A stretch of DNA of 64,000 bases from Candidatus Omnitrophota bacterium (GTDB taxonomy: Bacteria > Omnitrophota > Gorgyraeia > 2-01-FULL-45-10), in NCBI GenBank assembly GCA_903843285.1, contig CAIMPC010000007.1, positions 92,730-156,729 on the forward strand, in the 5' to 3' direction. The position numbers were made by a program, and so were the translations under genes. Below, piece after piece: positions 1-64,000 of this stretch (positions within the stretch are counted from its first letter, which is position 1; every line of letters starts with the position of its first letter). A model generated the notes under the pieces. The model was not told the DNA's origin and made no database searches. It worked only from the letters and a program-made list of their open reading frames with translations.

Positions 1-1
1 C

Positions 2-172
2 GATATTATCAGGTGCGATATTCTCGATAAAAAGATGGGTAGTATAATCAGCGCAGCCGGTTTTATGGAAATTAGATCCAATAACAGGTTTCTCATATAT
101 CCTATAACGGTGCCTCCGGTTAAGCGCAATTGGCATTTGACATATAGTGACTCGGATCTCGACCTATTCTGA
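2..172 (+). CDS. possible 3' end of an upstream + strand gene (partial, function unknown)
   Basis: Frame-2 reading is open from the window edge to TGA at 170-172, 4 nt before ATG 177 of the next gene. This tight spacing matches the rest of the locus. No recognisable motifs. Confidence 0.3.
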   Translation, partial: DIIRCDILDKKMGSIISAAGFMEIRSNNRFLIYPITVPPVKRNWHLTYSDSDLDLF

Positions 173-176
173 CACA

Positions 177-968
177 ATTATGAAAAATTTAATTAAATAT
201 TTAATGCACTGTCTTCAGGACTGCATAAGCTTTATCATGTACATCTTCTTGGCCTGGATGAGTAAGAGGCGTCCGGTTACGCTGGTCTACCACTCCGTAG
301 GCAGGGTGGACCCATCGCAGGACCCGTACAGGCTGAGTATCATTCCCGAAAGATTTGAGGAGCATCTGAAGATAATCTCAAAATCCAGGGATGCAGTGAA
401 GATCTCGTTCGATGACGGATATGGGAATAATTACGATAGCGTATTTCCGTTATTGGAGAAGTATGGCCTGACAGCTACTATATTCCTGATAACCGATTTT
501 ATAGATGGTAAGATCGTATCTCAGAAATTTGGCGGAAGAGGCCTATCATTGAGGCCCCTTACCTGGGATGAGATAAAAGCTATGGATAGGGCGGGCATTA
601 TATTCGGTTCTCATACAAAATCTCATCCAAAACTATCCTCTTTATCCCGCGATGCTGTCAGGGAGGAGCTTATGGGCTCAAAAGAGCGTATCGAGGAATT
701 GCTCGGTCATAAGATATATGGCCTGGCATATCCTTCGGGCTACGGCGGCTCATTTAACCCTATGGTAACGGAGGTTGCGAAGGAGGTAGGGTATAAATTT
801 GCCTATACAAACATGATGGGAAGCAATAATTACGGCAAAGAGGAAGGTTTTGGGCTTCGAAGAGTACGAATATATAGCGAAGATGGCCCTATGAAGCTGA
901 AGATGAAGCTGAGGGGGGCCTACGACTGGGTCGATCTGCCCTTTATTCAGCGCCTATTCGTAGCTTGA
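177..968 (+). CDS. polysaccharide deacetylase (NodB-homology / carbohydrate esterase 4) family protein
   Basis: NodB-type motifs FDDGYGNNY, TATIFLITDF, HTKSHP in the translation. The ORF track starts at GTG 147; ATG 177 is preferred because the upstream frame stops at 172, but the start is uncertain. Confidence 0.7.
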   Translation: MMKNLIKYLMHCLQDCISFIMYIFLAWMSKRRPVTLVYHSVGRVDPSQDPYRLSIIPERFEEHLKIISKSRDAVKISFDDGYGNNYDSVFPLLEKYGLTATIFLITDFIDGKIVSQKFGGRGLSLRPLTWDEIKAMDRAGIIFGSHTKSHPKLSSLSRDAVREELMGSKERIEELLGHKIYGLAYPSGYGGSFNPMVTEVAKEVGYKFAYTNMMGSNNYGKEEGFGLRRVRIYSEDGPMKLKMKLRGAYDWVDLPFIQRLFVA

Positions 969-993
969 CAGGATGGACAATAATAGATAAAAT
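965..993 (+). promoter_or_regulatory. sigma70-like promoter: -35 TTGACA (965-970), 17-nt spacer, -10 TAAAAT (988-993)
   Basis: Read directly from the sequence, in the 100-bp gap upstream of the radical SAM gene at 1070. Same architecture as the promoter at 23929-23957. Confidence 0.55.
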
Positions 994-1015
994 CGTTTAA
1001 AACGTTTTGAACGAT
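992..1015. promoter_or_regulatory. 24-bp near-perfect palindrome ATCGTTTAAAACGTTTTGAACGAT (putative operator) overlapping the -10 element
   Basis: Inverted repeat with a perfectly palindromic AAAACGTTTT core. A second copy with the same half-sites lies at 23956-23979. Confidence 0.55.
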
Positions 1016-1069
1016 ATGGTCGAGCATTTACGCAATATCTAGCCAATATATGATAGAATATACACTGAT

Positions 1070-1972
1070 ATGAATAAACTAAGCTGCATAAAAGCACGGC
1101 CGGATCAAAATTACGTAGCCTATTTTCTTACGTTGGCATGTAATCTTCGCTGCCCGTATTGCATTAACATGCATAACGGTGGACCGAAAAAGGCATCTAT
1201 TGAGAGACGCCACCTGACTGCCGATGAATGGATAAAGGCCGCCGACCGCCTCGTGCTGAGGGACGACCTGCCATTGACTCTTCAGGGAGGCGAGCCGACA
1301 TTACATAAAGGCTTTTACGACATAGTGAATAAGGTCAAAGAGTCTATAAAGATGGACCTATTGACCAACATGCATTTCGATACTGACGAATTTATAAAAA
1401 ATGTGCCTGTCTGGCGGTTTACCCGGAAGGCGCCGTATGCGTCCATTAGAGCTTCCTATCATCCGGGACAGAATAACATAGATGAGCTTATTAAGAAGAC
1501 TTTTAAGCTGCAGGATGCGGGTTTCAGGGTAGGTATCTATTCGTTATCGAGCCCCGATGTAAAGACTAAGGAACATGTAGAGGCGGTGCGGGCCAGATGC
1601 CTGAAAGATGGTATAGATTTCAGATATAAAGAGTTCCTAGGAGAGTGGGATGGAAAACTGCACGGAATGTTCAAATATGATGGTTCTGTCATGGGGAGAG
1701 ATACGAGATGGTGCGAATGCAGGACCACAGAGCTCATCGTAGATCCAGCCGGCCATGTCTATAAATGCCACGCCGACCTATACAAGGGCAGGTCTCCTAT
1801 AGAGCATATATTGGATGAAGATTTTAACGGCGAATCCCTCCGGGAGTTCAGGCCTTGCGATAAATATGGTGACTGCAATCCTTGCGATGTTAAAGTTAAA
1901 ACCAACAGGTTTCAGATATTCGGGCACACAAGCGTCGAGATAAGAAATATTAAGAGGCATGATGGCGGATAA
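1070..1972 (+). CDS. radical SAM protein with C-terminal Cys-rich (SPASM/twitch-like) region
   Basis: CNLRCPYC (CxxxCxxC) motif near the N-terminus. C-terminal WCEC...C...CDKYGDCNPC cysteine cluster. Confidence 0.7.
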   Translation: MNKLSCIKARPDQNYVAYFLTLACNLRCPYCINMHNGGPKKASIERRHLTADEWIKAADRLVLRDDLPLTLQGGEPTLHKGFYDIVNKVKESIKMDLLTNMHFDTDEFIKNVPVWRFTRKAPYASIRASYHPGQNNIDELIKKTFKLQDAGFRVGIYSLSSPDVKTKEHVEAVRARCLKDGIDFRYKEFLGEWDGKLHGMFKYDGSVMGRDTRWCECRTTELIVDPAGHVYKCHADLYKGRSPIEHILDEDFNGESLREFRPCDKYGDCNPCDVKVKTNRFQIFGHTSVEIRNIKRHDGG

Positions 1973-3038
1973 ATATCTTATAGACGGCCATAAATTATTC
2001 TGGCACATGGACAAAGTGTCCGACTGGCAGAAAGGAAAGCCGGTAACACCGATCTATATAGAGATCAGTCCGGTGTCACTATGTAATCACAGATGCATAT
2101 TTTGCGGCATAGATTTTGTGCGCGATGTTGATTTTAAGCTCGATACGGAGCTTCTCCGTAAGAGGCTTAAAGAGATGGGCAAGCTCGGCGTTAAAAGTGT
2201 GATGTTTGCCGGAGAAGGCGAGCCCTTACTGCATAATGGCCTGGAGACATTCGTGAAGACGGCGAAAAATGCCGGCATGGATGTGTCGATCACTACGAAC
2301 GGCAGCCTCGGCAATTATAATATATGGAAGAAGCTCCTGCCGTATCTCACCTGGATAAGATTCAGTGTTGATGCCGGGAACGCCGAAAGTTATGCCAGAG
2401 TGCATAAGGTTGCCGGGAGCGTCTTCCACAAAACGATAAAGAGCATAGAGGATGCGGTAAAAGTTAAGAAGGACCTTCGCTTAGATGTGACGATAGGCGT
2501 CCAATTCCTGATGATAGAAGAGAATTTAAAGAGCCTGGAGGATGCCCTTAAACTATTTTCCAAGTCCAGAGTGGACTATTTCAGCTTAAAGCCTTATTCT
2601 CTCCATCCGCAAATGGTGCATAAGCGTGATATATTCTACACAAAACGGATAGCCGGAAATGTCCGTGCGCTTGTAGATAAATTCAGGAAGACATCAAAGA
2701 TGGAAATAATATTCAGGGATGATGCAATGGAAAAGTACGTTGGTAAAAAGAAGCAGTTCGGGCATTGCCGGGCCCTGCCTTTCTGGGGGTATGTATCATC
2801 AAGGGGAGATTTTTATACCTGTAGTGTGTTTATCGGAGATAAGAGATTCAGAGCCGGTAACGTCCACAAGGATAGTATGGCTAAAATATTATTAGGTAAA
2901 GATCGTGCGCGATCTATAGCCTATGCGGCCAGGAAATTGTCTGTCGGTAAAGAATGCAGGGTTAATTGCAGGATGGCGAGAGTAAACGAATTTTTGGAGT
3001 TTTTAGAGAATAGGCCTGAACATATCAATTTCGTATAG
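1959..3038 (+). CDS. radical SAM protein
   Basis: CNHRCIFC (CxxxCxxC) motif and glycine-rich FAGEGEPLL SAM-binding motif. Start overlaps the upstream gene by 14 nt. Confidence 0.7.
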   Translation: MMADKYLIDGHKLFWHMDKVSDWQKGKPVTPIYIEISPVSLCNHRCIFCGIDFVRDVDFKLDTELLRKRLKEMGKLGVKSVMFAGEGEPLLHNGLETFVKTAKNAGMDVSITTNGSLGNYNIWKKLLPYLTWIRFSVDAGNAESYARVHKVAGSVFHKTIKSIEDAVKVKKDLRLDVTIGVQFLMIEENLKSLEDALKLFSKSRVDYFSLKPYSLHPQMVHKRDIFYTKRIAGNVRALVDKFRKTSKMEIIFRDDAMEKYVGKKKQFGHCRALPFWGYVSSRGDFYTCSVFIGDKRFRAGNVHKDSMAKILLGKDRARSIAYAARKLSVGKECRVNCRMARVNEFLEFLENRPEHINFV

Positions 3039-3047
3039 GAGTTAATT

Positions 3048-3995
3048 ATGTCCACAAAGATACTTATCGTGAAGCTGGGATATTCGGAGACGCTCGACTC
3101 GGAGATTACCAGGATCCCAAGTCTCGGGGATGTTTTAAGGACCACGCCGATATTGTGGGCCCTAAAGGAAAAATATCCGGATTCTAATGTCACATGGCTT
3201 GTCGATAAACAGGCTGAACCGCTCTTGCGCGGCAATCATCTTATCGACCGTATACTGATCTGGGACGAGTTTGTGCCGTTTCAGCTTATGAAGGAAAAAT
3301 TTGACATACTGATAAACCTTGAAAAGATAGCGGGCGTCTGTGCTCTATCGGATATGATAGACGCGTGGGTGAAGTATGGTTTCAGGTTCGACGGAATTAA
3401 CGGCACATACCATGCCTACGAACGCGGCCTGGATTTTATCGACTATATTGAGAAGAAAAAAGTGGGCAAGTCCAGAGACTGCTGGCAGAAGATCCTGATA
3501 AAGATGATGGGCTCCGAATGGAAAGGCCAGGAATATATAATCGGCCATAAGCCTAAGTCGAAAGAGATCCACGACGTAGGGCTGAACTATACTGTCGGCT
3601 CGAAATGGCCGCACAAAGCGATGCCTGTCGAGAAATGGCGGGAACTGGAAAAGAAGCTTGTCGCAGAGGGGTATAAGGTATCCTGGCAAGAGGGCGTCGA
3701 CGACTTATATGCGTATATGGATTGGTTGAATTCCTGCAGAATAATAGTGTCGAACGACAGCCTCGGCCTTCACATAGCGTTTGCCCTTAAAAAGAAGGTG
3801 ATAGGGTTATTTGGCCCGACCGATTCGAAAGAGATATATTTCTACGGTGACGGCAAGATCATCCGGTCAAATGTGAAATGTAAAAATATGCCGTGCTATA
3901 AACTGGAGTGCGTATCCGGTAAAAAATGCATGGAAAAGATAAACACTGACGTCATAATCGATCGTGTTAACGATTTCGGAAAAGTGAAAAGGTGA
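3048..3995 (+). CDS. glycosyltransferase family 9 (heptosyltransferase-like)
   Basis: N-terminal ILIVKLGYSETLDS...LGDVLRTTPIL and C-terminal SNDSLGLHIAFALKKKVIGLFGPT motifs, typical of ADP-heptose:LPS heptosyltransferases. Confidence 0.7.
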   Translation: MSTKILIVKLGYSETLDSEITRIPSLGDVLRTTPILWALKEKYPDSNVTWLVDKQAEPLLRGNHLIDRILIWDEFVPFQLMKEKFDILINLEKIAGVCALSDMIDAWVKYGFRFDGINGTYHAYERGLDFIDYIEKKKVGKSRDCWQKILIKMMGSEWKGQEYIIGHKPKSKEIHDVGLNYTVGSKWPHKAMPVEKWRELEKKLVAEGYKVSWQEGVDDLYAYMDWLNSCRIIVSNDSLGLHIAFALKKKVIGLFGPTDSKEIYFYGDGKIIRSNVKCKNMPCYKLECVSGKKCMEKINTDVIIDRVNDFGKVKR

Positions 3996-4837
3996 GCGTG
4001 ACAAATACGGTGCTTAATGCAAAAGATATCAGAAAAAAAGCAGACCGGATAAGGGCGGAAGTTATAGATGTCGCGGTACGGAACGGTGCCGGGCACATCG
4101 CGCCTTCTCTGTCCTGCATCGATATACTCGTAGCGCTCTATTATGGCTCGATGTCCTACAGGCCGGGATATCCCGCTTGGGACGGCAGGGACAGGCTTAT
4201 ATTCTCTAAGGCACATGGCTGCTACACACTGTACGCGATATTAGCTGATATAGGTAATATGCCGAAAGAGGAGTGGAAAAAGTTTTATACCTGCGACAGC
4301 ACGCTCTCCGGCTGCGCAGAAAACAGGCCCGAGTATGGTATCGAGGCAAGCTGTGGTTCTCTGGGTCATGGATTACCCATGGCTGTCGGCAATGCGTTAG
4401 CCGCAAAATTACAGAAGAAGAAATATCACACTTTCTGTATTATCGGGGACGGAGAAATGCAGGAAGGCACCACATGGGAAGCTATTCAGTTTGCGGTTAA
4501 GCATGAGTTGAATAATTTAACCATAATAATCGACGAGAACCGTATTCAAGCCATGGATTTTATTACTAATATCATGGATATCGGGGTAAATGATAAGATA
4601 CGTAAATTAAAAGGTTTTGGCCTGTTGCCCATAGTATGCCCGGGGCATGATGTTGTCAAATTGGCAGGTGCCATCAGGCTCGCCCGCAGGCCATCCGGCA
4701 GAGTTCCCAAGGTACTTATAGCACAAACGACAAAAGGTTTCGGCCTGAAATGCATGGAGGATGTGCCTAAGTTCCATTTTCGTATTCCTACAGAAGAAGA
4801 GATATGTTTGGGAAGAAGCTATGGCTGCGGATATTAA
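3992..4837 (+). CDS. transketolase, N-terminal (TPP-binding) subunit
   Basis: GSLGHGLPMAVGNALAAKL and GDGEMQEGTTWEA motifs of the thiamine-diphosphate-binding half of split transketolases. GTG start. Confidence 0.75.
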   Translation: MSVTNTVLNAKDIRKKADRIRAEVIDVAVRNGAGHIAPSLSCIDILVALYYGSMSYRPGYPAWDGRDRLIFSKAHGCYTLYAILADIGNMPKEEWKKFYTCDSTLSGCAENRPEYGIEASCGSLGHGLPMAVGNALAAKLQKKKYHTFCIIGDGEMQEGTTWEAIQFAVKHELNNLTIIIDENRIQAMDFITNIMDIGVNDKIRKLKGFGLLPIVCPGHDVVKLAGAIRLARRPSGRVPKVLIAQTTKGFGLKCMEDVPKFHFRIPTEEEICLGRSYGCGY

Positions 4838-5312
4838 TTTTAGAAAAGATATAGGCGATAGCCTTCTGCCTTATTTTAAAAAAGATAAACGGCTCCATCT
4901 TTTAGTATGCGATATGGGGTTCGGGGTTGTCGATCGGATCAATAAACAGTTCCCGGGAAGAGTCATTAACTGCGGTATCATGGAACAGGGAACGGTCGGG
5001 ATCGCTGCGGGTATGAGCATGAGCGGTTTAGTTCCCATAGTCTATTCGATAGTGAATTTTCTTGTTTACAGGGCGCTGGAGCAGATGCGGAACGATGTCG
5101 TACTGCAGAAATTAAATGTTAAATTTATCTCTACAGGTGCGGATGATTACTTTAAGTTTCTCGGGCCCTCGCATTGTTGCGCCCAGGATGACATTAAGCT
5201 AATGAAGCTGATCAAGATGAAGGTTTACGATCCTTATACCGATAAGAAGGGTTTTCATAAACTGGTCAAGGAATGGATAGCTGATGATAAAGCAGGTTAC
5301 TTGAGGATCTGA
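4821..5312 (+). CDS. transketolase C-terminal subunit, pyrimidine-binding (Pyr) domain only (about 163 aa)
   Basis: CGIMEQGTVGIAAGMSMSGLVPIV Pyr-domain motif. Start set at ATG 4821 (MAADINF), overlapping the upstream gene by 17 nt. The C-terminal transketolase_C domain appears absent. Confidence 0.65.
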   Translation: MAADINFRKDIGDSLLPYFKKDKRLHLLVCDMGFGVVDRINKQFPGRVINCGIMEQGTVGIAAGMSMSGLVPIVYSIVNFLVYRALEQMRNDVVLQKLNVKFISTGADDYFKFLGPSHCCAQDDIKLMKLIKMKVYDPYTDKKGFHKLVKEWIADDKAGYLRI

Positions 5313-5317
5313 AACAT

Positions 5318-6103
5318 ATGGACAAAAAAATATTAGATCTTACCGTAGTGATGCCGGCACTCAACGAAGAACAGAATATTATATCCGCTATCGATTCGAC
5401 TTTAAAGGCCTTCGAAAGTCTGCATATTAATGGCGAGATCATCATTGTCAATGACGGCAGTTCCGATAAGACGGAAGAGTTAGCCTCCGGCATGATGCAA
5501 GGCGAGAACCGCGTCAGGATGGTAAGGCACGAGATCCCAAGGGGAATTGGCGCGTCATTCTGGGACGGTGTAAAAATTTCCGACGGAGACGCTGTTGTGT
5601 TGATACCGGGAGACAACGAGGTCGATTCCGAGGAGGCCTTGCGCTACTTTCCGCTTATGCAGCATGTAGATATCGTGATACCGTTTGTTTATAACAGGGA
5701 GGTCAGAAACCCGTTTCGTAATTTTCTATCAAGCGTATTCATATTCATTATTAACGTAACTTTCCGCGTTAACCTGAATTATACCAACGGTACGGTTATT
5801 TATCGAAAGTCCGTGCTATCTAAATTATCCCATTACAGTAATGGCTTTTTTTATCAGGCGGAGAGCCTTATAAAATTGATCAAAAAAGGATACCTTTTCG
5901 CCGAAGTACCGTATTATTTGCAGAGAAGAAAATTCGGGTCATCAACAGCGGTTAATTACCCATCACTCTATCGCGTCGCCAAGGGCTATTTTAATCTTAT
6001 CAAAGCTATCTATCTATCGGCAGATTACGCTAATGATAAAAGTCAATTTAATGAAGGATCAATATCCTCGAAACGCTATAAAGCATACGAAGATAAACAA
6101 TAA
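5318..6103 (+). CDS. glycosyltransferase family 2 (polyprenyl-phosphate sugar transferase, DPM1-like)
   Basis: LTVVMPALNEEQNI...IIIVNDGSSDKT GT2 signature. Confidence 0.75.
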   Translation: MDKKILDLTVVMPALNEEQNIISAIDSTLKAFESLHINGEIIIVNDGSSDKTEELASGMMQGENRVRMVRHEIPRGIGASFWDGVKISDGDAVVLIPGDNEVDSEEALRYFPLMQHVDIVIPFVYNREVRNPFRNFLSSVFIFIINVTFRVNLNYTNGTVIYRKSVLSKLSHYSNGFFYQAESLIKLIKKGYLFAEVPYYLQRRKFGSSTAVNYPSLYRVAKGYFNLIKAIYLSADYANDKSQFNEGSISSKRYKAYEDKQ

Positions 6104-6118
6104 GGGATCTTAAGTATA

Positions 6119-6637
6119 ATGAACGTATTGCTATATAGCATCCTGTTAGTCGTATTCGCATCCGTATTACATCTCGCCATATGGAAGATACGAATACCGA
6201 AAAGACAGACAAACGCATTGTTCGGGATATTTGTATTCACTCTTTCGCTAGGGACCTTCATTCTGTTCAGGTTTTCCGGATCCATAAGCTGGAATATCCT
6301 TCCTGCAGGCAATCTCTTTGAGATCGCGCAGTTTGTCCTGTTCTTTACTTCGATCGCAGTCGGCTACATACTCTCATATCCGGCTGTCGAAGTCGATAGC
6401 CCGACGCTCATAATAATAAAGGCCGTTTCGGATGCAGGTCGTAATGGAATAGAAAAGGACAGGCTGAAGGAGTTAGTGAATAATGACCTGCTGATTATTC
6501 CCCGCGTTAAAGATATGTTATCCGATAAGATGGTATATCTAATCGACGGGAAATATAAGCTGACCGGAAAAGGCCTTATAATGGCCCGGGTCTTTTCGAT
6601 CTACAGGGACTTTATGCGGCTCGGAAAGGGCGGGTGA
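6119..6637 (+). CDS. small membrane protein: about 3 TM helices plus a C-terminal winged-helix-like soluble domain
   Basis: Hydrophobic N-terminal segments. C-terminal ...MVYLIDGKYKLTGKG... is paralogous to the next ORF. Confidence 0.4.
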   Translation: MNVLLYSILLVVFASVLHLAIWKIRIPKRQTNALFGIFVFTLSLGTFILFRFSGSISWNILPAGNLFEIAQFVLFFTSIAVGYILSYPAVEVDSPTLIIIKAVSDAGRNGIEKDRLKELVNNDLLIIPRVKDMLSDKMVYLIDGKYKLTGKGLIMARVFSIYRDFMRLGKGG

Positions 6638-6643
6638 CCTGAA

Positions 6644-7195
6644 GTGAAGAGTGCGGCGATATTGATATTTGTATTAACACCGTTGATCGGGCTAAAGATA
6701 GACGCGCTGGTCCAGATCTTCAGCTGCCGCTCTAATCCCGGGGTTGGATTACTGAGATCTATCTATCTGGGTTTTTTTGCGGGTCTCTGCGGCCTTGCTA
6801 TGATCGATATCGCGTATTTGGTCTTCGCTCCGCAACTATTTAGGGATCTCACTCTTTCCAGTATCTCAAACATGATCATTTACTTTGCGCTCGGCTACGC
6901 CTATTTTCATTTTGTCGGCCTGGGTGAGACCGCGCGCAGGATCAGGATGCTGATAGAGATATATGGTTCTAAGAACAGCCTATCCCTGGAGGAGATATTA
7001 CAGCGCTATAATGCCACCGAGATAGTGAAGAAGAGGGTGGGGCGTCTCGTTGCCAATGGGCAGCTGATATGCAGAGATGGGAGATATTTTATCGGTAAGC
7101 CCGTCGTATTGTTCATTGCGCGCAGCGTTATATTGATCAAATATATATTTCTCGGCAAAGGAAGCGAATTCGATAAGGGACCGATTAATGGCTAA
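6644..7195 (+). CDS. small membrane protein (paralog of 6119-6637): about 3 TM helices plus a C-terminal winged-helix-like domain
   Basis: GTG start. Hydrophobic N-terminus. C-terminal SLSLEEILQRY...GQLICRDGRYFIGKP parallels the preceding ORF. Confidence 0.4.
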   Translation: MKSAAILIFVLTPLIGLKIDALVQIFSCRSNPGVGLLRSIYLGFFAGLCGLAMIDIAYLVFAPQLFRDLTLSSISNMIIYFALGYAYFHFVGLGETARRIRMLIEIYGSKNSLSLEEILQRYNATEIVKKRVGRLVANGQLICRDGRYFIGKPVVLFIARSVILIKYIFLGKGSEFDKGPING

Positions 7196-8615
7196 GGTGC
7201 TATTTTTACAGGACCTGGAGTATGAATTTTTAGGGCCGATGTACATTTCCTCGATCCTGAAGGAACACTCTCACAAAGTTATTATGCGCATAGGCGGACG
7301 TATCGATGATTTCAGGTCGACGATAGCCGACTTTAATCCGGACTTCGTGGCGTTCTCGATCATGAGCGGCAGCCATCACTGGGCTCTTGATATGGCGCGA
7401 CAGGTTAAAAAAGAGTATGGTATAGCCAATATCTTCGGCGGACCGCACCCTACCTACTTTCCCGAGTTCATAGAAGAGAAAGACGTCGATATCATAGTCA
7501 GGGGCGAGGGCGAGGAGGCCTGCCTCGAGCTGATGGACCGCTTTGACAGGAAAGAAGATTTCCTGGATGTGAAGAATATATGGGTTTCGCGAAGCGGCCA
7601 GATACATAAAAACGAGGTAAGGGCTCTTTGCGAAGACCTGGATAAGTACCCCTTTCCCGATCGTGAGCTTTACTCCGACCTGAAGGGCAAGGTAGACCTG
7701 AGCGTCCGTAATGTAATAGCTTCGAGGGGCTGCCCCTGGCACTGCACTTTCTGTTTTAACGATACGATGCAGGCTCTCTATAAAGACAAAGGGAAGTATG
7801 TCCGGATCCGGAGCGTCGATAAGGTGACCGAAGAGGCGAGGCTCCTGCGCGATGTCACAGATACGAAGACGATATACTTCGTGGACGATGTATTTGGCCT
7901 GGACAGCGAGTGGATGTTCGAATTTCTGCCCAAATTTAAAGAGAAGGTCGCCCTTCCTTTCATATGCCTGGTCAGGGCCGATGTTGTATGCAGGAACGAG
8001 AAATATGCGGAGTATCTGGCCGACTATGGATGCATGTCGGCCTGTTTCGGAATAGAGTCAGGCGATGAGAATATGCGCAATACCATCCTTAATAAAAATG
8101 TTTCCGACAAGTCACTTTATGAGGCCGCTGACCGGCTGCATAAGGCGGGCGTAAAGTTCAGAACGTTCAATATCATGGGACTACCAGGCGAAACCCTGGA
8201 GGACGCGTTCCAAACGCTTCAGATGAATATCGATATGAAGACCGACTATCCATGGTGCTCGATGTTCATGCCTTTTCCTGGCACAAAGCTTACCGAATAC
8301 GCGAAGGAGAAAGGGTATCTGCCGAAAGATTATACGATCGCCGATCTTTCGAAGAGTTTCTACTCTAAGTCCAGCCTGAGTAATCATCCGCAGATCAGAC
8401 AGATCCAGAACCTGCAGAATTTCTTCCAGACGGTAGTTCTTTGGCCATGGACGCTCGGTCTAGTCAGACAGCTGATAAAACTTCCTCAAAATATGATATT
8501 TACTATGTGGTTCGGGTTTGTATATTTTGTCGTTTATGTAAGATCTGAAAATAGAAGTTTTTGGCGGACGCTGTATTTTACCTTAAGAAATTATAAGCGT
8601 CTTATTAAAAGATGA
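7188..8615 (+). CDS. cobalamin-binding (class B) radical SAM protein
   Basis: N-terminal B12-binding-like domain with GGPHPT motif, then RGCPWHCTFC radical SAM cluster motif. Paralog of 37358 and 58167. Confidence 0.8.
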   Translation: MAKVLFLQDLEYEFLGPMYISSILKEHSHKVIMRIGGRIDDFRSTIADFNPDFVAFSIMSGSHHWALDMARQVKKEYGIANIFGGPHPTYFPEFIEEKDVDIIVRGEGEEACLELMDRFDRKEDFLDVKNIWVSRSGQIHKNEVRALCEDLDKYPFPDRELYSDLKGKVDLSVRNVIASRGCPWHCTFCFNDTMQALYKDKGKYVRIRSVDKVTEEARLLRDVTDTKTIYFVDDVFGLDSEWMFEFLPKFKEKVALPFICLVRADVVCRNEKYAEYLADYGCMSACFGIESGDENMRNTILNKNVSDKSLYEAADRLHKAGVKFRTFNIMGLPGETLEDAFQTLQMNIDMKTDYPWCSMFMPFPGTKLTEYAKEKGYLPKDYTIADLSKSFYSKSSLSNHPQIRQIQNLQNFFQTVVLWPWTLGLVRQLIKLPQNMIFTMWFGFVYFVVYVRSENRSFWRTLYFTLRNYKRLIKR

Positions 8616-8636
8616 GAATAGAATAATCCGTGGCCT

Positions 8637-9248
8637 ATGAAAAATACAAATCTGCTTAATAATCCTATAATTTGGGAATCGTACAGAATTTTAGCTAATT
8701 GCGCGTTCGGAGTTTGCCGCAAACGTTTTAAATTCCTGCTCGATCATGGTTTACTGAACAGTGATTTATCCATCATTGATATAGGATGCGGAATCGGCTG
8801 CTATTCCTCCGTAACCCGCGGGAAATACTTTGGTGTGGACCTAGAAGGCAGATACATTGATTATGCGAGGAAGCGGAATTGCTTTCCGAACTGCTCGTTT
8901 CAATCTGCGGATGCTGCATCGATATCGCCTGAGGGGCAGGGGTTCGATATAGCGTTAATGGTTGATTTTCTGCATCATATACCTGATGATCAATGTTTAA
9001 ATATCCTGAATAATGTGAAGCGCATAGCCAGGCGCCATATCATCATTTTCGATCCCGTGGCAATAGATACGAGAGGCCTCTTAGGGCGATTCCTGGCAAT
9101 GGGGGAAAGAGGCGAATATGTAAGGTCCGTTGACAGATTATACGGACTGCTGGAACAATGTAAATTAAAAATAACACATAGCGTTCACCTGTCTTTTGGG
9201 CCTGTCGATTCTGTGGCTATTATAATCGATCTGCCGCAGAGCCCATAG
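8637..9248 (+). CDS. class I SAM-dependent methyltransferase
   Basis: IIDIGCGIGCY motif I of Rossmann-fold methyltransferases. Confidence 0.65.
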   Translation: MKNTNLLNNPIIWESYRILANCAFGVCRKRFKFLLDHGLLNSDLSIIDIGCGIGCYSSVTRGKYFGVDLEGRYIDYARKRNCFPNCSFQSADAASISPEGQGFDIALMVDFLHHIPDDQCLNILNNVKRIARRHIIIFDPVAIDTRGLLGRFLAMGERGEYVRSVDRLYGLLEQCKLKITHSVHLSFGPVDSVAIIIDLPQSP

Positions 9249-9278
9249 GGTGTGATGAGCTAAAAGGAATGAGTCAGC

Positions 9279-11060
9279 GTGGAGCATATCACAGGGATTG
9301 TTAAAAAAAATAAGTTTATATTTTCAATGCTGGTGCTGTCATTTTTATGCTGGGGAAGACTTTTATTCCTGAGAGGCATATGGGTGGATGACTGGGCTTG
9401 GATATGGCACTATTTCAGTACCGGCAGCTTATCCGAATTTATCGCACCACTATCGAGTCTGCGTCATCCCTTGGATGGTCTGTTATTTTACGCGAATTTT
9501 AAACTGCTGGATATCATTCCGGCGCAGGCGGATAACATATGGAATATCTGGAAGTTCATATTTTTCATTACTAATCCGATCCTCCTCTATCTGATATTGA
9601 GGGGCTTGATGAAGAACCGCTCCATATTACCGGCAACAATAGCTGCGATCTATTTAACTTCTCCGATCGTCCATAATCTTTGCACGGTCGAGCTTGGCCG
9701 ACGGGTTTATATCTTCGCCTTCCTTGTTTCGATATTGCTATCGATGCTGTCAGTGCGTAAGAGCGGTATCAGGATAACATATTATATATCGGCGGCGATC
9801 CTTTCGGTAATTTCCATTTGCGGCATCGAGAGTTTCTTCTTCTTTGAGCTTGCCCGACCGGCTCTTATATTTTATTTGTTTAATAAAGACCGGAGAGACA
9901 GTTCTCTGAAAAATACCGGTAAAACCGTGATATATTGCATGCCTTTTTTTATTTTAGGGTCATTTATATTATTGTTTAATATGGGAGTCATAAGACCGCG
10001 TTCAGGTGTCTATGCCGATGCTTACACTCTATATCATGTGTCACTGGGCAAGTACCTGATGATCGTTATTAAAGCATATGCTGTGTCTATCGTCCGGTTA
10101 TTTGAGTTTAATTTTCATTTGTTCTTCAATAAGTCCATCCTCGCCAAGGACTATATTTATATATCGTTCACAGCCTTACTGTCAGCGATACTTATGATTT
10201 TTACACTCTTCAGGATCGATAACTCTAAGATAAGCCGTGAAGACCATAGCGATATCGCGATGGAGGCCAGGTCCTGGGTTATCATCGGGGCCATTCTTAC
10301 CATTCTGGGGCTGTTCCCTTACATGGTAGTGCGCGGAGCCTTGTCATTCGGCATCGGAAGCAAGCACGCGATCTTGGCTAGTATTGGTTTTTCAATATTT
10401 TTAGCATCAGCTCTTCTTTGGCTCTATCACAGCGTTCATATAAGAAAGGCTTTCTATTATATTCTATTCGCGGGGGTAATATTTCTCGGCGTCTTTAACT
10501 GCAACGTCGCCGTTAAGGCGTATAGTGATGACTGGCAGCAGCAAAAAGCTTTTTGGGCCGGGTTCGTCAAAAAGGTTCCAGAAATAAAGAAGAACACGTA
10601 TCTTATCGTTGATATGCCGCGCAATGAGCATATGTTTTTAGGCGAGTGGCGGGGTACTTTTGAATTCTCGGCGCCGCTAAACCTGATTTACGCCGCCTCA
10701 AGAAGTAAAGATGACGTGAATAGTCATTTTGCGGATACCTTCGAAGATGCCATGAATGCCGGCTCTGAGCAATCGTACGTAAATATTAGAGATAAGGCAG
10801 AGATCGAGTTTGAGTCGTACAAAGGAATACAGAAGCTGTATCCAAGAAATCTGATAATGGCGTCTTATCATGACGGACGATTATACCTTAATGATGAAAT
10901 TGAAAATTCCGGGCTGGGCGCTGAGGCTTGCGATGCGGCAGCTCATGCGTCGAAAGATCAGATAATTTACGGAAACAGAGCGGCCAGTCATCCGCTGCGA
11001 AGGATAATGGGATTTGAAGATAAAGATTTTCAGCCGATTAAACAGGTGATGAACAAGTAA
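9279..11060 (+). CDS. polytopic integral membrane protein (possible glycan polymerase or GT-C-fold transferase)
   Basis: More than 10 hydrophobic segments. GTG start with AAAGGA RBS. No diagnostic motif recognised. Confidence 0.4.
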   Translation: MEHITGIVKKNKFIFSMLVLSFLCWGRLLFLRGIWVDDWAWIWHYFSTGSLSEFIAPLSSLRHPLDGLLFYANFKLLDIIPAQADNIWNIWKFIFFITNPILLYLILRGLMKNRSILPATIAAIYLTSPIVHNLCTVELGRRVYIFAFLVSILLSMLSVRKSGIRITYYISAAILSVISICGIESFFFFELARPALIFYLFNKDRRDSSLKNTGKTVIYCMPFFILGSFILLFNMGVIRPRSGVYADAYTLYHVSLGKYLMIVIKAYAVSIVRLFEFNFHLFFNKSILAKDYIYISFTALLSAILMIFTLFRIDNSKISREDHSDIAMEARSWVIIGAILTILGLFPYMVVRGALSFGIGSKHAILASIGFSIFLASALLWLYHSVHIRKAFYYILFAGVIFLGVFNCNVAVKAYSDDWQQQKAFWAGFVKKVPEIKKNTYLIVDMPRNEHMFLGEWRGTFEFSAPLNLIYAASRSKDDVNSHFADTFEDAMNAGSEQSYVNIRDKAEIEFESYKGIQKLYPRNLIMASYHDGRLYLNDEIENSGLGAEACDAAAHASKDQIIYGNRAASHPLRRIMGFEDKDFQPIKQVMNK

Positions 11061-11074
11061 AACGCGGATATGGT

Positions 11075-12199
11075 ATGTATAAAACAGACATTGTGATAAT
11101 AGGGGCCGGCGTTATCGGATTGGCTGTCGCGAATGAACTTAGCGATCTGTCTAAAGATATAGTTGTTCTGGAAAAGAACGATAGTTTTGGCCGTGAGACA
11201 AGCTCCAGGAATAGCGAAGTCATTCATGGCGGGATATATTATATGCCCGGCAGCCTTAAAGCCTTAATGTGCGTACGGGGCAGGGAGCTCTTGTATGAAT
11301 TCTGCGCGAATAACAAAGTGCCTAATAAGAAGACGGGTAAGCTTATAGTCGCTACAGAGAAGGAGGAGGTCGGCTCGATTGCATCACTCTTCAGCAATGC
11401 GCGTCAGAACGGGGTTAAGGGCTTGAGGATCATCGGCCGGGAAGAGATCAGTGTTATGGAACCGGAGGTTCGCGGAATAGAGGCGCTGTATTCCCCTGAA
11501 ACGGGGATAGTCGATTCCCATAGTCTCATGCAGCGGCTGCTGGACAGGGCTAAAGCTAAAGGCGTTTCGGTGGTTTTTGAATCCGAGGTCACGGCTATAA
11601 GAAAAGACAAAGATATTTATAACGTTACGGTAAAGGGCGGGAATGAGACGACGGCCTTATCGGCAAGGGTCGTGGTCAATTGCGCCGGCCTCGATTCAGA
11701 CCTGGTAGCCGCTATGACGGGGCTCGATATAAAAGAACGTAAATATGAGCTGCAATACTGTAAGGGGCAGTATTTTCGTCTTAATAGAAAGAAGGCCGGG
11801 CGCGTAAAGATGTTAGTGTATCCCGTGCCAAATCCGGTATCCGGCGGGCTTGGTATACACGCCACCCCTGACCTTGCCGGAGGACTCCGATTAGGCCCCG
11901 ACCATGAAAAGATGAAGGGGCGTATTAAGGATTATTCAGTGGATGAGTCGAGAAAGAAGGATTTCTGCGCATCTGTCAGCAAGTTCCTGCCTTTCATTGA
12001 AGAAAGAGATGTCTTTACCGATACAGCAGGAATAAGGCCCGAATTACGCGATGACGCAAACGGCTATCGCGATTTTATCGTAAAGGAAGAGGCCCCGGCC
12101 GGACTTCCCGGATTTATCAATATGGTAGGGATAGAATCTCCGGGGCTGACTGCTTCACTGGCGATGGCCGAGCATGTGAGAAAGCTTGTCAGGCTGTAA
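11075..12199 (+). CDS. FAD-dependent oxidoreductase (L-2-hydroxyglutarate oxidase / GlpA-like family)
   Basis: N-terminal DIVIIGAGVIGLAVA dinucleotide-binding motif and SSRNSEVIHGGIYY motif typical of LhgO-like enzymes. Confidence 0.7.
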   Translation: MYKTDIVIIGAGVIGLAVANELSDLSKDIVVLEKNDSFGRETSSRNSEVIHGGIYYMPGSLKALMCVRGRELLYEFCANNKVPNKKTGKLIVATEKEEVGSIASLFSNARQNGVKGLRIIGREEISVMEPEVRGIEALYSPETGIVDSHSLMQRLLDRAKAKGVSVVFESEVTAIRKDKDIYNVTVKGGNETTALSARVVVNCAGLDSDLVAAMTGLDIKERKYELQYCKGQYFRLNRKKAGRVKMLVYPVPNPVSGGLGIHATPDLAGGLRLGPDHEKMKGRIKDYSVDESRKKDFCASVSKFLPFIEERDVFTDTAGIRPELRDDANGYRDFIVKEEAPAGLPGFINMVGIESPGLTASLAMAEHVRKLVRL

Positions 12200-12236
12200 A
12201 TCGTTTTGACTATAGACATAGTTAGTCGCGGCAGTG

Positions 12237-12242
12237 TATAAT
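12237..12242 (+). promoter_or_regulatory. TATAAT -10-like hexamer in a 101-bp intergenic gap (no convincing -35)
   Basis: gtgTATAAT sits 58 nt upstream of ATG 12301. A TTGACT lies 25 nt upstream, which is too far for a canonical -35. Confidence 0.25.
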
Positions 12243-12300
12243 TTATGATTGCGCTGGTTTACATCCGGCACAGGTAATTTAATTAACCGGAGCATGATTT

Positions 12301-13836
12301 ATGGCTGAACATAAGAGCGTTATCCTGATATATCCGAAAACCGGTATGGATTTCGGATCGACTGTCGCCCCGCCCCATTCGCTATTGACTATTGCTGCTC
12401 CATTGCACAGCGAAGGCTATCGAGTAAAGATAATAGATCAAAGAGTGGACAGAGACTGGAATAAACATCTGGCCGATGAGCTGATGCTTGACCCTATATG
12501 TATCGGGATATCCTCTATGACTGGTATGCATATACATTTTGCTGTTGAAGCGGCCAGGATCGTCAGGTCATTAACCAAGAATCGCGCGGTGCCTATTGTG
12601 TGGGGAGGCCCGCATCCGTCCATATTGCCGGAGCAGACACTTAATAGCGATTACGTGGATATAGTATGTGTCGGTGAAGGGGATATCACATTTAATGAAC
12701 TTGTAAAGGTCCTCGAGAAAGGTGGGGACCTGTCGGGAGTAAAGGGAATTGCGTTTAAGGATGGCAATAAAGCAGTAGTGAATTCTCCTGCTCCATTGAT
12801 CGACGTGGAAAAGCTACTGCCCGTACCATGGGAACTGATCGACGTGGAAAAGTATATTCATCCGGATATGTATCTTAAAGAAAGCTCCCGAACTTTAGAT
12901 ATAGGGCAGACGAGCAGGGGTTGCCCTTTCAGCTGCGGTTTCTGCTGCAGCGCCAGCCTGAGAATGAGGAAATGGCGCGCGATGTCAGTAGAGCGAAGCC
13001 TGCAGGCGATCGTGGATCCGATCAGGAGATTTAAGCTTAACGGTATCTGGATAAGGGATGACGAGTTCTATATTGACAGAGAAAGAGCTTCACGGATATG
13101 CGAGGGGATAATAAGAGAGAAGCTAAGCATAAGCTGGTATACATCAGGAACGAGAGTCGATGTATTTAATAAGGCATCCGATGAGCAGACGTCCCTGCTA
13201 AAGAAGAGCGGCGCGTACGTTCTGAAATATGGGGCCGAATCCGGCTCAGACAGGATCCTTAAGATGATAGAGAAGGGCATAAAAGTCGAAGATACTATCA
13301 GGGCCAACCTTAAGGCAAAGAAACATGGCATAACTCCGGCTTTTTCTTTGATGATAGGCTTTCCCACTCAGACGTTCGAAGAGATAGATGCTACCATTGA
13401 GCTTATGTTCAGGCTTAAGAGAGATAACCCCAGCGCGCAATTTGAGGCCATAGCGACCTATACCGCATTGCCGGGAACCCCGATGTACGATCTGGCTCTT
13501 AAGAACGGTTTGAAACCGCCTGATAGTTTGGAGGGATGGATTAACTGGAATTTTATCGATTATGACCTGGAGGGAGAGAGGATCCCGTGGTTCGATCTTG
13601 ATGCAAGAAGAAAGATAGGGAATATATGCTATTTAAGCATCCTGGCTAACGGGTTTCGCAATGCCATTGACAGCATAGAGAATGTGCTATTAAGGATGGT
13701 GGCGAAAGCATTTTATACGCCCATTAGTCTGTTTTATCGTCTCAGGCTTGAGCGAAAATGGTATAATTTTTCATGGGATCTCATGATCATAAGATTCATA
13801 AGGGCGAAACTTTTCTACAAGGGTTATTCCAAATAA
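12301..13836 (+). CDS. cobalamin-binding (class B) radical SAM protein
   Basis: B12-domain motif WGGPHPS. SRGCPFSCGFC radical SAM motif. Paralog of 47596 and 54824. Confidence 0.8.
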   Translation: MAEHKSVILIYPKTGMDFGSTVAPPHSLLTIAAPLHSEGYRVKIIDQRVDRDWNKHLADELMLDPICIGISSMTGMHIHFAVEAARIVRSLTKNRAVPIVWGGPHPSILPEQTLNSDYVDIVCVGEGDITFNELVKVLEKGGDLSGVKGIAFKDGNKAVVNSPAPLIDVEKLLPVPWELIDVEKYIHPDMYLKESSRTLDIGQTSRGCPFSCGFCCSASLRMRKWRAMSVERSLQAIVDPIRRFKLNGIWIRDDEFYIDRERASRICEGIIREKLSISWYTSGTRVDVFNKASDEQTSLLKKSGAYVLKYGAESGSDRILKMIEKGIKVEDTIRANLKAKKHGITPAFSLMIGFPTQTFEEIDATIELMFRLKRDNPSAQFEAIATYTALPGTPMYDLALKNGLKPPDSLEGWINWNFIDYDLEGERIPWFDLDARRKIGNICYLSILANGFRNAIDSIENVLLRMVAKAFYTPISLFYRLRLERKWYNFSWDLMIIRFIRAKLFYKGYSK

Positions 13837-13837
13837 G

Positions 13838-14809
13838 ATGAATGCCATATCTAAAGACGTATCGATCGAGCTCTACAATATTATGATGCGGATCAGGCTG
13901 GTGGAGCTTAAGATCGAGGAACTATATGCGCAAGATGAGATGAGGACGCCGATTCATCTGTGTGTAGGACAGGAGGCGATAGCAGCCGGAGTATGCGCAA
14001 ATCTAAATAAGGCAGACTATGTATTCAGTAATCATAGAGGACATGGCCACTACATAGCAAAGGGCGGCGATCTGAGAGCTATGGTCGCGGAGCTCTACTG
14101 TAAGGAGACGGGGTGTTCAAGGGGCAGGGGCGGATCGATGCACCTAATCGATACGTCGGTAGGCTTCATGGGATGCTCTTCGATAGTAGGCGGCAGCATA
14201 CCGATAGCGACAGGCGCGGCCCTGAACTCACTTCTGTGCAAGGATGGCAGGGTGTCAGTAGTCTTCTTCGGTGATGCGGCCTCCGAAGAAGGCGTTCTGT
14301 TCGAAAGTATGAACTTCGCAGCCTTAAAAAATTTACCCATCGTCTATATCTGCGAAAATAATTTTTACTCTGTTTGCTCTCACCAAACCGCCAGACAGGC
14401 AAACTGCGACATATCAATGAGGCCAAAAGCTTTCGATATATCTTCCTGTAAAGTCGACGGCTCGGAAGTCATGGAAGTATATGCAGAGTCAAAAAAGGCC
14501 ATCGATAAAGCGCGATCCGGCAAGGGTCCGTCTTTTTTAGAATGCCGCGCATATCGCTGGAGGGGCCACGTGGGTCCCGGGGATCCGCAGAAGGATTCCT
14601 ATAGAGAGCAGAAAGAATGGGTAGAATGGATGAAGAAAGACCCTCTTAAGAAGTTTGAGGACTCTTTAACGAAAAGCGATATTTTGGATGACGCGTGCAT
14701 AAAAAATATCAGATGTAAGATCGATGAGGATATTTCAGAAGCTTTTGAATTTGCCAAAAATTCCCCATTGCCGGACAGAAGAGAGCTTGAAAAATATCTA
14801 TATGGTTAA
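13838..14809 (+). CDS. thiamine-diphosphate-dependent dehydrogenase E1 alpha subunit-like protein (pyruvate/acetoin dehydrogenase E1 alpha family)
   Basis: NHRGHGHYIAKGGDL...GCSRGRGGSMHL motifs of E1 alpha. Confidence 0.75.
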   Translation: MNAISKDVSIELYNIMMRIRLVELKIEELYAQDEMRTPIHLCVGQEAIAAGVCANLNKADYVFSNHRGHGHYIAKGGDLRAMVAELYCKETGCSRGRGGSMHLIDTSVGFMGCSSIVGGSIPIATGAALNSLLCKDGRVSVVFFGDAASEEGVLFESMNFAALKNLPIVYICENNFYSVCSHQTARQANCDISMRPKAFDISSCKVDGSEVMEVYAESKKAIDKARSGKGPSFLECRAYRWRGHVGPGDPQKDSYREQKEWVEWMKKDPLKKFEDSLTKSDILDDACIKNIRCKIDEDISEAFEFAKNSPLPDRRELEKYLYG

Positions 14810-14814
14810 ATAAT

Positions 14815-15858
14815 ATGCCCTGGACAAAATTTATCATTGAAAAACAAGAACCGGGCTACGATGAGCACGCAGGTGGATCCGATCGGAAATTGACCGTACC
14901 TGAGGCCATAAGAGAGACGCTGGACCGGGCGCTTGCGATAGATAAGCAAGTCTTCGTAATGGGTCAGGGAGTTGACGATCCTTCGGGCATGTTCGGGATG
15001 ACGCTGGGCCTTCAGGAGAAATATGGTAAGGAGAGAGTATTTGATACGCCTTTGTCAGAGAATGCGCTGACGGGTATAGGCGTGGGGGCGGCTCTTACCG
15101 GGTCCAAACCCGTGTATTTTCATAACAGGCCTGACTTTCTGCTTTTAGCGATGGATCAGATCGTCAACCATGCAGCCAAATATAGTTACATGTTCGGAGG
15201 TAGAGTAAGGATCCCGTTAGTAATAGTCGCGATAATAGGGAGAGGGTGGGGTTCCGCCGCGCAGCATTCGCAGTCTCTGCACGGGTTATTTATGCACATA
15301 CCTGGCTTGCGCCTCGTCATGCCCAGCACGGCATACGACGCGAAAGGGTTATTGGCCGCCAGCATTGCTGATGGGAACCCGGTCATCTTTATTGAGCATC
15401 GCTGGCTGTTTAAACACAGGAGTTATGTTCCTGAGGAGCTGTATACGATCCCACTGGGAAAGGGCCTGGTGCGCCGTAAAGGAAAAGATGTGACGATAGT
15501 AGGTATATCCTATATGGTGATAGAGGCATTGAGGGCGGCGGAGGAGCTTAAAGGTGAGGGGTTTGATGCGGAGATTATCGATCCCAGGACGCTGAGGCCG
15601 CTTGATGAAGAGATTATCCTTGAATCAGTAAAGAAGACCGGGCATCTCGTGATAGCCGATACGGACTGGAAGACCGGCGGTGCTGCATCCGAGATCGCCT
15701 CGATGGTAGCGCAAAAGGGTTTTAAATATCTTAAGGCACCGGTAAAGATAGTAGCCTGGCCGGATGTGCCGGTTCCGGGTAGCTATGTCCTGGAAGAGGC
15801 TTTTTACCCGGGTAAAGACGATATTATAAGATTAGTAAAGGATCTGGTAAATATATGA
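14815..15858 (+). CDS. E1 beta subunit-like protein (transketolase-like Pyr and C-terminal domains)
   Basis: FVMGQGVDDPSGMFGMTLGL...ENALTGIGVGAALTG motifs. C-terminal transketolase_C-like segment. Confidence 0.75.
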   Translation: MPWTKFIIEKQEPGYDEHAGGSDRKLTVPEAIRETLDRALAIDKQVFVMGQGVDDPSGMFGMTLGLQEKYGKERVFDTPLSENALTGIGVGAALTGSKPVYFHNRPDFLLLAMDQIVNHAAKYSYMFGGRVRIPLVIVAIIGRGWGSAAQHSQSLHGLFMHIPGLRLVMPSTAYDAKGLLAASIADGNPVIFIEHRWLFKHRSYVPEELYTIPLGKGLVRRKGKDVTIVGISYMVIEALRAAEELKGEGFDAEIIDPRTLRPLDEEIILESVKKTGHLVIADTDWKTGGAASEIASMVAQKGFKYLKAPVKIVAWPDVPVPGSYVLEEAFYPGKDDIIRLVKDLVNI

Positions 15859-16787
15859 AGATATTAGTTACTGGGGCGGCAGGATACATAGGGTCTGTTT
15901 TGGTTCCCGAATTGTTGAAAGAGGGATTTCAGGTCATCGCGTTAGATAATTTCATGTATAATCAGGCGTCATTACTGGATTGCTGTAATAATAAGAATCT
16001 GACCATAATCCGCGCAGATGTGCGGGACAAGGGAGTGGTTTCTAGATGTTTGAAAGATGCCGATGTCATCATCCCGTTAGCATGCTTTACAGGAGCTCCT
16101 CTTTGCCAGATCAATCCATTCGAAGCTAAGAGTGTGATTTTGGACGCGATAAAGATGATGCTGGATCTGCGCAGTAAAGAACAGATCATCATATATCCCA
16201 CCACAAATAGCGGTTATGGGATAGGCCAGAAGGGAATATACTGTACCGAAAAGACTCCTTTAAAACCCGTATCTCTGTATGGTAAGCTGAAGGTTGAGGC
16301 TGAGAAGGCTCTGCTGGATGTGGGCAACTGCGTTACTTTAAGGCTCGCTACGGCATTTGGGATCAGCCCGAGGATGAGGCTGGACCTCCTGGTAAATGAC
16401 TTCACCTATCGCGCCGTAAACGATCGGTTCTTAGTGCTCTTCGAAGCTCATGCAAAGAGAAATTATATACACGTCCGCGATGTAGCGAAGGCCTTTATTC
16501 ACTGCCTGAATAAGTTCGATCGGATGAAGGATGAGCCGTATAATGTCGGTTTAAGCGATGCCAATCTCAGTAAATGGGAGCTGTGCGAAAAGATCAGGGA
16601 ACAGGTCCCTGACTTCTATTTCATAGAGGCGAATATCGGGGAGGATCCGGATAAGAGGGACTATATCGTCAGCAACCAAAAGATAGAGAAGACCGGATTC
16701 AGTACGAGCATGTCAATGCATGAAGGTATTCTGGAACTGATAAAGGGATATAAGATCATCAGAAGGAACCAATATTCCAATGTCTAA
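15855..16787 (+). CDS. NAD-dependent epimerase/dehydratase (extended SDR)
   Basis: ILVTGAAGYIGS Rossmann motif and YGKLK (YxxxK) catalytic motif. Confidence 0.75.
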   Translation: MKILVTGAAGYIGSVLVPELLKEGFQVIALDNFMYNQASLLDCCNNKNLTIIRADVRDKGVVSRCLKDADVIIPLACFTGAPLCQINPFEAKSVILDAIKMMLDLRSKEQIIIYPTTNSGYGIGQKGIYCTEKTPLKPVSLYGKLKVEAEKALLDVGNCVTLRLATAFGISPRMRLDLLVNDFTYRAVNDRFLVLFEAHAKRNYIHVRDVAKAFIHCLNKFDRMKDEPYNVGLSDANLSKWELCEKIREQVPDFYFIEANIGEDPDKRDYIVSNQKIEKTGFSTSMSMHEGILELIKGYKIIRRNQYSNV

Positions 16788-17532
16788 TATAAATATGGCA
16801 GATAAAGTAACCCTGATAATCCCTACGCTGAATGAGATAGATGGCGTGCGCGTTATCATGCCGAGGATAAAACCCGAATGGTACGATCAACTTATAGCCC
16901 TTGACGGCGGTTCGACCGACGGGACTGTCGAGTATCTGAGGGAGCGTGGTTATGAAGTCGCTTTTCAAAAAGCTGTAGGGTTAAGGAAAGCGTTCATTGA
17001 AAATTATAAGAACGTCAAAGGCGATATAATGATCACCTTCAGCCCCGACGGTAACTCTGTCCCGGAATTAATACCCGCGCTAATTGCCAAGATCAGAGAG
17101 GGCTATGACATGGTCATAGTCTCCAGATATCTGGATGGTGCCAAAAGTTACGATGATACTTTTATTAGCGGATTGGCAAACAAATTCTTCAAAAAAACCA
17201 TCGGCTTACTTTTCGGGTATAAGTACACGGACGCGCTAGTCATATATAGGGCGTACAGGAGAGAGATAGTGGATGAGCTGGGCATCCTTAAGCCGCGATC
17301 CGACTTCTATGAAAAGCACATAGGAAGATATGTAAGCTGGGAGCCTCAATTATCTATCCGCTGCGCAAAGAGAAGATTAAAGATCGCCGAGATCCCGGGA
17401 GACGAGCCTAAAAGAATAGAAGACGAGAGCAAGGTGGGACTGCGGATGCTGCCATCCAGCAGGATAAGACATTTCAGGGTCGGCTTTGCGTGTATAGCCC
17501 TGATCGTAGATGAGTTCTTCAGATTTCGTTAA
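16780..17532 (+). CDS. glycosyltransferase family 2
   Basis: VTLIIPTLNE...ALDGGSTDGT GT2 signature. Confidence 0.7.
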   Translation: MSNINMADKVTLIIPTLNEIDGVRVIMPRIKPEWYDQLIALDGGSTDGTVEYLRERGYEVAFQKAVGLRKAFIENYKNVKGDIMITFSPDGNSVPELIPALIAKIREGYDMVIVSRYLDGAKSYDDTFISGLANKFFKKTIGLLFGYKYTDALVIYRAYRREIVDELGILKPRSDFYEKHIGRYVSWEPQLSIRCAKRRLKIAEIPGDEPKRIEDESKVGLRMLPSSRIRHFRVGFACIALIVDEFFRFR

Positions 17533-17568
17533 ACAGATCAGGCGAAAGGATGGTTAAGGACTAGACAT

Positions 17569-18576
17569 ATGGTTATAAGCAGAACGCCTTTTCGTATATC
17601 TTTCTTTGGAGGGGGGACGGATTATCCTGTGTGGTATAAAGATAATCGCGGTGCGGTATTGACGGTCTCAATAAACAAGTATTGTTATCTGACCTGCCGT
17701 TATCTTCCGCCGTTTTTTAAGCATAAGTCCCGGATCATCTGGTCTGAAATAGAATACGTGAAAGGCATATCCGAGATTCGTCATCCATCGGCCAGGGAAT
17801 GTTTGCGATTTATGGACATCAAGAAAGGTGTGGAGATACATCATGACGGTGATCTGCCTGCCAGGACTGGAATGGGCTCGAGTTCTTCTTTTACGGTCGG
17901 ATTACTTCATGCGCTTTATGCGTTAAAAGGTATCATGCCCACTAAGAGGCAATTGGCGCTTGATGCCATTCACCTAGAACAGGAAGTGATGAAGGAGAAC
18001 GTCGGCTCCCAGGACCAGGCACAAGCCGCCTTTGGCGGATTTAATCTGATAGAATTTGGCGGAAAGGACCATATTATGGTCAGGCCGATGACCATAAATC
18101 CTGATAGATTGGCGCATTTTCACTCTCACCTGATGCTTTTTTATACGGGTCTTTCCAGGACCGCTTCGGAAATAGCGGCTGAGCAGATAAGATGCACCCC
18201 CTACAAGAAGAAAGAGCTGCATATGATGCATGGATTCGTAAATGACGCCATAGAGATCCTAAATGGTAATTCCCGACTGTCAGAGTTCGGGAAACTGTTG
18301 CATGAAAATTGGCTGATCAAGCGAAGCTTGTCCCATAAGATCTCGACAACCGCTATTGACCGAATGTATTCAACCGCTATAAGGGCGGGCGCCTCAGGGG
18401 GCAAACTTCTTGGTGCCGGCGGCGGAGGATTTATGTTAATATTTGCTAAGCCCGAGAATCAGCATGAGATAAGAGAGAAACTAAAAAAACTTTTATACGT
18501 GCCCTTTCGGTTTGAAGATCTGGGTAGCCAGATAATCTTTTACAGTCCCGGAGACTCTTTAACAAGTCCTGTTTAG
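17569..18576 (+). CDS. GHMP sugar kinase (D-glycero-D-manno-heptose 7-phosphate kinase HddA-like)
   Basis: RISFFGGGTDYP N-terminus, PARTGMGSSSSF GHMP ATP-binding motif, LLGAGGGGFM C-terminal motif. Confidence 0.7.
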   Translation: MVISRTPFRISFFGGGTDYPVWYKDNRGAVLTVSINKYCYLTCRYLPPFFKHKSRIIWSEIEYVKGISEIRHPSARECLRFMDIKKGVEIHHDGDLPARTGMGSSSSFTVGLLHALYALKGIMPTKRQLALDAIHLEQEVMKENVGSQDQAQAAFGGFNLIEFGGKDHIMVRPMTINPDRLAHFHSHLMLFYTGLSRTASEIAAEQIRCTPYKKKELHMMHGFVNDAIEILNGNSRLSEFGKLLHENWLIKRSLSHKISTTAIDRMYSTAIRAGASGGKLLGAGGGGFMLIFAKPENQHEIREKLKKLLYVPFRFEDLGSQIIFYSPGDSLTSPV

Positions 18577-18599
18577 AACTAATTAAGGGCGGGTAGGAT

Positions 18600-19610
18600 A
18601 TGACCGACAAGAGAGATGTTTCACGCGTACTGATAACCGGCATCTACGGTTCAGGCGCCAGTTACCTGGCGGAATACATAGTTCAGAACCATCCGAAGGT
18701 AGAAGTCCATGGGATAGCACGTTGGCATAGCACTGCGCAGATTAAGAATATAGAAGCGATCCGTGATAAGCTGTCGATCCATGAAGCAGATCTTATGGAT
18801 CTCGGTTCCGTCCTAAACGTAATGGAGAGCGTGAAGCCGGACGTTATCTTTCATTTGGCGGCTTACGCAAACGTGAGGGCCTCATTCATCACGCCATATA
18901 GCGTCATGAGCAATAACATCCTTGGGACCGTTAACCTGTTTGATGCTGTCAGGCTGGCAAAACTGGATCCTATGATCCAGCTTTGCAGTACTTCTGAAGT
19001 GTACGGGCAGGTCGATCCAAAAGACGTCCCGATCAAAGAAGGTGCACCGATACGGCCGGTCAATCCGTATTCAGTATCAAAGGCAACCCAGGACCTATTG
19101 GGGTTCAGTTACTTTAAAAGTTACGGTATGCGTATTATCCGCACCCGCATGTTCACGTATATAAATCCCCGCAGAACAGATCTTTTCGCCACATCATTCG
19201 CAAAGCAGATCGCCTGGATCGAGAAAGGCATGCAGAAGGAGCTATTGCACGGCAACCTGGACTCTGTGCGCACGATAGTCGATCCGCGGGACGGAATGCG
19301 AGCATATTGGGACGCGATAATGTTTTGCAAATTCGGTGAAACATATAATATAGGCGGCACGGTCTCTACGACGGTCGGAGAGGTCCTGAAGCGCTTAATA
19401 TCAATGAGTGATCAGGCTATACCGACACGGTTGGATCCCGCCCTTCTGCGTCCGGCGGATGTAACTCTGCAGATACCATGTGTAGATAAATTTGTAAGCC
19501 AGACTGGATGGAAGCCGAGGTACACGATGGAAGAGAGCCTCGAGTATCTTCTTTCTTATTGGCGGAAGGAAGCCGAAAAGGCCGTTAAGATGAGAGAGTT
19601 CGACAGCTAG
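18600..19610 (+). CDS. GDP-sugar 4,6-dehydratase (Gmd / GDP-manno-heptose dehydratase DmhA-like)
   Basis: ITGIYGSGASYLAEY...VHGIARW, STSEVYG, PYSVSKA and NPRRTD align with the ITGITGQDGSYLAE...VHGIKRR, STSELYG, PYAVAKL and NHESPRRG blocks of Gmd. Confidence 0.75.
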   Translation: MTDKRDVSRVLITGIYGSGASYLAEYIVQNHPKVEVHGIARWHSTAQIKNIEAIRDKLSIHEADLMDLGSVLNVMESVKPDVIFHLAAYANVRASFITPYSVMSNNILGTVNLFDAVRLAKLDPMIQLCSTSEVYGQVDPKDVPIKEGAPIRPVNPYSVSKATQDLLGFSYFKSYGMRIIRTRMFTYINPRRTDLFATSFAKQIAWIEKGMQKELLHGNLDSVRTIVDPRDGMRAYWDAIMFCKFGETYNIGGTVSTTVGEVLKRLISMSDQAIPTRLDPALLRPADVTLQIPCVDKFVSQTGWKPRYTMEESLEYLLSYWRKEAEKAVKMREFDS

Positions 19611-20324
19611 ATGAGAAGCGAAAATGATCCCGGCAGGATCGATGCCGTAATCCTCTGCGGAGGTAGAGGCGAACGTCTTAAGCGGATAGTTAAAGATAGG
19701 CCGAAGCCGATGGCCGATATTAACGGACGGCCATTCCTTGACATGGTTATAGATCATTTGTCGGACTACGGCTTTAAGCGGGTGGTATTGTGCCTGGGCT
19801 ACAAGGCCGACGTGATCCGTAAGTATTATTCAGGAAGGCACAGCAAAATAGAGATACTTTTTTCTGCGGAAGCATTTCCTCTGGGCACGGCAGGGGCGAT
19901 TAAGAATGCGGAGGCACTGATAGGCAGCGATCCGTTTCTCGTCATGAATGGTGATTCATACTGCTCCATAAATCTGCAGCGTTTCATAGATTTCCATATA
20001 AAAAAGAAGAATGTTCTTTCGATGGCTTTAACCAGATCCGTTGAAAATGAAGATTGCGGCTTTGTTCGTCTGGATCGTTCGCGAAAGATCACCAGTTTTA
20101 ACGAAAAGAATCGCACCGATAAAGATAGATACGTGAATACCGGAATATACTTATTTTCTAAGAAAGCCCTTAAGTTAATACCGCCAGGAAAGAAAATATC
20201 CCTGGAATATGAGGTCATACCAAAAATATTGAACAAAAAAATCTACGGATTCGTAACGGATGAAAGATTGACGGACATAGGCACGCCTGGCAGGTACAGG
20301 AAAGCAAAGATATGTTTTAAATGA
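19611..20324 (+). CDS. sugar-1-phosphate nucleotidyltransferase (heptose-1-phosphate guanylyltransferase HddC-like)
   Basis: AVILCGGRGERLK...KPMADINGRPFL nucleotidyltransferase N-terminal signature. Confidence 0.7.
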   Translation: MRSENDPGRIDAVILCGGRGERLKRIVKDRPKPMADINGRPFLDMVIDHLSDYGFKRVVLCLGYKADVIRKYYSGRHSKIEILFSAEAFPLGTAGAIKNAEALIGSDPFLVMNGDSYCSINLQRFIDFHIKKKNVLSMALTRSVENEDCGFVRLDRSRKITSFNEKNRTDKDRYVNTGIYLFSKKALKLIPPGKKISLEYEVIPKILNKKIYGFVTDERLTDIGTPGRYRKAKICFK

Positions 20325-20364
20325 TTATTTTTGATCGGTTATCGGTAAGGAAATAACAGGAGAG

Positions 20365-21603
20365 ATGAGCGTGGCTGAAAAGAAGAACGGAAAGCGACCG
20401 GTCACAGTGCCTTTTGGGACTTTGTCGATTAATGGTAAGTCCAGGGCTCTGGTGAATAAGGTTCTCGACTCCAATAGGGTCTCTTGCGGAAAATATGTCA
20501 GAGAGTTCGAGAAGAGGTTTGCCGAGCTGGTCGGTGCTAAAGAAGCAGTTGCGCTAAGCTCAGGCACGGACGCAGACGCGCTTGCCCTGGCGGTGCTATA
20601 CGACTTCGGCGCGCATCGAGGGGACGAGGTCATAGTTCCGGCCCTGTCGTTCGTAGCAACGGGCAACGCGGTGCTGCAAGCCGGTTTTACTTCTGTCTTT
20701 GTCGACATTGAGAGAAATACACTAAATATAGACCCTTTAAAGATCGAAGCGGCGATCACTAATAAGACCAGGGCCCTGATGCCGGTGCACTTGATCGGTA
20801 AACCCGCAGCCATGGACGCGATAAATAGGATAGCTAAAAGGCATAAGCTCATAGTTATCGAAGACGCTGCAGAGGCGCATGGGGCGGAATACAAAGGACG
20901 TAATGCCGGCACGCTCGGTGACATGGCGGCCTTCAGCCTTTATGTGGCGCACATCATAACGTCGATCGAAGGCGGCATAGTCACAACCAACCGCAAAGAT
21001 TATGCGGAGATATTAAGGTCGCTTCGGTCGCATGGCCGGGCATGTAAATGCGATAAGTGCGTGCTCAATACCGCTTCAGCATATTGTGCCAAGAGATTTA
21101 AATACGGATCCAGTAATGATATAAGGTTTGTTTTTGAGCGCATAGGATATTCAAGTAAAATGAACGAATTGGAGGCCGCAATAGGCCTTGGCAACCTGAG
21201 CGACTACCACAGCATATTAGCTCGTAGGAGAAAGAACCTGGGTTATCTTACCGATAAGTTTAAAAGATTCGCTCCTTACTTGCTGACGATCGAGGCTGGT
21301 GCCAAAGAAAAAATAGGGCCGCACGCGTTTCCGGTGATAATCCAGGAGTGTGCTCCGTTCACCAGGGAAGATATGACCGCTTATCTGGAAAAAAATGGCG
21401 TTGAGACGAGAACATTATTTTCGTCTATGCCTACCCAGTGCCCCGGCTACAAATTTTTGGGTTACGAATTGGGTGATTTTCCGAATGCCGAGTATATAGG
21501 CAATAACGGATTTCATATAGGTGTCCATCAGGATCTGAAACAGAGGGAGCTGGATTACTTCCTCAAGTCTGTAGCGGATTTTTTGTCAGATAAAATAAGG
21601 TGA
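20365..21603 (+). CDS. DegT/DnrJ/EryC1 family PLP/PMP enzyme of the 3-dehydratase type (ColD / E1-like)
   Basis: The active-site block SLYVAHIITSIEGG has His where aminotransferases carry the Schiff-base Lys, as in ColD and CDP-4-keto-6-deoxyglucose 3-dehydrase E1. It follows a Gmd-like gene. There is an extra 4-Cys insertion CKCDKC...C. Confidence 0.7.
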   Translation: MSVAEKKNGKRPVTVPFGTLSINGKSRALVNKVLDSNRVSCGKYVREFEKRFAELVGAKEAVALSSGTDADALALAVLYDFGAHRGDEVIVPALSFVATGNAVLQAGFTSVFVDIERNTLNIDPLKIEAAITNKTRALMPVHLIGKPAAMDAINRIAKRHKLIVIEDAAEAHGAEYKGRNAGTLGDMAAFSLYVAHIITSIEGGIVTTNRKDYAEILRSLRSHGRACKCDKCVLNTASAYCAKRFKYGSSNDIRFVFERIGYSSKMNELEAAIGLGNLSDYHSILARRRKNLGYLTDKFKRFAPYLLTIEAGAKEKIGPHAFPVIIQECAPFTREDMTAYLEKNGVETRTLFSSMPTQCPGYKFLGYELGDFPNAEYIGNNGFHIGVHQDLKQRELDYFLKSVADFLSDKIR

Positions 21604-21614
21604 CGTAAGATATT

Positions 21615-23885
21615 ATGGATAGAATCTCTGACAGAGCTGAATCGGTCGGGATCCCGAACCGGATCAAGACAATTTATGTATGCACAGCCGTTCTATTGAT
21701 AAGCGTATTTATAGCCCTGCTTTATCGTCCTATACAAGCCGCGTTTCACGAGCACGATCTCCTATTTATGATGCCTGTCATGTCTTCCATCCCGGCGGGC
21801 CAGTCTTTTTTTGAAAGTATAAAAGTATTTCTTTATAATCCGTACACGATGGTTTTCGGTGACCCATGGATGAATACTTATTTGTCAGTGGTGTTAGCCG
21901 TTTTTGGATTTCAAACAAAGTACTACATTTTTACGTCTATAGCGCTCCACTTTTTATGCGCTCTATTTTTGTATCTTGTCCTACGAATGATAGATTTTGA
22001 TTTCAGAGTTGCCTTTTTTTCGAGCCTCGTGTATTTAACGTTATTTATTCATTTCGGTTATTATTTCTTTCCCATGGCAACCCATCATGTCTTCGTGATC
22101 TTCTTTAGTTTACTGATCATGTACCTTTATTTTAGTACGATGAAAAAAATCGACGAAGATCGTAATTGGAGGTATTTGTTTTGGCTCACGATCTCCGCTA
22201 ACTTCCTGGCGTCTTTTTGCCAGATAACGATCCTTATTTTACCTATCGGCATTCTGTCGCACATTCTAATATCTTCAAATGACGTGGCGGATAGATTAAA
22301 AAAATACGATATCTGGATTCCTTTATTTATAACTTATTTAGGTTACCCTCTCTTGAGAACCGCTTACACGACGTTTCCGCATCTTAAGGTATTTCTTCAT
22401 AGACAAGGTGATGCCCCCGGAGGGCATTCATTGTATTTATTGCTTTTTCTGTCAGGTATCGGTTTGCTTTCTGTTCTTAGATATATTTTAAAGTTGTCCT
22501 GTAAGTATCATTTTGGCAGGATATTGAAGATTCTTTGTGTGTCGGCGATCGTGTCTTATATCGTCGCTTTTATTATCGTATTGGGCAGAAACGATCTGAT
22601 AACGCCGAGCAAGGTAAAATTATTTGATTGGCTGTCCCCGCTTAATATCTTTCGACCCATGGCGGTGATGCTCGAAGATTTTATTTTTCCTATTAAAGCG
22701 GCGTTTTCTACGGATTCAACCGTAATATTCAATGTCATGTCTAGGCATAGTGGCGCCATCGCCTTATCGTCAGCCGTATTTATGTGCGTTATTTTCATGA
22801 AGAAGTTTTTCTTCAGGCACAAAGGCCTTATAGTGATAATGATGTTTTATATCATCGCGCTTCGCTATATGCGAATTGAGACCTCTGTTATCCGGTCGCG
22901 ATATTTTATTTATGTGACGCCTCTGTTCTGTATCGTTTTCTGCTCTTCATTTATGTATATGTACGACCTTATCATTAAAAAGACCAGATTAAAAACGATC
23001 TTTCAGGAGTTCATTTTGGCTCTTATATTTATCGGGCTTTGCATACCGAATATCTTTGCTATAAAGACAGAATTATATAGAAGTAAATTCGTAAATAATT
23101 TTCTTTCGTATGATGATATCAGAGCAGCCTATATTATAAACAACGATATTAATACTTCGGGCTCCATAAGGCTCATTAGTCCGGAAAATATATTTATTGA
23201 GGGTGTTCAGCCCATGCCGTTCATTTTTAACGAGCTTTACACCCTTGAGCTGGAGGACCATTTGAAATATGATCCATTCAGATATGTCTTAGCCCAGACG
23301 CTTGACAATAGATCAGTGCTTCATGTAAGTGTCAATATGGGTAAGCCGGGCGATATGAAAGGAAAATTGTTATTTAATATTAGTGGGCCCAGGATATACG
23401 ATTCAAAAGGCTTAAATATTGACAGATTTAGCTCGTGTTTTGACGATGCTATGCGAGAGCTGAGGCTTGGCGATTACAAAAAGGCCTATGTGCTGTTCAG
23501 GAAAGCCATTGGGATGAGGCCATTTTTGCTGAATTATATATTATCCAAGAACGACTTGAAAGAGCTGAAATGTATTACTGGCGAACGTGACCTAAAAAGC
23601 TGGGTTAAAGTTATAGTGAATTATTATGAGACCACCGGTGGTAATGAAAAGAAAGCGATGAGTAACTCAGCTCTTATTAACGATGAGATAGACGAGTATA
23701 TTAGATGCATTGTTTACGCGGCATATTTAAGCTATATTGCCGGTGAGCGGGAAGAAGGCAATAGGCTCTTGGAGCAGATAAGATACATTGAAAATGACCA
23801 GAATAAGGTACTGGCATTATTGAATAATGAGTCATCAATCCAGTCTGAGCATATCTTACAAGCGTTTTCCTCGAATAGTCCTTAA
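21615..23885 (+). CDS. large polytopic membrane protein with a C-terminal soluble TPR-like region (possible GT-C-fold transferase or polymerase)
   Basis: Many hydrophobic segments in the first roughly 500 aa. C-terminal hydrophilic region with TPR-like repeats. Confidence 0.4.
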   Translation: MDRISDRAESVGIPNRIKTIYVCTAVLLISVFIALLYRPIQAAFHEHDLLFMMPVMSSIPAGQSFFESIKVFLYNPYTMVFGDPWMNTYLSVVLAVFGFQTKYYIFTSIALHFLCALFLYLVLRMIDFDFRVAFFSSLVYLTLFIHFGYYFFPMATHHVFVIFFSLLIMYLYFSTMKKIDEDRNWRYLFWLTISANFLASFCQITILILPIGILSHILISSNDVADRLKKYDIWIPLFITYLGYPLLRTAYTTFPHLKVFLHRQGDAPGGHSLYLLLFLSGIGLLSVLRYILKLSCKYHFGRILKILCVSAIVSYIVAFIIVLGRNDLITPSKVKLFDWLSPLNIFRPMAVMLEDFIFPIKAAFSTDSTVIFNVMSRHSGAIALSSAVFMCVIFMKKFFFRHKGLIVIMMFYIIALRYMRIETSVIRSRYFIYVTPLFCIVFCSSFMYMYDLIIKKTRLKTIFQEFILALIFIGLCIPNIFAIKTELYRSKFVNNFLSYDDIRAAYIINNDINTSGSIRLISPENIFIEGVQPMPFIFNELYTLELEDHLKYDPFRYVLAQTLDNRSVLHVSVNMGKPGDMKGKLLFNISGPRIYDSKGLNIDRFSSCFDDAMRELRLGDYKKAYVLFRKAIGMRPFLLNYILSKNDLKELKCITGERDLKSWVKVIVNYYETTGGNEKKAMSNSALINDEIDEYIRCIVYAAYLSYIAGEREEGNRLLEQIRYIENDQNKVLALLNNESSIQSEHILQAFSSNSP

Positions 23886-23928
23886 CTTGCTTCCCGGCAA
23901 ATATTTGCAGTCAAAAGACATTATTATA

Positions 23929-23957
23929 TTGACAAAGTTATCGGCAGATAGTATTAT
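23929..23957 (+). promoter_or_regulatory. sigma70-like promoter: -35 TTGACA (23929-23934), 17-nt spacer, -10 TATTAT (23952-23957)
   Basis: Read directly from the sequence in the 108-bp gap upstream of the regulator gene. RBS AAGGA lies 7 nt before ATG 23994. Confidence 0.6.
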
Positions 23958-23979
23958 CGTTTAGAACGTTATAAACGAT
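23956..23979. promoter_or_regulatory. 24-bp palindrome ATCGTTTAGAACGTTATAAACGAT (putative operator), second copy
   Basis: Same half-sites (ATCGTTTA / TAAACGAT) and same position relative to the -10 as the copy at 992-1015. Confidence 0.55.
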
Positions 23980-23993
23980 AATAAGGATAAATT

Positions 23994-24488
23994 ATGCATA
24001 ATAAGCTTGAAATGGCACAAGATAAGTTTATGGAGGGCATAGGTAAGCTGGCGGAAAGTGTTGGCGTTAGCCGCTTTATCGCCCAGTTATACGCAGTTCT
24101 ATATCTAAGTGATAGGCCTTTATCCCTGGATGATCTAGTTGAACGTCTAAAAGCAAGCAAAGGCAATATAAGCCTCAATATAAGGGAGCTTGAAAAGTGG
24201 GGAGGCGTTAAGAACATTTGGGTTAAAGGCTCACGCAAGGACTATTATGAAGCGGACCCCGATATTAAGAAATTTGTTCTTAAGAAGATCAGGTCCGGGG
24301 TCCAGAAAAGGATAGGGCAGGTTACGGATATGATGGATGAGTTTAAAGAATTGATAAACTCCGGTAATGATGAAATGGGTGACGAAGATAAGATGATAGT
24401 AAAAACGTATCATGAAAAACTGAAGAATATTGAAAATATGAAGAGCCTGGCCGACAAAGCGCTTATGCTGGCCGATAAATTATTATAA
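23994..24488 (+). CDS. winged-helix transcriptional regulator, GbsR/COG1510 (MarR-like) family
   Basis: RFIAQLYAVLYLSDRPLSLDDLVERLKASKGNISLNIRELEKWGGV...WVKGSRKDYYEA matches the characteristic HTH and RKDYYEA block of COG1510 regulators. Confidence 0.55.
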   Translation: MHNKLEMAQDKFMEGIGKLAESVGVSRFIAQLYAVLYLSDRPLSLDDLVERLKASKGNISLNIRELEKWGGVKNIWVKGSRKDYYEADPDIKKFVLKKIRSGVQKRIGQVTDMMDEFKELINSGNDEMGDEDKMIVKTYHEKLKNIENMKSLADKALMLADKLL

Positions 24489-25556
24489 GTGCGTATGAAA
24501 AAGACGAGAAAAACATGTAAGCAGAATGAAATAAGAATAGGCAAGAGACAAGTCGGTGCCGCCTATCCTCCGCTAGTGATCGCCGAGATAGGCATTAATC
24601 ACGAGGGAGTATTCGAAAAGGCCGTCAAGATGATAGACGACGCTGCCAGGGTAGGGTGCGAGTGCGTTAAGTTCCAGTCTCATATTATTGATGATGAGAT
24701 GATCCCGAATCGGGTTATCCCGGCAAACGCGAAAGAATCGATATGGGAGATAATGGATCGTTGTGCCCTGTCGGAGAATGAAGAGGCCAAGCTGAAAGAA
24801 TATACCGAATCAAAAGGGATGATATTCTTAAGTACGCCTTTTTCCAGGGCCGCGGCAGAGAGATTGAAAAGGATCGGACTTGCTGCCTATAAGATAGGAT
24901 CTGGAGAGTGCAATAATTACCCGCTGGTCGAACACATATCCCGATATGGCAAACCGGTGATCCTTTCGACAGGAATGAATAATATTAAAAGCATAGGGAG
25001 ATCCGTAAGGATATTGAATGATGCCGATGTTCCGCTTGCTATCATGCACTGCACAAGTATGTACCCTACCCCTTACAATAAGATCCGTCTGGGAGCTATC
25101 GCCGAGCTTAAAGCTGCGTTCCCGATAGCGGTGGTGGGGCTATCCGATCACTCGCTATCTAACTATCCCTGTCTTGCGGCTGTGGCTCTAGGGGCTAGCC
25201 TTATTGAAAGGCATTTTACATCCGATAAGAGATGGCCTGGACCCGATATTCCAATTTCAATGGATCCGAAAGAGCTAAGGGAGCTTATCGAGGGCAGTAG
25301 GGCAATTCACGAAAGCCTTGGCGGGTCCAAGAATATACTGAAAGAGGAGCAGCCCACAATAGATTTTGCCTATGCCTGCGTAGTAGCTACGCGCGATATT
25401 GCGGCCGGGGAGCGTTTCAGCGCTGACAATATTTGGGTTAAACGGCCTGGCACCGGGCAGATAAAGGCAGAACACTATAACAGAGTTCTGAATAAGAGAG
25501 CCAGGTCAGAGATAAAGAAGAACGAGCAAATCGTGTGGAGCAAAATAGATGGCTAA
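24489..25556 (+). CDS. neuB: nonulosonic acid (sialic acid-like) synthase, NeuB/PseI/LegI family, with C-terminal SAF domain
   Basis: PPLVIAEIGINHEG...CVKFQ TIM-barrel N-terminus and C-terminal antifreeze-like domain (ATRDIAAGERF...WVKRPGTG). Family-level call only. Confidence 0.8.
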   Translation: MRMKKTRKTCKQNEIRIGKRQVGAAYPPLVIAEIGINHEGVFEKAVKMIDDAARVGCECVKFQSHIIDDEMIPNRVIPANAKESIWEIMDRCALSENEEAKLKEYTESKGMIFLSTPFSRAAAERLKRIGLAAYKIGSGECNNYPLVEHISRYGKPVILSTGMNNIKSIGRSVRILNDADVPLAIMHCTSMYPTPYNKIRLGAIAELKAAFPIAVVGLSDHSLSNYPCLAAVALGASLIERHFTSDKRWPGPDIPISMDPKELRELIEGSRAIHESLGGSKNILKEEQPTIDFAYACVVATRDIAAGERFSADNIWVKRPGTGQIKAEHYNRVLNKRARSEIKKNEQIVWSKIDG

Positions 25557-25602
25557 GCAGATACTATTTAAGTAGTCGGTTTATGTTGAAGGAGCTATAA
25601 AG

Positions 25603-27084
25603 ATGAGCATTAAAATTCTCTTAATATCCTGTGCCTGTCCCGAACCGTCATCCCCATCGCTGGGGGTTACGTCAATAGCGACCCATCTATTATCAAAAGG
25701 AATCGAGACCAGGGTGTTTGATGATGGGCCCTATATGTTGGATATTGCCGATGTGAAAACTGACCCTCGCGAGCTGATATTGTCTGTTCAAAAAACCGAT
25801 TCAATGCAGCTTTACCGGCTCGATTACGACAAACGATTTTCAGATCTACTTGCCATGGTGAAAGAGTTCAAGCCCGATCTGATAGGAGCGTCGTCGACTG
25901 AGGCTACATTTTATAACGCCATTGCCTATTTCAAAAAAATTAAAGAATGCCACCCTAATATTAAGACAATGCTTGGAGGCGCTTTTGCGATACTTGCGCC
26001 GGACATAGCGATCGCACAGGAAAGTGTGGATATGGTCGCGCTTGGCGAAGGAGAAACGATCCTTGAGGAGTATTGCATGCGCAGCGCATCCGACGATAAT
26101 CCTATCGATACAAAAGGCATATGGGCCAAGGATCCGGATGGCAAGATTCACAAAAATGCGATGTCAGAGCTGACTGCTATTGATAAGACTCCACCGCTTA
26201 AGTTTGATCTGTATCCTGCTAAGAGGCTCTTGCGCCCGATAAGCGGTGCAGTGAGGCGGATGCTTCCTCTTGAGGTAAGCCGCGGTTGCATGTATAACTG
26301 TACCTATTGCGGATCGTCGGGCATGGCTTCCAAGTTTAAGCTTCAAGGCAACTGGAACCGCTTTAAGAGCATAGAGAGCATAGAAGAGGCCATAGGGGCG
26401 TATGTGAAGCTCTATCGTCCGGAGTATTTCTTTGTTATCTCGGAAACATTTTTAGCGATGAAAGATGATTATTTTGACAGATTTATAAGGATGTACGGTA
26501 AATTTAAAGTACCGTTCTGGATGAATACCAGGCCCGAAACTATAAGTGAAGACAGGATAATGCGACTGAAGGAAGTAGGACTAGAGAGGGTAAGCGTCGG
26601 AGTAGAATGCGGGAATGAGTCATACCGGAGGGAACGTCTCAACCGTAAGCATTCGAACGCGCTTCTTATAAAAGTATTTGAGATTCTGAGAAAATATGAT
26701 CTCAAGACGTCGGCGAATGTGATGATCGGCCTTCCGGACGAAACGCGTGAGCTAATATTCGACTCGATTAGGTTAGTCAAGCTTCTCAAGGCTTCGGGCT
26801 TGGGATTAGCTATATACCAGCCATACAAAGGGACAGCTCTTTATAATCATGTTATTGAGAAAGGGTATTATGATCCTGCCAAGATAGCTGATACGACATG
26901 TTACACCCCTAGCATCTTCAATCCTAATTTATCAAACAAGGAAATAATGAAGTTTCTTTATATTTTTAATCTATACGTCAAGATGGATGAGGCGGAATGG
27001 CCCAAACTGGATAGTATCGATCTTGAGACAGAACGGGGATGGCCGCGACTAAAAGAATTGTTGGAGCAGTATGCTTCCTGTTGA
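25603..27084 (+). CDS. cobalamin-binding (class B) radical SAM protein
   Basis: B12-domain-like N-terminus. SRGCMYNCTYC radical SAM motif. Confidence 0.75.
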   Translation: MSIKILLISCACPEPSSPSLGVTSIATHLLSKGIETRVFDDGPYMLDIADVKTDPRELILSVQKTDSMQLYRLDYDKRFSDLLAMVKEFKPDLIGASSTEATFYNAIAYFKKIKECHPNIKTMLGGAFAILAPDIAIAQESVDMVALGEGETILEEYCMRSASDDNPIDTKGIWAKDPDGKIHKNAMSELTAIDKTPPLKFDLYPAKRLLRPISGAVRRMLPLEVSRGCMYNCTYCGSSGMASKFKLQGNWNRFKSIESIEEAIGAYVKLYRPEYFFVISETFLAMKDDYFDRFIRMYGKFKVPFWMNTRPETISEDRIMRLKEVGLERVSVGVECGNESYRRERLNRKHSNALLIKVFEILRKYDLKTSANVMIGLPDETRELIFDSIRLVKLLKASGLGLAIYQPYKGTALYNHVIEKGYYDPAKIADTTCYTPSIFNPNLSNKEIMKFLYIFNLYVKMDEAEWPKLDSIDLETERGWPRLKELLEQYASC

Positions 27085-27111
27085 ACTTAAAGAATTGACG
27101 GAGGTGTGTAG

Positions 27112-28236
27112 TTGATCAGGAGAATATTCTTCATAACGGGTACGAGGGCTGATTTTGGTAAGCTGAAACCGCTTATAAAAGCCATGCAGAACGATAAGGA
27201 GCTTGAGCCGTATATCTTTGTTACGGGGATGCACATGTATCCCAAGTACGGTTTTACGGGCGAAGAGGTTGCGGGGTGCGGTTTTAAAAATATCTTTAAC
27301 TATATAAACCAGAAGCCGAACGATAGCATGGACACTATCCTCGCTAACACTATCCTGGGTTTAAGCAATTACCTTGTAATTCAAAAGCCTGATATGGTCG
27401 TGATCCATGGCGACCGCGTCGAAGCGCTTGCGGGCGCTATAGTCGGCGCGCTTAATAATATCATAGTTGCGCATATAGAGGGCGGTGAGATCTCGGGTAC
27501 AATCGATGAGTCGATCCGTCACGCTGTATCTAAGCTGGCGCATCTCCACTTTGTATCCAATAACCAGGCGAAGAAGAGGCTTCTTCAGATGGGTGAGTCT
27601 GAGCGCAACATTTACGTTATCGGTTCACCGGATATAGATCTGATGTTATCACCCGACTTGATTAGCATATCGGAAGTAAAGAGACATTATGACATACCTT
27701 TCAAGCGGTACGCTATTCTTGCCTATCACCCGGTCACTACGAGCCTCCACGCGTTAATAAAGAACACACGTGAGCTTCTGAAGGCTGTGATTGATTCCGG
27801 GGAGAATTATGTGGTGATCTATCCGAATAATGATCCCGGAGCGGACATTATCTTGGAAGAGTATGCTATGCTCAAAAATAACAGTCAATTAAGGATATTT
27901 CCGTCTATCAGATTTGAGTATTTCCTTACGCTGTTGAAGAATTGTGAATTCATAATTGGAAATTCAAGCGCCGGAATACGGGAGGCACCATTCTATGCTG
28001 TGCCCACCATCAATGTCGGCAGCCGTCAGAAAGGGCGTTTTTCATACGAAACTATAATTGATGTTGACGACTCCGCCGAGGCCATACTTGCGGCCGTTGG
28101 AAGGGTTAAAAAGGTGAAGGGGGTCAGTTCCAATCATTTTGGTGACGGCAAAAGTAGCGAGAAGTTCTTAAAGGTTCTCCGTGAAGATCAAACGTGGAAT
28201 GTTACTATACAGAAGTTTTTTATGGACAGGGTCTAA
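27112..28236 (+). CDS. neuC: UDP-N-acetylglucosamine 2-epimerase (hydrolysing), NeuC family
   Basis: IFFITGTRADFGKLKPLI N-terminus and HIEGGEISGT motif typical of NeuC-type hydrolysing 2-epimerases. TTG start after a GGAGG RBS. Confidence 0.75.
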   Translation: MIRRIFFITGTRADFGKLKPLIKAMQNDKELEPYIFVTGMHMYPKYGFTGEEVAGCGFKNIFNYINQKPNDSMDTILANTILGLSNYLVIQKPDMVVIHGDRVEALAGAIVGALNNIIVAHIEGGEISGTIDESIRHAVSKLAHLHFVSNNQAKKRLLQMGESERNIYVIGSPDIDLMLSPDLISISEVKRHYDIPFKRYAILAYHPVTTSLHALIKNTRELLKAVIDSGENYVVIYPNNDPGADIILEEYAMLKNNSQLRIFPSIRFEYFLTLLKNCEFIIGNSSAGIREAPFYAVPTINVGSRQKGRFSYETIIDVDDSAEAILAAVGRVKKVKGVSSNHFGDGKSSEKFLKVLREDQTWNVTIQKFFMDRV

Positions 28237-28240
28237 AAAT

Positions 28241-29605
28241 ATGAAGAATATCTTCTCTGCGCCTACAGCAGTAAATCTGGAAATAACCGATGCGTGCAAC
28301 CTGAAGTGCCGCCATTGTTATAACTTCTGGAGGGAGGAAGGAAGCGCAACAGTATCGCTCTCCAGAGACCAGCTCGACGGATTATTGGATATTTTTGTGG
28401 AAGCGAAGGTCTTTCATGTCGTCTTCAGCGGTGGTGAACCGATGACTAGATTCGATATTCTAGAGTATGGGATAAAGAGGGCGTTATCTCTTGGCATGTC
28501 GGTCAGCTGCAATTCTAATCTTCTTCTCGCTACGGATGACAATCTGGCGCGTCTTTCAGACGCGGGCCTTGATCACATCCTGACAAGCCTGAATTCGTAC
28601 GATCGCGAAACTAACGATTATATGGTCAGGCTCGATGGTGCATTTGATAAGATCGTGAGCGGCATTGAAGCGGCCGTGTGTAACAGGATCAGAGTCAGCG
28701 TGAATATGATCGTGGCACAGAAGAATAGAAACCATGTTTATGAGACCGGTAGGCTCTGCCACAGATTGGGATGCCAGAAATTGTTCGGCACACGTACGGT
28801 GCCATCGATCAATCTGGAACATGCCGATGAGACTGAGTTCAGATTGATCAAAGAAGACGCCCGTCACACACTTGATCAGCTCGTCAGGGTAAAGAAGGAT
28901 ACTGGGATCATGATCGGTACGCTTGTCAGTTATCCGCTATGTCTGCTCGGCGATCTGGAAAAATACGCTGATTTTGTCGGGCGGGGTTGCCCGGCTCAGT
29001 CAGGGCATGTGATCAGTATCAATGCTAACGGAGAGACGCATGCATGCGTACATGAAGCTCAGGGGTACGGAAATGTCTTTGAGATAGGCATAAAACAGGC
29101 ATATCAGAACATGATCAAGTGGCATGATAAAAGTTACTATTACAAAGAGTGCGCAGGATGTGAATACATCCAAATATGTGAAACAGGATGCAGGTTATCG
29201 GCCCACGCGTATTTCGGGTCACTTGATGGAAAAGATCAACTGATGGAGGGTAAAGACAAGTTCATCGAGCCTTACAAGCTTGTGTACGACCCGTCTTTTT
29301 ATCAGAAAGTTAATCAGGGAGCGGTCTTTACCGTTCCCAGGCGTCTGCGATTCCGGAAAGAAGATGGTTATTATCTTGTCAATATAAGATGGGCCAATAC
29401 GATCACTTGCCCCACTGACGTGGCCGAATTATTGATCAAATATCAAGCATCGGGACTGGGATTCGGTATCGATGATATAGGCGTAAATAATCGTGAGATA
29501 TTGGCCAGATTGTTTTTTAAGGATGCCATAGAATGCAGTGAGCTTAAATATAATGATTTGAGGCACAAGGCCGGATTGAGCGATAGTATTATCGATCGTG
29601 TATGA
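28241..29605 (+). CDS. radical SAM/SPASM domain protein (anSME-like architecture)
   Basis: CNLKCRHC radical SAM motif. C-terminal CAGCEYIQICETGC (CxxCx5CxxxC) SPASM motif. An alternative upstream start at 28181 overlaps neuC. Confidence 0.7.
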   Translation: MKNIFSAPTAVNLEITDACNLKCRHCYNFWREEGSATVSLSRDQLDGLLDIFVEAKVFHVVFSGGEPMTRFDILEYGIKRALSLGMSVSCNSNLLLATDDNLARLSDAGLDHILTSLNSYDRETNDYMVRLDGAFDKIVSGIEAAVCNRIRVSVNMIVAQKNRNHVYETGRLCHRLGCQKLFGTRTVPSINLEHADETEFRLIKEDARHTLDQLVRVKKDTGIMIGTLVSYPLCLLGDLEKYADFVGRGCPAQSGHVISINANGETHACVHEAQGYGNVFEIGIKQAYQNMIKWHDKSYYYKECAGCEYIQICETGCRLSAHAYFGSLDGKDQLMEGKDKFIEPYKLVYDPSFYQKVNQGAVFTVPRRLRFRKEDGYYLVNIRWANTITCPTDVAELLIKYQASGLGFGIDDIGVNNREILARLFFKDAIECSELKYNDLRHKAGLSDSIIDRV

Positions 29606-29665
29606 TCACGATCTATGTAATTTGCCTGGCAGGGTAAACCATAATCAAAGGAGCGTGAAATTGTC

Positions 29666-30322
29666 ATGCAGATAGATATTTCAAAAGCGTTTGACTATGA
29701 AAATGGTTTTTATCTGGCCTCCCAGCAGCAACGGATAGGTAAGTTTGCCGCCCATCTGGAGCTTTTCAGGAAAGTATCCGATGTAGCGGGTGAAATAGTT
29801 GAATGCGGCGTATATAAGGGCGCGTCGTTATCCAGGTTCATAAAGTTTAGAGCCGTATTTGAAAATCCTTTTAGCAAGAAGATAATCGCCTTTGACACGT
29901 TTGGCGCATTTCCAGAGGCGCATTATGAACCTGATAAAGCGAAGAGAGATCAATTCATAGAAGAAGGCGGCCCCAACAGCATATCCAAGGAGGAGCTTGC
30001 CGATATTTTAAAGAAGCTGGATCTTTATGAAAACATCGAGCTGATAGAGGGGGATGTGCTCCTGACGATCGATGAATATAAGAAAAAAAATAAGCAGCTC
30101 AAGATATCCCTTCTGCATATTGACGTAGATCTTTATGAAGCGACGAAGGCCTGCCTTGAAGGTCTTTATCCGATGATGACAAAAGGCGGTATAGTGATAT
30201 TGGATGATTACAATAAGTTTGCCGGTGCGACCAAGGCAATAGATGAGTATTTCTCAGGCAGGAGCATTCGAATACAGAAACTACCGTATTCGGGCGCGGT
30301 TTCGTTCATAGAGATCCGGTGA
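29666..30322 (+). CDS. TylF/MycF-family (macrocin O-methyltransferase-like) sugar O-methyltransferase
   Basis: GVYKGASL...LLHIDVDLYEATKACLEGLYPMMTKGGIVILDDY matches the TylF-family class I methyltransferase fold. Confidence 0.7.
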   Translation: MQIDISKAFDYENGFYLASQQQRIGKFAAHLELFRKVSDVAGEIVECGVYKGASLSRFIKFRAVFENPFSKKIIAFDTFGAFPEAHYEPDKAKRDQFIEEGGPNSISKEELADILKKLDLYENIELIEGDVLLTIDEYKKKNKQLKISLLHIDVDLYEATKACLEGLYPMMTKGGIVILDDYNKFAGATKAIDEYFSGRSIRIQKLPYSGAVSFIEIR

Positions 30323-30325
30323 TTT

Positions 30326-31552
30326 ATGGGATCCAGCCAGACCAGCAACAGATATAGCGTAAAGTGGGGGCTTCCGGAAGAGGTTCAGTTTTGCAAGAAA
30401 TGCGTTATGTCGAATCAGGTGCCCTCAGCTGTCATAGAAACAAGACATAAGAATACGGATAAGAAGCCAACTCTTACTTTTGATGAAGACGGTATCTGCC
30501 ACGCGTGCCGCTGGGCAGAGATGAAAGACTCAATAAACTGGTCTGAACGGGAAAAGGAGTTGCAGGATCTCCTGGATATGCATCGAAGGAACGATGGGCA
30601 TTATGATGTTATTGTGCCATCGAGCGGGGGGAAGGATAGCTCATTTGCTGCGCATATGCTTAAGCATAAGTATGGAATGCATCCGTTGACGGTTACGTGG
30701 GCACCGCATATCTACACTGAGATCGGTTGGCAAAATTTTCAGAACCTTATACATGCCGGATTCGATAATGTTCTTATAACGCCGAACGGAAGAGTTCATC
30801 GCACCCTCACTAAACTGGCCTTTAAGAACCTGGTGCATCCATTTCAGCCGTTTATAATCGGACAGAAAAATGTAGCGCCGAGGCTGTCTATCGAGAAGAG
30901 CGTCAGTCTGATCATATATGGGGAGAATCCCGCCGAGGCAAATTCAACGGTCGGAAATAATTCTTCGCCGATCATGGACCGTGAACACTATGCTATCTCG
31001 CAGGAAGACTTAAAGGATGTGCGCCTGGGGGGTGTCAGCTTACAGGAGCTTGAGTCATATGGCATAAGCAGGGCTGATCTGAATCTATATCTTCCGGTTG
31101 ATATTCAGAGAGTGGTTGAAAACAGGACAGAGGCTCATTATTTGAGCTATTATGTTAAGTGGGATCCGCAGGCAAATTTTTACTATGCCGCGGAGAATGT
31201 GGGGTTTAAAGTGAATCCCGAGCGGACCGAAGGGACGTATTCAAAATATGCGAGCCTGGACGATAAGATAGATGGGTTTCATTACTTCACTACTTATATT
31301 AAATTTGGTCTGGGCCGGGCTTCGTATGATGCGTCTCAGGAGATCCGACGCGGCCATATCACAAGAGAAGAGGGAGTGGCTCTGGTCAAAAAATATGACG
31401 GTGAGTTTCCCAGGAAGTATTTTAAAGATTTTCTGGAATATATGGATATACCAGAGGATGGTTTTTGGAAAATAATAGATGGTGCGCGCTCAGAGCATCT
31501 ATGGCGCAGCATGGATGACGGAACGTGGCAACTTAGACACCAGGTGCAATAA
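30326..31552 (+). CDS. N-acetyl sugar amidotransferase (PP-loop ATPase; WbuX/PseA-like)
   Basis: PP-loop VPSSGGKDSS. Family is normally paired with HisH/HisF-like WbuY/WbuZ, which are present at 33704-35277. Confidence 0.7.
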   Translation: MGSSQTSNRYSVKWGLPEEVQFCKKCVMSNQVPSAVIETRHKNTDKKPTLTFDEDGICHACRWAEMKDSINWSEREKELQDLLDMHRRNDGHYDVIVPSSGGKDSSFAAHMLKHKYGMHPLTVTWAPHIYTEIGWQNFQNLIHAGFDNVLITPNGRVHRTLTKLAFKNLVHPFQPFIIGQKNVAPRLSIEKSVSLIIYGENPAEANSTVGNNSSPIMDREHYAISQEDLKDVRLGGVSLQELESYGISRADLNLYLPVDIQRVVENRTEAHYLSYYVKWDPQANFYYAAENVGFKVNPERTEGTYSKYASLDDKIDGFHYFTTYIKFGLGRASYDASQEIRRGHITREEGVALVKKYDGEFPRKYFKDFLEYMDIPEDGFWKIIDGARSEHLWRSMDDGTWQLRHQVQ

Positions 31553-31574
31553 TACCAAAAAGGCCTTCACGACA

Positions 31575-32279
31575 ATGTATAAAGACAAGAAGATATTGGC
31601 TATAGTTCCGGCTAGAGGAGGATCTAAGGGTCTCCCGGGAAAGAATATAATGGAGATCTTTGGCAAACCCGCTATCGCCTGGACCATAGAGAGCGCGCTT
31701 AAGAGCGCGTTTCTTGATAAGACTATTGTCACTACTGATGATCAAGAAATAGCCGATATAGCGCGTAAATATGGCGCAGTCATACCTTTTATCAGGCCAA
31801 AAGAGCTGGCAGGCGATAAGACTCCTATGATAGATGTTATTCTTCATGCGTTAGATTTCTTTAAAAAATGCGGTGAGGCATATGACATCATGGTCCTGTT
31901 ACAGCCGACATCGCCGCTTCGAAAGGCCGAAGACATAGATGGATCAATAAAAGCCATGTTCGAGAAGGGTGCAGGTTCGGTTATTTCTGTATGCGAAACA
32001 GAACATCCGCCGTATTGGTCCAATACACTCCCTCCCGATGGGTGTATGAAGGACTTTGTCCGAAAAGATATTATGAACAAGAACAGGCAGGAGCTGCCTA
32101 AGTTCTACAGGCTTAACGGAGCTATATATGCCTCCGATGTTGAATATTTATATAAGTTGAACTGTTTTTTTGGAGAGAAAACATTTGCATATGTAATGCC
32201 GTTTGAACGCTCCGTAGACATAGACCACAAGACGGATATGCTGCTATCGGAGATCTTACTGAGGGCGCAAAATGGCTAA
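31575..32279 (+). CDS. neuA: acylneuraminate cytidylyltransferase (CMP-nonulosonate synthetase, NeuA family)
   Basis: KKILAIVPARGGSKGLPGKNI N-terminal signature. Start set at ATG 31575 (the ORF-track start at 31479 overlaps the upstream gene). Confidence 0.75.
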   Translation: MYKDKKILAIVPARGGSKGLPGKNIMEIFGKPAIAWTIESALKSAFLDKTIVTTDDQEIADIARKYGAVIPFIRPKELAGDKTPMIDVILHALDFFKKCGEAYDIMVLLQPTSPLRKAEDIDGSIKAMFEKGAGSVISVCETEHPPYWSNTLPPDGCMKDFVRKDIMNKNRQELPKFYRLNGAIYASDVEYLYKLNCFFGEKTFAYVMPFERSVDIDHKTDMLLSEILLRAQNG

Positions 32280-33693
32280 AAGGCCACGGGTTCTATTCAT
32301 CATACATGACCTCTATCAGGAAGATAACCATTTCCCATTAGGTCCGGCGTATCTGGCTGCCATAATGAGGCGCAATGGTGTTGATGTCGAGATATATTGC
32401 CAGGATGTATTCCATTACTCAAGCGATGAATTGGCTCGCTACCTGGATAGAAATGAGTTTGACGTGATCGGCGTCGGTTTCTTGGCGGCCAGGTTCGCCG
32501 AGACAATAGACCCGCTTTGTAAAGTGATCAATCATCATAAAAAAGGAGCTTGGCTTGTATTGGGCGGGCCAGGCCCTTCTCCCATACCCGACTATATGCT
32601 TAAGACGACAGGTGCCGATATTGTAGTTATGGGTGAGGCTGAAGACACTATGATGGAGCTGATCAGCGGTAAGATCGCAAATGCCGGCTTATCCGGGATA
32701 AAAGGTATAGCCTACATGGATGGCGTCGAAGCCAGGATAAATGAGAGACGTAACCCCGTAAAAGATCTCGACTTGATACCCTTCCCCGAATGGTCGTTAT
32801 TTCCCATGGAAAAGTATATCAGGTGCCTAAAGCCATTCAGGGCGAATGAGAAGGACGTGGTATTTGGTATGGTTACAAGCCGCGGTTGCGTCAACCGGTG
32901 TAACTTTTGCTATCGTATGGAAGACGGTATTCGCACTCGGAGCGTAAAGAATGTGGTCGAAGAGATAGAGTACCTATACAAGACCTATGCGGTAAATTAT
33001 TTTGTAATGTACGATGAGCTATTCGTTTTTTCCAAGAAAAGAATACGTGATTTCAAGAACGCGCTGACTGAGCGGGGATTGAAGATAAAATTCTCATGTA
33101 ATGCCAGGGTGGATCTTTTTGACGAGGAACTGGCCGGGCTTCTGAAAGATTGCGGATGTCAGTTCCTGAACCTGGGGATGGAGTCTTCGGATCAGACAGT
33201 CCTGGATGCTATGAAGAAGCGGACCACTGTAGAGCAGAACATAAAAGCTGCGGAGATAACCAAGAAGGCCGAGATAGGGCTCGGATTGAATTTTATATGG
33301 GGGAATATAGGCGATACCGAGGAATCTCTTAAAAACAACGTGATGCTAATCAAAAAATATAATACATATGACCAGCTGCGGACGATAAGACCTGTCACGC
33401 CTTATCCTGGATGCGATCTTTATTACGAGGCTATAAAGAGAAATAAGCTCAAAGACGCCGAAGATTTTTTCCGGAAATTCAGCAATTCCGATCTTCTCAC
33501 CGTAAATTTTACGGATATTCCCGATGACATATATTGCTCCGCACTTTTCGAAGCGAACAAGTATCTTATAACCGACCATTATGAAAATACTACAGGAGAT
33601 ATGGCAGCGGCTTCAAAGATGATAAAGGATTTTCAGGACCTCTACCTGGGCAAGAATATAAAATTCAGAGGCGCCCGCCATTACATAAAGTGA
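32272..33693 (+). CDS. cobalamin-binding (class B) radical SAM protein
   Basis: B12-domain motif LGGPGPS. SRGCVNRCNFC radical SAM motif. Confidence 0.75.
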   Translation: MAKRPRVLFIIHDLYQEDNHFPLGPAYLAAIMRRNGVDVEIYCQDVFHYSSDELARYLDRNEFDVIGVGFLAARFAETIDPLCKVINHHKKGAWLVLGGPGPSPIPDYMLKTTGADIVVMGEAEDTMMELISGKIANAGLSGIKGIAYMDGVEARINERRNPVKDLDLIPFPEWSLFPMEKYIRCLKPFRANEKDVVFGMVTSRGCVNRCNFCYRMEDGIRTRSVKNVVEEIEYLYKTYAVNYFVMYDELFVFSKKRIRDFKNALTERGLKIKFSCNARVDLFDEELAGLLKDCGCQFLNLGMESSDQTVLDAMKKRTTVEQNIKAAEITKKAEIGLGLNFIWGNIGDTEESLKNNVMLIKKYNTYDQLRTIRPVTPYPGCDLYYEAIKRNKLKDAEDFFRKFSNSDLLTVNFTDIPDDIYCSALFEANKYLITDHYENTTGDMAAASKMIKDFQDLYLGKNIKFRGARHYIK

Positions 33694-33703
33694 TCATAAG
33701 TCC

Positions 33704-34618
33704 ATGTGTAAGAATATTCGCATAATACCCAGGCTTGATATAAAAGGGGAAAATCTCGTTAAGGGTATTCATCTGGAAGGGCTGCGCGTCCTTGGCAAGC
33801 CAGAGGACTTTGCTTATGAGTACTGCGCCGGAGGAGCGGATGAATTACTCTACATCGATATCGTGGCAAGCCTTTACGGCAGGAATAATCTTATCGATAT
33901 AGTTCGCCGCACGGCCGCGAATATATTTATCCCACTAACGGTAGGTGGAGGGATAAGATCTGTAGACGATATAAGGATGATGTTGCGCGCCGGCGCGGAT
34001 AAGGTCGCGATAAATACTGCAGTCGTAAAAAGACCGGAGTTTATTAGCGAGGCAGCTAACGCATTCGGTTCCCAGTGTATCGTCCTTTCGATTGAAGCAA
34101 AGCGTACCGGAGACGGAACTTATGAAGCGTATACCGATAACGGCAGAGAGCGAACGGGCCTCGATATCTTTAAATGGGCGCTTAGGGGAGCGGAACTCGG
34201 CGCAGGTGAGATCCTTATCACTTCTATCGATAATGAAGGCACCGGTAAGGGGTTTGATATCGATCTAATAAGAAAGATGTCGGCTATTGTGGATATCCCG
34301 GTGATCTCCTGCGGTGGCGCGGGTAAAATGGGTGATTTTGAAGACGCGGTTGTGAGCGGAAGTGCTGATGCGATATCGGCCGCTTCGGTATTCCATTACC
34401 ATCTAGTCAAGACACAGTCGGTGCCGCAAAAATTTAATTTAAAGAGCAATCTGGATCATCTTGCGAAGAGCCTTTCGAGTGATGGTGCCAGTTTTGGCGC
34501 GATAGAGACATTCAGCGTCAAGGGCCTGAAGTCATATTTGGTCGGGAAAGGGCTGCCGATCCGTCCGGTGATGAGCGCTCATATACTGATAGAGCCTAAT
34601 GCCGAGAATATTTTATGA
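33704..34618 (+). CDS. imidazole glycerol phosphate synthase cyclase subunit HisF-like (WbuZ-like)
   Basis: RIIPRLDIKGENLVKG...VGGGIRS HisF signature. Sits in a sugar cluster next to a HisH-like gene. Confidence 0.8.
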   Translation: MCKNIRIIPRLDIKGENLVKGIHLEGLRVLGKPEDFAYEYCAGGADELLYIDIVASLYGRNNLIDIVRRTAANIFIPLTVGGGIRSVDDIRMMLRAGADKVAINTAVVKRPEFISEAANAFGSQCIVLSIEAKRTGDGTYEAYTDNGRERTGLDIFKWALRGAELGAGEILITSIDNEGTGKGFDIDLIRKMSAIVDIPVISCGGAGKMGDFEDAVVSGSADAISAASVFHYHLVKTQSVPQKFNLKSNLDHLAKSLSSDGASFGAIETFSVKGLKSYLVGKGLPIRPVMSAHILIEPNAENIL

Positions 34619-35277
34619 CACATCGCATCGTGATCGTAGATTATGGAGCCGGAAACCTTTATAGCATAGAGCGGGCATTGGATTTCATAGGCGTTCAAGC
34701 CGAAGTGGTAAGCACTCCGGAAAAGATAGCTGGTGCCGAACGCATAATTTTGCCGGGAGTCGGCGCTTTCAAGAACGGTATGCGAGGATTGTCTGAACGT
34801 GGCCTGGTAGGTCCGCTGCAGGAATATGTCAGGTCGGGCCGACCATTGCTCGGCATCTGTCTGGGCATGCAGCTACTGATGAGTGAAAGTGAGGAATTTG
34901 GCAGATACGATGGACTCAACATGGTCAAGGGCAAGGTAGTCCGGTTAGACCCAGCGCTTCCAGGCAAGGAGCGATTCAAGGTTCCGCATGTAGGATGGAG
35001 CAGGGTAATACGGAGGGAAAGCAGTTGTGCGGAGATGCCGGATGGGTGGACGGAGGGCGTTCTTAAGAGCCTCCCCAATGGTTTCTTTGCATATTTTGCC
35101 CACTCATTTGTGGTTGTGCCCGAAGATGGCTCGGCCTGTATAGCTCAGACAAAGTATGGTGGAGCGACATTTTGCTCTTGCCTGCAGCAGAATAATTTAT
35201 ACGGCTGCCAGTTCCATCCGGAGCGTAGCGGCATAGAAGGTTTGGAGATCTATAGGGACTTTGTCCGGAGAAATTAG
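34615..35277 (+). CDS. glutamine amidotransferase HisH-like (WbuY-like)
   Basis: IVIVDYGAGNLYSIERAL...LPGVGAF class I GATase signature. Confidence 0.8.
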   Translation: MTHRIVIVDYGAGNLYSIERALDFIGVQAEVVSTPEKIAGAERIILPGVGAFKNGMRGLSERGLVGPLQEYVRSGRPLLGICLGMQLLMSESEEFGRYDGLNMVKGKVVRLDPALPGKERFKVPHVGWSRVIRRESSCAEMPDGWTEGVLKSLPNGFFAYFAHSFVVVPEDGSACIAQTKYGGATFCSCLQQNNLYGCQFHPERSGIEGLEIYRDFVRRN

Positions 35278-36445
35278 CTTTATGGGAAGAATAAAAAAAA
35301 TTGTGTTTCTCATAGAGTCTTGCTACAACAAACGAGACCACGAGCGTTTCGGTATCGATATACTGATTAGGAACGGCTTCGATGTTGAAGTCTGGGATTT
35401 TACGTCGATCTTAGCTTCATCCAAATTCGGCAAAGTAAGACCTCCAGATCCGATAAAATGGAATAAATGGACTCTCTTCGAAACCAAAAAACAGGCTGTA
35501 GACGCTCTCCTGAGTTTGGACCGGTCGGTATATATTGTTTCGCTGGTCCGTTGTTATAGTAAGACGTTTTATCTGTATAAGGCCATTAAAAATAAAATGA
35601 CGCCTTATTGCGTACTGGGTGACAGTACGCCAAAAAGCTCGAGGCAGGAAGAAGCGGTCGTGAAGCAGATTAAGAACTTCACTTTTAGAAAACTGCTTCG
35701 TAAGATCACTGAGATCAAACCATTGAAATATTATTCGGTAATGGCGCCGGATATTATAATGGCCATGGGAGAGAGATATTTTGCGAATACTTACCCGGTG
35801 AGGAAAGAGACTGAGGTGGTCTGGTCGCATAGTTTCGACTACGATATCTATATGAAGATGAAAGGCTCTGCCGGTATAGCTAACCCTAAAGTTTGGGTTT
35901 TCTTAGACGTCTATTTCCCATTTCATCCGGATTTCATTAATTACGGGCTATCATTGAATGCCGATCCCGATGAATACCATTTGTCGCTTCGCCGATTTTT
36001 TGATCATATTCAGAGCGCATTTGGTGTTAGGAGCATAATTGCAGCGCACCCGCGTTCACATTATGAAAAACACGGTGATTGTTTTGGCGGCCGGGAGATC
36101 GTACGTGGCAGGACAGCGCAGCTGGTGAGGGAAAGCGATCTTGTAATCATGCATAATTCTCTCGCAATTAATTATGCCGTCCTTTTTAAAAAGCCTATCA
36201 TCTTCGTTACTACGAATCAGTATAACGCCAGTCAGGTTTATGAGGAGCCTTCAGTGAAATGGCTTGCCGGCTATTTCGGAAAAAGAGTGCATAATCTCGA
36301 TGACCCTATTAATGTAAAGCTGGAGGAAGAGATGAAAGTTAATGAGCCGGCGTACAGCAAATACAGGAACGATCACATAAAAAAAGAGGGTTCGGCAGAA
36401 TTACCATTCTGGCAGATCCTGGCCGATAGGCTTAAGCTAAAGTAG
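35261..36445 (+). CDS. putative CMP-sugar (nonulosonate/Kdo) glycosyltransferase, sialyltransferase/KpsC-KpsS-like GT-B with HP motif
   Basis: AAHPRS (HP motif), then about 28 aa later LVIMHNSLAINYAVLFKKPIIFV, resembling the C-terminal nucleotide-binding half of capsule Kdo transferases and bacterial sialyltransferases. Tentative. Confidence 0.35.
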   Translation: MSGEISFMGRIKKIVFLIESCYNKRDHERFGIDILIRNGFDVEVWDFTSILASSKFGKVRPPDPIKWNKWTLFETKKQAVDALLSLDRSVYIVSLVRCYSKTFYLYKAIKNKMTPYCVLGDSTPKSSRQEEAVVKQIKNFTFRKLLRKITEIKPLKYYSVMAPDIIMAMGERYFANTYPVRKETEVVWSHSFDYDIYMKMKGSAGIANPKVWVFLDVYFPFHPDFINYGLSLNADPDEYHLSLRRFFDHIQSAFGVRSIIAAHPRSHYEKHGDCFGGREIVRGRTAQLVRESDLVIMHNSLAINYAVLFKKPIIFVTTNQYNASQVYEEPSVKWLAGYFGKRVHNLDDPINVKLEEEMKVNEPAYSKYRNDHIKKEGSAELPFWQILADRLKLK

Positions 36446-36475
36446 TCCATTTTTAACGTTACGGAATATGTTAAT

Positions 36476-37339
36476 ATGAAAAAATGTTATTTGTGCGGTG
36501 CGAGCAAGATCGACTGTGTGGTCGGAAAAGTTCGGGATTTGCCTGATATACCGATCCTGAGATGTAAGGAGTGTGGCCTGGTATTTCTTGCGAATTTCGA
36601 TCACATAGACGATCGATTTTACGAAGAGTCGATGATGAGGGATAGATCGCCGATCGCTAACTGGAAGCTGTATTTAAAAGACTGTGCCAATGATGATGCG
36701 CGGCGCTCCCGGTGGATAAGGCCGGTGGCTACCAGCAAGTCTCTCCTTGATCTTGGCTGTGGCGCAGGCGGGTTCCTGTCGCGAGCCAAGAGGTTTACAA
36801 AAAAATGCGCGGGAGTCGAAAAAGACGACAGTTTAAGACGAGCGATACAAAGGCACTTTAGTATCAGGACTTACCCCGATATTGCAGAAGTCGATGAAAA
36901 ATTCGATATTATAACTCTGTTCCATGTGCTGGAGCACTTTAAGGATCCTAAGGGTGTCTTGATTGGCCTGGCCAAATTATTAAATAAGAACGGAAAGATC
37001 ATCATAGAAGTGCCGAATTCAAATGATGCGTTATTATCCTTGTATAAGAGCAAGGCTTTCTCAGAATTTACTTTCTGGAAATGCCACCTTTATCTGTTCA
37101 ATGATTCAAACTTACGGAGGCTGCTCCGTAAGGCCGGTTTACATGTAAACTCCATTGTGCAGATCCAAAGATATCCTCTTTCCAATCATCTTTACTGGCT
37201 TTCTAAGGGCAAGCCGGGCGGGCATAAGATATGGAATTTTATGGACGATAAAGAATTGACTCGTAAATATGAATGTCAGTTGGCTAAGATCGATGCTTGT
37301 GACACATTAATGGCAGTGGTGAGTAAATCAAGTAGATGA
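36476..37339 (+). CDS. class I SAM-dependent methyltransferase with N-terminal Cys4 zinc-ribbon
   Basis: CYLCGAS...CKECG zinc ribbon. LLDLGCGAGGFL motif I. Confidence 0.65.
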   Translation: MKKCYLCGASKIDCVVGKVRDLPDIPILRCKECGLVFLANFDHIDDRFYEESMMRDRSPIANWKLYLKDCANDDARRSRWIRPVATSKSLLDLGCGAGGFLSRAKRFTKKCAGVEKDDSLRRAIQRHFSIRTYPDIAEVDEKFDIITLFHVLEHFKDPKGVLIGLAKLLNKNGKIIIEVPNSNDALLSLYKSKAFSEFTFWKCHLYLFNDSNLRRLLRKAGLHVNSIVQIQRYPLSNHLYWLSKGKPGGHKIWNFMDDKELTRKYECQLAKIDACDTLMAVVSKSSR

Positions 37340-37357
37340 AATGAAAGGACAGTAACT

Positions 37358-38788
37358 ATGGATAGAGATAATTATAAAATCCTATTGGTTTCATTTTACA
37401 ATGATGAAGCGTACGGATTAAGACAGCTGCACGCTATCCTGTCTAATCGAGGTTACGATGCGAGAATGTTGTTTGCTAAGAACAGAATCCAGGATTGTTT
37501 TACAGGCCAATTGAATAATGTGACACCTAAAGAAGAATCGCTCTTGGCCGACTTTATTATAAAATTTAAACCAGATGTAATTGGATTCAGCCTGGTATCT
37601 TCCAATTTCTCATTGTATAAAAGAATTTTTAAAAGGATTCGCGCGCTTGGAAACTTTAAGATAATACTTGGTGGCTGGCAAGCAACGCTGAATCCCGAGA
37701 ATAGCTTAGAATACGCGGATATAGTATGCATAGGGGAAGGGGAAGATACTCTCTCCGAGACTATAGAACTGCTATATAGCGCCCAGCCCATCAATAACGT
37801 AAAGAATTTATGCTTTAAAGCTGACGGGAAGATCATAAAAAATCCAGTCCGCCCCCTCGTCCAGGACCTCAGCTTATATCCCGTGCATGTTTTTAATAAT
37901 AGCGTAGCTTACTTTATTGAGAGTGATGAAATCGTTCAGAAGGATCCATATTTTGATAATACTCGCTACGGTACAATGATAGGAAGGGGCTGCCCCTATA
38001 GTTGCACCTATTGCTCTAATTCCTTTATGGCTGAGCATATTTACCCCGGCCATTGGTCCAGGATGCGCTATAGAAGCGTTGACCACGTAATGCTTGAATT
38101 AAGAGGTGCGAAAAAGAATCTGCCAAAGCTAGAGCGTATTAATTTTTACGACGAAGTATTTTTACCAAAGATGGATTGGGCTAAAGAATTTGTCTACAAA
38201 TATAAAGAGGAGATAGCGTTGCCGTTCTATTGTATGTTCTATCCGGGAACATGCAGTGATGATATGGCAAAGTTATTAAAATCATCATTATTGGCCGGAG
38301 TTTGGCTTGGCATTCAATCCGGTTCCGAAAGGGTAAGAAGGGAAGTATTTAAAAGAAACTACTCGAACTCCGTTGTTAGGGAACAGGTTAATATTTTTCA
38401 TAAATACGGCATACCCGTTAAGTATGATTTTATTTTCGATAATCCATTTGAGACGTTTGAGGAATCATTGGAAAGTATTAGCCTGTTATTGGATTTTCCC
38501 GAACCGTTTTCTGTAAATTTATTTTCGCTTAAATATTTTCCAAATACTAAAATAACTGAAATGGCATTAGAGGCTGGTAAGATCAAAGAGAGGGATCTTA
38601 ACGATCGCTTGAACGCAGATCATCACAATATCGTGGTGCAGCATAATAATGACGAAGATAGAGATTTCGTTAATAATTTGACAAAGCATATTTCAGCACT
38701 TGCTGCACAATCAAAAGTAAAAGATGAAAAGGCGAGGATCATAGATACAATCGACAGGTACAGAAATCGAAAGAAGCGTGTTCCATAG
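37358..38788 (+). CDS. cobalamin-binding (class B) radical SAM protein
   Basis: B12-domain-like N-terminus (ILGGWQAT). GRGCPYSCTYC motif. Confidence 0.75.
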   Translation: MDRDNYKILLVSFYNDEAYGLRQLHAILSNRGYDARMLFAKNRIQDCFTGQLNNVTPKEESLLADFIIKFKPDVIGFSLVSSNFSLYKRIFKRIRALGNFKIILGGWQATLNPENSLEYADIVCIGEGEDTLSETIELLYSAQPINNVKNLCFKADGKIIKNPVRPLVQDLSLYPVHVFNNSVAYFIESDEIVQKDPYFDNTRYGTMIGRGCPYSCTYCSNSFMAEHIYPGHWSRMRYRSVDHVMLELRGAKKNLPKLERINFYDEVFLPKMDWAKEFVYKYKEEIALPFYCMFYPGTCSDDMAKLLKSSLLAGVWLGIQSGSERVRREVFKRNYSNSVVREQVNIFHKYGIPVKYDFIFDNPFETFEESLESISLLLDFPEPFSVNLFSLKYFPNTKITEMALEAGKIKERDLNDRLNADHHNIVVQHNNDEDRDFVNNLTKHISALAAQSKVKDEKARIIDTIDRYRNRKKRVP

Positions 38789-38832
38789 ATAATTAAAGAG
38801 ATGCTTTCGCAAAGCACGAAAGGAGAGGTAGT

Positions 38833-39684
38833 ATGGCTGTATTTATCATTGCGGAGATAGGGATTAATCATAACGGAGACTTGGCTATTGCTAAAAAACT
38901 GATAGATGTGGGGGTTTTCGCCGGTTGCGATGCAGTAAAATTCCAGAAACGAACAATAGATAAAGTATACAGCAAAGAGGAGCTCGATCGTCCCAGGGAA
39001 AGCCCGTGGGGGAAGACCAATCGTGACCAGAAAATAGGCCTGGAATTCGGCAGAAAAGGATACGATGAGATCGACAGATACTGCAAAGAGAAGAAGATGC
39101 CATGGTTTGCTTCCGCATGGGATATAGATAGCCAGCTCTTTCTGAGGCAATATGATTTAAAGTATAATAAGGTAGCATCGGCAATGCTTACGCATATAAA
39201 TCTATTAAATATGATAGCTGAGGAAAAGAAATACACTTTTATTTCGACCGGAATGAGCACGCTGGAGCAGATCGATGGAGCGGTAGAGATATTCCGTAAG
39301 GCAGGATGTCCGTTTGAGCTAATGCATTGCAAGTCAACCTATCCCATGGATGACGAGGATGCGAATCTCGCTTCTATAAATACGTTGAGGGAGCGCTATG
39401 GATGCAAAATCGGATATAGCGGGCATGAGGTTGGGTTAGCAGTATCTTACGCAGCCACTGCCCTAGGTATAACATCCCTGGAAAGGCATATAACTCTGGA
39501 TAGGGCGATGTATGGTTCCGATCAAGCGGCCTCTGTGGAGCCTATGGGATTTTACTTATTGGTTGGGGCTGTGCGTAAAATCGAAAAAGCTATTGGTGAT
39601 GGTAAAATTTATGTGCAGCCAAAAGAGGTGCCGATAGCTCTTAAGTTACGCTCGCATATCCCCTGGAGCGATGCTCGCGTCTAA
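38833..39684 (+). CDS. NeuB-family nonulosonate/ulosonate synthase lacking the C-terminal SAF domain
   Basis: VFIIAEIGINHNGD...CDAVKFQKR N-terminus. Only 283 aa, versus 355 aa for the NeuB paralog at 24489, so no antifreeze-like domain. Confidence 0.7.
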   Translation: MAVFIIAEIGINHNGDLAIAKKLIDVGVFAGCDAVKFQKRTIDKVYSKEELDRPRESPWGKTNRDQKIGLEFGRKGYDEIDRYCKEKKMPWFASAWDIDSQLFLRQYDLKYNKVASAMLTHINLLNMIAEEKKYTFISTGMSTLEQIDGAVEIFRKAGCPFELMHCKSTYPMDDEDANLASINTLRERYGCKIGYSGHEVGLAVSYAATALGITSLERHITLDRAMYGSDQAASVEPMGFYLLVGAVRKIEKAIGDGKIYVQPKEVPIALKLRSHIPWSDARV

Positions 39685-39719
39685 TCAGTTATAAGACCTA
39701 TAACAGTCAGGATGACCTT

Positions 39720-40460
39720 ATGGTTTATGGAATTGTGCCGGCCCGGGGCGGGTCCAAGGGTGTACCGGGCAAGAATATAAAGCTATTAGGCGGATATCCG
39801 CTGATCGCTTACTCTATAGCGGCGTCTAAAATGGCTGGGTCCATCTCCAGGACTATAGTTTCAACAGATTCCGCGGAGATCGCAGATATCGCAAAAAAAT
39901 ACGGGGCGGAGGTACCTTTTTTACGGCCGGCGATATTGGCCGGGGATAGATCGCCAGATATTGATTTCATCCTGCATGCGATAAATTGGTTTCAACAGAA
40001 TGAAAAAAAAGTCCCGGAATACTTCGTTCATCTTAGGCCGACGACTCCTTTAAGAGACCCGGCTATAATAGATCGGGCGATCAAAGAGATGAAGAGTAGC
40101 GGTGACGCAACTTCATTGCGCTCCGGTCATCCGGCACCTGAGTCGCCGTTCAAGTGGTTCCTGCGCGATGCGCATGGTTATTTCAAAGGGATTTTGCCTG
40201 AGTACTCCAATGATTTTATCAATTTACCAAGGCAGTCCTTTCCCATCGTATATATTCCCGACGGTTATGTGGACGTATTAAAGACACCCTTTATAATCGG
40301 TTCAAATACCCTTCACGGGGACAAGATGATCGGCTTTATTTCGCCGTTCTGCGTCGAAGTTGATAGTGCTGAAGAGTTCGCGTTTCTGGAACTGGAGATA
40401 CAGAAAGGCTGTAACGCTGTTTACATGTATTTAAAGGCAAATTTTCCAAAGGAGATTTAA
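39720..40460 (+). CDS. acylneuraminate cytidylyltransferase family (second CMP-nonulosonate synthetase)
   Basis: VYGIVPARGGSKGVPGKNI N-terminal signature. Confidence 0.75.
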   Translation: MVYGIVPARGGSKGVPGKNIKLLGGYPLIAYSIAASKMAGSISRTIVSTDSAEIADIAKKYGAEVPFLRPAILAGDRSPDIDFILHAINWFQQNEKKVPEYFVHLRPTTPLRDPAIIDRAIKEMKSSGDATSLRSGHPAPESPFKWFLRDAHGYFKGILPEYSNDFINLPRQSFPIVYIPDGYVDVLKTPFIIGSNTLHGDKMIGFISPFCVEVDSAEEFAFLELEIQKGCNAVYMYLKANFPKEI

Positions 40461-40462
40461 GC

Positions 40463-41848
40463 ATGGCGGGCTGGAATTTCAATGCTGATCCGACTAAAGT
40501 GCCGAAAGTAAATACCAAGTATCGTAAGATCGTCACCAGGCTGCCAGTGCCTGCAAGCGCTAAACTTTTTAAAGAACTGGAGCGGTATGAATCTCGTTCG
40601 ATGCATGGTCAGATGCCGGTAGTCTGGGATAGAGCGGAGGATTTCCAAGTTTATGACGGTTATGGTAACTGCTGGATCGATTTTACTTCGACCATATTTG
40701 TCGCTAATTCCGGCCATTCTAATCGACGCGTAATTAAATATATCAGGGAAACACTGGACAGAAGGCTGATTCATACCTACACTTTTGTAAGCAAGATAAG
40801 AGCGCGTTTTCTGAAGAAGCTGGTCGACATGACACCGTCTTTCTGCGAGAAAGCATTTCTTCTTTCTTCAGGAACGGAAGCTACTGAATGCGCGCTAAAG
40901 CTTATGAAGATGCGCGGACAAACGATTGCCAGATCAAAGACCGGCATTATCTCTTTTCGGGGTTGTATGCATGGAAGGACAATGGCTGTCGAGATGCTTA
41001 AAGGAGATGATAAGTCCTCCGAATGGATAGGGTATAAGGATCCGAATATATTTCATATGCCTTTTCCTTATCCGTGGCTTGCTGATGGTCGAAAAGATGC
41101 CGGGGTTTTCTGGAAAAGCCGTTTTAAGAAAGATATCGCTGATCTAAAAAATAATGGCGTACGGTTCGAAGATATATGCGGCATTATGATCGAATCTTAC
41201 CAGGGTTGGGGGGCTGTCTTCTACCCAAAGGAATATATCCGGGAACTTTTCATCTTTGCCCGAAAATATAATATACTAGTCACCTTCGATGAGATCCAGA
41301 GCGGTATGTGTCGAACGGGAAAACTATTTGCATATCAGCACTACGGCGTCGAGCCGGACTTACTTTGTCTCGGGAAGGGGTTAAGCGGAGGCCTGCCTCT
41401 CTCAGCAGTTATCGGCAGAAAGAGCATCCTAGACCTGCCGGATGTCGGCTCAATGAGCAGTACCCATTCTGCGAATCCGATATGCTGTGCCGCCGGTTTG
41501 GCGAATCTTGAGGAGATAGAGAGACTGGACCTGACCCGGGTATCCGCTAGAAAAGGCGCACTGCTTCATCAGAGACTGAAAAAGCTTAAGGCTAAGTTTC
41601 CCGATAATATAGCTCGTGTAATAGGTAAGGGTATGGTGGCAGCATTAATAGTGACCGATCCGGTCACTCATAAGCCGGATGGGCGCCTGGCCAGCATAAT
41701 TTGCGAAAAAGCCATGCAGAAAGGCCTTCTCCTTGTGCATACCGGCCGAGAGTCCATTAAGATAGGCCCGCCGCTGACAATATCGAATGATGCGCTCCTG
41801 GAAGGCATAAGCGTGCTGGAGGAGTGTTTCGCGGAGATAGAGAGATAA
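40463..41848 (+). CDS. class III PLP-dependent aminotransferase
   Basis: FDEIQSGMCRTGKLFA block carries the PLP lysine region of class III aminotransferases. SSGTEATECALKLM. Confidence 0.75.
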   Translation: MAGWNFNADPTKVPKVNTKYRKIVTRLPVPASAKLFKELERYESRSMHGQMPVVWDRAEDFQVYDGYGNCWIDFTSTIFVANSGHSNRRVIKYIRETLDRRLIHTYTFVSKIRARFLKKLVDMTPSFCEKAFLLSSGTEATECALKLMKMRGQTIARSKTGIISFRGCMHGRTMAVEMLKGDDKSSEWIGYKDPNIFHMPFPYPWLADGRKDAGVFWKSRFKKDIADLKNNGVRFEDICGIMIESYQGWGAVFYPKEYIRELFIFARKYNILVTFDEIQSGMCRTGKLFAYQHYGVEPDLLCLGKGLSGGLPLSAVIGRKSILDLPDVGSMSSTHSANPICCAAGLANLEEIERLDLTRVSARKGALLHQRLKKLKAKFPDNIARVIGKGMVAALIVTDPVTHKPDGRLASIICEKAMQKGLLLVHTGRESIKIGPPLTISNDALLEGISVLEECFAEIER

Positions 41849-41854
41849 AAATAT

Positions 41855-42283
41855 ATGATGAGCGTACGGCATGTTGGGATTGTGGTAAAGGATATGAAGA
41901 AGGCCATCCGTTTTTATGGGGATATTTTAGGCCTGAGGATAGCAACGGACGCTCAGGAGTCCGGAAGATATATCGGTACTGTCCTGGGGATTAATAATTG
42001 CAGCGTAAGGACGGTAAAGATGTCCTGCGGAAGCGGCAGCCTCGTAGAGCTTCTTTGCTATAAGGCAGGTTCATTTAAGGCTAGAAGAAGAGATATCCGT
42101 GCTCCGGGATACTCACATATAGCTTTTACTGTAGACAACATAAATTCCATATACAGGCAGCTCATAAGTAGAGGCATAAAATTTGTTTCCAGTCCCCAGA
42201 TATCTCCGGATGGCAAGGCAAAGGTTGCATTTTGTAGTGACCCCGAAGGTAATTTTATAGAATTAGTAGAGCAGATAAAGTAG
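41855..42283 (+). CDS. VOC (glyoxalase/bleomycin-resistance/dioxygenase) superfamily protein
   Basis: VRHVGIVVKDMKKAIRFYGDILGL N-terminal beta-alpha-beta-beta-beta module typical of the VOC fold. Confidence 0.6.
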   Translation: MMSVRHVGIVVKDMKKAIRFYGDILGLRIATDAQESGRYIGTVLGINNCSVRTVKMSCGSGSLVELLCYKAGSFKARRRDIRAPGYSHIAFTVDNINSIYRQLISRGIKFVSSPQISPDGKAKVAFCSDPEGNFIELVEQIK

Positions 42284-42307
42284 AATATTTTTTAAAGAGG
42301 GAATAGA

Positions 42308-42973
42308 ATGCCGAAATATATTGATACGATTTATAGCGAAAAATTGAGACCATTTACGAAATATCCTTCACAGTTATGCGGATATCTATTTGGCAGGTTC
42401 GGCATGAAGAAGGGTGATAAGGTATTGGAGGTGGGTTGCGGACGGGGAGATTTTCTAAAAGGATTTAAAGAACTAGGGCTGGACGCGTATGGCCTAGATC
42501 GTGAAAAGACCGTATCTGAACAGTTGAACGGGATAGAATTGCAATATCGGGATGTCGAAAAAGAAAAGTTCCCATATGGGGATGGCACGTTCGATGTGGT
42601 TTTTTCCAAGTCGCTGATCGAGCATCTTATCGATCCGGGTAACTTCATGCAGGAGTGCCACAGGGTCCTGAAGCCCGGGGGAAGGATTATAATAATGACT
42701 CCAGACTGGGGAAGTCTCATGAAAATATTCTTCGATGATTATACGCATCGCCAGCCATACACTGTCTGCGCGGTTAAAGACTTGTTGAATATTTTCAATT
42801 TCAAAGACTCCGGATCCGAAATATTTTATCAACTGCCGATTATATGGAAATATCCGGCGCTGAAAACGGTGAGCCGTATTATAAGGTTTTTTGTACCTGT
42901 TACAACAAAATCTAGCATAAAGTTCATTCGCTGGTCTGTAGAGTTGATGATCCTGGGAACGGGAGTAAAATAA
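42308..42973 (+). CDS. class I SAM-dependent methyltransferase
   Basis: VLEVGCGRGDFL motif I. FDVVFSKSLIEHL motif. Confidence 0.65.
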   Translation: MPKYIDTIYSEKLRPFTKYPSQLCGYLFGRFGMKKGDKVLEVGCGRGDFLKGFKELGLDAYGLDREKTVSEQLNGIELQYRDVEKEKFPYGDGTFDVVFSKSLIEHLIDPGNFMQECHRVLKPGGRIIIMTPDWGSLMKIFFDDYTHRQPYTVCAVKDLLNIFNFKDSGSEIFYQLPIIWKYPALKTVSRIIRFFVPVTTKSSIKFIRWSVELMILGTGVK

Positions 42974-42977
42974 TTCG

Positions 42978-43778
42978 ATGAAGTGTTTTAATGGACTCAC
43001 GACAGTTAACATTGAATTGACTTCCAGATGTAACAAAAACTGCTGGATGTGCGGACGAAGAAAGGTAGACCGTGAGCACCCGGAGTTACTCATGAAATAC
43101 GGGGATATGGATCTTGGCCTGGCAAGGTCCATAGCAAAGCAGCTGCCGGAAAGAATAGTCGTCCAGCTTCATAATAACGGCGAGCCATTGCTTTACCCCC
43201 ATTTTAAGAATGCAGCCAGTTTGTTTAAAAAACAGATCAGATGCATGGACACGAACGGTAAGCTGATCGTGGAGAAGGCTGACGAGATAATCGGTAATCT
43301 CGATACTTTGACGGTATCGATATTTGAAAATGATGAGGAATCCGATGAGCAGTACGCTCTTATAAAGAAGTTCCTTAAGTTAAAGGGGGATAGAAATCCG
43401 AATGTTATTATACGTTGCCTTGGAGATGTCAAGCTGGCTAAGTACAAAAAGCTGGGTTGCATCATCGCTACGAGAATACTTCATTCGCCATTGGGGAGCT
43501 TTAATTATGTAAAGAAAGATCCCGCTGTCCCCGAGATAGGCATATGCCTGGATTTTCTCAGTCACATGGTCATAAAAAGGGATGGTAAAGTTTCGACGTG
43601 CGTCAGGTTCGATCCTCTCGGATTAGGAGTCATAGGAGACGCTTCAAAAGAGAAACTCATAGATATATGGAATAGCTCCACTAGGAGAAGATGGTTAGGT
43701 CTTCACATCAAGGGGCAGAGGGATAAGATGCCCTTATGTAGCTACTGCAAGTTTTGGGGCGTGCCGACAGGGCGCTAA
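42978..43778 (+). CDS. radical SAM protein (small, 266 aa)
   Basis: IELTSRCNKNCWMC CxxxCxxC motif. C-terminal CSYC pair. Confidence 0.65.
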   Translation: MKCFNGLTTVNIELTSRCNKNCWMCGRRKVDREHPELLMKYGDMDLGLARSIAKQLPERIVVQLHNNGEPLLYPHFKNAASLFKKQIRCMDTNGKLIVEKADEIIGNLDTLTVSIFENDEESDEQYALIKKFLKLKGDRNPNVIIRCLGDVKLAKYKKLGCIIATRILHSPLGSFNYVKKDPAVPEIGICLDFLSHMVIKRDGKVSTCVRFDPLGLGVIGDASKEKLIDIWNSSTRRRWLGLHIKGQRDKMPLCSYCKFWGVPTGR

Positions 43779-43794
43779 CCCGGAATTACAAACT

Positions 43795-45783
43795 ATGGGA
43801 AGTCGTGATATGGCGGATATTCTAAATATAAATAATAAATCAGTTTGCTGGGTTGAAAAACTGACCGTTCCGGACATTCTCTTTTTTTTGATCCATAGCT
43901 GTTTTGCTGATATAAAGGTAAATTACGACCAGAATCAGGTGCGTCCATCGGCTCGTAAGTTTCTCAGGTTATTAGAAAAATTACGGATAGGTGATTGCTT
44001 TTGCGCCGTAAAACTATCGCTTCATGGAGTTGACCGGGAAGGGTTCGCTTTATTCTATAAGGTCAATAATGATATCGAAGGCTGCATAGAGGATTTTTTT
44101 GCGCGGCATATTTCACGCGAGTCGAAGCGCTTTAAGGATATGCTTAAGTCCTATCTGGCTGGATACATAATAGGCAAATTTACTTTTATCGCTATGGTAG
44201 ATCATGAAATCTACTCAAAAAAACTGCCTGAAGGCCAAGGCAATCTCATACATCTTTCCAGGAGTCCATTCAATCACCTGATTCGTAATTATTATAGTGA
44301 CCGCGAATTTACTGTTAGCATGCCGTTCCTATCGTTAAGCGGTTTAACCTTTTATCTTAGACCTTTCTTTTATTTGGCTGGCGTTTTATTATGCAAAATT
44401 TTCAGTTTCAAAGTACGTAATAATATCACAGACATTAAGCCAGCCGTATGGGTTGAATATAGTCCAGGATATCTTCATTCTTTTTGGGTAGACCATATTA
44501 AATCAGGGGACTTCGATATTGTATATTATATAGACCGCCCTGATACGCCAACAACAAAAGAGATAACGGATGAGATAGAGGGCCGGGGATTGAAATGGGT
44601 TGACGCGCATCCTTTGTCGGTGCTTAAGATGGGCAGACTACGATGGTCAGTTATTATGGAGATGTTCAAAAAACTGTTTCATGTCTATCTTTCTAAGCCT
44701 GTGTGGTTGGGAATATTCCGATATGAGCACTATTATCTATCAGTGGCATATGAAGCGATATTTTCTCGTCACAAGGTGAAGGTGTTATTGCAACACCAGG
44801 AAGCCCTCTGGAAACAGGAATCGCAGGCCCTGGCGATAGAGCGTTCCGGCGGGATCATGGTGGGGTATCACTGGTCTGTTTATGCTTTCTGTCTGGTGCC
44901 TGCACATTTTTTCCCCCAACATGTTTATTTTGTATGGGGTAAATACATGGGTGAATTACTCAGTAAGAAGGGTAGCGCGTGTCGTTACGTGCTGCCATCC
45001 GGAATATGGATCGTCCCAGGTGATAAGGGCCATCAGGCTGGAGATCTTTTTAGCGATAATGTCAATTTTATTATAACCGTTTTTGATGATTCTGTAAGCT
45101 ACAACGTATTCCAATCTCCGGGCTCGTTGGCTGACTTCTATCTAAGGATCCTGAGTATAGCTGAAAACAACCCAAGGTTTGGCTGTATAATAAAAAGCAA
45201 GAATCCGCTCGATCGAGTGCTCATGTCGATTCCCTCAGGGAAAGAGATCAAAAAAAGGGCCGAAGCCCTAAGGATACAAAAGAGGTTGACGATACTTGAT
45301 TCTTCCGTTTCACCGGTTGTCGCGGCGACGCATTCAGACCTATCCGTAGGCTATAGCGTAAATTCAGCGTGTACTATCTCGGCGATAATATGTGGCTCGG
45401 CTGCTATTTGTTGGGATTGCGCAGGGTTTAGGAAGCATCCATTCTATAAGCACTCGGATCAGAAGCTTGTCTTCAGCACTTTGGATGAGCTCGAAGAAGC
45501 TATTTTGAAGTTTAGCAGGGGCGATAAGACTATAGGGGATTACAGCCGATGGAAGAAGTGCATAAATCATTTTGAAGATGTTGCTGGAATTAACCGTATA
45601 GCCGGTTTTTTGACGGACTATATGAAAGAGAACATGTCAACTGGTAAACCTGAGCATTCTCTGGATTTTGCGGTAAAGAAGTACCTGAATGAAAATAAAG
45701 TCGGTGACGATTTTTATGAACATGAAGATATCTGGAATAGTGAGATATTCACGGAATGTCAGGCGGGCATGAATGTTAAATAA
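43795..45783 (+). CDS. hypothetical protein; C-terminal half resembles the GT-B nucleotide-binding half of KpsC/sialyltransferase-like enzymes, with NP in place of HP
   Basis: KSKNPLD... then LSVGYSVNSACTISAIICGSAAICW parallels the HP...GAASGTMIEAASVGIPVIA pattern of the ORF at 52309. Very tentative. Confidence 0.3.
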   Translation: MGSRDMADILNINNKSVCWVEKLTVPDILFFLIHSCFADIKVNYDQNQVRPSARKFLRLLEKLRIGDCFCAVKLSLHGVDREGFALFYKVNNDIEGCIEDFFARHISRESKRFKDMLKSYLAGYIIGKFTFIAMVDHEIYSKKLPEGQGNLIHLSRSPFNHLIRNYYSDREFTVSMPFLSLSGLTFYLRPFFYLAGVLLCKIFSFKVRNNITDIKPAVWVEYSPGYLHSFWVDHIKSGDFDIVYYIDRPDTPTTKEITDEIEGRGLKWVDAHPLSVLKMGRLRWSVIMEMFKKLFHVYLSKPVWLGIFRYEHYYLSVAYEAIFSRHKVKVLLQHQEALWKQESQALAIERSGGIMVGYHWSVYAFCLVPAHFFPQHVYFVWGKYMGELLSKKGSACRYVLPSGIWIVPGDKGHQAGDLFSDNVNFIITVFDDSVSYNVFQSPGSLADFYLRILSIAENNPRFGCIIKSKNPLDRVLMSIPSGKEIKKRAEALRIQKRLTILDSSVSPVVAATHSDLSVGYSVNSACTISAIICGSAAICWDCAGFRKHPFYKHSDQKLVFSTLDELEEAILKFSRGDKTIGDYSRWKKCINHFEDVAGINRIAGFLTDYMKENMSTGKPEHSLDFAVKKYLNENKVGDDFYEHEDIWNSEIFTECQAGMNVK

Positions 45784-47599
45784 GATATCTTTTGTATTAA
45801 CAAGGAATGAAAAAAAAGGCCTGGCGGGTCTGGCTATTGGTTCGGTTCTACTCGCATTATCCGAGACCGTCAGCATAGGACTGATAATCCCTATAACCAG
45901 CCTGTTTATGTCGGATGGCCCGGTGGGGTCGTCCAAAGCGATCGGATGGCTGCAGGGGATTACGGGGCTTCATGACAGAACTGTTTTCCTGACCGTTCTT
46001 ATAGCCGTGACGATGGTGATATTTCTTTTTAAATCCGTCTATTCCGTATTTATGCTCCGCAGTCAATACGACTTCACGAGTGGCATTTACTGTCGTTTGA
46101 CCGGTAAGGTCATGTCCTCATATCTCTATAGCCCATATTCTTTTCATCTCAATAGCAATTCTTCTGTATTATTCAAGAACATGATAGGTGAGGTAGGTCA
46201 ATTCACCTCCGGGTTTCTGTCGCCGGCCATCATCATAGCTTCCGAATCCCTGGTGTTTATCGCCATTCTAACGCTATTAATGTACGTATATCCGGTAATG
46301 ACAATCGCTCTTGCCGCTATGTTATTTATGATGATGCTTTCCTTCAACTTATTTGTTAACCGTAAAATAAAGGATTATTCCAGAGAGAGGGAAACGTATA
46401 GTGAAGCCATATATGTGATGGCGAATGAGGCTCTCAGTGGCATTAAAGAGATCCAGGTTAACAGCGTACAAGACTATTTTATTAAAAGATTTTCGACCGC
46501 TACTAGGAAATACCAGGATAGCTTCACGAAATTCAGTGTTCTTTCCAACTTGCCGCGTTATATCATGGAGAGCGCGGTCTTCTTCATTATGCTGGCGGCA
46601 TTGCTTATCAGCCTTCACCTTCACAGGCCTCCCTCAGAATTGGTGCCTATGTTGACGGTTATGGGAGCGGCGGCTATAAAGCTTCTACCGTCGATCAACA
46701 AGATATATCTGAGCTACAATTCCATTAATTATTTTGCTAATAGCCTGGATGTTGTTTATTCGATCCTTAAGGATGTCGTTTCGCCCCAGACTGAACTCGA
46801 TGCGGGCGAACGCGCGGCTGATGGAGCAAAAGACGGTACTTCAGCATTCAGGCTCGCGGGCGCCGGATTCTCCTATAAAGAGGGTGGACCGTCCGTTCTC
46901 GACGGCTTAGATCTTGATATTCCATTTTTTTCCACTACGGCGATTGTGGGCGCTTCCGGAGCTGGCAAGAGCACCTTAATTGATATATTTACCGGTCTTT
47001 TGACGCCGACACAGGGAACCCTGTACTACAGGGGTACGGTTGTAAATGCGAGAAATCTTCATGAAGTGCGCAAAAAGATAGGGTATGTCCCCCAGAATAT
47101 ATTTCTTATTGATGATACTATCAAGGCGAACATAGCTTTCGGAAAGGCGGAGGAGGCTGTGGACCATAAACTGATCGATCAAGCCGTTCGCCTATCTAAT
47201 CTTGAATCATTTATCGGTGCGTTGCCAAAAGGGATAGACACACCGACAGGTGAAAGAGGTGTAAGGCTTTCCGGTGGCCAGCGACAGCGTATAGGGATAG
47301 CCAGGGCGCTATATCGTAATCCGGAGGTTCTGATACTGGATGAAGCTACGTCCGCTCTTGACGGCAATAGCGAGGCAGAGGTGATGGGAGCCATAAAAAA
47401 AATGAAAGATGCCGGTATGGCAGTCATTCTAGTGGCCCACCGTTTAAGCACGATCTCTAACGCGGATCTTGTATGCATTATGGACCATGGAAAAGTCGGT
47501 GCAAAGGGCAGCTTTAAAGAGCTGCATGACAATTCTGACTTATTCAATAAGATATTACACGAGAAAGACAATATGAATAAAAAGGCATCAGCTCAATGA
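45773..47599 (+). CDS. ABC transporter, fused permease/ATP-binding protein (MsbA-like exporter)
   Basis: Six N-terminal hydrophobic segments. Walker A GASGAGKST, ABC signature LSGGQRQR, Walker B ILILDEATSALD. Confidence 0.8.
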   Translation: MLNKISFVLTRNEKKGLAGLAIGSVLLALSETVSIGLIIPITSLFMSDGPVGSSKAIGWLQGITGLHDRTVFLTVLIAVTMVIFLFKSVYSVFMLRSQYDFTSGIYCRLTGKVMSSYLYSPYSFHLNSNSSVLFKNMIGEVGQFTSGFLSPAIIIASESLVFIAILTLLMYVYPVMTIALAAMLFMMMLSFNLFVNRKIKDYSRERETYSEAIYVMANEALSGIKEIQVNSVQDYFIKRFSTATRKYQDSFTKFSVLSNLPRYIMESAVFFIMLAALLISLHLHRPPSELVPMLTVMGAAAIKLLPSINKIYLSYNSINYFANSLDVVYSILKDVVSPQTELDAGERAADGAKDGTSAFRLAGAGFSYKEGGPSVLDGLDLDIPFFSTTAIVGASGAGKSTLIDIFTGLLTPTQGTLYYRGTVVNARNLHEVRKKIGYVPQNIFLIDDTIKANIAFGKAEEAVDHKLIDQAVRLSNLESFIGALPKGIDTPTGERGVRLSGGQRQRIGIARALYRNPEVLILDEATSALDGNSEAEVMGAIKKMKDAGMAVILVAHRLSTISNADLVCIMDHGKVGAKGSFKELHDNSDLFNKILHEKDNMNKKASAQ

Positions 47600-49134
47600 A
47601 GGTGTCGCTTATAAATCTGAGGACCAGAAGCGACCACGCTTTTCTTAATCTCGGTGCTCTCTATGTTGCCTCTAGCATACGTAGTGCCGGGCATGAATTA
47701 GAATTTGTAGATCTCGTGCGGCATCCGATGGATGACGCTGAAGTCGCCGCTGTCATCAAGAGGATTGACCCAGATCTGATAGCTTTCAGTGGCATCATAA
47801 CGACATACTATAGGCTTAAAGGGCTGAGTCAATATCTGAGGCTAACTTTTCCTTCCATTCCACAGCTTTTAGGCGGGTCCGTGGGTCAGAGCGCTCTTGG
47901 GATCATAGAGTCATACACACCGATCGATTTTGTCTGTGCGGGTGAAGGTGAAGATATGGCGATAAAGTTTCTGGATGAGCTTAAAGGCGAAAGAAGATGG
48001 GCCGATGTGCCAAATCTCCATTACAGGGTTGAGGGATCGTTCAGGATGTCCCGGAAGCAAGGGGTATACGCTGAGGACCTAGATGCCTTACCGCTACCGG
48101 CTTATGACCTCGTTGATATGGATTTTTATATAGATTATGCTACGTCGATATTCGGAACTGAACTCGCCGACTGCGGAAAAGTGCCGCGGGTCATGCCGAT
48201 GGTATTTTCGAGAGGCTGCCCGTTCTCGTGCTCTTTCTGTTATAGACTGATACGCAGATGGCGGCATCATTCAGCGGAAAATATCGTCGCGCACTTAAAG
48301 GTTTTAAAGGATAGGTATGGTATAGGTGGCATAGCCCTGAACGACGAGCTGGTCTTTGTCGACAGGGGGTGGTTTGTTTCGGCGTGTGATGCGATTCTGG
48401 CGTCCGGGGTTGGAATAAAATTTTCATGCGGCGGTGGCAAGCCCAGCATGGTGACGGAAGATATTATGGCAGCTATGAAGCGAACAGGCTTCAGACGCAT
48501 CGGTTATGGAGTAGAATCCGGCAGTTCAAAGATACTCAAATTGATGCGTAAAGAGGTGACGGTGGAAGGCAATTTTAACGCACTTGCGTTGACGCTAAAG
48601 TATGGCATGATAAGTAGAGCAAACTTTGTATTCGGCCATCCCGGCGAAGATAAGAAGACAATTCGGGAGACATTGGATTTTATCGACGGTCTATATAAAT
48701 TACAGGAAAGATATGGGGTGATTGAAGACCATATCCAGGTATGGTTCGCTACTGCATATCCGGGGTCTCCGATGTGGGAGATGGCGCTGGCAAAAGGTAT
48801 TATACATGACGAGGAAAGCTATCTTATAAAGGTTACCAGTCAGGACAAATATCTGATAAATCTTTCTGAATTAAGATCCGTCAGCCAACTCAGGAACTAT
48901 GTTTACCGCGGGCTTACAGAGCTGGATATTAAGAAGCATGCACGAAGAAAACAGTATAGGCAGCTTGTAACCGACCTTAAGCGCCTCGCTTTGCTATATA
49001 TAGTGTACTTTATGACATTGGGCCGATTTGCCAAACTATCTGATCTGTTAGAGGCGACGCGCCTTATGCCTAGCAAGAATGTATTTGCGCATATCAAGCG
49101 CGCCAAAATGAGGTATCTATGGAACAGGGCCTAA
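47596..49134 (+). CDS. cobalamin-binding (class B) radical SAM protein
   Basis: B12-domain-like N-terminus. SRGCPFSCSFC motif. ATGA overlap with the ABC gene. Confidence 0.75.
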   Translation: MKVSLINLRTRSDHAFLNLGALYVASSIRSAGHELEFVDLVRHPMDDAEVAAVIKRIDPDLIAFSGIITTYYRLKGLSQYLRLTFPSIPQLLGGSVGQSALGIIESYTPIDFVCAGEGEDMAIKFLDELKGERRWADVPNLHYRVEGSFRMSRKQGVYAEDLDALPLPAYDLVDMDFYIDYATSIFGTELADCGKVPRVMPMVFSRGCPFSCSFCYRLIRRWRHHSAENIVAHLKVLKDRYGIGGIALNDELVFVDRGWFVSACDAILASGVGIKFSCGGGKPSMVTEDIMAAMKRTGFRRIGYGVESGSSKILKLMRKEVTVEGNFNALALTLKYGMISRANFVFGHPGEDKKTIRETLDFIDGLYKLQERYGVIEDHIQVWFATAYPGSPMWEMALAKGIIHDEESYLIKVTSQDKYLINLSELRSVSQLRNYVYRGLTELDIKKHARRKQYRQLVTDLKRLALLYIVYFMTLGRFAKLSDLLEATRLMPSKNVFAHIKRAKMRYLWNRA

Positions 49135-50882
49135 AAACAAATGTATGGGAAAGCATGAGGCCTATACGAAATAATATGAATGTCGAGATACTAGACTGCA
49201 CGATACGGGATGGCGGGTATGTAAATAACTGGGATTTCGATAAGCGACTCGTGCGAGAAACCTATCGGGCGCTATCGAAAGGAGGGGTCGACTATATCGA
49301 GCTCGGCTATCATGGAAGCCAGAAATGGTTCGATAAGAAACAATATGGTGCCTTCAGGTTATCTCTCGCGGAGGACATACGATTTGTATGCAACAATATT
49401 GCGGGTGCAAAAGTTGCGGTGATGGTTGATTACGGCAAATTTGATGTAGAAGAGCTTGCTCAATATAAAGATACCCCAGTCCGGCTGATACGCATAGCCG
49501 TTCACAGGCATTCTATAAAAAAGGCGATCCATGCTGCTGCCGGAATACGACGAATGGGGTTTCTTGTTGCCGTTAACCTTATGGGATTTACGCTCTACAC
49601 GCCGAAAGAGCGAAAAAAGGTCGCGTTGCTATTTCGCGACGCGCCGATTGATTACGCTTATTTGGTTGACAGTCACGGATCCTTCTTCCCGAACCAGATA
49701 GGGGATATTTGCGGACCCCTTTTCGGCATAAGGCATATTCGATGGGGGTTCCATGCTCACAATAATCTTCAAATGGCTTTTGCCAATACTCTCAGCGCTA
49801 TGGCAGCCGGTGCCCATATAATTGATAGTTCGGTATTCGGTATGGGGCGAGGTGCCGGCAACCTGCCTACGGAGATCATCCTGGCATATATGCACCTTTT
49901 AAAGCCGGAGAAATATAACGCAATACCGGTTTTAAGCCTGGTCGATCGTTATTTTACAAAATTGTACGATGCGTCACCATGGGGGTATAACCTGCCCTTT
50001 ATGCTTTCGGGAATACATGATTGCCATCCAGATTATCCAAAAAACCTGATCAATAGAAAAGAATACGATATAGAAGATATATGGAAGATATTAAATGCCG
50101 TACGGTTAAGTGCGCCGGTCGGATTTAATAAGGAGCTCCTTGAAGGCATAATAAGAAATGGACTCTTTTCAAAAAAACCCGCCGCATCGGGAGTAGCTTC
50201 GAAAGCGAATACCAGTAAGCGCAAGAAGACCTCTGTCAGCTATCGTGGCAGGCACAGAAACGCCGATTTTCTTGTTCTTGCAAACGGCCCGAGCCTGAAA
50301 AGCAACCATAAGCAGTTAGCTGCTTTTATAAGCAAATATCAGCCGATCGTCCTGGCTTCAAATTATCTGGGAGGACTTTTTAAGCCCCACTATCATGCTT
50401 TTAGCAATAAACGAAGATTGATAGATTATATTGACACGGTCGATAAGAGTTCTCGGCTTCTTATAAGTCAGTTTATATCGCCTCAGATGATACGGGAATA
50501 CACTGACCGGGATCACGAAACCATTTATTATGAAAATACCGATGCGCAATTCACTATCAATGATGGCGTCATCAGCTCACATTGCAGAACCGTGGCGCTT
50601 TTATTGCTGGGCGTAGCTATTGTTATGGGCGCTAGGCGTATTTTTGTTGCAGGCTTGGATGGGTATACCGGCATAAATAAGAAGGGGCAGATTCATTTCT
50701 ATAATGAGAAGGATGAGACGGAAGATAGGAATGTGCTAATGGAAAAACATATGAGTAATTTACGCTACCTTGAACAGATAGATGAGTATATGTGCTCTCA
50801 CGGAAAAGAAGGTATCCATATTATAACGCCTACCAACTACACTAAGTATTATAAAGGCATTGAGAATTATATATCAAAATAA
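49119..50882 (+). CDS. fusion protein: N-terminal HMGL-like (pyruvate carboxyltransferase/aldolase TIM-barrel) domain plus C-terminal GT42/Maf(DUF115)-like sialyltransferase domain
   Basis: N-terminal LDCTIRDGGY (DxxLRDG-like aldolase motif). C-terminal FLVLANGPSLK and RRIFVAGLDGY resemble the IIAGNGPSL and IYLSGIDFY blocks of Cst-II-type alpha-2,3/2,8-sialyltransferases. Confidence 0.55.
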   Translation: MEQGLKTNVWESMRPIRNNMNVEILDCTIRDGGYVNNWDFDKRLVRETYRALSKGGVDYIELGYHGSQKWFDKKQYGAFRLSLAEDIRFVCNNIAGAKVAVMVDYGKFDVEELAQYKDTPVRLIRIAVHRHSIKKAIHAAAGIRRMGFLVAVNLMGFTLYTPKERKKVALLFRDAPIDYAYLVDSHGSFFPNQIGDICGPLFGIRHIRWGFHAHNNLQMAFANTLSAMAAGAHIIDSSVFGMGRGAGNLPTEIILAYMHLLKPEKYNAIPVLSLVDRYFTKLYDASPWGYNLPFMLSGIHDCHPDYPKNLINRKEYDIEDIWKILNAVRLSAPVGFNKELLEGIIRNGLFSKKPAASGVASKANTSKRKKTSVSYRGRHRNADFLVLANGPSLKSNHKQLAAFISKYQPIVLASNYLGGLFKPHYHAFSNKRRLIDYIDTVDKSSRLLISQFISPQMIREYTDRDHETIYYENTDAQFTINDGVISSHCRTVALLLLGVAIVMGARRIFVAGLDGYTGINKKGQIHFYNEKDETEDRNVLMEKHMSNLRYLEQIDEYMCSHGKEGIHIITPTNYTKYYKGIENYISK

Positions 50883-50906
50883 GGTGTTATTTAACGGAGG
50901 TGTATT

Positions 50907-51638
50907 ATCAAAACGGTAGGAATCATTCCGGCTCGATATGAATCTTCAAGGTTTCCGGGCAAACCCATTATAGAACTCTGCGGTAAGCCAATGATAATCT
51001 GGGTGGCGGAAGTCACTGCTAAGGCTCTCGGAAAAGAAAACACCTATGTCGCTACCGATGACAAGCGTATATCGGACACGGTAAGAAGGAGCGGCTTTAA
51101 GTCCATTTTGACATCAGAGAAGGCAATGACCGGCACCGATCGAATAGCGGAGGCGGCGCGAACAATAGACGCCGATATTTATATTAATATTCAGGGTGAC
51201 GAACCTTTGCTTGATCCGGATGATATAAAAAAGGCAGTGGCCGCAAAGAAGAAATTTCCGAAAGCAGTCATTAACTGCATGTGCGTCCTTGGAAGTGACG
51301 AGGACCCATCCAATCCTAACATACCGAAGGTCATTACGACTGAAGATGAACGCCTTGTTTACATATCGCGTCTGCCGGTTCCGGGGTCGAAGTCTATAGA
51401 TAATTATCCTAAGACATTTTGGAGGCAAGTCTGCATTTATGCATTCTCGGGGGACGAGTTAAACGCGTTTAGCGGGTTTGGACGTAAGGGCAATCTGGAG
51501 CGCATTGAAGATATAGAAATATTGCGCTTCCTTGAATTGAGTATCCCAGTTCGAATGGTGAAAGTCACCAGCGGCTCAAAGGCAGTCGATGTGCCCGAGG
51601 ATGTCCGTGCGGTAGAGACTTTACTGAGGGCCAGATGA
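50907..51638 (+). CDS. kdsB: 3-deoxy-manno-octulosonate cytidylyltransferase (KdsB) family CMP-sugar synthetase; non-AUG start or 5' lesion
   Basis: In-frame translation upstream of the first ATG (50991) reads KTVGIIPARYESSRFPGKPIIELCGKPMIIW, which is the conserved KdsB N-terminus. GDEPLL motif downstream. Only ATT (50904) or ATC (50907) is available after a GGAGG RBS (50896-50900); the frame is closed by TAA at 50892. Confidence 0.6.
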   Translation: MKTVGIIPARYESSRFPGKPIIELCGKPMIIWVAEVTAKALGKENTYVATDDKRISDTVRRSGFKSILTSEKAMTGTDRIAEAARTIDADIYINIQGDEPLLDPDDIKKAVAAKKKFPKAVINCMCVLGSDEDPSNPNIPKVITTEDERLVYISRLPVPGSKSIDNYPKTFWRQVCIYAFSGDELNAFSGFGRKGNLERIEDIEILRFLELSIPVRMVKVTSGSKAVDVPEDVRAVETLLRAR

Positions 51639-52312
51639 TCTCAATAAACAAATATAAGACTTGGATATTCGATTGCGATGGTGTTATTTTGGATTCCAAT
51701 GGTATTAAGACAGAAGCATTTTATGAAGTGGCGCTACCGTATGGAAAGGATAACGCCGCAGCTCTGGTGAAGTACCACAAAGAATACGGCGGGATGTCGC
51801 GTTTTAGAAAATTCGATTATTTCTTTAAGGATATCCTAAAGATGAAAGTTTTTGACAATGAATTTGCGCGAGCGTTGGAAAAATATGGATCGCTTGTCAG
51901 CAAGAAGATGATAGGATGTCCGGAATCACAGGGTTTAAGATCGTTCTTGGGCCTGATACCGGAAAAAATCCGCAAGATAGTCGTCTCGGGAGGCATGGAA
52001 AATGAACTACGGGATATTTTTGCAAAGCGTGGACTCAGCGTATATTTTAATGATATATATGGCAGCCCAGATGCTAAAGAGGTAATACTGAAGAGGGAGC
52101 AAAAGGCGGGCATGATAGCATCGCCCTCGATATTTATTGGTGACACGCAATATGATCACGAGTGCGCGCAAAAGATAGGCGCAGATTTTATATTCATGTC
52201 CGGGTATACTGAATTTGATGGATGGAAGCATTATTGCGATGTAAAAAATGTTATTGTTGTCCAGGATTTAACATATCTCAAAGCTCGTTTGGATGGTGGA
52301 AAGAACTCATGA
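51635..52312 (+). CDS. HAD-superfamily hydrolase (phosphatase, subfamily IA-like)
   Basis: WIFDCDGVILDS motif I (DxDG). Downstream GDTQYD motif. Confidence 0.7.
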   Translation: MISINKYKTWIFDCDGVILDSNGIKTEAFYEVALPYGKDNAAALVKYHKEYGGMSRFRKFDYFFKDILKMKVFDNEFARALEKYGSLVSKKMIGCPESQGLRSFLGLIPEKIRKIVVSGGMENELRDIFAKRGLSVYFNDIYGSPDAKEVILKREQKAGMIASPSIFIGDTQYDHECAQKIGADFIFMSGYTEFDGWKHYCDVKNVIVVQDLTYLKARLDGGKNS

Positions 52313-53838
52313 GCGATGAAGCAGACAGTCTTATGAGGATATTTGATGCGATAGCTAAAGTGAATAAGGAAGCTTATAGGGACGTGTTCATGATATCCAA
52401 CTCAGTGTTGAATAAAAACCCTTTCAATAATAATTTATTTAAAAGGTATTCACGCAAAGAAGCTATCGGCAAGTATCCGTTTTGCGCTAAGGTATATAAG
52501 CTTTTGCTGTATTATATTAAGAGCACGCTGTATTTTGGAATGTATCTCATCAGGTTTTTTGAGTTCGTTGTATCGGGGTTTAAGTTCGATTTATCAAGCG
52601 GCGGCAAAGAACTCGTGCTTATAGACGTTCCGTTTTTGCTGGAGGATATTGCGAAGTCATCAGCTTTTCGTGATCGGTACCTTCCAGGCCTGGAGGATAT
52701 TCTGAAGAAGAGAGGGAGGCAATACGCCTATCTGCCGCTATTTTACAGCCAGCAGAATCACAAGAGGCCGTTAGAGCTTCTGCGCGCCCTAAGAATATTG
52801 AAGAGATTTAAGATACCGCTAATAACCGAATATCAGATGTTCAGCTTGAGCGATATTTTCAAGCTCATTTTCTTTATATTGACCTACCCGTTTCACGTGA
52901 TAAGGTGTGCAGACAAGATACAGGATGATACAGAAGAAGGAAAGGCCGTAAAATATGAATTGATGGATACTCTTGACCAGGCGACTTTTTATAATTATTC
53001 ACGCCTTCTCTTAGGAAGGCGGATAGCGCGGATGCGTTACGCAGGCATAAAAGTTATAAGCTGGTATGAGAACCGTCCAACCGATAAAAATCTTTACAAA
53101 GGATTAAGGGATGGTTCGCACTCGGCGCATATCAGAATCTACGGCGCACAGCTATTTCTCTATTCAAAAAAAACGCCCTGTTTCGTCCCTCATGAAGATG
53201 AGCTCGATTTTGGGGTTTTGCCGGATAAGATACTGGCTAATGGGCCGTATTATATTCAGAATGGGACACGCCTCAATCACGTTGTAGGGCCTTCGCTCAG
53301 ATACGCAGGCATTTTCGCAATGGATGTAAATCAAACCGACCGTACCAATATCCTGATCTTATTGCCATATTTTATTAAAGACGCGGAGAAAATATTAAAG
53401 ACGCTAGCAAGCGCGGCGATGTCTCGAAGAAAGTTTTTTATTAAAGCGCATCCGGCTACACCGCTTTCAAGGTTTAAGGGTCTTCTGCCTGCGAGTGCGA
53501 TGATAGTGAGAGATGATATATTCAAACTTTTTAGGACGACTAAGATACTTATCGGTGCTGCGAGCGGTACTATGATAGAAGCTGCGAGCGTGGGTATTCC
53601 GGTCATTGCTATTAAAAGCCATGATGGACTGGATATTAATAATCCTATGCCGGAATACGGCCGGGGAATAATATGGGATTATGCGCTTGACGCCGTAAGC
53701 CTGAATGAACAGATAAAAGCATTCGAGGAGAAGCTTGCTACGAGAGCTGTGATAATAAGGGATGTAGCAGCAAAATATAAAGATATGTTCTTTTCCCGGC
53801 CTACGGAAAGTGCGATCGTCGATGCGTTCGAGCTTTAA
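52309..53838 (+). CDS. putative CMP-sugar (nonulosonate/Kdo) glycosyltransferase, sialyltransferase/KpsC-KpsS-like GT-B with HP motif
   Basis: FIKAHPATP (HP motif), then ILIGAASGTMIEAASVGIPVIAIK, resembling the C-terminal half of capsule Kdo transferases and sialyltransferases. Start at ATG 52309 (ATGA overlap with the HAD gene). Confidence 0.4.
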   Translation: MSDEADSLMRIFDAIAKVNKEAYRDVFMISNSVLNKNPFNNNLFKRYSRKEAIGKYPFCAKVYKLLLYYIKSTLYFGMYLIRFFEFVVSGFKFDLSSGGKELVLIDVPFLLEDIAKSSAFRDRYLPGLEDILKKRGRQYAYLPLFYSQQNHKRPLELLRALRILKRFKIPLITEYQMFSLSDIFKLIFFILTYPFHVIRCADKIQDDTEEGKAVKYELMDTLDQATFYNYSRLLLGRRIARMRYAGIKVISWYENRPTDKNLYKGLRDGSHSAHIRIYGAQLFLYSKKTPCFVPHEDELDFGVLPDKILANGPYYIQNGTRLNHVVGPSLRYAGIFAMDVNQTDRTNILILLPYFIKDAEKILKTLASAAMSRRKFFIKAHPATPLSRFKGLLPASAMIVRDDIFKLFRTTKILIGAASGTMIEAASVGIPVIAIKSHDGLDINNPMPEYGRGIIWDYALDAVSLNEQIKAFEEKLATRAVIIRDVAAKYKDMFFSRPTESAIVDAFEL

Positions 53839-53865
53839 ATAGATGCAATATAAAAGGATAGTGTC

Positions 53866-54801
53866 TTGGAATCGATAAACCCGAAAGATCCGGTTCGCTC
53901 GGAATTTAGCGTAGTCATAACGGTCTATAATAAGGAAAAGTATATAGCCCGCGTGATAGAGTCTGTGCTAAGCCAGACCTTTCAGGACTTTGAAGTGATA
54001 GTGGTGGATGATGGATCTACGGACGGTAGCAGAGACGCCATTCTGTCATTCGATGACAGCCGTATAAAGTACGTGCACCAGGATAATAGCGGCCTTCCCG
54101 CAGCGGCGAGGAATAAAGGCATGGATCTTTCGCGAGGCAGATATATCGCACTTCTTGACGGAGACGATTATTGGCATAAAGATAAGCTGATGAGATGTAA
54201 AGAGGTGCTGGACAAGATGCCGGAGGTCAGCCTGGTGAGCCATAATATAGCTTTTATGTACAAAGGCAAGGCCCTGAGGATAGTTAAGTTCGGGCCGTAC
54301 GTAAAGCGTATGTACGATAAGTTATTATTTGAAGGTAATTGCCTCGGCCCTTCGGCTGTTGTTATACGAAGAGAAGTCTTCTTTGATGACGGCTTCAGGT
54401 TCAATGAGGATAAGTCGCTCTTTGCGCTGGAGGATTATGAGTACTGGATGCAGCTATCGCGCAAACACCGGTTTTATTTCATTCCCGACGTGCTCGGATA
54501 TTACACAGCTACGGACTGCGGAGCATTTTCTAAAGATACCGATGGAAATGCCATGAATTTGCTCCTGCTTCTGGACACTCATTTCGCAAAGCTGGATACG
54601 ACGGGCAAGAATATACGGAAGATATGGATGCGGCGCAGAGCTTCTGCGATGTGCGGGGCCGGCAGGATGTACAATCATCTGCATAAATTTGAGGATAGTA
54701 GAGAGTGGTATTTAAAGGCGCTCAGCGAGTATCCGTTTAGCTTTAAGGCGTTTATCGGGCTCGTGATGTCTGTACTAAGGGTCAGCGTAGTCTATAAATA
54801 G
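53866..54801 (+). CDS. glycosyltransferase family 2
   Basis: FSVVITVYNKEKYI...VIVVDDGSTDGS and ALLDGDDYW (DxD) motifs. TTG start after an AAAGGA RBS. Confidence 0.7.
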   Translation: MESINPKDPVRSEFSVVITVYNKEKYIARVIESVLSQTFQDFEVIVVDDGSTDGSRDAILSFDDSRIKYVHQDNSGLPAAARNKGMDLSRGRYIALLDGDDYWHKDKLMRCKEVLDKMPEVSLVSHNIAFMYKGKALRIVKFGPYVKRMYDKLLFEGNCLGPSAVVIRREVFFDDGFRFNEDKSLFALEDYEYWMQLSRKHRFYFIPDVLGYYTATDCGAFSKDTDGNAMNLLLLLDTHFAKLDTTGKNIRKIWMRRRASAMCGAGRMYNHLHKFEDSREWYLKALSEYPFSFKAFIGLVMSVLRVSVVYK

Positions 54802-54823
54802 CGTCAGGAGAAATTCTTGCAAT

Positions 54824-56320
54824 ATGAAAAAAAATACGATTGCGCTTTTCTATCCTAAGACGGAAAAAGAGAGCGTTAATAAGAACTTACCATTTGCCAT
54901 ACTGAAGCTGGGATCCGAGCTTAAGGGTGAGGGGTATGACCTTGCTATCATAGATGAGAGATTTGAAGAGCAGTATCAACACCGTCTATCTGAAGTTCTA
55001 GATAAAGCAATCTGTTTCGGCGTCAGCGTTATGACCGGATATCAGATACAGAGCGGCCTGTCGGCATCTGAATTTGTCAGGAAGATCAACAAGAATGTGC
55101 CGATAGTGTGGGGCGGCTGGCACCCGTCGATATTACCGCGGGAAACACTGGAAAATGCTAACATCGATATTGTGGTCATGGGGCAGGGGGAGAGGACCCT
55201 ATGCGAATTGGCCGGTACCCTAAAAAAGGGAGGGCCGCTCGAAGGGATCGACGGGCTTTCATACAAGAAGGGCGGAAGCATAGTCATTAATAAACGGCGG
55301 GAACCGCAGGACGTTAATACTCTCCATCCCTTAAGGTTCGATGTCCTCGATATAGAGAGATACATTTTCCGAAGCGCTCTTGGCAATCGATCGATCTTCT
55401 GGAATTCTTCTCAGGGATGCCCTTACGGATGCGGCTTCTGCAGTACGCCAGCTGTGTACCACAGGCGATGGACCGGACTAAAGGCGGAAACCCTTATAGG
55501 CCAGCTCTCGACCCTAGTCGATAAATACAAGATAGACAGCGTTACGTTTGCAGAGGATAATTTTTTCGTAGATATCAAAAGGGTCGAAACGTTATGCGAA
55601 CTCCTGATAATAAATAAGATAAAGCTTAAGTGGGCCTCCGACGTCCGTGTCGATAAGATCATACATTTTTCGGACGATATGATGCGTCTATTAAAAGAGA
55701 GCGGTTGCGTTAAATTATACGTAGGTGCGGAGTCGGGTGACCAGGATGTCCTTACCCTGATAAATAAGATGATAAGAGTGGAAGATACTTATAAGGCCGC
55801 TGAGATGCTGGATAAGTATAAGATCATATCGGAGTTCTTCGTTATAGTCGGGTTCCCGAACGCCCCGAAGAAGGATTTAGCGAAAACGCTCGAGCTTATA
55901 AAAGGCATTAAATCCCGTTATCCTGATCATCAGTTTTCGACATATATTTATACTCCGTATCCCGGGACACCGCTCCTGGGTTTGGCCGTGGAACACGGCC
56001 TTAAGATACCTGACAAATTGGAAGATTGGGTACGATGGAATATACTCTCCATTAATACACCATGGGTAGATGAGAAATATCTCGATACCGTTAATATGTA
56101 TTCCAAGTGTTATTACCCGCTTGCGTTTCCGTCCCCGGCTTTAAAGAAAAAATTTAATGAGAATTTATTAGGGCTGGTGTATCTTATATTGCATAAACTA
56201 TCGCTTTTCAGGGTGAATAATAATTTCTTTATTTTCCCCGTAGAATGGAAGCTCGTTAAAGCGTTTAACGGGATTAGAACCAGATATGGCATATTCAAGG
56301 AGATGGAATCTTTCAGGTAG
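54824..56320 (+). CDS. cobalamin-binding (class B) radical SAM protein
   Basis: B12-domain motif VWGGWHPSILP. SQGCPYGCGFC motif. Close paralog of 12301. Confidence 0.8.
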   Translation: MKKNTIALFYPKTEKESVNKNLPFAILKLGSELKGEGYDLAIIDERFEEQYQHRLSEVLDKAICFGVSVMTGYQIQSGLSASEFVRKINKNVPIVWGGWHPSILPRETLENANIDIVVMGQGERTLCELAGTLKKGGPLEGIDGLSYKKGGSIVINKRREPQDVNTLHPLRFDVLDIERYIFRSALGNRSIFWNSSQGCPYGCGFCSTPAVYHRRWTGLKAETLIGQLSTLVDKYKIDSVTFAEDNFFVDIKRVETLCELLIINKIKLKWASDVRVDKIIHFSDDMMRLLKESGCVKLYVGAESGDQDVLTLINKMIRVEDTYKAAEMLDKYKIISEFFVIVGFPNAPKKDLAKTLELIKGIKSRYPDHQFSTYIYTPYPGTPLLGLAVEHGLKIPDKLEDWVRWNILSINTPWVDEKYLDTVNMYSKCYYPLAFPSPALKKKFNENLLGLVYLILHKLSLFRVNNNFFIFPVEWKLVKAFNGIRTRYGIFKEMESFR

Positions 56321-56356
56321 TTTTATTTAATTAAACATATTATCAGGAGAAAGACG

Positions 56357-57106
56357 ATGGATAAGAAGCAGGAGATAAAAGATCTTTACGATGGGTATGC
56401 AGAATATAGATATAATGATGCAACAAATATCAAGGATATCCATACAGATATCTCTCCCGTAATGAGGTACTATCGCAGCAGAAAAGTCGAGACTGCGCTC
56501 GGCATGGGAAAGTTTGCCAGCGGAGCTAATCTTCTGGAAGTTGGCTCAAATGCCGGTCAATATACCACCATTTTAGTTGAAAAAGGTTTTGCAATGACCG
56601 GGATCGACCTTTCCGACAAGGCGTTGGTAGTGGCCAGAAGAAACGCCGAGCTTTCGAATCTTAAGAATGTCGAATATTTCACCTCTGATGCCGAAGATAT
56701 GAGTCTGTTTAAGGACAATACCTTTGATGGTGTCGTGTCATTTTCAACATTACGCTACGTCCCCGATTTGAAGAAAGCGCTAGGCGAGATATACAGGGTC
56801 ACTAAGAAAGGCGGAACGGTAGCACTGGATTTCCCTAACAAGCACTGTCCCTGGTTTAACATCCTGAAGAATAAATTCGGAGTGAACAACCATATCTACG
56901 ATAACTTCTATTCAGCAGGGGAGCTGCGCAGATTATTTGCCGCCGTTGGCTTTACTGTCATTGAGACTCGGAATATATTGTATACCCATTACAAATTCAG
57001 CCCAAGATTACTTGCGACATTCAAAGCCATCGATTTCGTCGGTGAGCGCACTCCCGTGCTCAAAGAACTCGCTGCCATTATTTTCTGTAAAGGCGTAAAA
57101 TCTTGA
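56357..57106 (+). CDS. class I SAM-dependent methyltransferase
   Basis: LLEVGSNAGQY motif I. FDGVVSFSTLRYV motif. Confidence 0.65.
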   Translation: MDKKQEIKDLYDGYAEYRYNDATNIKDIHTDISPVMRYYRSRKVETALGMGKFASGANLLEVGSNAGQYTTILVEKGFAMTGIDLSDKALVVARRNAELSNLKNVEYFTSDAEDMSLFKDNTFDGVVSFSTLRYVPDLKKALGEIYRVTKKGGTVALDFPNKHCPWFNILKNKFGVNNHIYDNFYSAGELRRLFAAVGFTVIETRNILYTHYKFSPRLLATFKAIDFVGERTPVLKELAAIIFCKGVKS

Positions 57107-57996
57107 CATTGCCCGTTCGGGTATTGATAACGTTTGATATCCACGCAGCAGCAGGTGCTGTCGCTGACGTGCGGCTCTGGGTCAGAGAAACCCTGTATTT
57201 CCTTGAATCACTTTCTATAAAAGCCACATTCTTTATCCCGGCTGTCTTTGCCGAGCAGATACCCGAAGAGGTGCGGATGATAGTAGGGAGGGGCCATGAG
57301 GTAGGATGCCACGGCATGACCCACGGGCCCGATGAAGAGTATAATTTGCTACCCTATGAGAGACAAAAGGCCTTTCTTAGCGAAGCGAAAAGTAGGATAG
57401 AAGCAGTGACAGGCCAGGAGATTGTATCTTTCAGGGCACCGGCGTTCAAGCTTAATGGTGACACGATAATGGCGCTGGAGAATACGGGTTTTAAGGCGGA
57501 TCTATCGGTCACGTCCCAAAGGCTCGGCATATTGAGCTCAGAGGTTTCGAATTTAGGGTGGCTATATTCACCCAGGAGTCCCTATCATCCGGATCATCGT
57601 AACCCATTTAAAAAAGGAGAGTCAACTCTTTGGGAGATACCGCAGTCCTCCCTTATTCTTCTCTTCTCATCAAACCTTATAATGGCTTTCGGTGGATTCT
57701 TTATTAAATTATTCTTCAAACTTCTTTTGGCTGAATCGCGCCTTAGAAAGAACCCGATCGTTTATATGACGCATCCGGAAGAGATCTATCCTCGCGATAA
57801 GAAATATGCATACAAATTCCAATGGAGGCATTTATTACCCTCTAAGAAAGACGGGTTTATATTGAGATATATATTTCTCCATAATAAGGACGCCAAGAAA
57901 ATATCTCAGCATAATGTCAGTTTAATAAAGTTTATAAAAGCTTCAAAAAACGTGAATTTCGTAACTGCGAAAGAAATGGTAGAAATACTGAAATAA
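57103..57996 (+). CDS. polysaccharide deacetylase (NodB-homology) family protein
   Basis: VLITFDIH...ATFFIPAVFAEQ...HEVGCHGMTHG NodB motifs. Confidence 0.7.
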   Translation: MTLPVRVLITFDIHAAAGAVADVRLWVRETLYFLESLSIKATFFIPAVFAEQIPEEVRMIVGRGHEVGCHGMTHGPDEEYNLLPYERQKAFLSEAKSRIEAVTGQEIVSFRAPAFKLNGDTIMALENTGFKADLSVTSQRLGILSSEVSNLGWLYSPRSPYHPDHRNPFKKGESTLWEIPQSSLILLFSSNLIMAFGGFFIKLFFKLLLAESRLRKNPIVYMTHPEEIYPRDKKYAYKFQWRHLLPSKKDGFILRYIFLHNKDAKKISQHNVSLIKFIKASKNVNFVTAKEMVEILK

Positions 57997-58029
57997 CATA
58001 TAATGCAGCCGTTGCTTACCTTCCGATGT

Positions 58030-58053
58030 GAACACCCAATGCGAACACCCAAT
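58030..58053. repeat. tandem direct repeat, 2 x GAACACCCAAT separated by GC
   Basis: Read directly from the sequence in the 170-bp intergenic gap, about 115 nt upstream of ATG 58167. Confidence 0.6.
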
Positions 58054-58166
58054 ATACGTTGCTTTTCCAATTTGGCTATGTTAAAATCTGTGCAAATAAT
58101 ATATCGAAGATGGTATGCTCATAAACAAGTGTGTATTTTAGTAGCTTAAGGGAATATATTTAAAAT

Positions 58167-59609
58167 ATGAAAATTTTATTCATTCTAAAAGAATCTGTGA
58201 TGAATGAGCGGCTAGGCATAATGTGTTTAAGCGCCTCGCTAAAAGCTCAAGGCTTTAAGACGAGGCTTGCAATATGCGATACTTTAGGTATTAAAAAAAT
58301 CAAGGAATTGATAAACGAATATAAGCCGGAAGTCGTAGGGTATAGCGTAATGACCGGTGAACATATTAAATTGTTAGAGGTCAATAGGATCCTTAAGAAA
58401 GAATTTAAATTTATTTCGGTGTTTGGCGGTCCCCATGCAACTTTTTTTCCGGATTTAATTAATGAAGATGGTGTAGACGCAATTTGCGTAGGTGAGGGTG
58501 ATGTGGCGTTTACGGAATTCTGTAAAAGAGTCTCAGAGGGCAAAGACTTTTGGAGTGCGCCAAATTTTTTAGTTAAACATGGTGGGAAAGTTATTGAGAA
58601 CGAGGTCCTGCCATTGGTTGAAAATTTAGATACCCTGCCGCTTCCTGACAGGGATATCATGTATCGGGCGGATCGCGCTCTATATAATGGGGGCGGCAAG
58701 ATATTTACTTCATCTCGAGGATGTCCTTATCATTGTACATATTGTTTTAACAGCAAGTATAATGATCTGTATAAAAATAAGGGCTCGGTGGTGCGTTATC
58801 GTTCTCCCGAGAACTTAATTGCCGAGATCTGTGCCGTTATAGAGAACTATCCGGTTAATGTAGTTTCGATAGTTGACGATACTTTTATAGCAAAGCCAAA
58901 AGAATGGTTTGTTCGATTTGTAAAACTTTATAAAGAAAAGGTAAAACCGCCGTTCAGTATTAATGTACGGGCTAATCTGGTAAATGAGGAGATCATCTCC
59001 CTGCTGAAAGATGGCGGCCTGACTTCAGCATTGATCGGGATAGAATGCGGCAACCAAGAAATAGCCAACTCCGTCCTGAAGCGCAATCTTACTAACGAAC
59101 AGATTATTAATGCATGCAGTATTATAAAAAAATATAATATAAAACTCATGACTCTGAGTCTCATAGGCCTTCCGGTGCAAGACAGTTATTCGGTTGATCT
59201 GGAAACGCTCGACCTGAATATTAAAATTAAACCTACATTTGCGTTGTCTTCAATCCTCTATCCTTATCCGGGTACGCCTATCGAATCTTACGCGAGAGAT
59301 AATGGCTTATTATCAGAAAAGACACCTATTCTAGAGACGAATAAACGCGCTTCAGTGTTTAAATTTTCTGACACGGAAAAGAAAAAAATTACTAATCTTC
59401 ATAAATTGTTCGGCTTGATCGTGCGTTTACCGTTTCTTCGGAAATACACTGATTTTTTATGCGTCCTGCCATTAACTTTTCTATATGTCATGCTCTTCTA
59501 TTTTTGGTACGGATATAATATGAAGTTTATATTTTACCCTTTCCTTTCCCTTAGAAAAGAATTTTTCCATTATGTGTCTTTGTGGTATAGATTTCTTTGG
59601 AAGACGTAG
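58167..59609 (+). CDS. cobalamin-binding (class B) radical SAM protein
   Basis: B12-domain motif VFGGPHATFFP. SRGCPYHCTYC motif. Close paralog of 7188. Confidence 0.8.
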   Translation: MKILFILKESVMNERLGIMCLSASLKAQGFKTRLAICDTLGIKKIKELINEYKPEVVGYSVMTGEHIKLLEVNRILKKEFKFISVFGGPHATFFPDLINEDGVDAICVGEGDVAFTEFCKRVSEGKDFWSAPNFLVKHGGKVIENEVLPLVENLDTLPLPDRDIMYRADRALYNGGGKIFTSSRGCPYHCTYCFNSKYNDLYKNKGSVVRYRSPENLIAEICAVIENYPVNVVSIVDDTFIAKPKEWFVRFVKLYKEKVKPPFSINVRANLVNEEIISLLKDGGLTSALIGIECGNQEIANSVLKRNLTNEQIINACSIIKKYNIKLMTLSLIGLPVQDSYSVDLETLDLNIKIKPTFALSSILYPYPGTPIESYARDNGLLSEKTPILETNKRASVFKFSDTEKKKITNLHKLFGLIVRLPFLRKYTDFLCVLPLTFLYVMLFYFWYGYNMKFIFYPFLSLRKEFFHYVSLWYRFLWKT

Positions 59610-59883
59610 GTATCCTCAGGTCACCCTCGCAGATTCCTGTCCAGGCTTCTGCATGAGATGGCCTCAGAGATATGATGCGGTTGTGTAACTTTTTTTTGAC
59701 CAGATCCGCGATCGTGCGTGATATTTTCAGCAGTTTATCGCATAGCGCCAAGATGCCCAGCTCTAAGATCGCAAGTTCAAGTAACTACCCGCTATCTTTA
59801 TCTTTTATATTATTAACAAACGAAGTAGGTGGTTCTCGAGATTAATATTAGAACGGTTATATAAATGGCCACGGAGTAAAGCT

Positions 59884-60750
59884 ATGGTAAAGAAAATATT
59901 AATGACTATTGTGATCCTGATCTCTATGCTATTACTAGTCGAGATTGCCGCCAGAGTTAAGTTATCACTGCAAACAAACAATTATAGATACCTTATCTAC
60001 TATGCGGGCATGGTCAAAACTCAGCCCGTTAATGATATTAAACATTGGTTACAGCCGATCAGGTTCAAAAAAGGTGATAATAAAAATAGAAAAGTAATAA
60101 TGATCGGTACTTCTGTTATAGCGAGAATCTCAGATGACTTGAAAGCTTTGCTGATAAAAGATGGATGGCACGAATTCAACTCAATCGGCGCTAAGCAGCA
60201 ATCGATTGAAGTCGAATACGGAGACAATTCAGTAATAATTATGGAAACTATGATTTTGCCGGCAATATATAATGATTTCTTTGGTATTAGAAACGGCATT
60301 AAAAAGTTTTTAGGGACGCCATTATATACAAACCTATATCAAAACTCGGTATTTTTTTTAATACTAAGTGAAAAAATGACCGGTGCAGTTTCTTTTTCTG
60401 CAAAATCTAAGCAGGAATTTATCGAAGAGAGCTTGCCTGTATATGAAGAAACTTTTAAGAATATTCAGAAATCAGATGCAAAGATCCTTCTTGTGAACTT
60501 TCCAAATCGTTTTTTGGAAAATGGGCAAAAAGCTTTTGGAGTACATTGCGGGGAAGTCGCAGATATGGCAACAACTGCGCTGCGTACCCTGGTCGACAAA
60601 TATTCAATTCCCTACCTGGATATATACACTTTATATAACAAAAATTTCGGCCGGGAAGATTATGAGGACGATTTTCACTTAAATAAAAACGGGGCTAAAA
60701 AAGCGGCTATTTATATACGTGAAGCGCTCAAAGCCATTACCAAAAATTAA
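59884..60750 (+). CDS. hypothetical protein with N-terminal signal/anchor; possible partner of the downstream MBOAT (AlgJ/DltD-like role)
   Basis: N-terminal hydrophobic segment MVKKILMTIVILISMLLLVEIAA. Lies immediately upstream of the MBOAT gene with a 2-nt gap. No catalytic motif recognised. Confidence 0.3.
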   Translation: MVKKILMTIVILISMLLLVEIAARVKLSLQTNNYRYLIYYAGMVKTQPVNDIKHWLQPIRFKKGDNKNRKVIMIGTSVIARISDDLKALLIKDGWHEFNSIGAKQQSIEVEYGDNSVIIMETMILPAIYNDFFGIRNGIKKFLGTPLYTNLYQNSVFFLILSEKMTGAVSFSAKSKQEFIEESLPVYEETFKNIQKSDAKILLVNFPNRFLENGQKAFGVHCGEVADMATTALRTLVDKYSIPYLDIYTLYNKNFGREDYEDDFHLNKNGAKKAAIYIREALKAITKN

Positions 60751-60752
60751 GC

Positions 60753-62141
60753 ATGTTATTTAACTCCCTTACATTTGCGGTTTTTTTTATTATTGTTCTA
60801 ACGCTTTATAATGCGCTGAGCAAATATTATAAGTTACAAAATTATTTGTTGCTCATAGCCAGTTATATTTTTTACGGATGCTGGAACTGGAAATTTTTAT
60901 TTCTTATATCTTTTTCAATTATTTTTGATTATTTTGCTGCCGTATTTATAGATTCTGAAAAACTGCCGGCTAAACGAAAGCTTTTCCTCGCCCTAAGTAT
61001 TCTTGTAAATTTAGGGCTGCTTGGTTTTTTTAAATATTATAATTTCTTTACACAAAGCTTTGTCACCCTGCTGCAAAACATAGGACTAAGCTCTAATTTC
61101 GACACATTGAACATCCTGCTTCCGATCGGTATTTCATTCTATACATTTCATTCTTTAAATTACGTTATCGACGTATATCGTGGCAAGATAAAACCGGCCA
61201 ATTCGATATTTGAGTATGCTCTTTTCGTCTCTTTCTTCCCGCAGCTTGTGGCTGGCCCTATATTACGGGCGGCTGACTTACTGCCTCAATTTCAAAAGCC
61301 AAGAGTTGTAAGCCGGTATGATTATAATCTGGGATTCTGGCTGATAATATGGGGCCTTTTTAAGAAAATTGTGATAGCCGATAATTGTGCGATAATAGCA
61401 GATGCGATATTTAAAAAAGGTGCTGTGGCCGGCGGCGGGGATATCATTATCGGCACATTACTGTTTACTTTCCAGATCTACTGCGACTTCTCCGGATATT
61501 CGGATATGGCAATAGGCCTTGGCCGTTTAATGGGATTTAAGATAGATATTAATTTTAACTTACCCTATCTTGCTCGTAATATATCCGAATTCTGGCAAAG
61601 ATGGCACATAAGCTTATCTACCTGGCTCAGGGATTATTTATATATACCGCTGGGAGGGAACCGGAACGGTAATCATAATACATACTGCAATCTTATGATT
61701 ACAATGTTATTGGGCGGCCTTTGGCATGGCGCAAACTGGACTTTTGTTATATGGGGAGGTTATCATGGCCTTGCGCTTGTCGGTCATCGTATCGCCGAGA
61801 ATAAGATAAGAGTTTGGGCGCCGATAGGTGTAGTGGCCACGTTTTGTTTGGTAAGTTTCGGTTGGCTGATTTTTAGGGCCGAATCGTTCGCTCACCTGAA
61901 AGAAATGATGTCCGTGATTTCTAATGGGTTTTTGATCAAAAGGGCCTACCCGGGCATAAACGAGTTATTATTCTATATAGTGTTTCTGATCGTTTTTCAG
62001 GTAATACAGTATAAGAAAAAAAATTTGTATTTTATCGCCGAAACAGGTAATTTTAAAATATTTTTTTATTCGCTTATCGTAATATTCATTTTTTTAAGTG
62101 GTAATTTCACCGCGCATCAGTTCATATATTTTCAGTTTTGA
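60753..62141 (+). CDS. membrane-bound O-acyltransferase (MBOAT; AlgI/DltB family)
   Basis: Polytopic. FFPQLVAGPILRA and WQRWHISLSTWLRDYLYIPLGG blocks carry the conserved MBOAT His. Confidence 0.8.
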   Translation: MLFNSLTFAVFFIIVLTLYNALSKYYKLQNYLLLIASYIFYGCWNWKFLFLISFSIIFDYFAAVFIDSEKLPAKRKLFLALSILVNLGLLGFFKYYNFFTQSFVTLLQNIGLSSNFDTLNILLPIGISFYTFHSLNYVIDVYRGKIKPANSIFEYALFVSFFPQLVAGPILRAADLLPQFQKPRVVSRYDYNLGFWLIIWGLFKKIVIADNCAIIADAIFKKGAVAGGGDIIIGTLLFTFQIYCDFSGYSDMAIGLGRLMGFKIDINFNLPYLARNISEFWQRWHISLSTWLRDYLYIPLGGNRNGNHNTYCNLMITMLLGGLWHGANWTFVIWGGYHGLALVGHRIAENKIRVWAPIGVVATFCLVSFGWLIFRAESFAHLKEMMSVISNGFLIKRAYPGINELLFYIVFLIVFQVIQYKKKNLYFIAETGNFKIFFYSLIVIFIFLSGNFTAHQFIYFQF

Positions 62142-62243
62142 TCTTAGCAAGCTCGATATGCAGTAGGACTGTTCCTTACGCAGAACCCCCCTTATAGTCT
62201 TGCATATAACCTATCATTATAATATAATTGGTACCTTATAATT

Positions 62244-63062
62244 ATGGATACTGTTAAAGACACTAAAGATACATATAGTCTGCTCTGGAGAGAGAGTGGT
62301 GCTTCCATTCCTCAAAGATGGCATTATAATGCCATGCAGGAGGTCATTCCTGAGTCTATCGTGCGGGGCAGAATTGGCATAGAGATCGGTTCGGGATGCG
62401 GATATGATACTTACATAATGGCAAAGGGAAATCCCTCCGTAAGGTTCATAAGCATCGATATAAGCGATGGTATTTTCAATACAGGCCGGATCACTAAGGG
62501 CCTGGGTAATGTAATGGCCATGAAGTGCTCTGCGCTTGAAATAGCTGTCAAGTCGTCCACTCTCGACTTTGCCTATTCATTCGGGGTGCTGCACCACACT
62601 CCGGACCCGAAAAAAGGGTTGATGGAGATTTCGAGAGTCTTAAAAAAAGGATCTCCCGCGTTTATTTATCTGTACGAAGACCATTCCGAGAATGCGATAA
62701 AACACGTTTCGCTGAAACTCGTAACCGGTGTAAGGCGGGTCACCACTTGTATGCCAAAAAAAGTCCTTTTTGCCCTTTCGTGGGCGCTCTCGCCGCTCGT
62801 TTATGTCGTCTTTACGTTGCCGTCGAAGGTAATGAAGAATTTTAAGGCTACAAAGAATATCGCGTCAAATATGCCGTTTAATTTTGGAACAGGCCCTTTT
62901 TCCTTAACCGGGGATCTCTATGACAGGTTTGGAGCCCCGGTCGAATACAGGTTCAGCAGAAAAGATATGAGCGACCTGTTTATCGAATGTGGTTTTTCCG
63001 ATATTCATATCACCAGGCTGCATGACACGGCGGGCTGGGTAGCATGGGGACGTAAAATCTGA
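62244..63062 (+). CDS. class I SAM-dependent methyltransferase
   Basis: GIEIGSGCGYDT motif I. FAYSFGVLHHTPDP motif. Confidence 0.65.
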   Translation: MDTVKDTKDTYSLLWRESGASIPQRWHYNAMQEVIPESIVRGRIGIEIGSGCGYDTYIMAKGNPSVRFISIDISDGIFNTGRITKGLGNVMAMKCSALEIAVKSSTLDFAYSFGVLHHTPDPKKGLMEISRVLKKGSPAFIYLYEDHSENAIKHVSLKLVTGVRRVTTCMPKKVLFALSWALSPLVYVVFTLPSKVMKNFKATKNIASNMPFNFGTGPFSLTGDLYDRFGAPVEYRFSRKDMSDLFIECGFSDIHITRLHDTAGWVAWGRKI

Positions 63063-64000
63063 TGCTTAAAAATGAAAATATAATATGTATCTCCTCCATA
63101 GACTGGGACTTTATATGGCAGGGCCATCAGGAGATCATGTCGGCGTTTGCGAAGAACGGCAACAGGGTGCTCTTTATAGAGAACACCGGAGTCAGGACCC
63201 CGAAGCTACGCGATGTCGGCAGGCTTAAGAAACGGATCTCGAACTGGCTTAAGAGTACTAAGGGTTTCAGGAAAGAGTCCGAGAATCTTTTCGTGTATTC
63301 GCCGGTTGTGCTGCCTTTTCCGTATTCAAAGATCGCCTGCTGGATTAACAGGCGATTGCTGATAGAGCCTTTGAAACGTTGGATGAAGGCCATGTCCTTC
63401 CATGACCCCATAATATGGACTTTTCTCCCGACCAATATCGCTCTCGACATAATAAATGAATTTGACGACAGGAGGCTTCTGGTATATTACGATATCGCCG
63501 ATTTTGACGTGTTGACCGATAATCCCAGGAAGCTGCGGGAGATGGAAGACCTGTTGATTAAAAAATGCGATCTTATATTCGCGCAAGGCGAGGCAATAGC
63601 CGATAAATGCAAAAAATTGAATTCAAATGTGCATATATTCCCTTTCGGTGTTAACATAAAAGTATTTGATGATTTCTTATCGAGCGCTAAAAAAGAAGAT
63701 CCTCCGGACATCTCAGGTTTTAAGCGGCCAATAATCGGGTACGTGGGAGGGATACATAAACACGTCGATCTGCCGCTGATAGGTTATATAGCCAAATGCC
63801 ATCCCGAATGGTCAGTCGTATTGGTCGGGCCTAAGCAGGTGGATACCAGAGAGCTGGATGTGATACCTAACGTATTTGCCCTGGGAAAGAAAGAATTTGG
63901 AGATCTGCCAGCATACATAAACCAATTTGACGTTTGCACTATACCGTATCTGGTATCCGATTATACCAAGACTGTTTACCCGACCAAACTTAACGAGTAT
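63062..64000 (+). CDS. glycosyltransferase family 4-like (GT-B, WcaI-like), 3'-truncated by the window edge
   Basis: ATG 63062 overlaps the upstream TGA. N-terminal ICISSIDWDFIWQGHQEI...NRVLFIE is typical of WcaI-type GT4 enzymes. The frame is open to the end of the window. Confidence 0.6.
   Translation, partial: MLKNENIICISSIDWDFIWQGHQEIMSAFAKNGNRVLFIENTGVRTPKLRDVGRLKKRISNWLKSTKGFRKESENLFVYSPVVLPFPYSKIACWINRRLLIEPLKRWMKAMSFHDPIIWTFLPTNIALDIINEFDDRRLLVYYDIADFDVLTDNPRKLREMEDLLIKKCDLIFAQGEAIADKCKKLNSNVHIFPFGVNIKVFDDFLSSAKKEDPPDISGFKRPIIGYVGGIHKHVDLPLIGYIAKCHPEWSVVLVGPKQVDTRELDVIPNVFALGKKEFGDLPAYINQFDVCTIPYLVSDYTKTVYPTKLNEY

Follow-up and report, generated by a model that had tools for sequence, protein, structure and literature searches.

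Classical repressors of the MarR family such as MarR, which acts on marO, and MepR are winged-helix dimers that bind a palindromic operator over the -10 element or the transcription start, and the operon which they autoregulate is headed by the regulator gene itself. For the archaeal protein Mj223 (MJ0223 from Methanocaldococcus jannaschii, PDB 1KU9) the structure is said to have been solved in 2002. Mj223 belongs to a heterogeneous group within the GbsR family that is without known function, operator, targets or effector (PMC6207618, PMC7396694), and it does not possess the aromatic-cage region of GbsR (PMC6207618). Those members of the family that have been characterised repress as dimers and bind inverted repeats located at a promoter or behind it (PMC7396694, PMC6207618). 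GbsR, OpcR and OpuAR from Bacillus bind as dimers to A/T-rich inverted repeats close to sigma-A promoters, repression by OpcR being due to steric hindrance at the promoter and that by GbsR to a roadblock past the start site (PMC7396694). CydE from Alishewanella is also of the GbsR type; it represses cydAB, is induced by sulfate and has no aromatic cage (PMC6207618). A literature search returned no paper linking Omnitrophota with GbsR-type regulators, and the passages on regulators and polysaccharide loci in a recent survey of Omnitrophota genomes (bioRxiv 10.64898/2026.06.07.730766) do not mention the regulator described below.

In the window analysed here, which is the whole 64-kb stretch of DNA whose first lines are given above, two modules were found on the plus strand in which a promoter is fused to a palindrome. 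In copy 1 the -35 hexamer TTGACA (965-970) and the -10 hexamer TAAAAT (988-993), both read from the sequence and recovered by a promoter scan, are separated by a 17-nt spacer, and the putative operator, the 24-bp palindrome ATCGTTTAAAACGTTTTGAACGAT (992-1015, assigned to neither strand), was obtained by a pattern search and scored with a weight matrix at 30.8 bits. Its conserved core, GTTTAAAAC followed directly by GTTTTGAAC, covers 995-1012. According to the list of open reading frames the TGA stop (966-968) of the upstream polysaccharide deacetylase gene falls within this -35 hexamer, leaving an intergenic gap of 101 nt (969-1069) before a radical SAM gene, and transcription would be expected to start near 999-1001, given the usual distance of 6-8 nt. 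Copy 2 was identified in the same way and consists of the -35 hexamer TTGACA (23929-23934), a 17-nt spacer, the -10 hexamer TATTAT (23952-23957) and the putative operator ATCGTTTAGAACGTTATAAACGAT (23956-23979, again without strand, 30.5 bits), with an expected start near 23963-23965. Here the core lies at 23959-23976, a position that is the same in 65 of 76 orthologue loci, and behind the palindrome come an AAGGA ribosome-binding site and, 14 nt past the palindrome, the ATG of the regulator gene. Both palindromes are self-complementary at 22 of their 24 positions and begin 2 nt inside the respective -10 hexamer. The initial annotation had described both modules (965-1015 and 23929-23979) with exactly these coordinates, sequences and geometry, including the overlap of the 24-bp inverted repeat with the -10 hexamer, and had named the gene behind copy 2 as a GbsR-type regulator; all of this was confirmed, the last point by the model, profile and fold matches given below.

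Judged by their hexamers (11 of 12 consensus matches in the promoter scan), the 17-nt spacer, the intergenic position and the gene that they face, both promoters are of the sigma-70 type. Within the 40 kb scanned only one other intergenic site on the plus strand scored as high (12213-12242), and no operator lies beside it, while a fourth match with 11 of 12 positions, at 21811, lies within a gene. No terminator-like site was detected upstream of copy 1 or copy 2 in the same 40 kb. With as many as 3 mismatches permitted, a pattern search returned only these two loci from the 64 kb (0.00 expected from shuffles), and with the 22-nt weight matrix the rest of the window contains no site of at least 8 bits; the top score in 50 shuffles was 18.5 bits, against 30.8 and 30.5 for the two copies. 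As no further site is present in the adjoining 8.9 kb upstream (L113) and 9.1 kb downstream (L116), the source contig holds exactly two sites in about 82 kb.

Both modules are embedded in a surface-glycan biosynthesis island, in which the roughly 58 genes of the window are all encoded on the plus strand. It includes two NeuB-type synthases, three CMP-sugar cytidylyltransferases, a UDP-GlcNAc 2-epimerase, WbuX together with HisF and HisH, aminotransferases of the DegT type and of class III, several glycosyltransferases, nine B12-binding radical SAM enzymes, an ABC exporter and an MBOAT acyltransferase. According to the gene calls for this contig, sugar genes in the same orientation extend over 8.9 kb or more on the upstream side of the window, and on the downstream side they continue for about 10 kb, with a WecA/MraY-type transferase, Wzy_C and GT9. 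Since the sugar genes continue outside the window, the island exceeds 80 kb and copy 1 is internal to it and not its head. The first gene after copy 1 (1070-1972, plus strand) encodes a radical SAM protein of 300 aa (Pfam), a start that agrees with the gene calls on the same contig, and opens a tight plus-strand run with radical SAM/SPASM, GT9, split transketolase, GT2, B12-radical SAM, methyltransferase and more genes, the next sizeable gap being located at 12200-12300. Behind copy 2 the regulator gene is followed after 0-6 nt by the gene for a NeuB-type nonulosonic acid synthase (24489-25556, plus strand; Pfam, NCBIfam and gene calls), which is the first of many sugar-nucleotide and B12-radical SAM genes in a row and presumably shares a transcript with the regulator.

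The regulator itself (23994-24488, plus strand) is a GbsR/Mj223-type winged-helix protein of the MarR superfamily with 164 aa, identified using NCBIfam, a PDB profile search, AlphaFold2 and Foldseek. It matches Pfam MarR_2 weakly, and the NCBIfam model CudC matches residues 3-146 with 68.2 bits (E 7.6e-19), thereby not reaching the curated equivalog cut-off of 218. A profile of 26 homologues searched against the PDB gave 1KU9, that is Mj223, with an E value of 3.2e-27 over residues 5-159, and the regulator can be aligned with Mj223 from end to end. In the AlphaFold2 model (pLDDT 84.7) a winged helix-turn-helix is followed by two long helices, the predicted elements being helices 2-22, 27-38, 45-52 and 56-68, strands 72-75 and 84-87, and helices 91-123 and 130-163. 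Foldseek also returned 1KU9 as the best fold match (E 5.7e-12, 32% identity), followed by 4NB5, 5JBR and MarR proteins, and several of the homologues are labelled 'GbsR (MarR family)' by JGI. By sequence and modelled fold the protein thus belongs to the GbsR family (COG1510-type, MarR superfamily). A pocket for a ligand was not recognised. Its recognition helix is presumed to extend from about S55 to L66 (SKGNISLNIRELEKWG) and its wing from about W76 to Y85 (WVKGSRKDYY). Among the homologues the helix motif SKG[NS].S.NIRELE.WG and the wing motif WVKGSRKD[YF]YEA hardly vary even where the overall identity has dropped to 42-45%, and this invariance of the reading head in the regulator orthologues parallels the invariance of the half-sites in the orthologous sites.

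More than 300 homologues of the regulator were found, and the best 120 of them show 57-100% identity and have nearly all a length of 164 aa; those among these 120 for which a source is named all derive from Candidatus Omnitrophota. Our comparison set comprised about 70 related genomes, and every homologue locus long enough to be judged lies in a one-strand sugar-nucleotide/glycan cluster, with the same co-directional arrangement in all independent assemblies. The gene directly behind the regulator varies and can encode NeuB, DegT, a DAO-type oxidoreductase or an enzyme similar to GDP-mannose dehydratase. At one of these loci (L004) the module TTGACA-17-TATTAT/CGTTTAGAACGTTTTAAACGAT is located directly upstream of the regulator gene, and at another (L006) it precedes a phosphopantetheinyl transferase gene which adjoins the regulator gene on its 5' side. 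This phosphopantetheinyl transferase gene at L006 appears as an insertion between one full and one degenerate operator copy. Scanning metagenomes with protein alignment added 80 more loci with 42-85% identity, and the module is found upstream almost everywhere.

Upstream DNA of 120 nt or more was available for 76 orthologue loci. In 65 of them the 200 nt before the regulator start contain a site scoring 20 bits or more, and in 11 they do not, as judged by a weight matrix that was built from the same orthologous sites; in the remaining 609 kb of these loci only 2 matches reach 20 bits. Independent of the matrix are the matches of the window-derived pattern to L004 and L006 and the genome scan described below. 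The promoter is conserved along with the site: TTGACA is perfect in 61 of 67 distinct sites, the spacer has 17 nt in 59, the sigma-70 hexamers agree with the consensus at 10 or more of 12 positions in 62, and in 60 the -10 hexamer ends 1-2 nt ahead of the G of the core. From 66 distinct sites we derived a core with the halves GTTTARAAY and RTTYTAAAC, i.e. the inner 18-20 bp, in which T2-T4, A5, A7-A8, T11-T12, T14 and A15-C18 are near-invariant. The half-sites TTTARAA and TTYTAAA have their centres 9-10 bp apart. The distance between site and ATG ranges from 13 to 75 nt, and because of this variation the site is tied to the promoter and not to the coding region. Preservation of the module with near-invariant geometry in front of orthologues down to 42% identity is what one would expect of an operator through which a regulator controls its own gene.

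In order to see how rare the sequence is, the strict motif ATCGTT-N3-AACGTT-N3-AACGAT was searched in 185,579 species with one genome each, and it occurred 22 times, 4 times in Omnitrophota and 18 times elsewhere. For the 18 single matches in unrelated phyla no regulator homologue was present in the 2-8 kb fetched around each, and a rough calculation for a pattern of 18 bases in about 600 Gb predicts chance matches in numbers of this order. We therefore rejected the idea that these 18 matches mark the same system and take them as chance. Three of the 4 Omnitrophota matches are located immediately in front of a regulator orthologue. The fourth, L026, is a second copy with the composition TTGACA-17-TATCAT/CGTTTAAAACGTTTTAAACGAT and a geometry identical to that of the window modules; it shares its 710-kb contig with a regulator, from which it is more than 10 kb away, and stands in front of another glycan operon, where it precedes homologues of the window genes at 11075 (66% identity) and 12301 (68%). 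As this genome also carries a second, non-autoregulatory copy, a regulon of at least two promoters is indicated in at least two genomes. Three other contigs (L109, L110/L111 and L112) have no counterpart of copy 1 before their radical SAM orthologue, which in all three is located mid-operon without an intergenic gap; two of these contigs belong to Omnitrophota genomes in which the regulator is present as well. The possibility that copy 1 is part of the downstream radical SAM cassette was rejected on the basis of these three contexts, which have neither gap nor site. The two-promoter regulon, documented in two genomes only, could be lineage-specific, as copy 1 has no counterpart in these three contigs.

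These comparisons also bear on the remaining claims of the initial annotation. It had suggested a genome-wide scan, which shows that the strict motif is not a common word, and the frequent occurrence away from promoters that would have spoken against its proposal was not seen, the Omnitrophota matches being three sites beside a regulator and one promoter copy. Its recognition site has to be narrowed: the inner part is conserved, but the outer ATCGTT and AACGAT arms are only moderately conserved, mainly in close relatives. The conclusion that a dedicated repressor gates at least two transcription units gains good support from comparative genomics and is echoed by L026, all at the level of sequence.

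Taken together, we propose with a probability of about 0.8 that the two sites are the operators of the 164-aa Mj223/GbsR-type repressor, which would repress its own synthesis and co-repress a second glycan unit. That the palindromes are operators is supported by their overlap with promoters matching 11 of 12 positions in intergenic gaps and by their restriction to two in about 82 kb, and binding by the adjacent regulator is favoured because the site tracks the regulator gene (65 of 76 loci) with conserved base identity. A dimer of the regulator would bind the inverted half-sites TTTARAA and TTYTAAA. The site starts 1-2 nt past the -10 hexamer and would span the expected start, roughly from -6 to +14, so that the bound repressor may block open-complex formation or promoter escape at two near-consensus and presumably strong sigma-70 promoters. 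At copy 2 the regulator would in this way repress its own gene (negative autoregulation) as well as the nonulosonic-acid operon headed by NeuB, and at copy 1 a second unit of the same island, from radical SAM, GT9 and transketolase onward, would come under the same control. The bound protein might in addition form a roadblock for transcription reading through from the genes upstream, which is plausible given the lack of upstream terminators and the mode of action of GbsR in B. subtilis (PMC7396694), and it could be released by a small-molecule effector. What the analysis shows is the sequence of the sites, how rare and how conserved they are, their geometry, the family of the protein and its association with the sites in the genomes; from this we infer that the protein binds, that it represses, where transcription starts, and that a roadblock and an effector are involved.

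Several other explanations of the two sites have to be weighed against this proposal. It is unlikely that the site is bound by some other, unlinked factor such as a global regulator, with the GbsR-type gene as a mere target. The identity of the binding protein is not given by sequence alone, and the 11 orthologue loci without the site would fit such a factor, but the site follows the regulator gene over about 65 loci whose other gene content is shuffled, it is almost missing from the 609 kb of flanking DNA, and the parallel conservation of reading head and half-sites also argues for the adjacent regulator. A related question is whether the regulator is an activator or a dual regulator, for example by promoter remodelling of the MerR type. 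Although some proteins of the MarR family activate, the -35 is perfect here, the 17-nt spacer has the optimal length and the -10 hexamer is good, so that the promoters have no need of an activator, and a site over the start region, and not upstream of the promoter or within a suboptimal spacer, fits an activator less well. GbsR, OpcR, OpuAR and CydE, the characterised members, are all repressors (PMC7396694, PMC6207618), and we consider activation very unlikely.

The palindrome could also work as RNA, in the form of a 5' hairpin, an attenuator or a riboswitch element in the leader. The full 24-mers may indeed form weak hairpins of -7.5 or -6.4 kcal/mol, which is better than shuffles, and read-through transcripts from upstream genes would include the whole palindrome. 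However, a transcript begun at the module itself would be without the left arm as the -10 hexamer overlaps the palindrome, and folding the leaders from the expected starts gave no greater stability than in shuffled sequences (z = 0.25 and 0.09). Searching the whole window with Rfam 15 gave no match at gathering score and one chance-level match to uxuA (18.1 vs 66.8 bits). The bases at the 66 sites are invariant instead of covarying, and the position is fixed relative to the -10 hexamer and not to the start codon, so that a function as RNA is very unlikely. Even less credence is given to the idea that the two copies are remnants of a repeat or mobile element, or recombination sites for the exchange or inversion of glycan cassettes. 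Polysaccharide cassettes of Omnitrophota are reported to be hypervariable (bioRxiv 10.64898/2026.06.07.730766), and the operator copies flanking the additional gene at L006 could be read in this way. Against it, the two copies share only the hexamers and the palindrome (29 of 34 positions alike) with 3 of 17 positions in the spacer and unrelated flanks, which argues that function has kept them alike and that they do not stem from recent copying of one segment. Furthermore, most genomes have a single copy within +-10 kb, the co-directional arrangement is the same in all independent assemblies, and no recombinase was found among the window genes. Operators of the adjacent GbsR-type repressor hence remain our preferred reading of both sites.

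Compared with the systems known so far, Mj223 is the closest solved relative of the regulator by sequence profile as well as by fold. Both proteins have the same domain order with an N-terminal winged helix-turn-helix and two long C-terminal helices, and the reading head of Mj223 (SKGN[IV]S... and VW[IV]KG.RK.YYEA) is very similar to that of the window protein. They differ in that Mj223 is archaeal, whereas the window protein is 12 residues longer and comes with a predicted operator and predicted target operons. GbsR, OpcR and OpuAR belong to the same family by the match to the CudC/GbsR model, but they control the uptake or synthesis of osmoprotectants and respond to choline or glycine betaine via an aromatic cage, whereas the window protein is located in glycan clusters; opu, gbsAB or other betaine genes were found neither among the Pfam hits of the window nor among the called genes of the fetched loci. 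The arrangement of the sites is also different, as the operator predicted here has two 9-bp arms without a spacer directly after the -10 hexamer, while the half-sites of GbsR are 4 bp apart and downstream of the start and the OpcR site lies over the -35 hexamer. CydE is comparable in being a GbsR-family repressor of an operon unrelated to osmoprotectants, but its targets, effector and phylum differ from those of the window protein. As fold matches, MepR and other MarR structures rank behind 1KU9, and with respect to classical MarR proteins the regulator represents another subfamily with C-terminal rather than N/C-terminal dimerisation helices, and it is predicted to act on sugar-nucleotide and glycan genes, not on genes for efflux or stress.

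In summary, our analysis offers a rare view of transcriptional control in Omnitrophota, the majority of which are known solely from metagenomes, and the invariant TTGACA-17-TAnnnT in about 60 lineages is direct comparative evidence for a canonical sigma-70 promoter in this phylum. It gives the Mj223-like branch of GbsR/MarR proteins a possible physiological context in surface-glycan and nonulosonic-acid clusters together with a first explicit operator prediction, cGTTTARAAYRTTYTAAACg, located 1-2 nt after the -10 hexamer. One could speculate further, although we regard this as doubtful, that the Mj223-like GbsR branch is a phylum-wide feedback regulator of surface-glycan synthesis in Omnitrophota (nonulosonic acid or O-antigen-like), which senses a sugar-nucleotide or CMP-nonulosonate intermediate, occludes promoters, acts as a roadblock and thereby partitions one-strand superclusters of more than 80 kb into separately gated units. 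If this were true, a related TTTAGAA-type operator would be predicted in methanogens from the near-identical reading head of Mj223. The mechanism that we propose is in itself ordinary and would correspond to the textbook case of a classical autoregulated MarR/GbsR-type repressor-operator pair, and it is the glycan and nonulosonic-acid clusters as target and the Omnitrophota as lineage that would be new compared to the systems described before.

Regulator orthologues and their operators were compared across the fetched loci (L-numbers), and two paralogues, P0032 and P0041, share 68% and 66% identity with the window regulator. Both are found in one Omnitrophota genome and are recorded on one contig (loci L006 and L038 of the same genome; contigs 307,680 and 327,990 nt). 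Each paralogue has a separate promoter-operator module and the two operators are almost identical, which implies that the paralogues would cross-regulate. At the L006 locus (GCA_900218215.1, ORJL010179075.1; 9518–10000) the module (9518–9567) and the regulator are separated by a phosphopantetheinyl transferase (ACPS) gene, and a degenerate operator remnant, GTTTAAAGCGTTTTAAACGA, scoring 26 bits and without a promoter, is located immediately 5' of the regulator ATG. This arrangement looks like an insertion of the ACPS gene with a partial duplication of the operator.

The most distant regulator clade (L088–L108, 42–45% identity) carries an operator of three 9-bp units instead of the usual two, in which a further 9-mer in direct orientation, GTTCTAAAC, comes after GTTTAGAAC-ATTCTAAAC, as for example in L101 at 9942–9972. 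The additional unit may enable a second dimer to bind or the register to shift. A minority of the intact orthologues (L035, L051, L055, L063/L064 and L072) show no module nearby, with at most 5.6 kb of upstream DNA available for inspection (L072), and their module may be located farther upstream or may have been lost.

Within the window a third promoter-like site, TAGACA-18-TATAAT (11/12), is present at 12213–12242 in the 101-nt gap 5' of the B12-radical SAM gene starting at 12301. No operator accompanies it and just upstream lies a half-site-like sequence, ATCGTTTTGAC (12200–12210); the homologous pair of genes in L026 and L033 lies under the operator module. Five large island proteins of 394–756 aa (9279–11060, 21615–23885, 35261–36445, 43795–45783 and 52222–53838) gave no Pfam match, and the first two of them no NCBIfam match either. 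The one of 756 aa, which is encoded immediately 5' of the regulator gene, is kept beside DegT in other Omnitrophota (L036, L072, L085).

As the TGA stop (966–968) of the polysaccharide deacetylase gene falls inside the -35 hexamer (965–970) of copy 1, this promoter adjoins the deacetylase coding region directly and no terminator separates the two. The cassette downstream of copy 1 (1070–6103) encodes a radical SAM protein (300 aa), a radical SAM/SPASM protein, a GT9, a split transketolase (N-terminal and pyrimidine-binding parts) and a GT2, and its synteny is kept in three other fetched contigs (L109, L110, L112). Homologues of its first gene share 64–84% identity with the window gene, some of them being named from Nitrospirota, Planctomycetota, Desulfobacterota and relatives of Geobacter, and the cassette looks like a glycan-modification module that is shared horizontally.

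Follow-up and report, generated by a model that had tools for sequence, protein, structure and literature searches.

A radical SAM-rich supercluster that probably directs synthesis of an LPS-type surface glycan in a probable Omnitrophota bacterium

What is made by a glycan locus in which 12 of 58 genes (21%) encode radical SAM enzymes? The window analyzed here (the whole stretch of DNA, 64 kb) carries these genes interleaved with sugar genes in one locus, all of them co-directional on the plus strand and with ~98% of the sequence coding, much as the first-pass annotation had described. A walk along the source contig extended the locus to at least 122 kb and ~113 genes, a lower bound since the 5' end lies beyond the walk, with UDG, PriA, Fmt and GAPDH forming the 3' boundary, and raised the radical SAM count to 21, i.e. 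14 mutually distant class B enzymes with a B12-type domain and seven others. To our knowledge, the surface-glycan pathways studied so far use far fewer, and the count points to sugar chemistry unseen so far in cell-surface glycans. We propose, with a probability of roughly 0.7 for the explanation as a whole, that the window is the central part of a single co-directional surface-glycan supercluster, that its product is a glycan of the LPS O-antigen/outer-core type, and that the radical SAM enzymes tailor its sugars. The features of the window are collected in Table 1, and genes are named below by their first coordinate.

Table 1. Features of the 64-kb window; scores are profile bit scores unless stated otherwise.
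Feature	Coordinates	Strand	Evidence
PF01522 polysaccharide deacetylase-family protein	147..968	+	92 bits; PgaB/PdaB-like in NCBIfam, below cutoffs
Radical SAM, without B12 domain	1070..1972	+	PF04055 43; CxxxCxxC at residue 24
Radical SAM/SPASM	1959..3038	+	PF04055 69.6, PF13186 23.4
GT9 heptosyltransferase-family	3048..3995	+	PF01075 59; LPS heptosyltransferase I/II-like, below cutoffs
Split transketolase-like thiamine-diphosphate enzyme (ORFs 3992-4837 and 4761-5312)	3992..5312	+	Transketolase_N 115, Transket_pyr 61; transketolase/DXS-like in NCBIfam
Small GT2	5318..6103	+	PF00535 74; weak best matches ArnC, PpgS, AglJ, including polyprenyl-phosphate sugar synthases
Two small membrane proteins (6119-6637, 6644-7195), possibly flippase subunits	6119..7195	+	three TM-like segments each (hydropathy); no Pfam or NCBIfam match
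Class B radical SAM 1	7188..8615	+	PF02310 64.9, PF04055 79.2
Class I SAM methyltransferase	8637..9248	+	Methyltransf_25/11/31
GT-C fold glycosyltransferase, small family unannotated in Pfam	9279..11060	+	
FAD-dependent oxidoreductase (DAO family)	11075..12199	+	PF01266 228; L-2-hydroxyglutarate oxidase-like 269 vs cutoff 299
Class B radical SAM 2	12301..13836	+	PF02310 57.7, PF04055 77.8
Pyruvate-dehydrogenase-E1-like alpha and beta (TPP)	13838..15858	+	E1_dh 231; Transket_pyr and Transketolase_C; PDH E1 alpha 330 vs cutoff 394
NAD-dependent epimerase/reductase	15855..16787	+	profile matches
Small GT2	16780..17532	+	AglJ/ArnC/Dol-P-hexose-transferase-like best matches
GHMP kinase (HddA-like), 4,6-dehydratase-like, nucleotidyltransferase (HddC/ManC-like), DegT/RfbH-like PLP enzyme	17569..21603	+	Pfam; every NCBIfam best match below cutoff
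756-aa protein, 9 TM-like segments, soluble C-terminal ~270 residues, low GC; candidate Wzy or GT-C	21615..23885	+	hydropathy; no Pfam, NCBIfam or PDB match; hhalign vs PMT_2 1.3% probability
Winged-helix regulator-like protein	23994..24488	+	MarR_2 weak; CudC-like 68; 54% identical homolog in L008
NeuB-family nonulosonate synthase with SAF	24489..25556	+	PF03102 250; TIGR03569 371 vs cutoff 400
Class B radical SAM 3, between NeuB and NeuC genes	25603..27084	+	PF02310 41.4, PF04055 79.8
NeuC-type hydrolysing UDP-GlcNAc 2-epimerase	27112..28236	+	TIGR03568 417, above cutoff 236
Radical SAM/SPASM	28241..29605	+	PF04055 75.5; NirJ/AhbD/PqqE-like
TylF-type sugar O-methyltransferase	29666..30322	+	PF05711 74
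WbuX N-acetyl sugar amidotransferase (acetamidino formation)	30326..31552	+	TIGR03573 355, above cutoff 203
CMP-nonulosonate synthetase-like cytidylyltransferase	31479..32279	+	PF02348 91; PseF-like 170 vs cutoff 206
Class B radical SAM 4	32272..33693	+	PF02310 59, PF04055 70
WbuZ/WbuY-like HisF and HisH pair	33704..35277	+	His_biosynth 218, GATase 80; WbuZ 275 vs cutoff 300
394-aa protein	35261..36445	+	no Pfam or NCBIfam match
Class I SAM methyltransferase	36476..37339	+	Methyltransf_23 84.5
Class B radical SAM 5, 5' of second NeuB-like gene	37358..38788	+	PF02310 55.3, PF04055 60
Second NeuB-like synthase, without SAF domain	38833..39684	+	PF03102 222
Second cytidylyltransferase	39720..40460	+	PF02348 78
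Class III aminotransferase, VOC/glyoxalase-fold protein, class I methyltransferase (42308-42973)	40463..42973	+	profile matches
Short radical SAM/SPASM	42978..43778	+	SPASM 37.9; PF04055 29.2, just below cutoff 29.5; CNKNCWMC (CxxxCxxC) at residue 18
662-aa soluble protein; by position, a possible glycosyltransferase	43795..45783	+	no Pfam, NCBIfam or PDB match
Fused TMD-NBD ABC exporter	45773..47599	+	ABC_tran and ABC_membrane; PglK 328, MsbA 292, below cutoffs
Class B radical SAM 6	47596..49134	+	PF02310 46.1, PF04055 72.6
HMGL-type aldolase fused to weak MptE-like (DUF115) domain	49119..50882	+	HMGL-like 87; MptE-like 26.2 vs cutoff 34.6; 4-hydroxy-2-oxovalerate aldolase-like
KdsB-like cytidylyltransferase and HAD phosphatase-like (51635-52312)	50904..52312	+	KdsB subfamily 215 vs cutoff 255; HAD_2
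538-aa protein, weakly like surface-carbohydrate/BFO_1060 glycosyltransferase families	52222..53838	+	TIGR04326 29.9, NF046086 20.7; no PDB match
GT2 chain-extending glycosyltransferase (TuaG/EpsE-like)	53866..54801	+	PF00535 120
Class B radical SAM 7	54824..56320	+	PF02310 44.3, PF04055 70
Class I methyltransferase	56357..57106	+	Pfam
PF01522 deacetylase-family protein	57103..57996	+	Pfam
Class B radical SAM 8	58167..59609	+	PF02310 58.1, PF04055 67.9
GDSL-like protein (weak) and MBOAT/DltB-like membrane O-acyltransferase	59884..62141	+	MBOAT 112, DltB-like 167; Lipase_GDSL_2 24, below cutoff
Class I SAM methyltransferase	62244..63062	+	64% identity ortholog in L014
5' part of 622-aa GT1+DUF218 gene	63062..64000	+	first gene of an anchor ending at WecA-like and Wzy_C genes

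All eight class B enzymes that had been proposed for the window match both the B12-binding profile PF02310 (41.4–64.9 bits; Pfam cutoff 32.1) and the Radical_SAM profile PF04055 (60–80 bits; cutoff 29.5), and each has one CxxxCxxC cluster ~180–230 residues from its N-terminus, e.g. CPWHCTFC at residue 182 of 7188 and CMYNCTYC at residue 229 of 25603. The GG(P/W)H(P)(T/S) motif ascribed to all of them was found in its exact form in four (GGPHPT in 7188), with only the GG pair invariant across the eight. None of the radical SAM enzymes reached a curated NCBIfam subfamily cutoff in the profile search, and the best matches of the class B enzymes, at scores far below the cutoffs, include ApyD (for 7188) and BchE and HpnJ, neither of which is a methylase. 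For 54824, an AlphaFold2 model (pLDDT 93.3) searched with Foldseek resembles TsrM, AprD4, the MCR glutamine methylase, OxsB, TokK and CysS; TsrM ranks first, whereas AprD4 has the highest target-normalised TM-score (0.75) and is the best PDB sequence match for both 54824 (E=1e-17) and 32272 (E=5e-16). Among solved structures AprD4 is thus nearest in sequence, and in fold it is as near as the true methylases.

These similarities bear directly on the prediction that the class B enzymes make C-methyl or C-alkyl branched sugars, which we regard as plausible. AprD4 is a sugar diol-dehydratase that binds no cobalamin (PMC12931638), and with such an enzyme as the nearest relative a PF02310 match is no proof that a protein binds cobalamin or methylates its substrate. 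Instead, the majority of the class B enzymes could catalyze diol dehydration/deoxygenation, epimerisation or ring contraction, or form C-C bonds, in some cases perhaps without cobalamin, a reading that we consider somewhat unlikely. The AprD4 and BchE/HpnJ matches speak for it, as do the 13 ordinary methyltransferases already present in the locus and the report that structure cannot separate the non-methylating B12-radical SAM enzymes, with AprD4 and ArsL both lacking cobalamin (PMC12931638). On the other side, C-methyltransferases occur in every characterized group of B12-radical SAM enzymes, the characterized sugar-acting members GenK, GenD1, Fms7 and MoeK5 are all methylases (PMC12931638), and it is TsrM that leads the Foldseek ranking. 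Because the similarities to characterized enzymes are remote (15–19% identity), neither a methylase nor a non-methylase assignment is strongly favored.

The further radical SAM enzymes called at 1070, 1959, 28241 and 42978 are all real. SPASM had been noted for 28241 only, and the canonical CxxCxxxxxCxxxC motif is indeed there (CAGCEYIQICETGC, residues 324-337), in a protein that the Pfam SPASM profile does not score and whose ORF opens at GTG 28181, with the first ATG at 28241; 1959 and 42978 carry SPASM as well, and in the whole locus the total is six of the seven non-class B enzymes. The six SAM methyltransferases listed for the window were likewise borne out, and they belong to the 13 class I enzymes counted over at least 122 kb.

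What the radical SAM enzymes may act on is suggested by the sugar genes around them. The locus has the pathway genes to make two or three different CMP-activated ulosonic acids, together with a WbuX/Y/Z acetamidino module in which the WbuZ/WbuY-like pair is predicted to supply ammonia. The nonulosonate genes reported earlier held up, with NeuC and WbuX above cutoff, two NeuB-like synthases and PseF-like cytidylyltransferases; the octulosonate, heptose and dideoxy-sugar genes were found as KdsB-like, HddA/HddC-like and RfbH-like members plus GT9, the first three below equivalog cutoffs. The KdsB-like gene probably starts at an ATT/ATC at 50904/50907, its conserved N-terminus being encoded 5' of the first ATG (50991). 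An NDP-hexose/heptose module adds a 4,6-dehydratase, an RfbH-like enzyme and the E1 alpha/beta TPP enzyme, which may attach a two-carbon branch. In post hoc tests, a class B enzyme lies at most two genes away from each of the seven nonulosonate-pathway genes (P=0.002) and each of the four GT-C genes (P=0.03); class B genes are no closer than chance to methyltransferase genes (P=0.13) or GT2 genes (P=0.86).

The GT-C enzymes comprise three annotated PMT_2 proteins and ORF 9279, which is newly recognized here and has an acidic WVDDWAW motif after TM1 (D37 D38, encoded at 9387-9392); two GT9 enzymes and at least 20 others make up the glycosyltransferases of the locus. The apparent lack of Wzx, Wzy and a phosphoglycosyl-transferase turned out to be an effect of the window's edges only, as the walk encountered a PF01943 Wzx ~34 kb upstream and a PF00953 WecA-like transferase with a 439-aa PF04932 Wzy_C protein (WaaL/Wzy-type) 4–6 kb downstream. 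The MsbA-like ABC transporter is present, and its best profile matches, PglK, HepA and MsbA, make it a candidate lipid-linked glycan flippase. In the pathway that we envisage, activated sugars would be made in the cytoplasm and built on undecaprenyl phosphate from a WecA-like step; Wzx and/or the ABC exporter would flip the lipid-linked product, GT-C enzymes would decorate it in the periplasm with polyprenyl-phosphate sugars as donors, and the Wzy_C protein would ligate the glycan. Radical SAM enzymes would tailor unactivated carbons of sugars or N-acyl groups, especially on nonulosonates, most likely by C-methylation or alkylation and for some by dehydration, epimerisation or rearrangement, while O- and N-methyl groups would come from the class I methyltransferases.

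The PF04932 family spans both O-antigen ligases and PglL/PilO oligosaccharyltransferases, and the acceptor of this glycan may therefore be lipid A-core or a protein. General protein O-glycosylation (of S-layer, pilin, flagellin or other proteins), with Wzy_C acting as a PglL/PilO-type enzyme and the PglK-like ABC exporter as flippase, would fit the exporter's best NCBIfam match, the weak MptE-like/DUF115 domain of 49119 and the acetamidino-bearing nonulosonates typical of flagellin and S-layer glycans. We judge it distinctly improbable. The MptE-like score lies under the Pfam cutoff, and the search of neighboring DNA that had been suggested for a flagellin, pilin or S-layer target yielded no such gene, nor a clear Maf gene, within ~122 kb; what it did yield, two GT9 heptosyltransferase-family genes and the WecA/Wzy_C pair, points to LPS, and the WecA, Wzy_C, GT9 arrangement shows the conservation known from LPS loci. 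A point against LPS is that the walk (~122 kb) met no genes for Wzz, Lpt or lipid A.

Parts of the supercluster recur elsewhere. The class B enzyme 12301 opens a sugar module conserved in L008, where its ortholog (71% identity) has the same neighbors and the module keeps the 12301-type enzyme, E1 alpha/beta, epimerase, GHMP kinase, NTP-transferase and DegT, with two additional class B enzymes interleaved. A 3' anchor of Omnitrophota glycan loci (GT2, 54824-type class B, deacetylase or acyltransferase, GT1-DUF218, GT4, epimerase, PF00953, Wzy_C) recurs in three other genomes at 36–72% identity. Orthologs of 54824 in L014-L016 are 47–72% identical and in the same context, with the deacetylase gene directly 3' in L015 and two genes 3' in L016, and the pair of a cytidylyltransferase and a 32272-type class B enzyme is found again in L016 (42% identity).

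With the glycan context retained in this way, we consider it highly improbable that the radical SAM proteins serve a peptide (RiPP, proteusin-like) or lipid-modifying pathway and only happen to be encoded within a glycan locus. SPASM radical SAM proteins and class B enzymes such as PoyB/C and ApyD are typical RiPP maturases, lipid-modifying class B enzymes exist (HpnP/R, ladderane), ApyD is the best match of 7188, and peptidase C1/C39-like and transglutaminase-like genes lie upstream. Against this, all scores are far under the family cutoffs, and the radical SAM genes are scattered ungrouped among sugar genes over 122 kb. They frequently overlap these by a few bases (8 nt between 31479 and 32272, 4 nt between the exporter gene 45773 and 47596). 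Protein fusions join B12-rSAM to DUF2334, GT1 to B12-rSAM and a methyltransferase (P0072), and a methyltransferase to rSAM-SPASM (P0131), i.e. they include fusions to GT1 and a deacetylase-like domain.

A chimeric misassembly of glycan genes from several organisms, for which the metagenomic origin and GC dips to 0.38 at 22–24 kb and 58–62 kb might speak, is extremely improbable, as JGI, ENA and two Logan assemblies from different runs are 100% identical over positions 1-23836 and 52244-64000 (the parts compared at the DNA level), contigs of 50–200 kb with these proteins occur in 14–16 index blocks, strand is uniform, cumulative GC skew climbs steadily, and the dips fall on membrane-protein genes identified by hydropathy. 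The anaerobic host that had been suggested is consistent with the Omnitrophota homologs: each of three queries had a MAG protein of this phylum as its top homolog. Judged by such best hits, the host is an uncultured member of the PVC group, most likely of Candidatus Omnitrophota. Hypervariable O-antigen/capsule cassettes have been reported in Omnitrophota (bioRxiv 10.64898/2026.05.20.726742). The closest locus is labelled Planctomycetia.

All eight ORFs that the first-pass annotation had called class B radical SAM enzymes, i.e. radical SAM proteins with a B12-binding-type domain, carry both expected domains in a Pfam scan of every ORF in the window, with scores of 41.4-64.9 bits for PF02310 (B12-binding; cutoff 32.1) and 60-80 bits for PF04055 (Radical_SAM; cutoff 29.5). 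Each has a single copy of the CxxxCxxC [4Fe-4S] motif, which is present, with its three cysteines invariant, in all 14 class B enzymes of the wider locus. The GG(P/W)H(P)(T/S) motif that had been ascribed to all eight is exact in four; in the others it is not, and GG alone is invariant. An AlphaFold2 model of the class B protein starting at 54824 (40 homologs, pLDDT 93.3) matches TsrM, AprD4, the MCR glutamine methylase (QCMT), OxsB, TokK and CysS, and this fit to known structures confirms the class B architecture independently of Pfam. The B12-type domain is not in itself a measure of cofactor use, as AprD4 and ArsL have the domain and do not bind cobalamin (PMC12931638). The four further radical SAMs of the window proved real by Pfam scan and motif check, and the six class I SAM methyltransferases were likewise borne out by the Pfam scan, the one at 29666 being TylF-like.

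When the window class B enzymes were compared with characterised class B subfamilies (BchE, HpnJ/P/R, PhpK, GenK-like, Mmp10/QCMT, TsrM and others), none of the eight reached a curated NCBIfam subfamily cutoff (best scores of 95-155 bits vs cutoffs of 251-750), and their top matches differed, falling on BchE, HpnJ, ApyD and MJ_1487. Pairwise identity among the 14 class B proteins of the locus is at most 36%. With enzymes this distant from one another and below every curated family cutoff, the locus is not a product of recent duplication; the 14 enzymes are old and diverse, and the locus gathers many distinct lineages.

The extent of the locus was established by exact-protein look-ups in both directions along the JGI contig Ga0212088_10000243 (window coordinate = contig coordinate - 22584) and a 189-kb ENA contig from ERZ1426827. 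It spans at least 122 kb and ~113 genes, including 14 class B and 7 other radical SAMs (21 in total) and 13 methyltransferases, and its gene order is summarized in the table. Within the window, ~58 ORFs all lie on the plus strand, ~98% of the sequence is coding, GC content is ~0.45, and the cumulative GC skew climbs steadily. A chimeric misassembly, raised as a possible objection by the first-pass annotation, was rejected: window genes recur on many independently assembled 50-200 kb contigs from JGI, ENA and Logan (exact-protein look-ups), the DNA of independent contigs is 100% identical over the parts compared (window 1-23836 and 52244-64000), and the two GC dips of the window coincide with membrane-protein genes.

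Features of the glycan locus, from upstream to downstream of the window (MT, methyltransferase; rSAM, radical SAM; lengths in residues in brackets)
Feature	Position	Content
Upstream block 1		epimerase, GT1, acetyltransferase, Wzx (PF01943), MT, GT2, PMT_2, MT
Upstream block 2		class B (465), epimerase, DegT, GDSL, MT
Upstream block 3		class B (468), GT2, MT, rSAM-SPASM
Upstream block 4		class B (483), rSAM-SPASM, PMT_2
Upstream block 5		class B (493), GT1, peptidase C1-like, transglutaminase-like, oxidoreductase, acetyltransferase, epimerase, DegT, acetyltransferase, GT2
Peptidase/transglutaminase pair of upstream block 5	L026:9738-11210 (~11.4-12.8 kb upstream of window)	papain-like (Peptidase_C1/C39-like) gene adjoining transglutaminase-core-like gene inside the glycan locus
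Upstream block 6 (nearest window)	fusion at L004:2998-5619 (~7-9.6 kb upstream of window)	class B-DUF2334 fusion (873; B12-binding/radical SAM plus deacetylase-like domain), MT, unknown gene, GNAT
Window class B enzymes	7188, 12301, 25603, 32272, 37358, 47596, 54824, 58167 (starts)	PF02310 + PF04055
Other window radical SAMs	1070	radical SAM core only
	1959, 42978	SPASM domain (Pfam scan)
	28241	canonical SPASM cysteine motif, missed by Pfam
Arn-like block	5318-9279 (starts)	GT2 5318, two small membrane proteins (6119/6644), class B 7188, MT 8637, GT-C 9279
Large membrane protein	21615-23885	756 residues, 9 TM-like segments, soluble TPR-like-looking C-terminal part of ~270 residues; lowest-GC stretch (0.378)
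Winged-helix regulator-like protein	23994-24488	small; CudC-like, weak MarR_2; 54% identical in L008:7341-7850
Overlapping gene pairs	31479/32272, 45773/47596, 47596/49119	overlaps of a few bases
Second NeuB-like synthase	38833-40460	no SAF domain; adjoining cytidylyltransferase fits its family profile over residues 4-128 of 246 only
Aldolase fusion	49119-50882	HMGL-type (4-hydroxy-2-oxovalerate aldolase-like) plus sub-threshold MptE-like/DUF115 segment; adjoins KdsB-like cytidylyltransferase and HAD protein
Start region of KdsB-like gene	50883-50993	conserved N-terminus (KTVGIIPARYESSRFPGKP...) encoded 5' of first ATG (50991)
Longest intergenic gaps	59610-59883; 57997-58166	274 nt; 170 nt
Downstream block 1		GT1-DUF218, GT4, epimerase, WecA-type (PF00953), Wzy_C (PF04932), GT9, MT, rSAM-SPASM, MT
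Downstream block 2	L024:3413-10001 (~9-16 kb downstream of window; GT2 run to PMT_2)	uninterrupted run of seven GT2 genes, class B (461), small ORF (98-115), PMT_2 GT-C, HAD protein, GT28-like protein
3' boundary		UDG, PriA, Fmt, GAPDH (housekeeping)
3' anchor conserved across genomes		GT2, class B, deacetylase or acyltransferase, GT1-DUF218, GT4, epimerase, WecA-like, Wzy_C

The link between radical SAM and glycan genes is seen in other genomes as well as in the locus itself. Orthologs of 54824 (47-72% identity) occupy the same 3' anchor in three other Omnitrophota genomes, the ortholog of class B enzyme 12301 in the related locus L008 (71%) leads the same module of E1 alpha/beta, epimerase, GHMP, nucleotidyltransferase and DegT genes, with two more class B genes interleaved, and the pairing of a cytidylyltransferase with a 32272-type class B enzyme is found again in the related locus L016. 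Other PVC/Omnitrophota glycan loci also hold several class B genes each (three in 20.8 kb of L008, two in L010, two in L016), and the association looks phylum-wide rather than unique to the window contig. Domain fusions join the same functions in one polypeptide: besides the DUF2334 fusion of the locus, a homologous protein (P0072) combines GT1, class B radical SAM and methyltransferase parts, and another (P0131) is a methyltransferase fused to a radical SAM-SPASM protein. Coupling is also seen in gene pairs that share a few bases, as at 31479/32272, 45773/47596 and 47596/49119. In post hoc permutations on the reconstructed gene order, a class B gene lay at most two genes away from each of the seven nonulosonate genes (P=0.002) and from each of the four GT-C genes (P=0.03). 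Adjacency of class B genes to methyltransferases (P=0.13) or GT2 genes (P=0.86) was no better than chance in permutations on the same gene order, and a recurrent 'GT2, class B, methyltransferase, GT-C' cassette was therefore rejected. A reading of the region as a RiPP cluster was set aside as unlikely, the radical SAM genes being scattered among sugar genes over the whole 122 kb.

The sugar pathways encoded in the window include a nonulosonate set, composed of a NeuB-family condensing synthase, a NeuC-type hydrolysing 2-epimerase and a CMP-synthetase. NeuC (417 bits, curated cutoff 236) and WbuX score above their curated cutoffs. The NeuB-like synthase with a SAF domain reaches 371 bits against 400 (250 bits for Pfam NeuB), the second NeuB-like synthase also stays slightly short of its cutoff, two PseF-like cytidylyltransferases lie just under cutoff (one at 170 bits vs 206), and the KdsB-like cytidylyltransferase and a WbuZ/WbuY-like HisF/HisH pair fall slightly under theirs. 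All members of an NDP-sugar module are below cutoff, i.e. an HddA-like GHMP kinase, an HddC/ManC-like nucleotidyltransferase, a 4,6-dehydratase-like enzyme and an RfbH-like PLP enzyme. The labels nonulosonate, octulosonate, heptose and dideoxy-sugar given earlier are reasonable at the family level, but do not stand as exact assignments. The window also encodes a PDH-E1-like alpha/beta pair, a split transketolase-like pair, PF01522 deacetylase-family proteins, an MBOAT protein and a PglK/MsbA-like ABC exporter. The aldolase fusion at 49119, the KdsB-like protein and the HAD protein may together form an unconventional ulosonic-acid pathway.

The first-pass annotation had found no Wzx, Wzy or phosphoglycosyl-transferase, an absence that reflects only where the window was cut, because a Wzx, a Wzy_C protein and a WecA-type transferase are present in the wider locus. 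A WecA-type initiator (346 aa), conserved in the related loci L014-L016, lies ~4 kb downstream of the window, a Wzx flippase (PF01943/PF13440, 496 aa) ~34 kb upstream as read from the gene table, and a Wzy_C protein (439 aa) downstream, in a family that covers ligase, polymerase and protein-OTase roles alike. Two GT9 heptosyltransferase-family genes are also present, and no Wzz, Lpx or Lpt gene was seen in the 122 kb examined. A flagellin glycosylation island was rejected, as the ~122 kb examined contain no flagellin or flagellar gene, and the one Maf/DUF115-type signal is the MptE-like segment fused to the aldolase, at 26.2 bits vs a cutoff of 34.6.

The frame of the locus is a known one, that of an O-antigen-type locus with nonulosonates. 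Like the nonulosonate O-antigen/capsule loci of the Wzx/Wzy and ABC types (e.g. Legionella pneumophila serogroup 1 LPS, Leptospira rfb/NulO, Tannerella forsythia), it forms one co-directional block beside housekeeping genes, and combines a WecA-type initiator, Wzx, Wzy_C, GT9 and many glycosyltransferases with NeuB/NeuC/CMP-synthetase, a WbuX/Y/Z-type acetamidino module, and O-acyl and O-methyl tailoring genes. It differs in being approximately three to five times longer, and in its 21 radical SAMs (14 of B12 type), four GT-C enzymes and two pairs of TPP-dependent enzymes; no description of radical SAM enzymes in those model loci was found in open-access text. A hypervariable O-antigen/capsule cassette of Omnitrophota shares the phylum, O-antigen ligase, heptosyltransferase, AlgI/MBOAT-type O-acyltransferase and many glycosyltransferases with the present locus; it measures ~26 kb, and the word 'radical' is absent from the preprint (bioRxiv 10.64898/2026.05.20.726742). 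In its size and its radical SAM complement the locus departs from that known frame.

In the mechanism we propose, the glycan would be assembled on undecaprenyl phosphate, starting at the WecA-like step, flipped by Wzx and/or the ABC exporter, decorated in the periplasm by GT-C enzymes, and ligated by the Wzy_C protein, most likely to lipid A-core, an acceptor favored because two GT9 genes are present. The radical SAM enzymes would tailor unactivated carbons of the sugars or of sugar N-acyl groups. For the class B enzymes, C-methylation is the default expectation, since C-methyltransferases occur in each characterised B12-radical SAM group and those members known to act on sugars are methylases (PMC12931638). 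Non-methylating members are not recognisable from structure (PMC12931638), and other radical chemistry is also compatible with the present evidence. One candidate model for such chemistry is AprD4, the radical SAM 1,2-diol dehydratase of apramycin biosynthesis. Its substrate is an amino sugar, no other solved structure is nearer in sequence to 54824 and 32272, and it matches the fold of the 54824 model as well as the true methylases do; identity is ~17%, AprD4 is cobalamin-free and partnered by the reductase AprD3, and no AprD3-like partner was specifically identified in the locus. The antibiotic-pathway sugar C-methyltransferases GenK, GenD1/GntE, Fms7 and MoeK5 share with the class B enzymes the N-terminal Rossmann-type B12 domain, the CxxxCxxC radical SAM barrel, a setting among sugar-modifying genes and unactivated sugar carbons as predicted targets. 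They differ in that the sequence relationship is remote (below curated subfamily cutoffs), that the activity of the locus enzymes is putative, and that the setting here is primary cell-surface glycan assembly with 14 divergent paralogs, as opposed to a secondary-metabolite cluster with one or two.

A bolder reading, to which we assign a probability of roughly 40%, is that Omnitrophota, and perhaps other anaerobes, generally diversify their surface glycans by radical SAM chemistry that is for the most part cobalamin-dependent, a route not recognised before. Distinct class B enzymes would add C-methyl/alkyl groups to nonulosonic acids and to sugars linked to nucleotides or polyprenyl phosphate, or would rearrange these by other radical routes. 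If true, the products would form families of surface sugars without known counterparts, and this one locus would yield more than a dozen new families of sugar-modifying enzymes; nonulosonates and deoxy sugars that are C-alkylated, or altered by other radical chemistry, would constitute a new class of surface-glycan components. We found no paper in open-access full text linking class B radical SAMs to O-antigen, capsule, nonulosonate or Omnitrophota glycan loci. A 2026 review on B12-radical SAM enzymes uses none of the words polysaccharide, glycan, sugar or lipopolysaccharide. Every sugar-acting member characterised so far belongs to an antibiotic pathway, and the superfamily's largest groups have yet to be explored (PMC12931638). 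Much of the interest of the locus lies in its many orphan enzymes with informative neighbors, 14 mutually distant class B and 7 other radical SAMs with putative chemistries, whose functions are directly testable because the nearby NeuB/NeuC, cytidylyltransferases, E1-like TPP enzyme and GT-C proteins narrow the candidate substrates. Devoting 122 kb or more to the cell surface is also a heavy commitment for a bacterium whose genome is presumed to be small, and bears on phage evasion and cell-cell contact.

The block from 5318 to 9279 resembles the Arn pathway (ArnC GT2, ArnD PF01522 deformylase, ArnE/F flippase, ArnT GT-C) in its apparent sequence of making a polyprenyl-phosphate sugar, flipping it, and transferring it in the periplasm. 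It differs by the insertion of a class B gene and a methyltransferase gene, by a weak match of its GT2 to ArnC (38 bits vs a cutoff of 529), and by small membrane proteins with no family match; the PF01522 proteins of the locus are encoded outside this block. Weak ArnC/AglJ/PpgS matches are shared by the GT2 proteins 5318 and 16780. By analogy, 7188 may tailor a sugar that is lipid-linked or still a precursor. The last protein of the block, 9279, was assigned to the multi-TM GT-C fold by fold comparison; its first extracytoplasmic loop carries an acidic motif, and it is recognised, as a by-product of this analysis, as belonging to a small GT-C family hitherto unannotated. Searches of 9279 and of the large membrane protein 21615 against the PMT_2 proteins of the locus found nothing with phmmer and gave hhalign probabilities of 0.2% and 1.3%, respectively; the 9279 family profile reached 48% at most, and Pfam scans of 50 family members returned marginal single matches only. 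Protein 21615 has no family or PDB match, and is a candidate for the missing Wzy polymerase or for a further GT-C enzyme. PDB sequence searches with 43795, 52222 and 21615 yielded no match.

The host was assigned provisionally, by homology, to Omnitrophota, as the best homologs of three different locus proteins are proteins of Candidatus Omnitrophota MAGs; the closest related locus is labelled Planctomycetia, also of the PVC group. Some sample names contain 'BUCK21', which may point to a published metagenome set from oxygen-stratified lakes, and this would fit an anaerobe.

With respect to regulation and translation, Rfam at gathering thresholds returned zero RNA-family matches over window 1-64000; although eight B12-type and twelve SAM-cleaving enzymes are encoded there, no riboswitch for cobalamin or SAM was matched, and a promoter/terminator scan of 56-64 kb was uninformative. 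The gene of the winged-helix regulator-like protein lies downstream of the 12301-type sugar module in the window, and two genes upstream of it in L008. In the KdsB-like gene, an in-frame TAA (50892-50894) is followed by GGAGG (50896-50900), ATT (50904) and ATC (50907), with ATG, GTG and TTG all absent between the TAA and the ATG; because GGAGG precedes ATT/ATC, this gene likely has a non-canonical start.

Follow-up and report, generated by a model that had tools for sequence, protein, structure and literature searches.

A pyruvate dehydrogenase-like E1alpha/E1beta pair without E2 and E3 in a probable GDP-heptose operon of an Omnitrophota bacterium: a candidate sugar-branching carboligase

What could the two E1 subunits of a 2-oxoacid dehydrogenase do in an operon of sugar nucleotide enzymes in which their usual partners, E2 and E3, are not encoded? 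This question is raised by a 64-kb stretch of DNA from Candidatus Omnitrophota (hereafter, the window), where an intact E1alpha/E1beta gene pair is tightly packed between genes for a B12-radical SAM enzyme and an SDR. We suggest that the pair probably functions as a sugar-branching ThDP carboligase of the alphaKADH2 type that needs no E2 and operates in a GDP-heptose operon, a role that we infer from its genomic context. A preliminary sequence-only reading had proposed a two-carbon branch-forming carboligase and had named two findings that would refute it, an adjacent E2/E3 and a firm clustering with housekeeping dehydrogenases. Neither occurred: the 64 kb encode no E2/E3, and the pair separates from E2-linked pairs in phylogenetic trees, which supports the proposal. 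The pair and its neighbours are arranged as follows:

11075-12199, plus strand: FAD oxidoreductase, L-2-hydroxyglutarate-oxidase-like (PF01266, E = 4e-67)
12301-13836, plus strand: B12-binding radical SAM enzyme, 511 aa (PF02310 and PF04055)
13838-14809, plus strand: E1alpha-like ThDP-binding subunit, 323 aa (PF00676, E = 2.4e-68)
14815-15858, plus strand: E1beta-like subunit (Pyr and C-terminal domains), 347 aa (PF02779 and PF02780)
15855-16787, plus strand: Cj1427-type SDR, putative C4 dehydrogenase (57% identity to PDB 6VO6)
16780-17532, plus strand: GT2 glycosyltransferase, polyprenyl-phosphate-sugar-transferase-like (PF00535)
17569-18576, plus strand: GHMP sugar kinase, HddA-like (GHMP_kinases_N and GHMP_kinases_C)
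18600-19610, plus strand: GMD-family SDR (PF16363, E = 9e-61)
19611-20324, plus strand: sugar-1-phosphate nucleotidyltransferase, HddC-like or ManC-like (PF00483)
20365-21603, plus strand: predicted PMP-dependent sugar 3-dehydratase, RfbH/ColD type (DegT family, 1e-97)
21615-23885, plus strand: polytopic membrane protein, 756 aa, about nine hydrophobic segments

Both E1 ORFs were found exactly as the sequence-only reading had described them. E1alpha contains NHRGHGHY and GCSRGRGGSMHL, and its ThDP motif (GDA-x25-ENN) occupies residues 145-175. E1beta consists of Transket_pyr and Transketolase_C domains; in an alignment with G. stearothermophilus E1beta, it keeps the Glu that activates the cofactor (PLSEN) and the His of the beta subunit (AQHSQS). 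This is the heteromeric architecture with an intact cofactor motif that is found in alphaKADH2 enzymes. The tight coupling claimed for the pair is also real: the B12-radical SAM gene ends at 13836, just before the E1alpha start at 13838; E1beta begins at 14815, shortly after the E1alpha stop at 14809; and the E1beta stop overlaps the SDR start in the ATGA at 15855-15858.

The claimed absence of a lipoyl-E2 and an E3 held under two kinds of search. A Pfam scan of the 58 plus-strand ORFs that reach 100 aa or more revealed no lipoyl, E3-binding or 2-oxoacid_dh domain, and regular expressions for DHRxxDG of E2 and for the disulfide motif of E3 gave zero matches in the 64 kb. Neither E2 nor E3 was thus found over the 13.8 kb upstream and 48 kb downstream of the pair. 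The FAD protein at 11075-12199 was considered as an E3 and rejected because it is DAO/LhgO-like and has no disulfide motif; its Pyr_redox matches are weak. Among related loci, E2 directly follows E1beta in 21 of 21 motif-classified E2-linked loci and in the annotated Nitratireductor control (L088), while the motif scan detected an adjacent E2 in none of the 55 loci on the E2-less side of the tree; ORF clustering placed a probable E2-type protein somewhere in three loci classed as E2-less.

Neighbour-joining trees of E1alpha (79 sequences, then 85 including annotated controls; 100 bootstraps) split 52-57 pairs without a neighbouring E2 from 27-28 E2-linked pairs with a support of 97/100 and 98/100, respectively. 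The window pair falls on the E2-less side, apart from the housekeeping acetoin and pyruvate dehydrogenases, and the annotated Nitratireductor pair, which shows a similar identity of 44.5%, is placed on the E2 side. As stand-ins for the characterised branching enzymes we used Streptomyces plasmid pairs found by tblastn; two of these, E2-less and located in natural-product-type clusters, fall on the side of the window pair (98/100). The E2-less clade spans more than 10 phyla and is sited in glycan loci. Comparison of residues gave no mechanistic discriminator, since all catalytic residues are common to both E1alpha groups: no position separated them at strict thresholds, and relaxed thresholds yielded five moderately discriminating positions only (72, 150, 160, 164 and 247).

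The genes around the pair point to a sugar nucleotide with a keto group. The SDR whose start overlaps the E1beta stop had been called an epimerase, and is probably better described as a C4 dehydrogenase. It matches PDB 6VO6 (406 bits, E = 5e-121, 57% identity over 308 ungapped residues), which we take to be Cj1427; in a protein search, the 6VO6 sequence shared 96% identity with a cluster of C. jejuni proteins of 313 aa. Given the full-length similarity and the HddA-like and HddC-like genes in the operon, this SDR is probably a GDP-heptose C4 dehydrogenase that makes the 4-keto acceptor. It is adjacent or close to E1beta in at least 13 loci. An alternative role of this 310-aa protein, that of a branch ketoreductase analogous to YerF or Pau7, was rejected after the 6VO6 match. 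Pau7 is an aldo-keto reductase. The window genes include no clear candidate for a branch ketoreductase, which we count against the carboligase reading.

Cj1427 oxidises C4 of GDP-heptose and reduces 2-oxoglutarate to L-2-hydroxyglutarate (PMC10680097), and the FAD oxidoreductase encoded upstream could regenerate the 2-oxoglutarate used by such a dehydrogenase. The resemblance of this DAO-family protein to LhgO was predicted beforehand and then borne out by its best NCBIfam match, to L-2-hydroxyglutarate oxidase (NF008726, 269 bits with a cutoff of 299). Its orthologues occur in the cassettes of loci L002 and L083, and a PGAP-annotated lhgO is present in the cassette of Solidesulfovibrio magneticus RS-1.

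The kinase and the nucleotidyltransferase resemble enzymes of heptose activation. The former matches NF049969 below its cutoff (E = 6e-42) and the heptose phosphate kinases 4N3O and 3K85; the latter matches NF049965 (E = 7e-46) and the structures 5XHW and 6JQ8, a 6-deoxy-D-manno-heptose pathway protein. The GMD-family SDR, with the signature STSEVYG and Y157xxxK161, may act as a 4,6-dehydratase on a GDP-sugar or as a 4-reductase of the Rmd type, as its matches include both the reductase 2PK3 (212 bits) and the GDP-heptose 4,6-dehydratase 7US5 (186 bits). Heptose rather than hexose stays short of proven because no GmhA (SIS) or GmhB gene was found in the window, where HldE homologues were not found either; we nevertheless regard GDP-heptose as the probable sugar rather than an NDP-deoxyhexose.

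In the DegT-family protein, His replaces the PLP-binding Lys (SLYVAH-IITSIEGG), and the alignment of DegT proteins comprises 10 His-type and 18 Lys-type sequences. This replacement is a mark of 3-dehydratases, so an aminotransferase function was rejected and the protein is predicted to be a dehydratase, which agrees with its full-length matches to 3BCX (CDP-4-keto-6-deoxyglucose 3-dehydrase) and ColD (2GMS). Its conserved CxCx2Cx8C insert, similar to the Cys motif of RfbH, suggests the need for an E3-type reductase, and no such reductase was seen in the window.

The remaining neighbours are consistent with tailoring and transfer of a sugar. The B12-radical SAM enzyme is probably a C-methyltransferase; its orthologues (824-828 bits) lie a few genes upstream of E1alpha in L002 and L045, and further paralogues are interleaved in every Type I cassette. 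The GT2 protein, weakly similar in NCBIfam to AglJ, ArnC and dolichyl-phosphate hexose transferase, is kept in L002, L004, L045, L084 and L086. The 756-aa membrane protein gave no Pfam or NCBIfam match; orthologues of 719-795 aa close the cassette in L002, L083 and L084, and RS-1 carries an annotated phospholipid carrier-dependent glycosyltransferase at the corresponding position. This makes it a candidate lipid-carrier-dependent glycosyltransferase or polymerase. We refine the setting of the pair to a cell-surface glycan locus rather than a secondary-metabolite cluster.

This arrangement is conserved across loci. The order E1alpha, E1beta and Cj1427-like SDR is kept in six of them (L002, L003, L004, L009, L083 and L084), followed further downstream by the kinase, the NTP-transferase and then the His-type DegT gene, while the extra interleaved genes (GT2, B12-radical SAM or, in the window, the GMD-like SDR) differ per locus. 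In L007 the order is kept through the NTP-transferase and a DegT-family match lies further downstream. A cultured carrier, S. magneticus RS-1, has the same cassette genes in a different order on its plasmid pDMC1, with 47-62% identity to the window for five of them; the E1alpha/E1beta pair of RS-1 is DMR_RS21995/22000. The sugar kinase and the nucleotidyltransferase accompany the pair in all Type I loci. Within 10 kb of the pair, an enzyme forming a 4-keto sugar nucleotide occurs in 29 of 55 loci of the E2-less clade vs 0 of 27 E2-linked loci; for a heptose-pathway marker, these values are 24/55 and 0/27.

Beside the pair lie a Cj1427-like dehydrogenase, a GMD-like SDR and a His-type 3-dehydratase, and the context fits branching because the operon holds enzymes predicted to make a 4-keto sugar nucleotide and to remove its 3-OH. 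The following pathway is inferred from the gene content throughout, including its substrates, its sequence of reactions, the choice of pyruvate as donor and the activity of each enzyme. The Cj1427-like SDR would oxidise C4 with 2-oxoglutarate, which the LhgO-like flavoprotein may regenerate; a 6-deoxy-4-keto form could come from the GMD-like enzyme, instead or in addition. The His-type DegT enzyme would remove the 3-OH, and E1alpha/E1beta would decarboxylate pyruvate to hydroxyethylidene-ThDP and attach this unit at the keto group of C4; the product would be a 4-C-acetyl heptose nucleotide with a tertiary alcohol. Later tailoring might include methylation by the B12-radical SAM enzyme and possibly a reduction, after which GT2 would move the sugar onto a lipid carrier and the 756-aa membrane protein would pass it to the final acceptor. 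For 3-deoxyheptose formation, a dehydrogenase, a 3-dehydratase and a reductase suffice (PMC10680097); since this pathway is complete without E1alpha/E1beta, the pair is an “extra” component and its acceptor is assumed.

The window also encodes the second TPP system that the sequence-only reading had recognised, a split transketolase at 3992-5312. Its presence was confirmed, with the correction that the C-terminal piece is short (163-183 aa) and has the Pyr domain only, lacking the transketolase C-terminal domain. In the Type II loci an E1alpha/E1beta pair lies exactly at the position of this split transketolase in an otherwise syntenic module (36-53% identity), which suggests that both families can deliver equivalent units. 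No recognisable sugar-nucleotide genes accompany E1alpha/E1beta in the Type II loci, and this too counts against the carboligase reading.

How do these data bear on other functions of the pair? It could be an ordinary E1 belonging to a dehydrogenase complex for pyruvate, acetoin or branched-chain 2-oxoacids, whose E2 and E3 genes lie elsewhere in the genome, and be sited in a glycan locus only incidentally. The window represents 64 kb of a contig of about 189 kb, and the overall similarity to PDH E1 is strong: human and Geobacillus PDH E1 are the top solved-structure matches of the pair (human PDH E1alpha is the best for E1alpha, 189 bits), and E1beta reaches the cutoff of one NCBIfam model, that of a beta subfamily (NF006667, 327 vs 321 bits). 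Moreover, since the catalytic residues associated with a lipoyl-E2 (alpha His244 and the beta His in HSQS) are kept, sequence alone leaves an E2-dependent reaction possible. However, E1alpha stays below both PDH equivalog cutoffs (330 vs 394 bits for TIGR03182 and 196 vs 411 for TIGR03181), as does E1beta for NF008854 (312 vs 454). Together with the abutting or overlapping sugar-pathway genes on both sides, the same cassette kept across phyla, the tree separation (97-98/100) and an E2 immediately downstream in 22 of 22 E2-linked loci examined, this renders an ordinary E1 very improbable. The same can be said of C–C bond cleavage in the manner of an acetoin-cleaving E1, by which the pair would open or shorten an alpha-hydroxy-ketone sugar intermediate. 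GDP-4-keto-heptose is indeed an alpha-hydroxy ketone, and acetoin:DCPIP oxidoreductase from the same superfamily cleaves such compounds (PMC12247030), but this activity has no known precedent on sugar nucleotides, no acceptor (E2 or other) for the ThDP-bound fragment is encoded, and the 3-dehydratase would take away the alpha-hydroxyl needed for cutting on that side. Such cleavage is highly unlikely.

Two further possibilities keep the chemistry or the carbon unit and change its partners. The pair may perform the same carboligation on a keto sugar with another donor (hydroxypyruvate, 2-oxobutyrate, 2-oxoglutarate or a hydroxylated longer 2-oxo acid), resulting in a hydroxyacetyl or longer acyl branch. 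The replacement of the split transketolase by E1alpha/E1beta in Type II loci is in line with this, as transketolases deliver dihydroxyethyl; YerE-type enzymes such as ErwE take C4-C8 hydroxy-keto acids and reject pyruvate (PMC9306805), and 2-oxoglutarate is already a co-substrate of a neighbouring enzyme (PMC10680097). We consider another donor unlikely: every known branching enzyme of the alphaKADH2 type produces a C2 branch, and pyruvate is the sole donor taken by KbDH-alpha/beta (PMC12247030); the closest relatives linked to an E2 are E1s of the pyruvate type; and no aldolase or special keto-acid gene is evident beside the pair. Alternatively, the pair may not act on a sugar nucleotide at all, but instead condense pyruvate with an aldose phosphate in a DXS-like reaction, making an unusual ketose ahead of the kinase and nucleotidyltransferase reactions, or supply C2 units elsewhere in a QncN/QncL-like way. 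Systems of the QncN/QncL type load a C2 unit onto a carrier protein. The constant company of the kinase and nucleotidyltransferase in Type I loci would suit a non-standard free sugar, and the Streptomyces plasmid pairs of the same clade adjoin genes for condensation domains, ACP or AMP ligase, not sugar genes. Nevertheless, the kinase and transferase resemble HddA and HddC of heptose synthesis, which work on a substrate derived from sedoheptulose 7-phosphate; the Pfam scan of the window revealed no ACP, lipoyl or condensation domain; and the tightest coupling of the pair is to the predicted ketone-making GDP-sugar enzyme. A role away from sugar nucleotides is therefore unlikely.

Branching of the keto sugar by a pyruvate-derived unit may extend well beyond the window. 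We tentatively propose that E2-less E1alpha/E1beta pairs form a large unrecognised clade, regular in cell-envelope glycan pathways of more than 10 phyla (Omnitrophota, Planctomycetota, Chloroflexota, Desulfobacterota, Nitrospirota, Cyanobacteria, Bacillota, Bacteroidota, Verrucomicrobiota, Chlamydiota and Proteobacteria), in which one branch may build C-branched heptoses on GDP-4-keto-heptose with a Cj1427-type oxidase and LhgO-type recycling, while another would be interchangeable with split transketolases. C-branched tertiary-alcohol sugars are rare among known glycans, and the proposed reaction is known so far mainly from actinomycete antibiotic pathways; if the proposal is true, such sugars would be far commoner on the surfaces of environmental bacteria than one would expect from the handful of structures known. 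If the clade branches GDP-heptoses, E1alpha/E1beta-type branching would also operate on surface glycans across many phyla, most of them uncultured; branched heptoses with nine carbons would be predicted as a new class; and new ketone-accepting ThDP carboligases for chiral tertiary alcohols would become available.

Among the known systems, the E1 components of PDH, acetoin and branched-chain complexes share with the window pair the fold families, the ThDP motif and the catalytic Glu and His; unlike them, the window pair has no E2/E3, falls under the PDH cutoffs with its E1alpha and belongs to a separate clade. Split transketolases represent a different ThDP family and have been proposed for hydroxyacetyl branching in miharamycin and amipurimycin, where the sugar is oxidised to a ketone and C2 is added, a proposed logic common to both families; to date, 13 candidates have been reported, all of them in Streptomyces and all still uncharacterised (PMC12247030). 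The window has a ThDP system of this same kind, distinguished by its truncated C-terminal piece.

The C. jejuni capsular GDP-heptose toolkit comprises HddA, HddC, the C4-dehydrogenase Cj1427, a C4,6-dehydratase, the HS:5 C3-dehydratase and C4-reductases; it is represented in the window operon by homologues of its kinase, guanylyltransferase, C4-dehydrogenase (57% identity), GMD-family enzyme and PMP-type 3-dehydratase (PMC10680097). GDP-heptose formation, Cj1427 and the C3-dehydratase are already established in vitro, and both GDP-4-keto-heptose and the 6-deoxy version of it are substrates of the HS:5 C3-dehydratase (PMC10680097). The window showed no counterpart of the C. jejuni cupin-type epimerases; conversely, the list of 20 C. 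jejuni heptose enzymes has no ThDP enzyme, B12-radical SAM enzyme or L-2-hydroxyglutarate oxidase (PMC10680097). With YerE/YerF (yersiniose), ErwE, MMAR_2332 and MygE, the window system would share the pathway logic of a nucleotidyltransferase, a 4-keto sugar, RfbH-type 3-deoxygenation, ThDP-dependent C4 branching as proposed, and a surface polysaccharide as the destination (PMC9306805, PMC4753412). YerE, however, consists of one flavoprotein chain from the acetolactate-synthase/decarboxylase superfamily and has a CDP-hexose as its substrate, whereas the window encodes a heteromeric E1alpha/E1beta, probably for GDP-heptose, and does not show the single chain with TPP_enzyme_N, _M and _C that defines the YerE type.

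The closest parallel is provided by the E1alpha/E1beta-type alphaKADH2 enzymes that attach an acetyl branch from pyruvate to keto sugars, i.e., AviB1/B2, Pau11/12 (= Plm8/9), the aldgamycin pair and KbDH-alpha/beta (PMC4753412, PMC4802897, PMC12247030). The precedent of AviB1/AviB2, which the sequence-only reading had invoked, is thus real in the literature: genetic evidence backs AviB1/B2, Plm8/9 and also the aldgamycin pair, and in vitro KbDH-alpha/beta joins pyruvate to ketones that resemble sugars (PMC12247030, PMC4802897, PMC4753412). We liken the window pair to these enzymes by architecture and context, its relatives in the tree including the E2-less Streptomyces plasmid pairs. Like the enzymes of avilamycin, paulomycin, aldgamycin, kosinostatin and kibdelomycin, it is encoded by two genes for E1alpha and E1beta, without E2/E3 and with keto-sugar-nucleotide genes nearby, and would transfer a pyruvate-derived C2 unit onto a ring ketone to form a tertiary alcohol. 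According to a 2025 review, YerE-type branching occurs in lipopolysaccharides, and the E1alpha/E1beta or transketolase types occur only in secondary metabolites (PMC12247030). The known alphaKADH2 enzymes belong to secondary-metabolite clusters of Actinomycetota and are reported for dTDP/NDP-deoxyhexose sugars, whereas the window pair belongs to a locus for cell-surface glycans in an uncultured organism and, unlike them, is associated with enzymes for GDP-heptose and with a Cj1427-type oxidase predicted to make the ketone.

The sequence-only reading had proposed that two adjacent genes of the window encode a pyruvate-dehydrogenase-E1-like ThDP enzyme pair. Both open reading frames were found where it had placed them, and the motifs it quoted for E1alpha are present in the sequence:

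13838-14809, plus strand: E1alpha, 323 aa; PF00676, E = 2.4e-68; ThDP motif GDA-x25-ENN
14815-15858, plus strand: E1beta, 347 aa; Transket_pyr and Transketolase_C

The gene junctions show tight packing: the upstream B12-radical SAM gene (radical SAM with a B12-binding domain) stops at 13836, 1 base ahead of the E1alpha ATG, E1alpha and E1beta are spaced by 5 bases, and the E1beta stop is shared with the start of the following SDR gene in an ATGA overlap. The reported lack of a lipoyl acyltransferase (E2) and its dehydrogenase partner (E3) holds across the 64-kb window: Pfam detected no lipoyl, E3-binding or 2-oxoacid-dehydrogenase acyltransferase domain in any plus-strand ORF of at least 100 aa, and searches for the catalytic motif DHRxxDG of E2 and for the redox disulfide of E3 gave zero matches. 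E1alpha scores 330 bits against a cutoff of 394 for the PDH E1alpha equivalog model; E1beta barely reaches its subfamily model (327 vs. 321 bits) and misses the equivalog (312 vs. 454). The catalytic residues do not tell E2-dependent from E2-independent function.

A protein search returned hundreds of homologues at 58-80% identity, the named ones being from Omnitrophota and Planctomycetota MAGs, and a scan of species-representative genomes yielded 80 loci (36-81% identity), a sample biased by the two peptide patterns of the scan and including some short loci. ORFs were called in all 80, and the window's neighbours and E2/E3 motifs were sought in them. E2 is almost never present where E1alpha identity is at least about 41%; it directly follows E1beta in 21 loci, nearly all at or below about 40% identity. 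Of the loci with higher similarity, L041 (44% identity), which has both E2 and E3, is the clear exception. In a distance-based neighbour-joining tree of 79 E1alpha sequences, 52 E2-less members are separated from 27 E2-linked ones with a bootstrap of 97/100, and the subclade of the window has 100/100. Six sequences were added: a Nitratireductor plasmid pair as an annotated E2-linked control (44.5% identity), two E2-less Streptomyces plasmid pairs with natural-product-type neighbourhoods, the plasmid pair of Solidesulfovibrio magneticus RS-1, and L083 and L084, further close relatives of the window pair. The split in the enlarged tree has a bootstrap of 98/100, and every control falls on the side expected. 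Thus, the window pair does not cluster with the housekeeping dehydrogenases; such a grouping is what the sequence-only reading had named as refuting its proposal. The Streptomyces pairs, L085 (S. griseofuscus pSGRIFU1, 138162-139142) and L087 (S. albogriseolus pSALBX2, locus 11944-13860), belong to the E2-less clade and lie on linear plasmids beside genes for a condensation-domain protein, ACP and PPTase, or P450, AMP-ligase and DrrA-type genes, and not beside sugar genes, so the clade extends beyond sugar branching.

Four types of glycan context recur in the E2-less clade, and they match subclades of the tree:

Type I (the window, L002, L003, L004, L007, L009, L053, L083 and L084; RS-1 plasmid pDMC1 in another gene order): E1alpha, E1beta, 310-aa SDR, GHMP kinase, nucleotidyltransferase, DegT-family protein
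Type II: GT9, radical SAM/SPASM, E1alpha, E1beta, GT2, radical SAM/SPASM, two small membrane proteins
Type III: PglC-like sugar transferase, E1alpha, E1beta, true DegT aminotransferase, PglF-like dehydratase
Type IV: SIS (GmhA-like), 4,6-dehydratase, aminotransferases, methyltransferase, E1alpha, E1beta, Zn-dependent alcohol dehydrogenase, HldE-like bifunctional enzyme

In Type I, B12-radical SAM genes and a GT2 gene are interleaved differently in each locus, and a 720-795-aa polytopic membrane protein comes last in most. An enzyme forming a 4-keto sugar nucleotide lies within 10 kb in 29 of the 55 E2-less-clade loci and a heptose-pathway marker in 24 of them, compared with 0 of 27 E2-linked loci in both cases. 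The same cassette is carried by cultured S. magneticus RS-1 on the 58.7-kb plasmid pDMC1 (locus L086, NC_012797.1 22514-38996), flanked by IS66 transposases; its genes encode GT2, radical SAM, NUDIX, kinase, E1alpha, E1beta, a GMER-like SDR, a His-type DegT protein, a Cj1427-like SDR, nucleotidyltransferase, a lipid-carrier-dependent glycosyltransferase and LhgO.

The neighbours of the pair in the window include the following:

11075-12199: FAD protein of the DAO family; top NCBIfam match L-2-hydroxyglutarate oxidase (LhgO), 269 bits vs. a cutoff of 299
15855-16787: SDR; PDB 6VO6/6VO8, E = 5e-121, 57% identity over 308 ungapped residues
16780-17532: GT2, similar to polyprenyl-phosphate sugar transferases
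18600-19610: 336-aa GMD-like SDR; STSEVYG, Y157xxxK161
20365-21603: DegT-family protein; His at the PLP-binding Lys position of aminotransferases

A 313-aa Campylobacter jejuni protein cluster has 96% identity to the sequence of 6VO6, which we take to be Cj1427, the GDP-heptose C4 dehydrogenase with a ping-pong mechanism. The structural paper that PMC10680097 cites agrees with this assignment, and dehydrogenases of this type reduce 2-oxoglutarate to L-2-hydroxyglutarate (PMC10680097). Because of this chemistry, the FAD protein had been predicted to regenerate 2-oxoglutarate before the NCBIfam match was obtained, and the RS-1 cassette has a PGAP-annotated lhgO (L086 20380-20960). An LhgO-like flavoprotein accompanies the Cj1427-like SDR in the window (11075-12199), L002 (4506-5639), L083 (5083-6246) and L086, and might restore the 2-oxoglutarate used by the dehydrogenase; unlike the window cassette, the C. 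jejuni heptose pathway has no such partner in the enzyme list of PMC10680097.

The window kinase and nucleotidyltransferase are similar to HddA and HddC of the GDP-heptose pathway, and the solved structures closest to the 336-aa SDR are the Rmd reductase and GDP-heptose 4,6-dehydratase; the window has no gene for GmhA or GmhB. The position of the GMD-like SDR is held in L002 (17368-18291), L083 (17350-18273) and L084 (17981-18904) by a 307-aa GDP-fucose-synthase-like SDR, which keeps the epimerase Cys and His (SSC.YPK, SHV.PAL) and has Phe for the catalytic Tyr (FAIAK). Because of this replacement it may epimerise without C4 reduction, so that the ketone would stay available to the ThDP enzyme; in RS-1, the homologue retains the catalytic Tyr.

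The DegT-family protein aligns over its full length with CDP-hexulose 3-dehydrase and ColD. Its His-for-Lys replacement recurs in the checked Type I orthologues (L002, L003, L004, L009 and RS-1), and its residues 227-241 hold a conserved CxCx2Cx8C insert, which resembles the Fe-S motif of RfbH/E1 dehydrases and is absent from aminotransferases and the ColD-like members of L032, L040, L047 and L054. Because of these three features, it is predicted from its sequence to be a 3-dehydratase. The equivalent C3-dehydratase of C. jejuni takes GDP-4-keto-heptose and the 6-deoxy form (PMC10680097). As the RfbH-like Cys motif suggests, the enzyme may need an E3-type reductase; no gene for one was recognised in the window.

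The second ThDP system is a split transketolase in a separate module:

3992-5312: split transketolase, pieces 3992-4837 and 4761/4821-5312; the C-terminal piece is the Pyr domain only
1070-7195: module of 300-aa radical SAM, radical SAM/SPASM, GT9, the two transketolase pieces, GT2 and two small membrane proteins

Type II loci, e.g., L016 7975-15842 and L025 7882-15686, show synteny with this module (six proteins, 36-53% identity) and have the E1alpha/E1beta pair exactly at the position of the window's transketolase. This looks like a non-orthologous swap of two ThDP families and supports the earlier suggestion of two ThDP systems in the locus for sugar-skeleton editing. The apparent swap also hints at transferred units other than a plain hydroxyethyl group in some cases.

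The entire window is a single plus-strand glycan locus with several GT2 genes, one GT9 gene, an ABC exporter, a Maf-like MptE domain and an unusually dense set of 12 radical SAM genes in 64 kb, of which 8 encode a B12 domain:

7188, 12301, 25603, 32272, 37358, 47596, 54824, 58167: B12-radical SAM genes
1070, 1959, 28181, 42978: other radical SAM genes
9279-11060, 21615-23885: two large polytopic membrane proteins without family match, 9-10 hydrophobic segments
24489-25556, 38833-39684: two NeuB-type synthases (two nonulosonic-acid synthase systems)
31479, 39720, 50991: three CMP-transferases (cytidylyltransferases)
33704-35277: HisF/HisH-like (imidazole-glycerol-phosphate-synthase-like) pair
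49119-50882: HMGL-like aldolase domain fused to the MptE/Maf-like domain
59884-62141: GDSL-like protein, then MBOAT membrane acyltransferase, at the end of the locus

The radical SAM set suggests that glycan building blocks undergo numerous C-methylations or other radical reactions. The NeuB, CMP-transferase, HisF/HisH-like and HMGL-MptE genes suggest that modified nonulosonic acids are used in protein glycosylation, of the flagellin type or another, and the GDSL-like/MBOAT order, which is AlgI/AlgJ-like or DltB-like, suggests O-acylation of the glycan. G+C content is markedly lower at 22001-24000 and 58001-62000 (0.38 vs. about 0.45).

We propose that the operon would make GDP-heptose, a ketone would be formed at C4, the 3-OH would be taken off, E1alpha/E1beta would put a C2 unit from pyruvate on the C4 ketone, and the product would be tailored and passed on via a lipid carrier. 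All these activities are predicted, and we infer which substrates and donor are used and in what order the steps run. The proposal has several weak points: the window lacks GmhA and GmhB genes, no gene stands out clearly as the branch reductase, the E3-type reductase suggested by the Cys motif is not seen in the window, the catalytic residues do not discriminate, and a route of dehydrogenase, 3-dehydratase and reductase would form a finished pathway even with no ThDP enzyme (PMC10680097). The proposal is readily testable because cultured RS-1 carries the cassette on pDMC1.

According to a 2025 review, YerE-like enzymes belong to lipopolysaccharide pathways, and branching enzymes of the E1alpha/beta and split-transketolase types belong to secondary metabolites (PMC12247030); on the basis of Krug et al. 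2024, the review puts the E1alpha/beta type at about 120 clusters and the transketolases, all from Streptomyces, at 13 (PMC12247030). Our literature search found no paper joining heptose pathways to ThDP branching. The proposed chemistry itself is of an already known kind; the differences lie in where the genes occur (loci for surface glycans, in many phyla), in the GDP-heptose class of the probable substrate, and in the link to a Cj1427-type oxidase that has an LhgO-like partner. The pathway would share the logic of yersiniose, where YerE/YerF act on CDP-3,6-dideoxy-4-keto-glucose (PMC9306805), with the difference that branching would be performed by an E1alpha/beta enzyme and not by YerE. 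Branching by an E1alpha/beta enzyme, as proposed for the window, has precedents in the pathways of avilamycin, paulomycin, aldgamycin, kosinostatin and kibdelomycin (PMC4753412, PMC4802897, PMC12247030); among these enzymes, KbDH-alpha/beta couples pyruvate to sugar-like ketones in vitro (PMC12247030).
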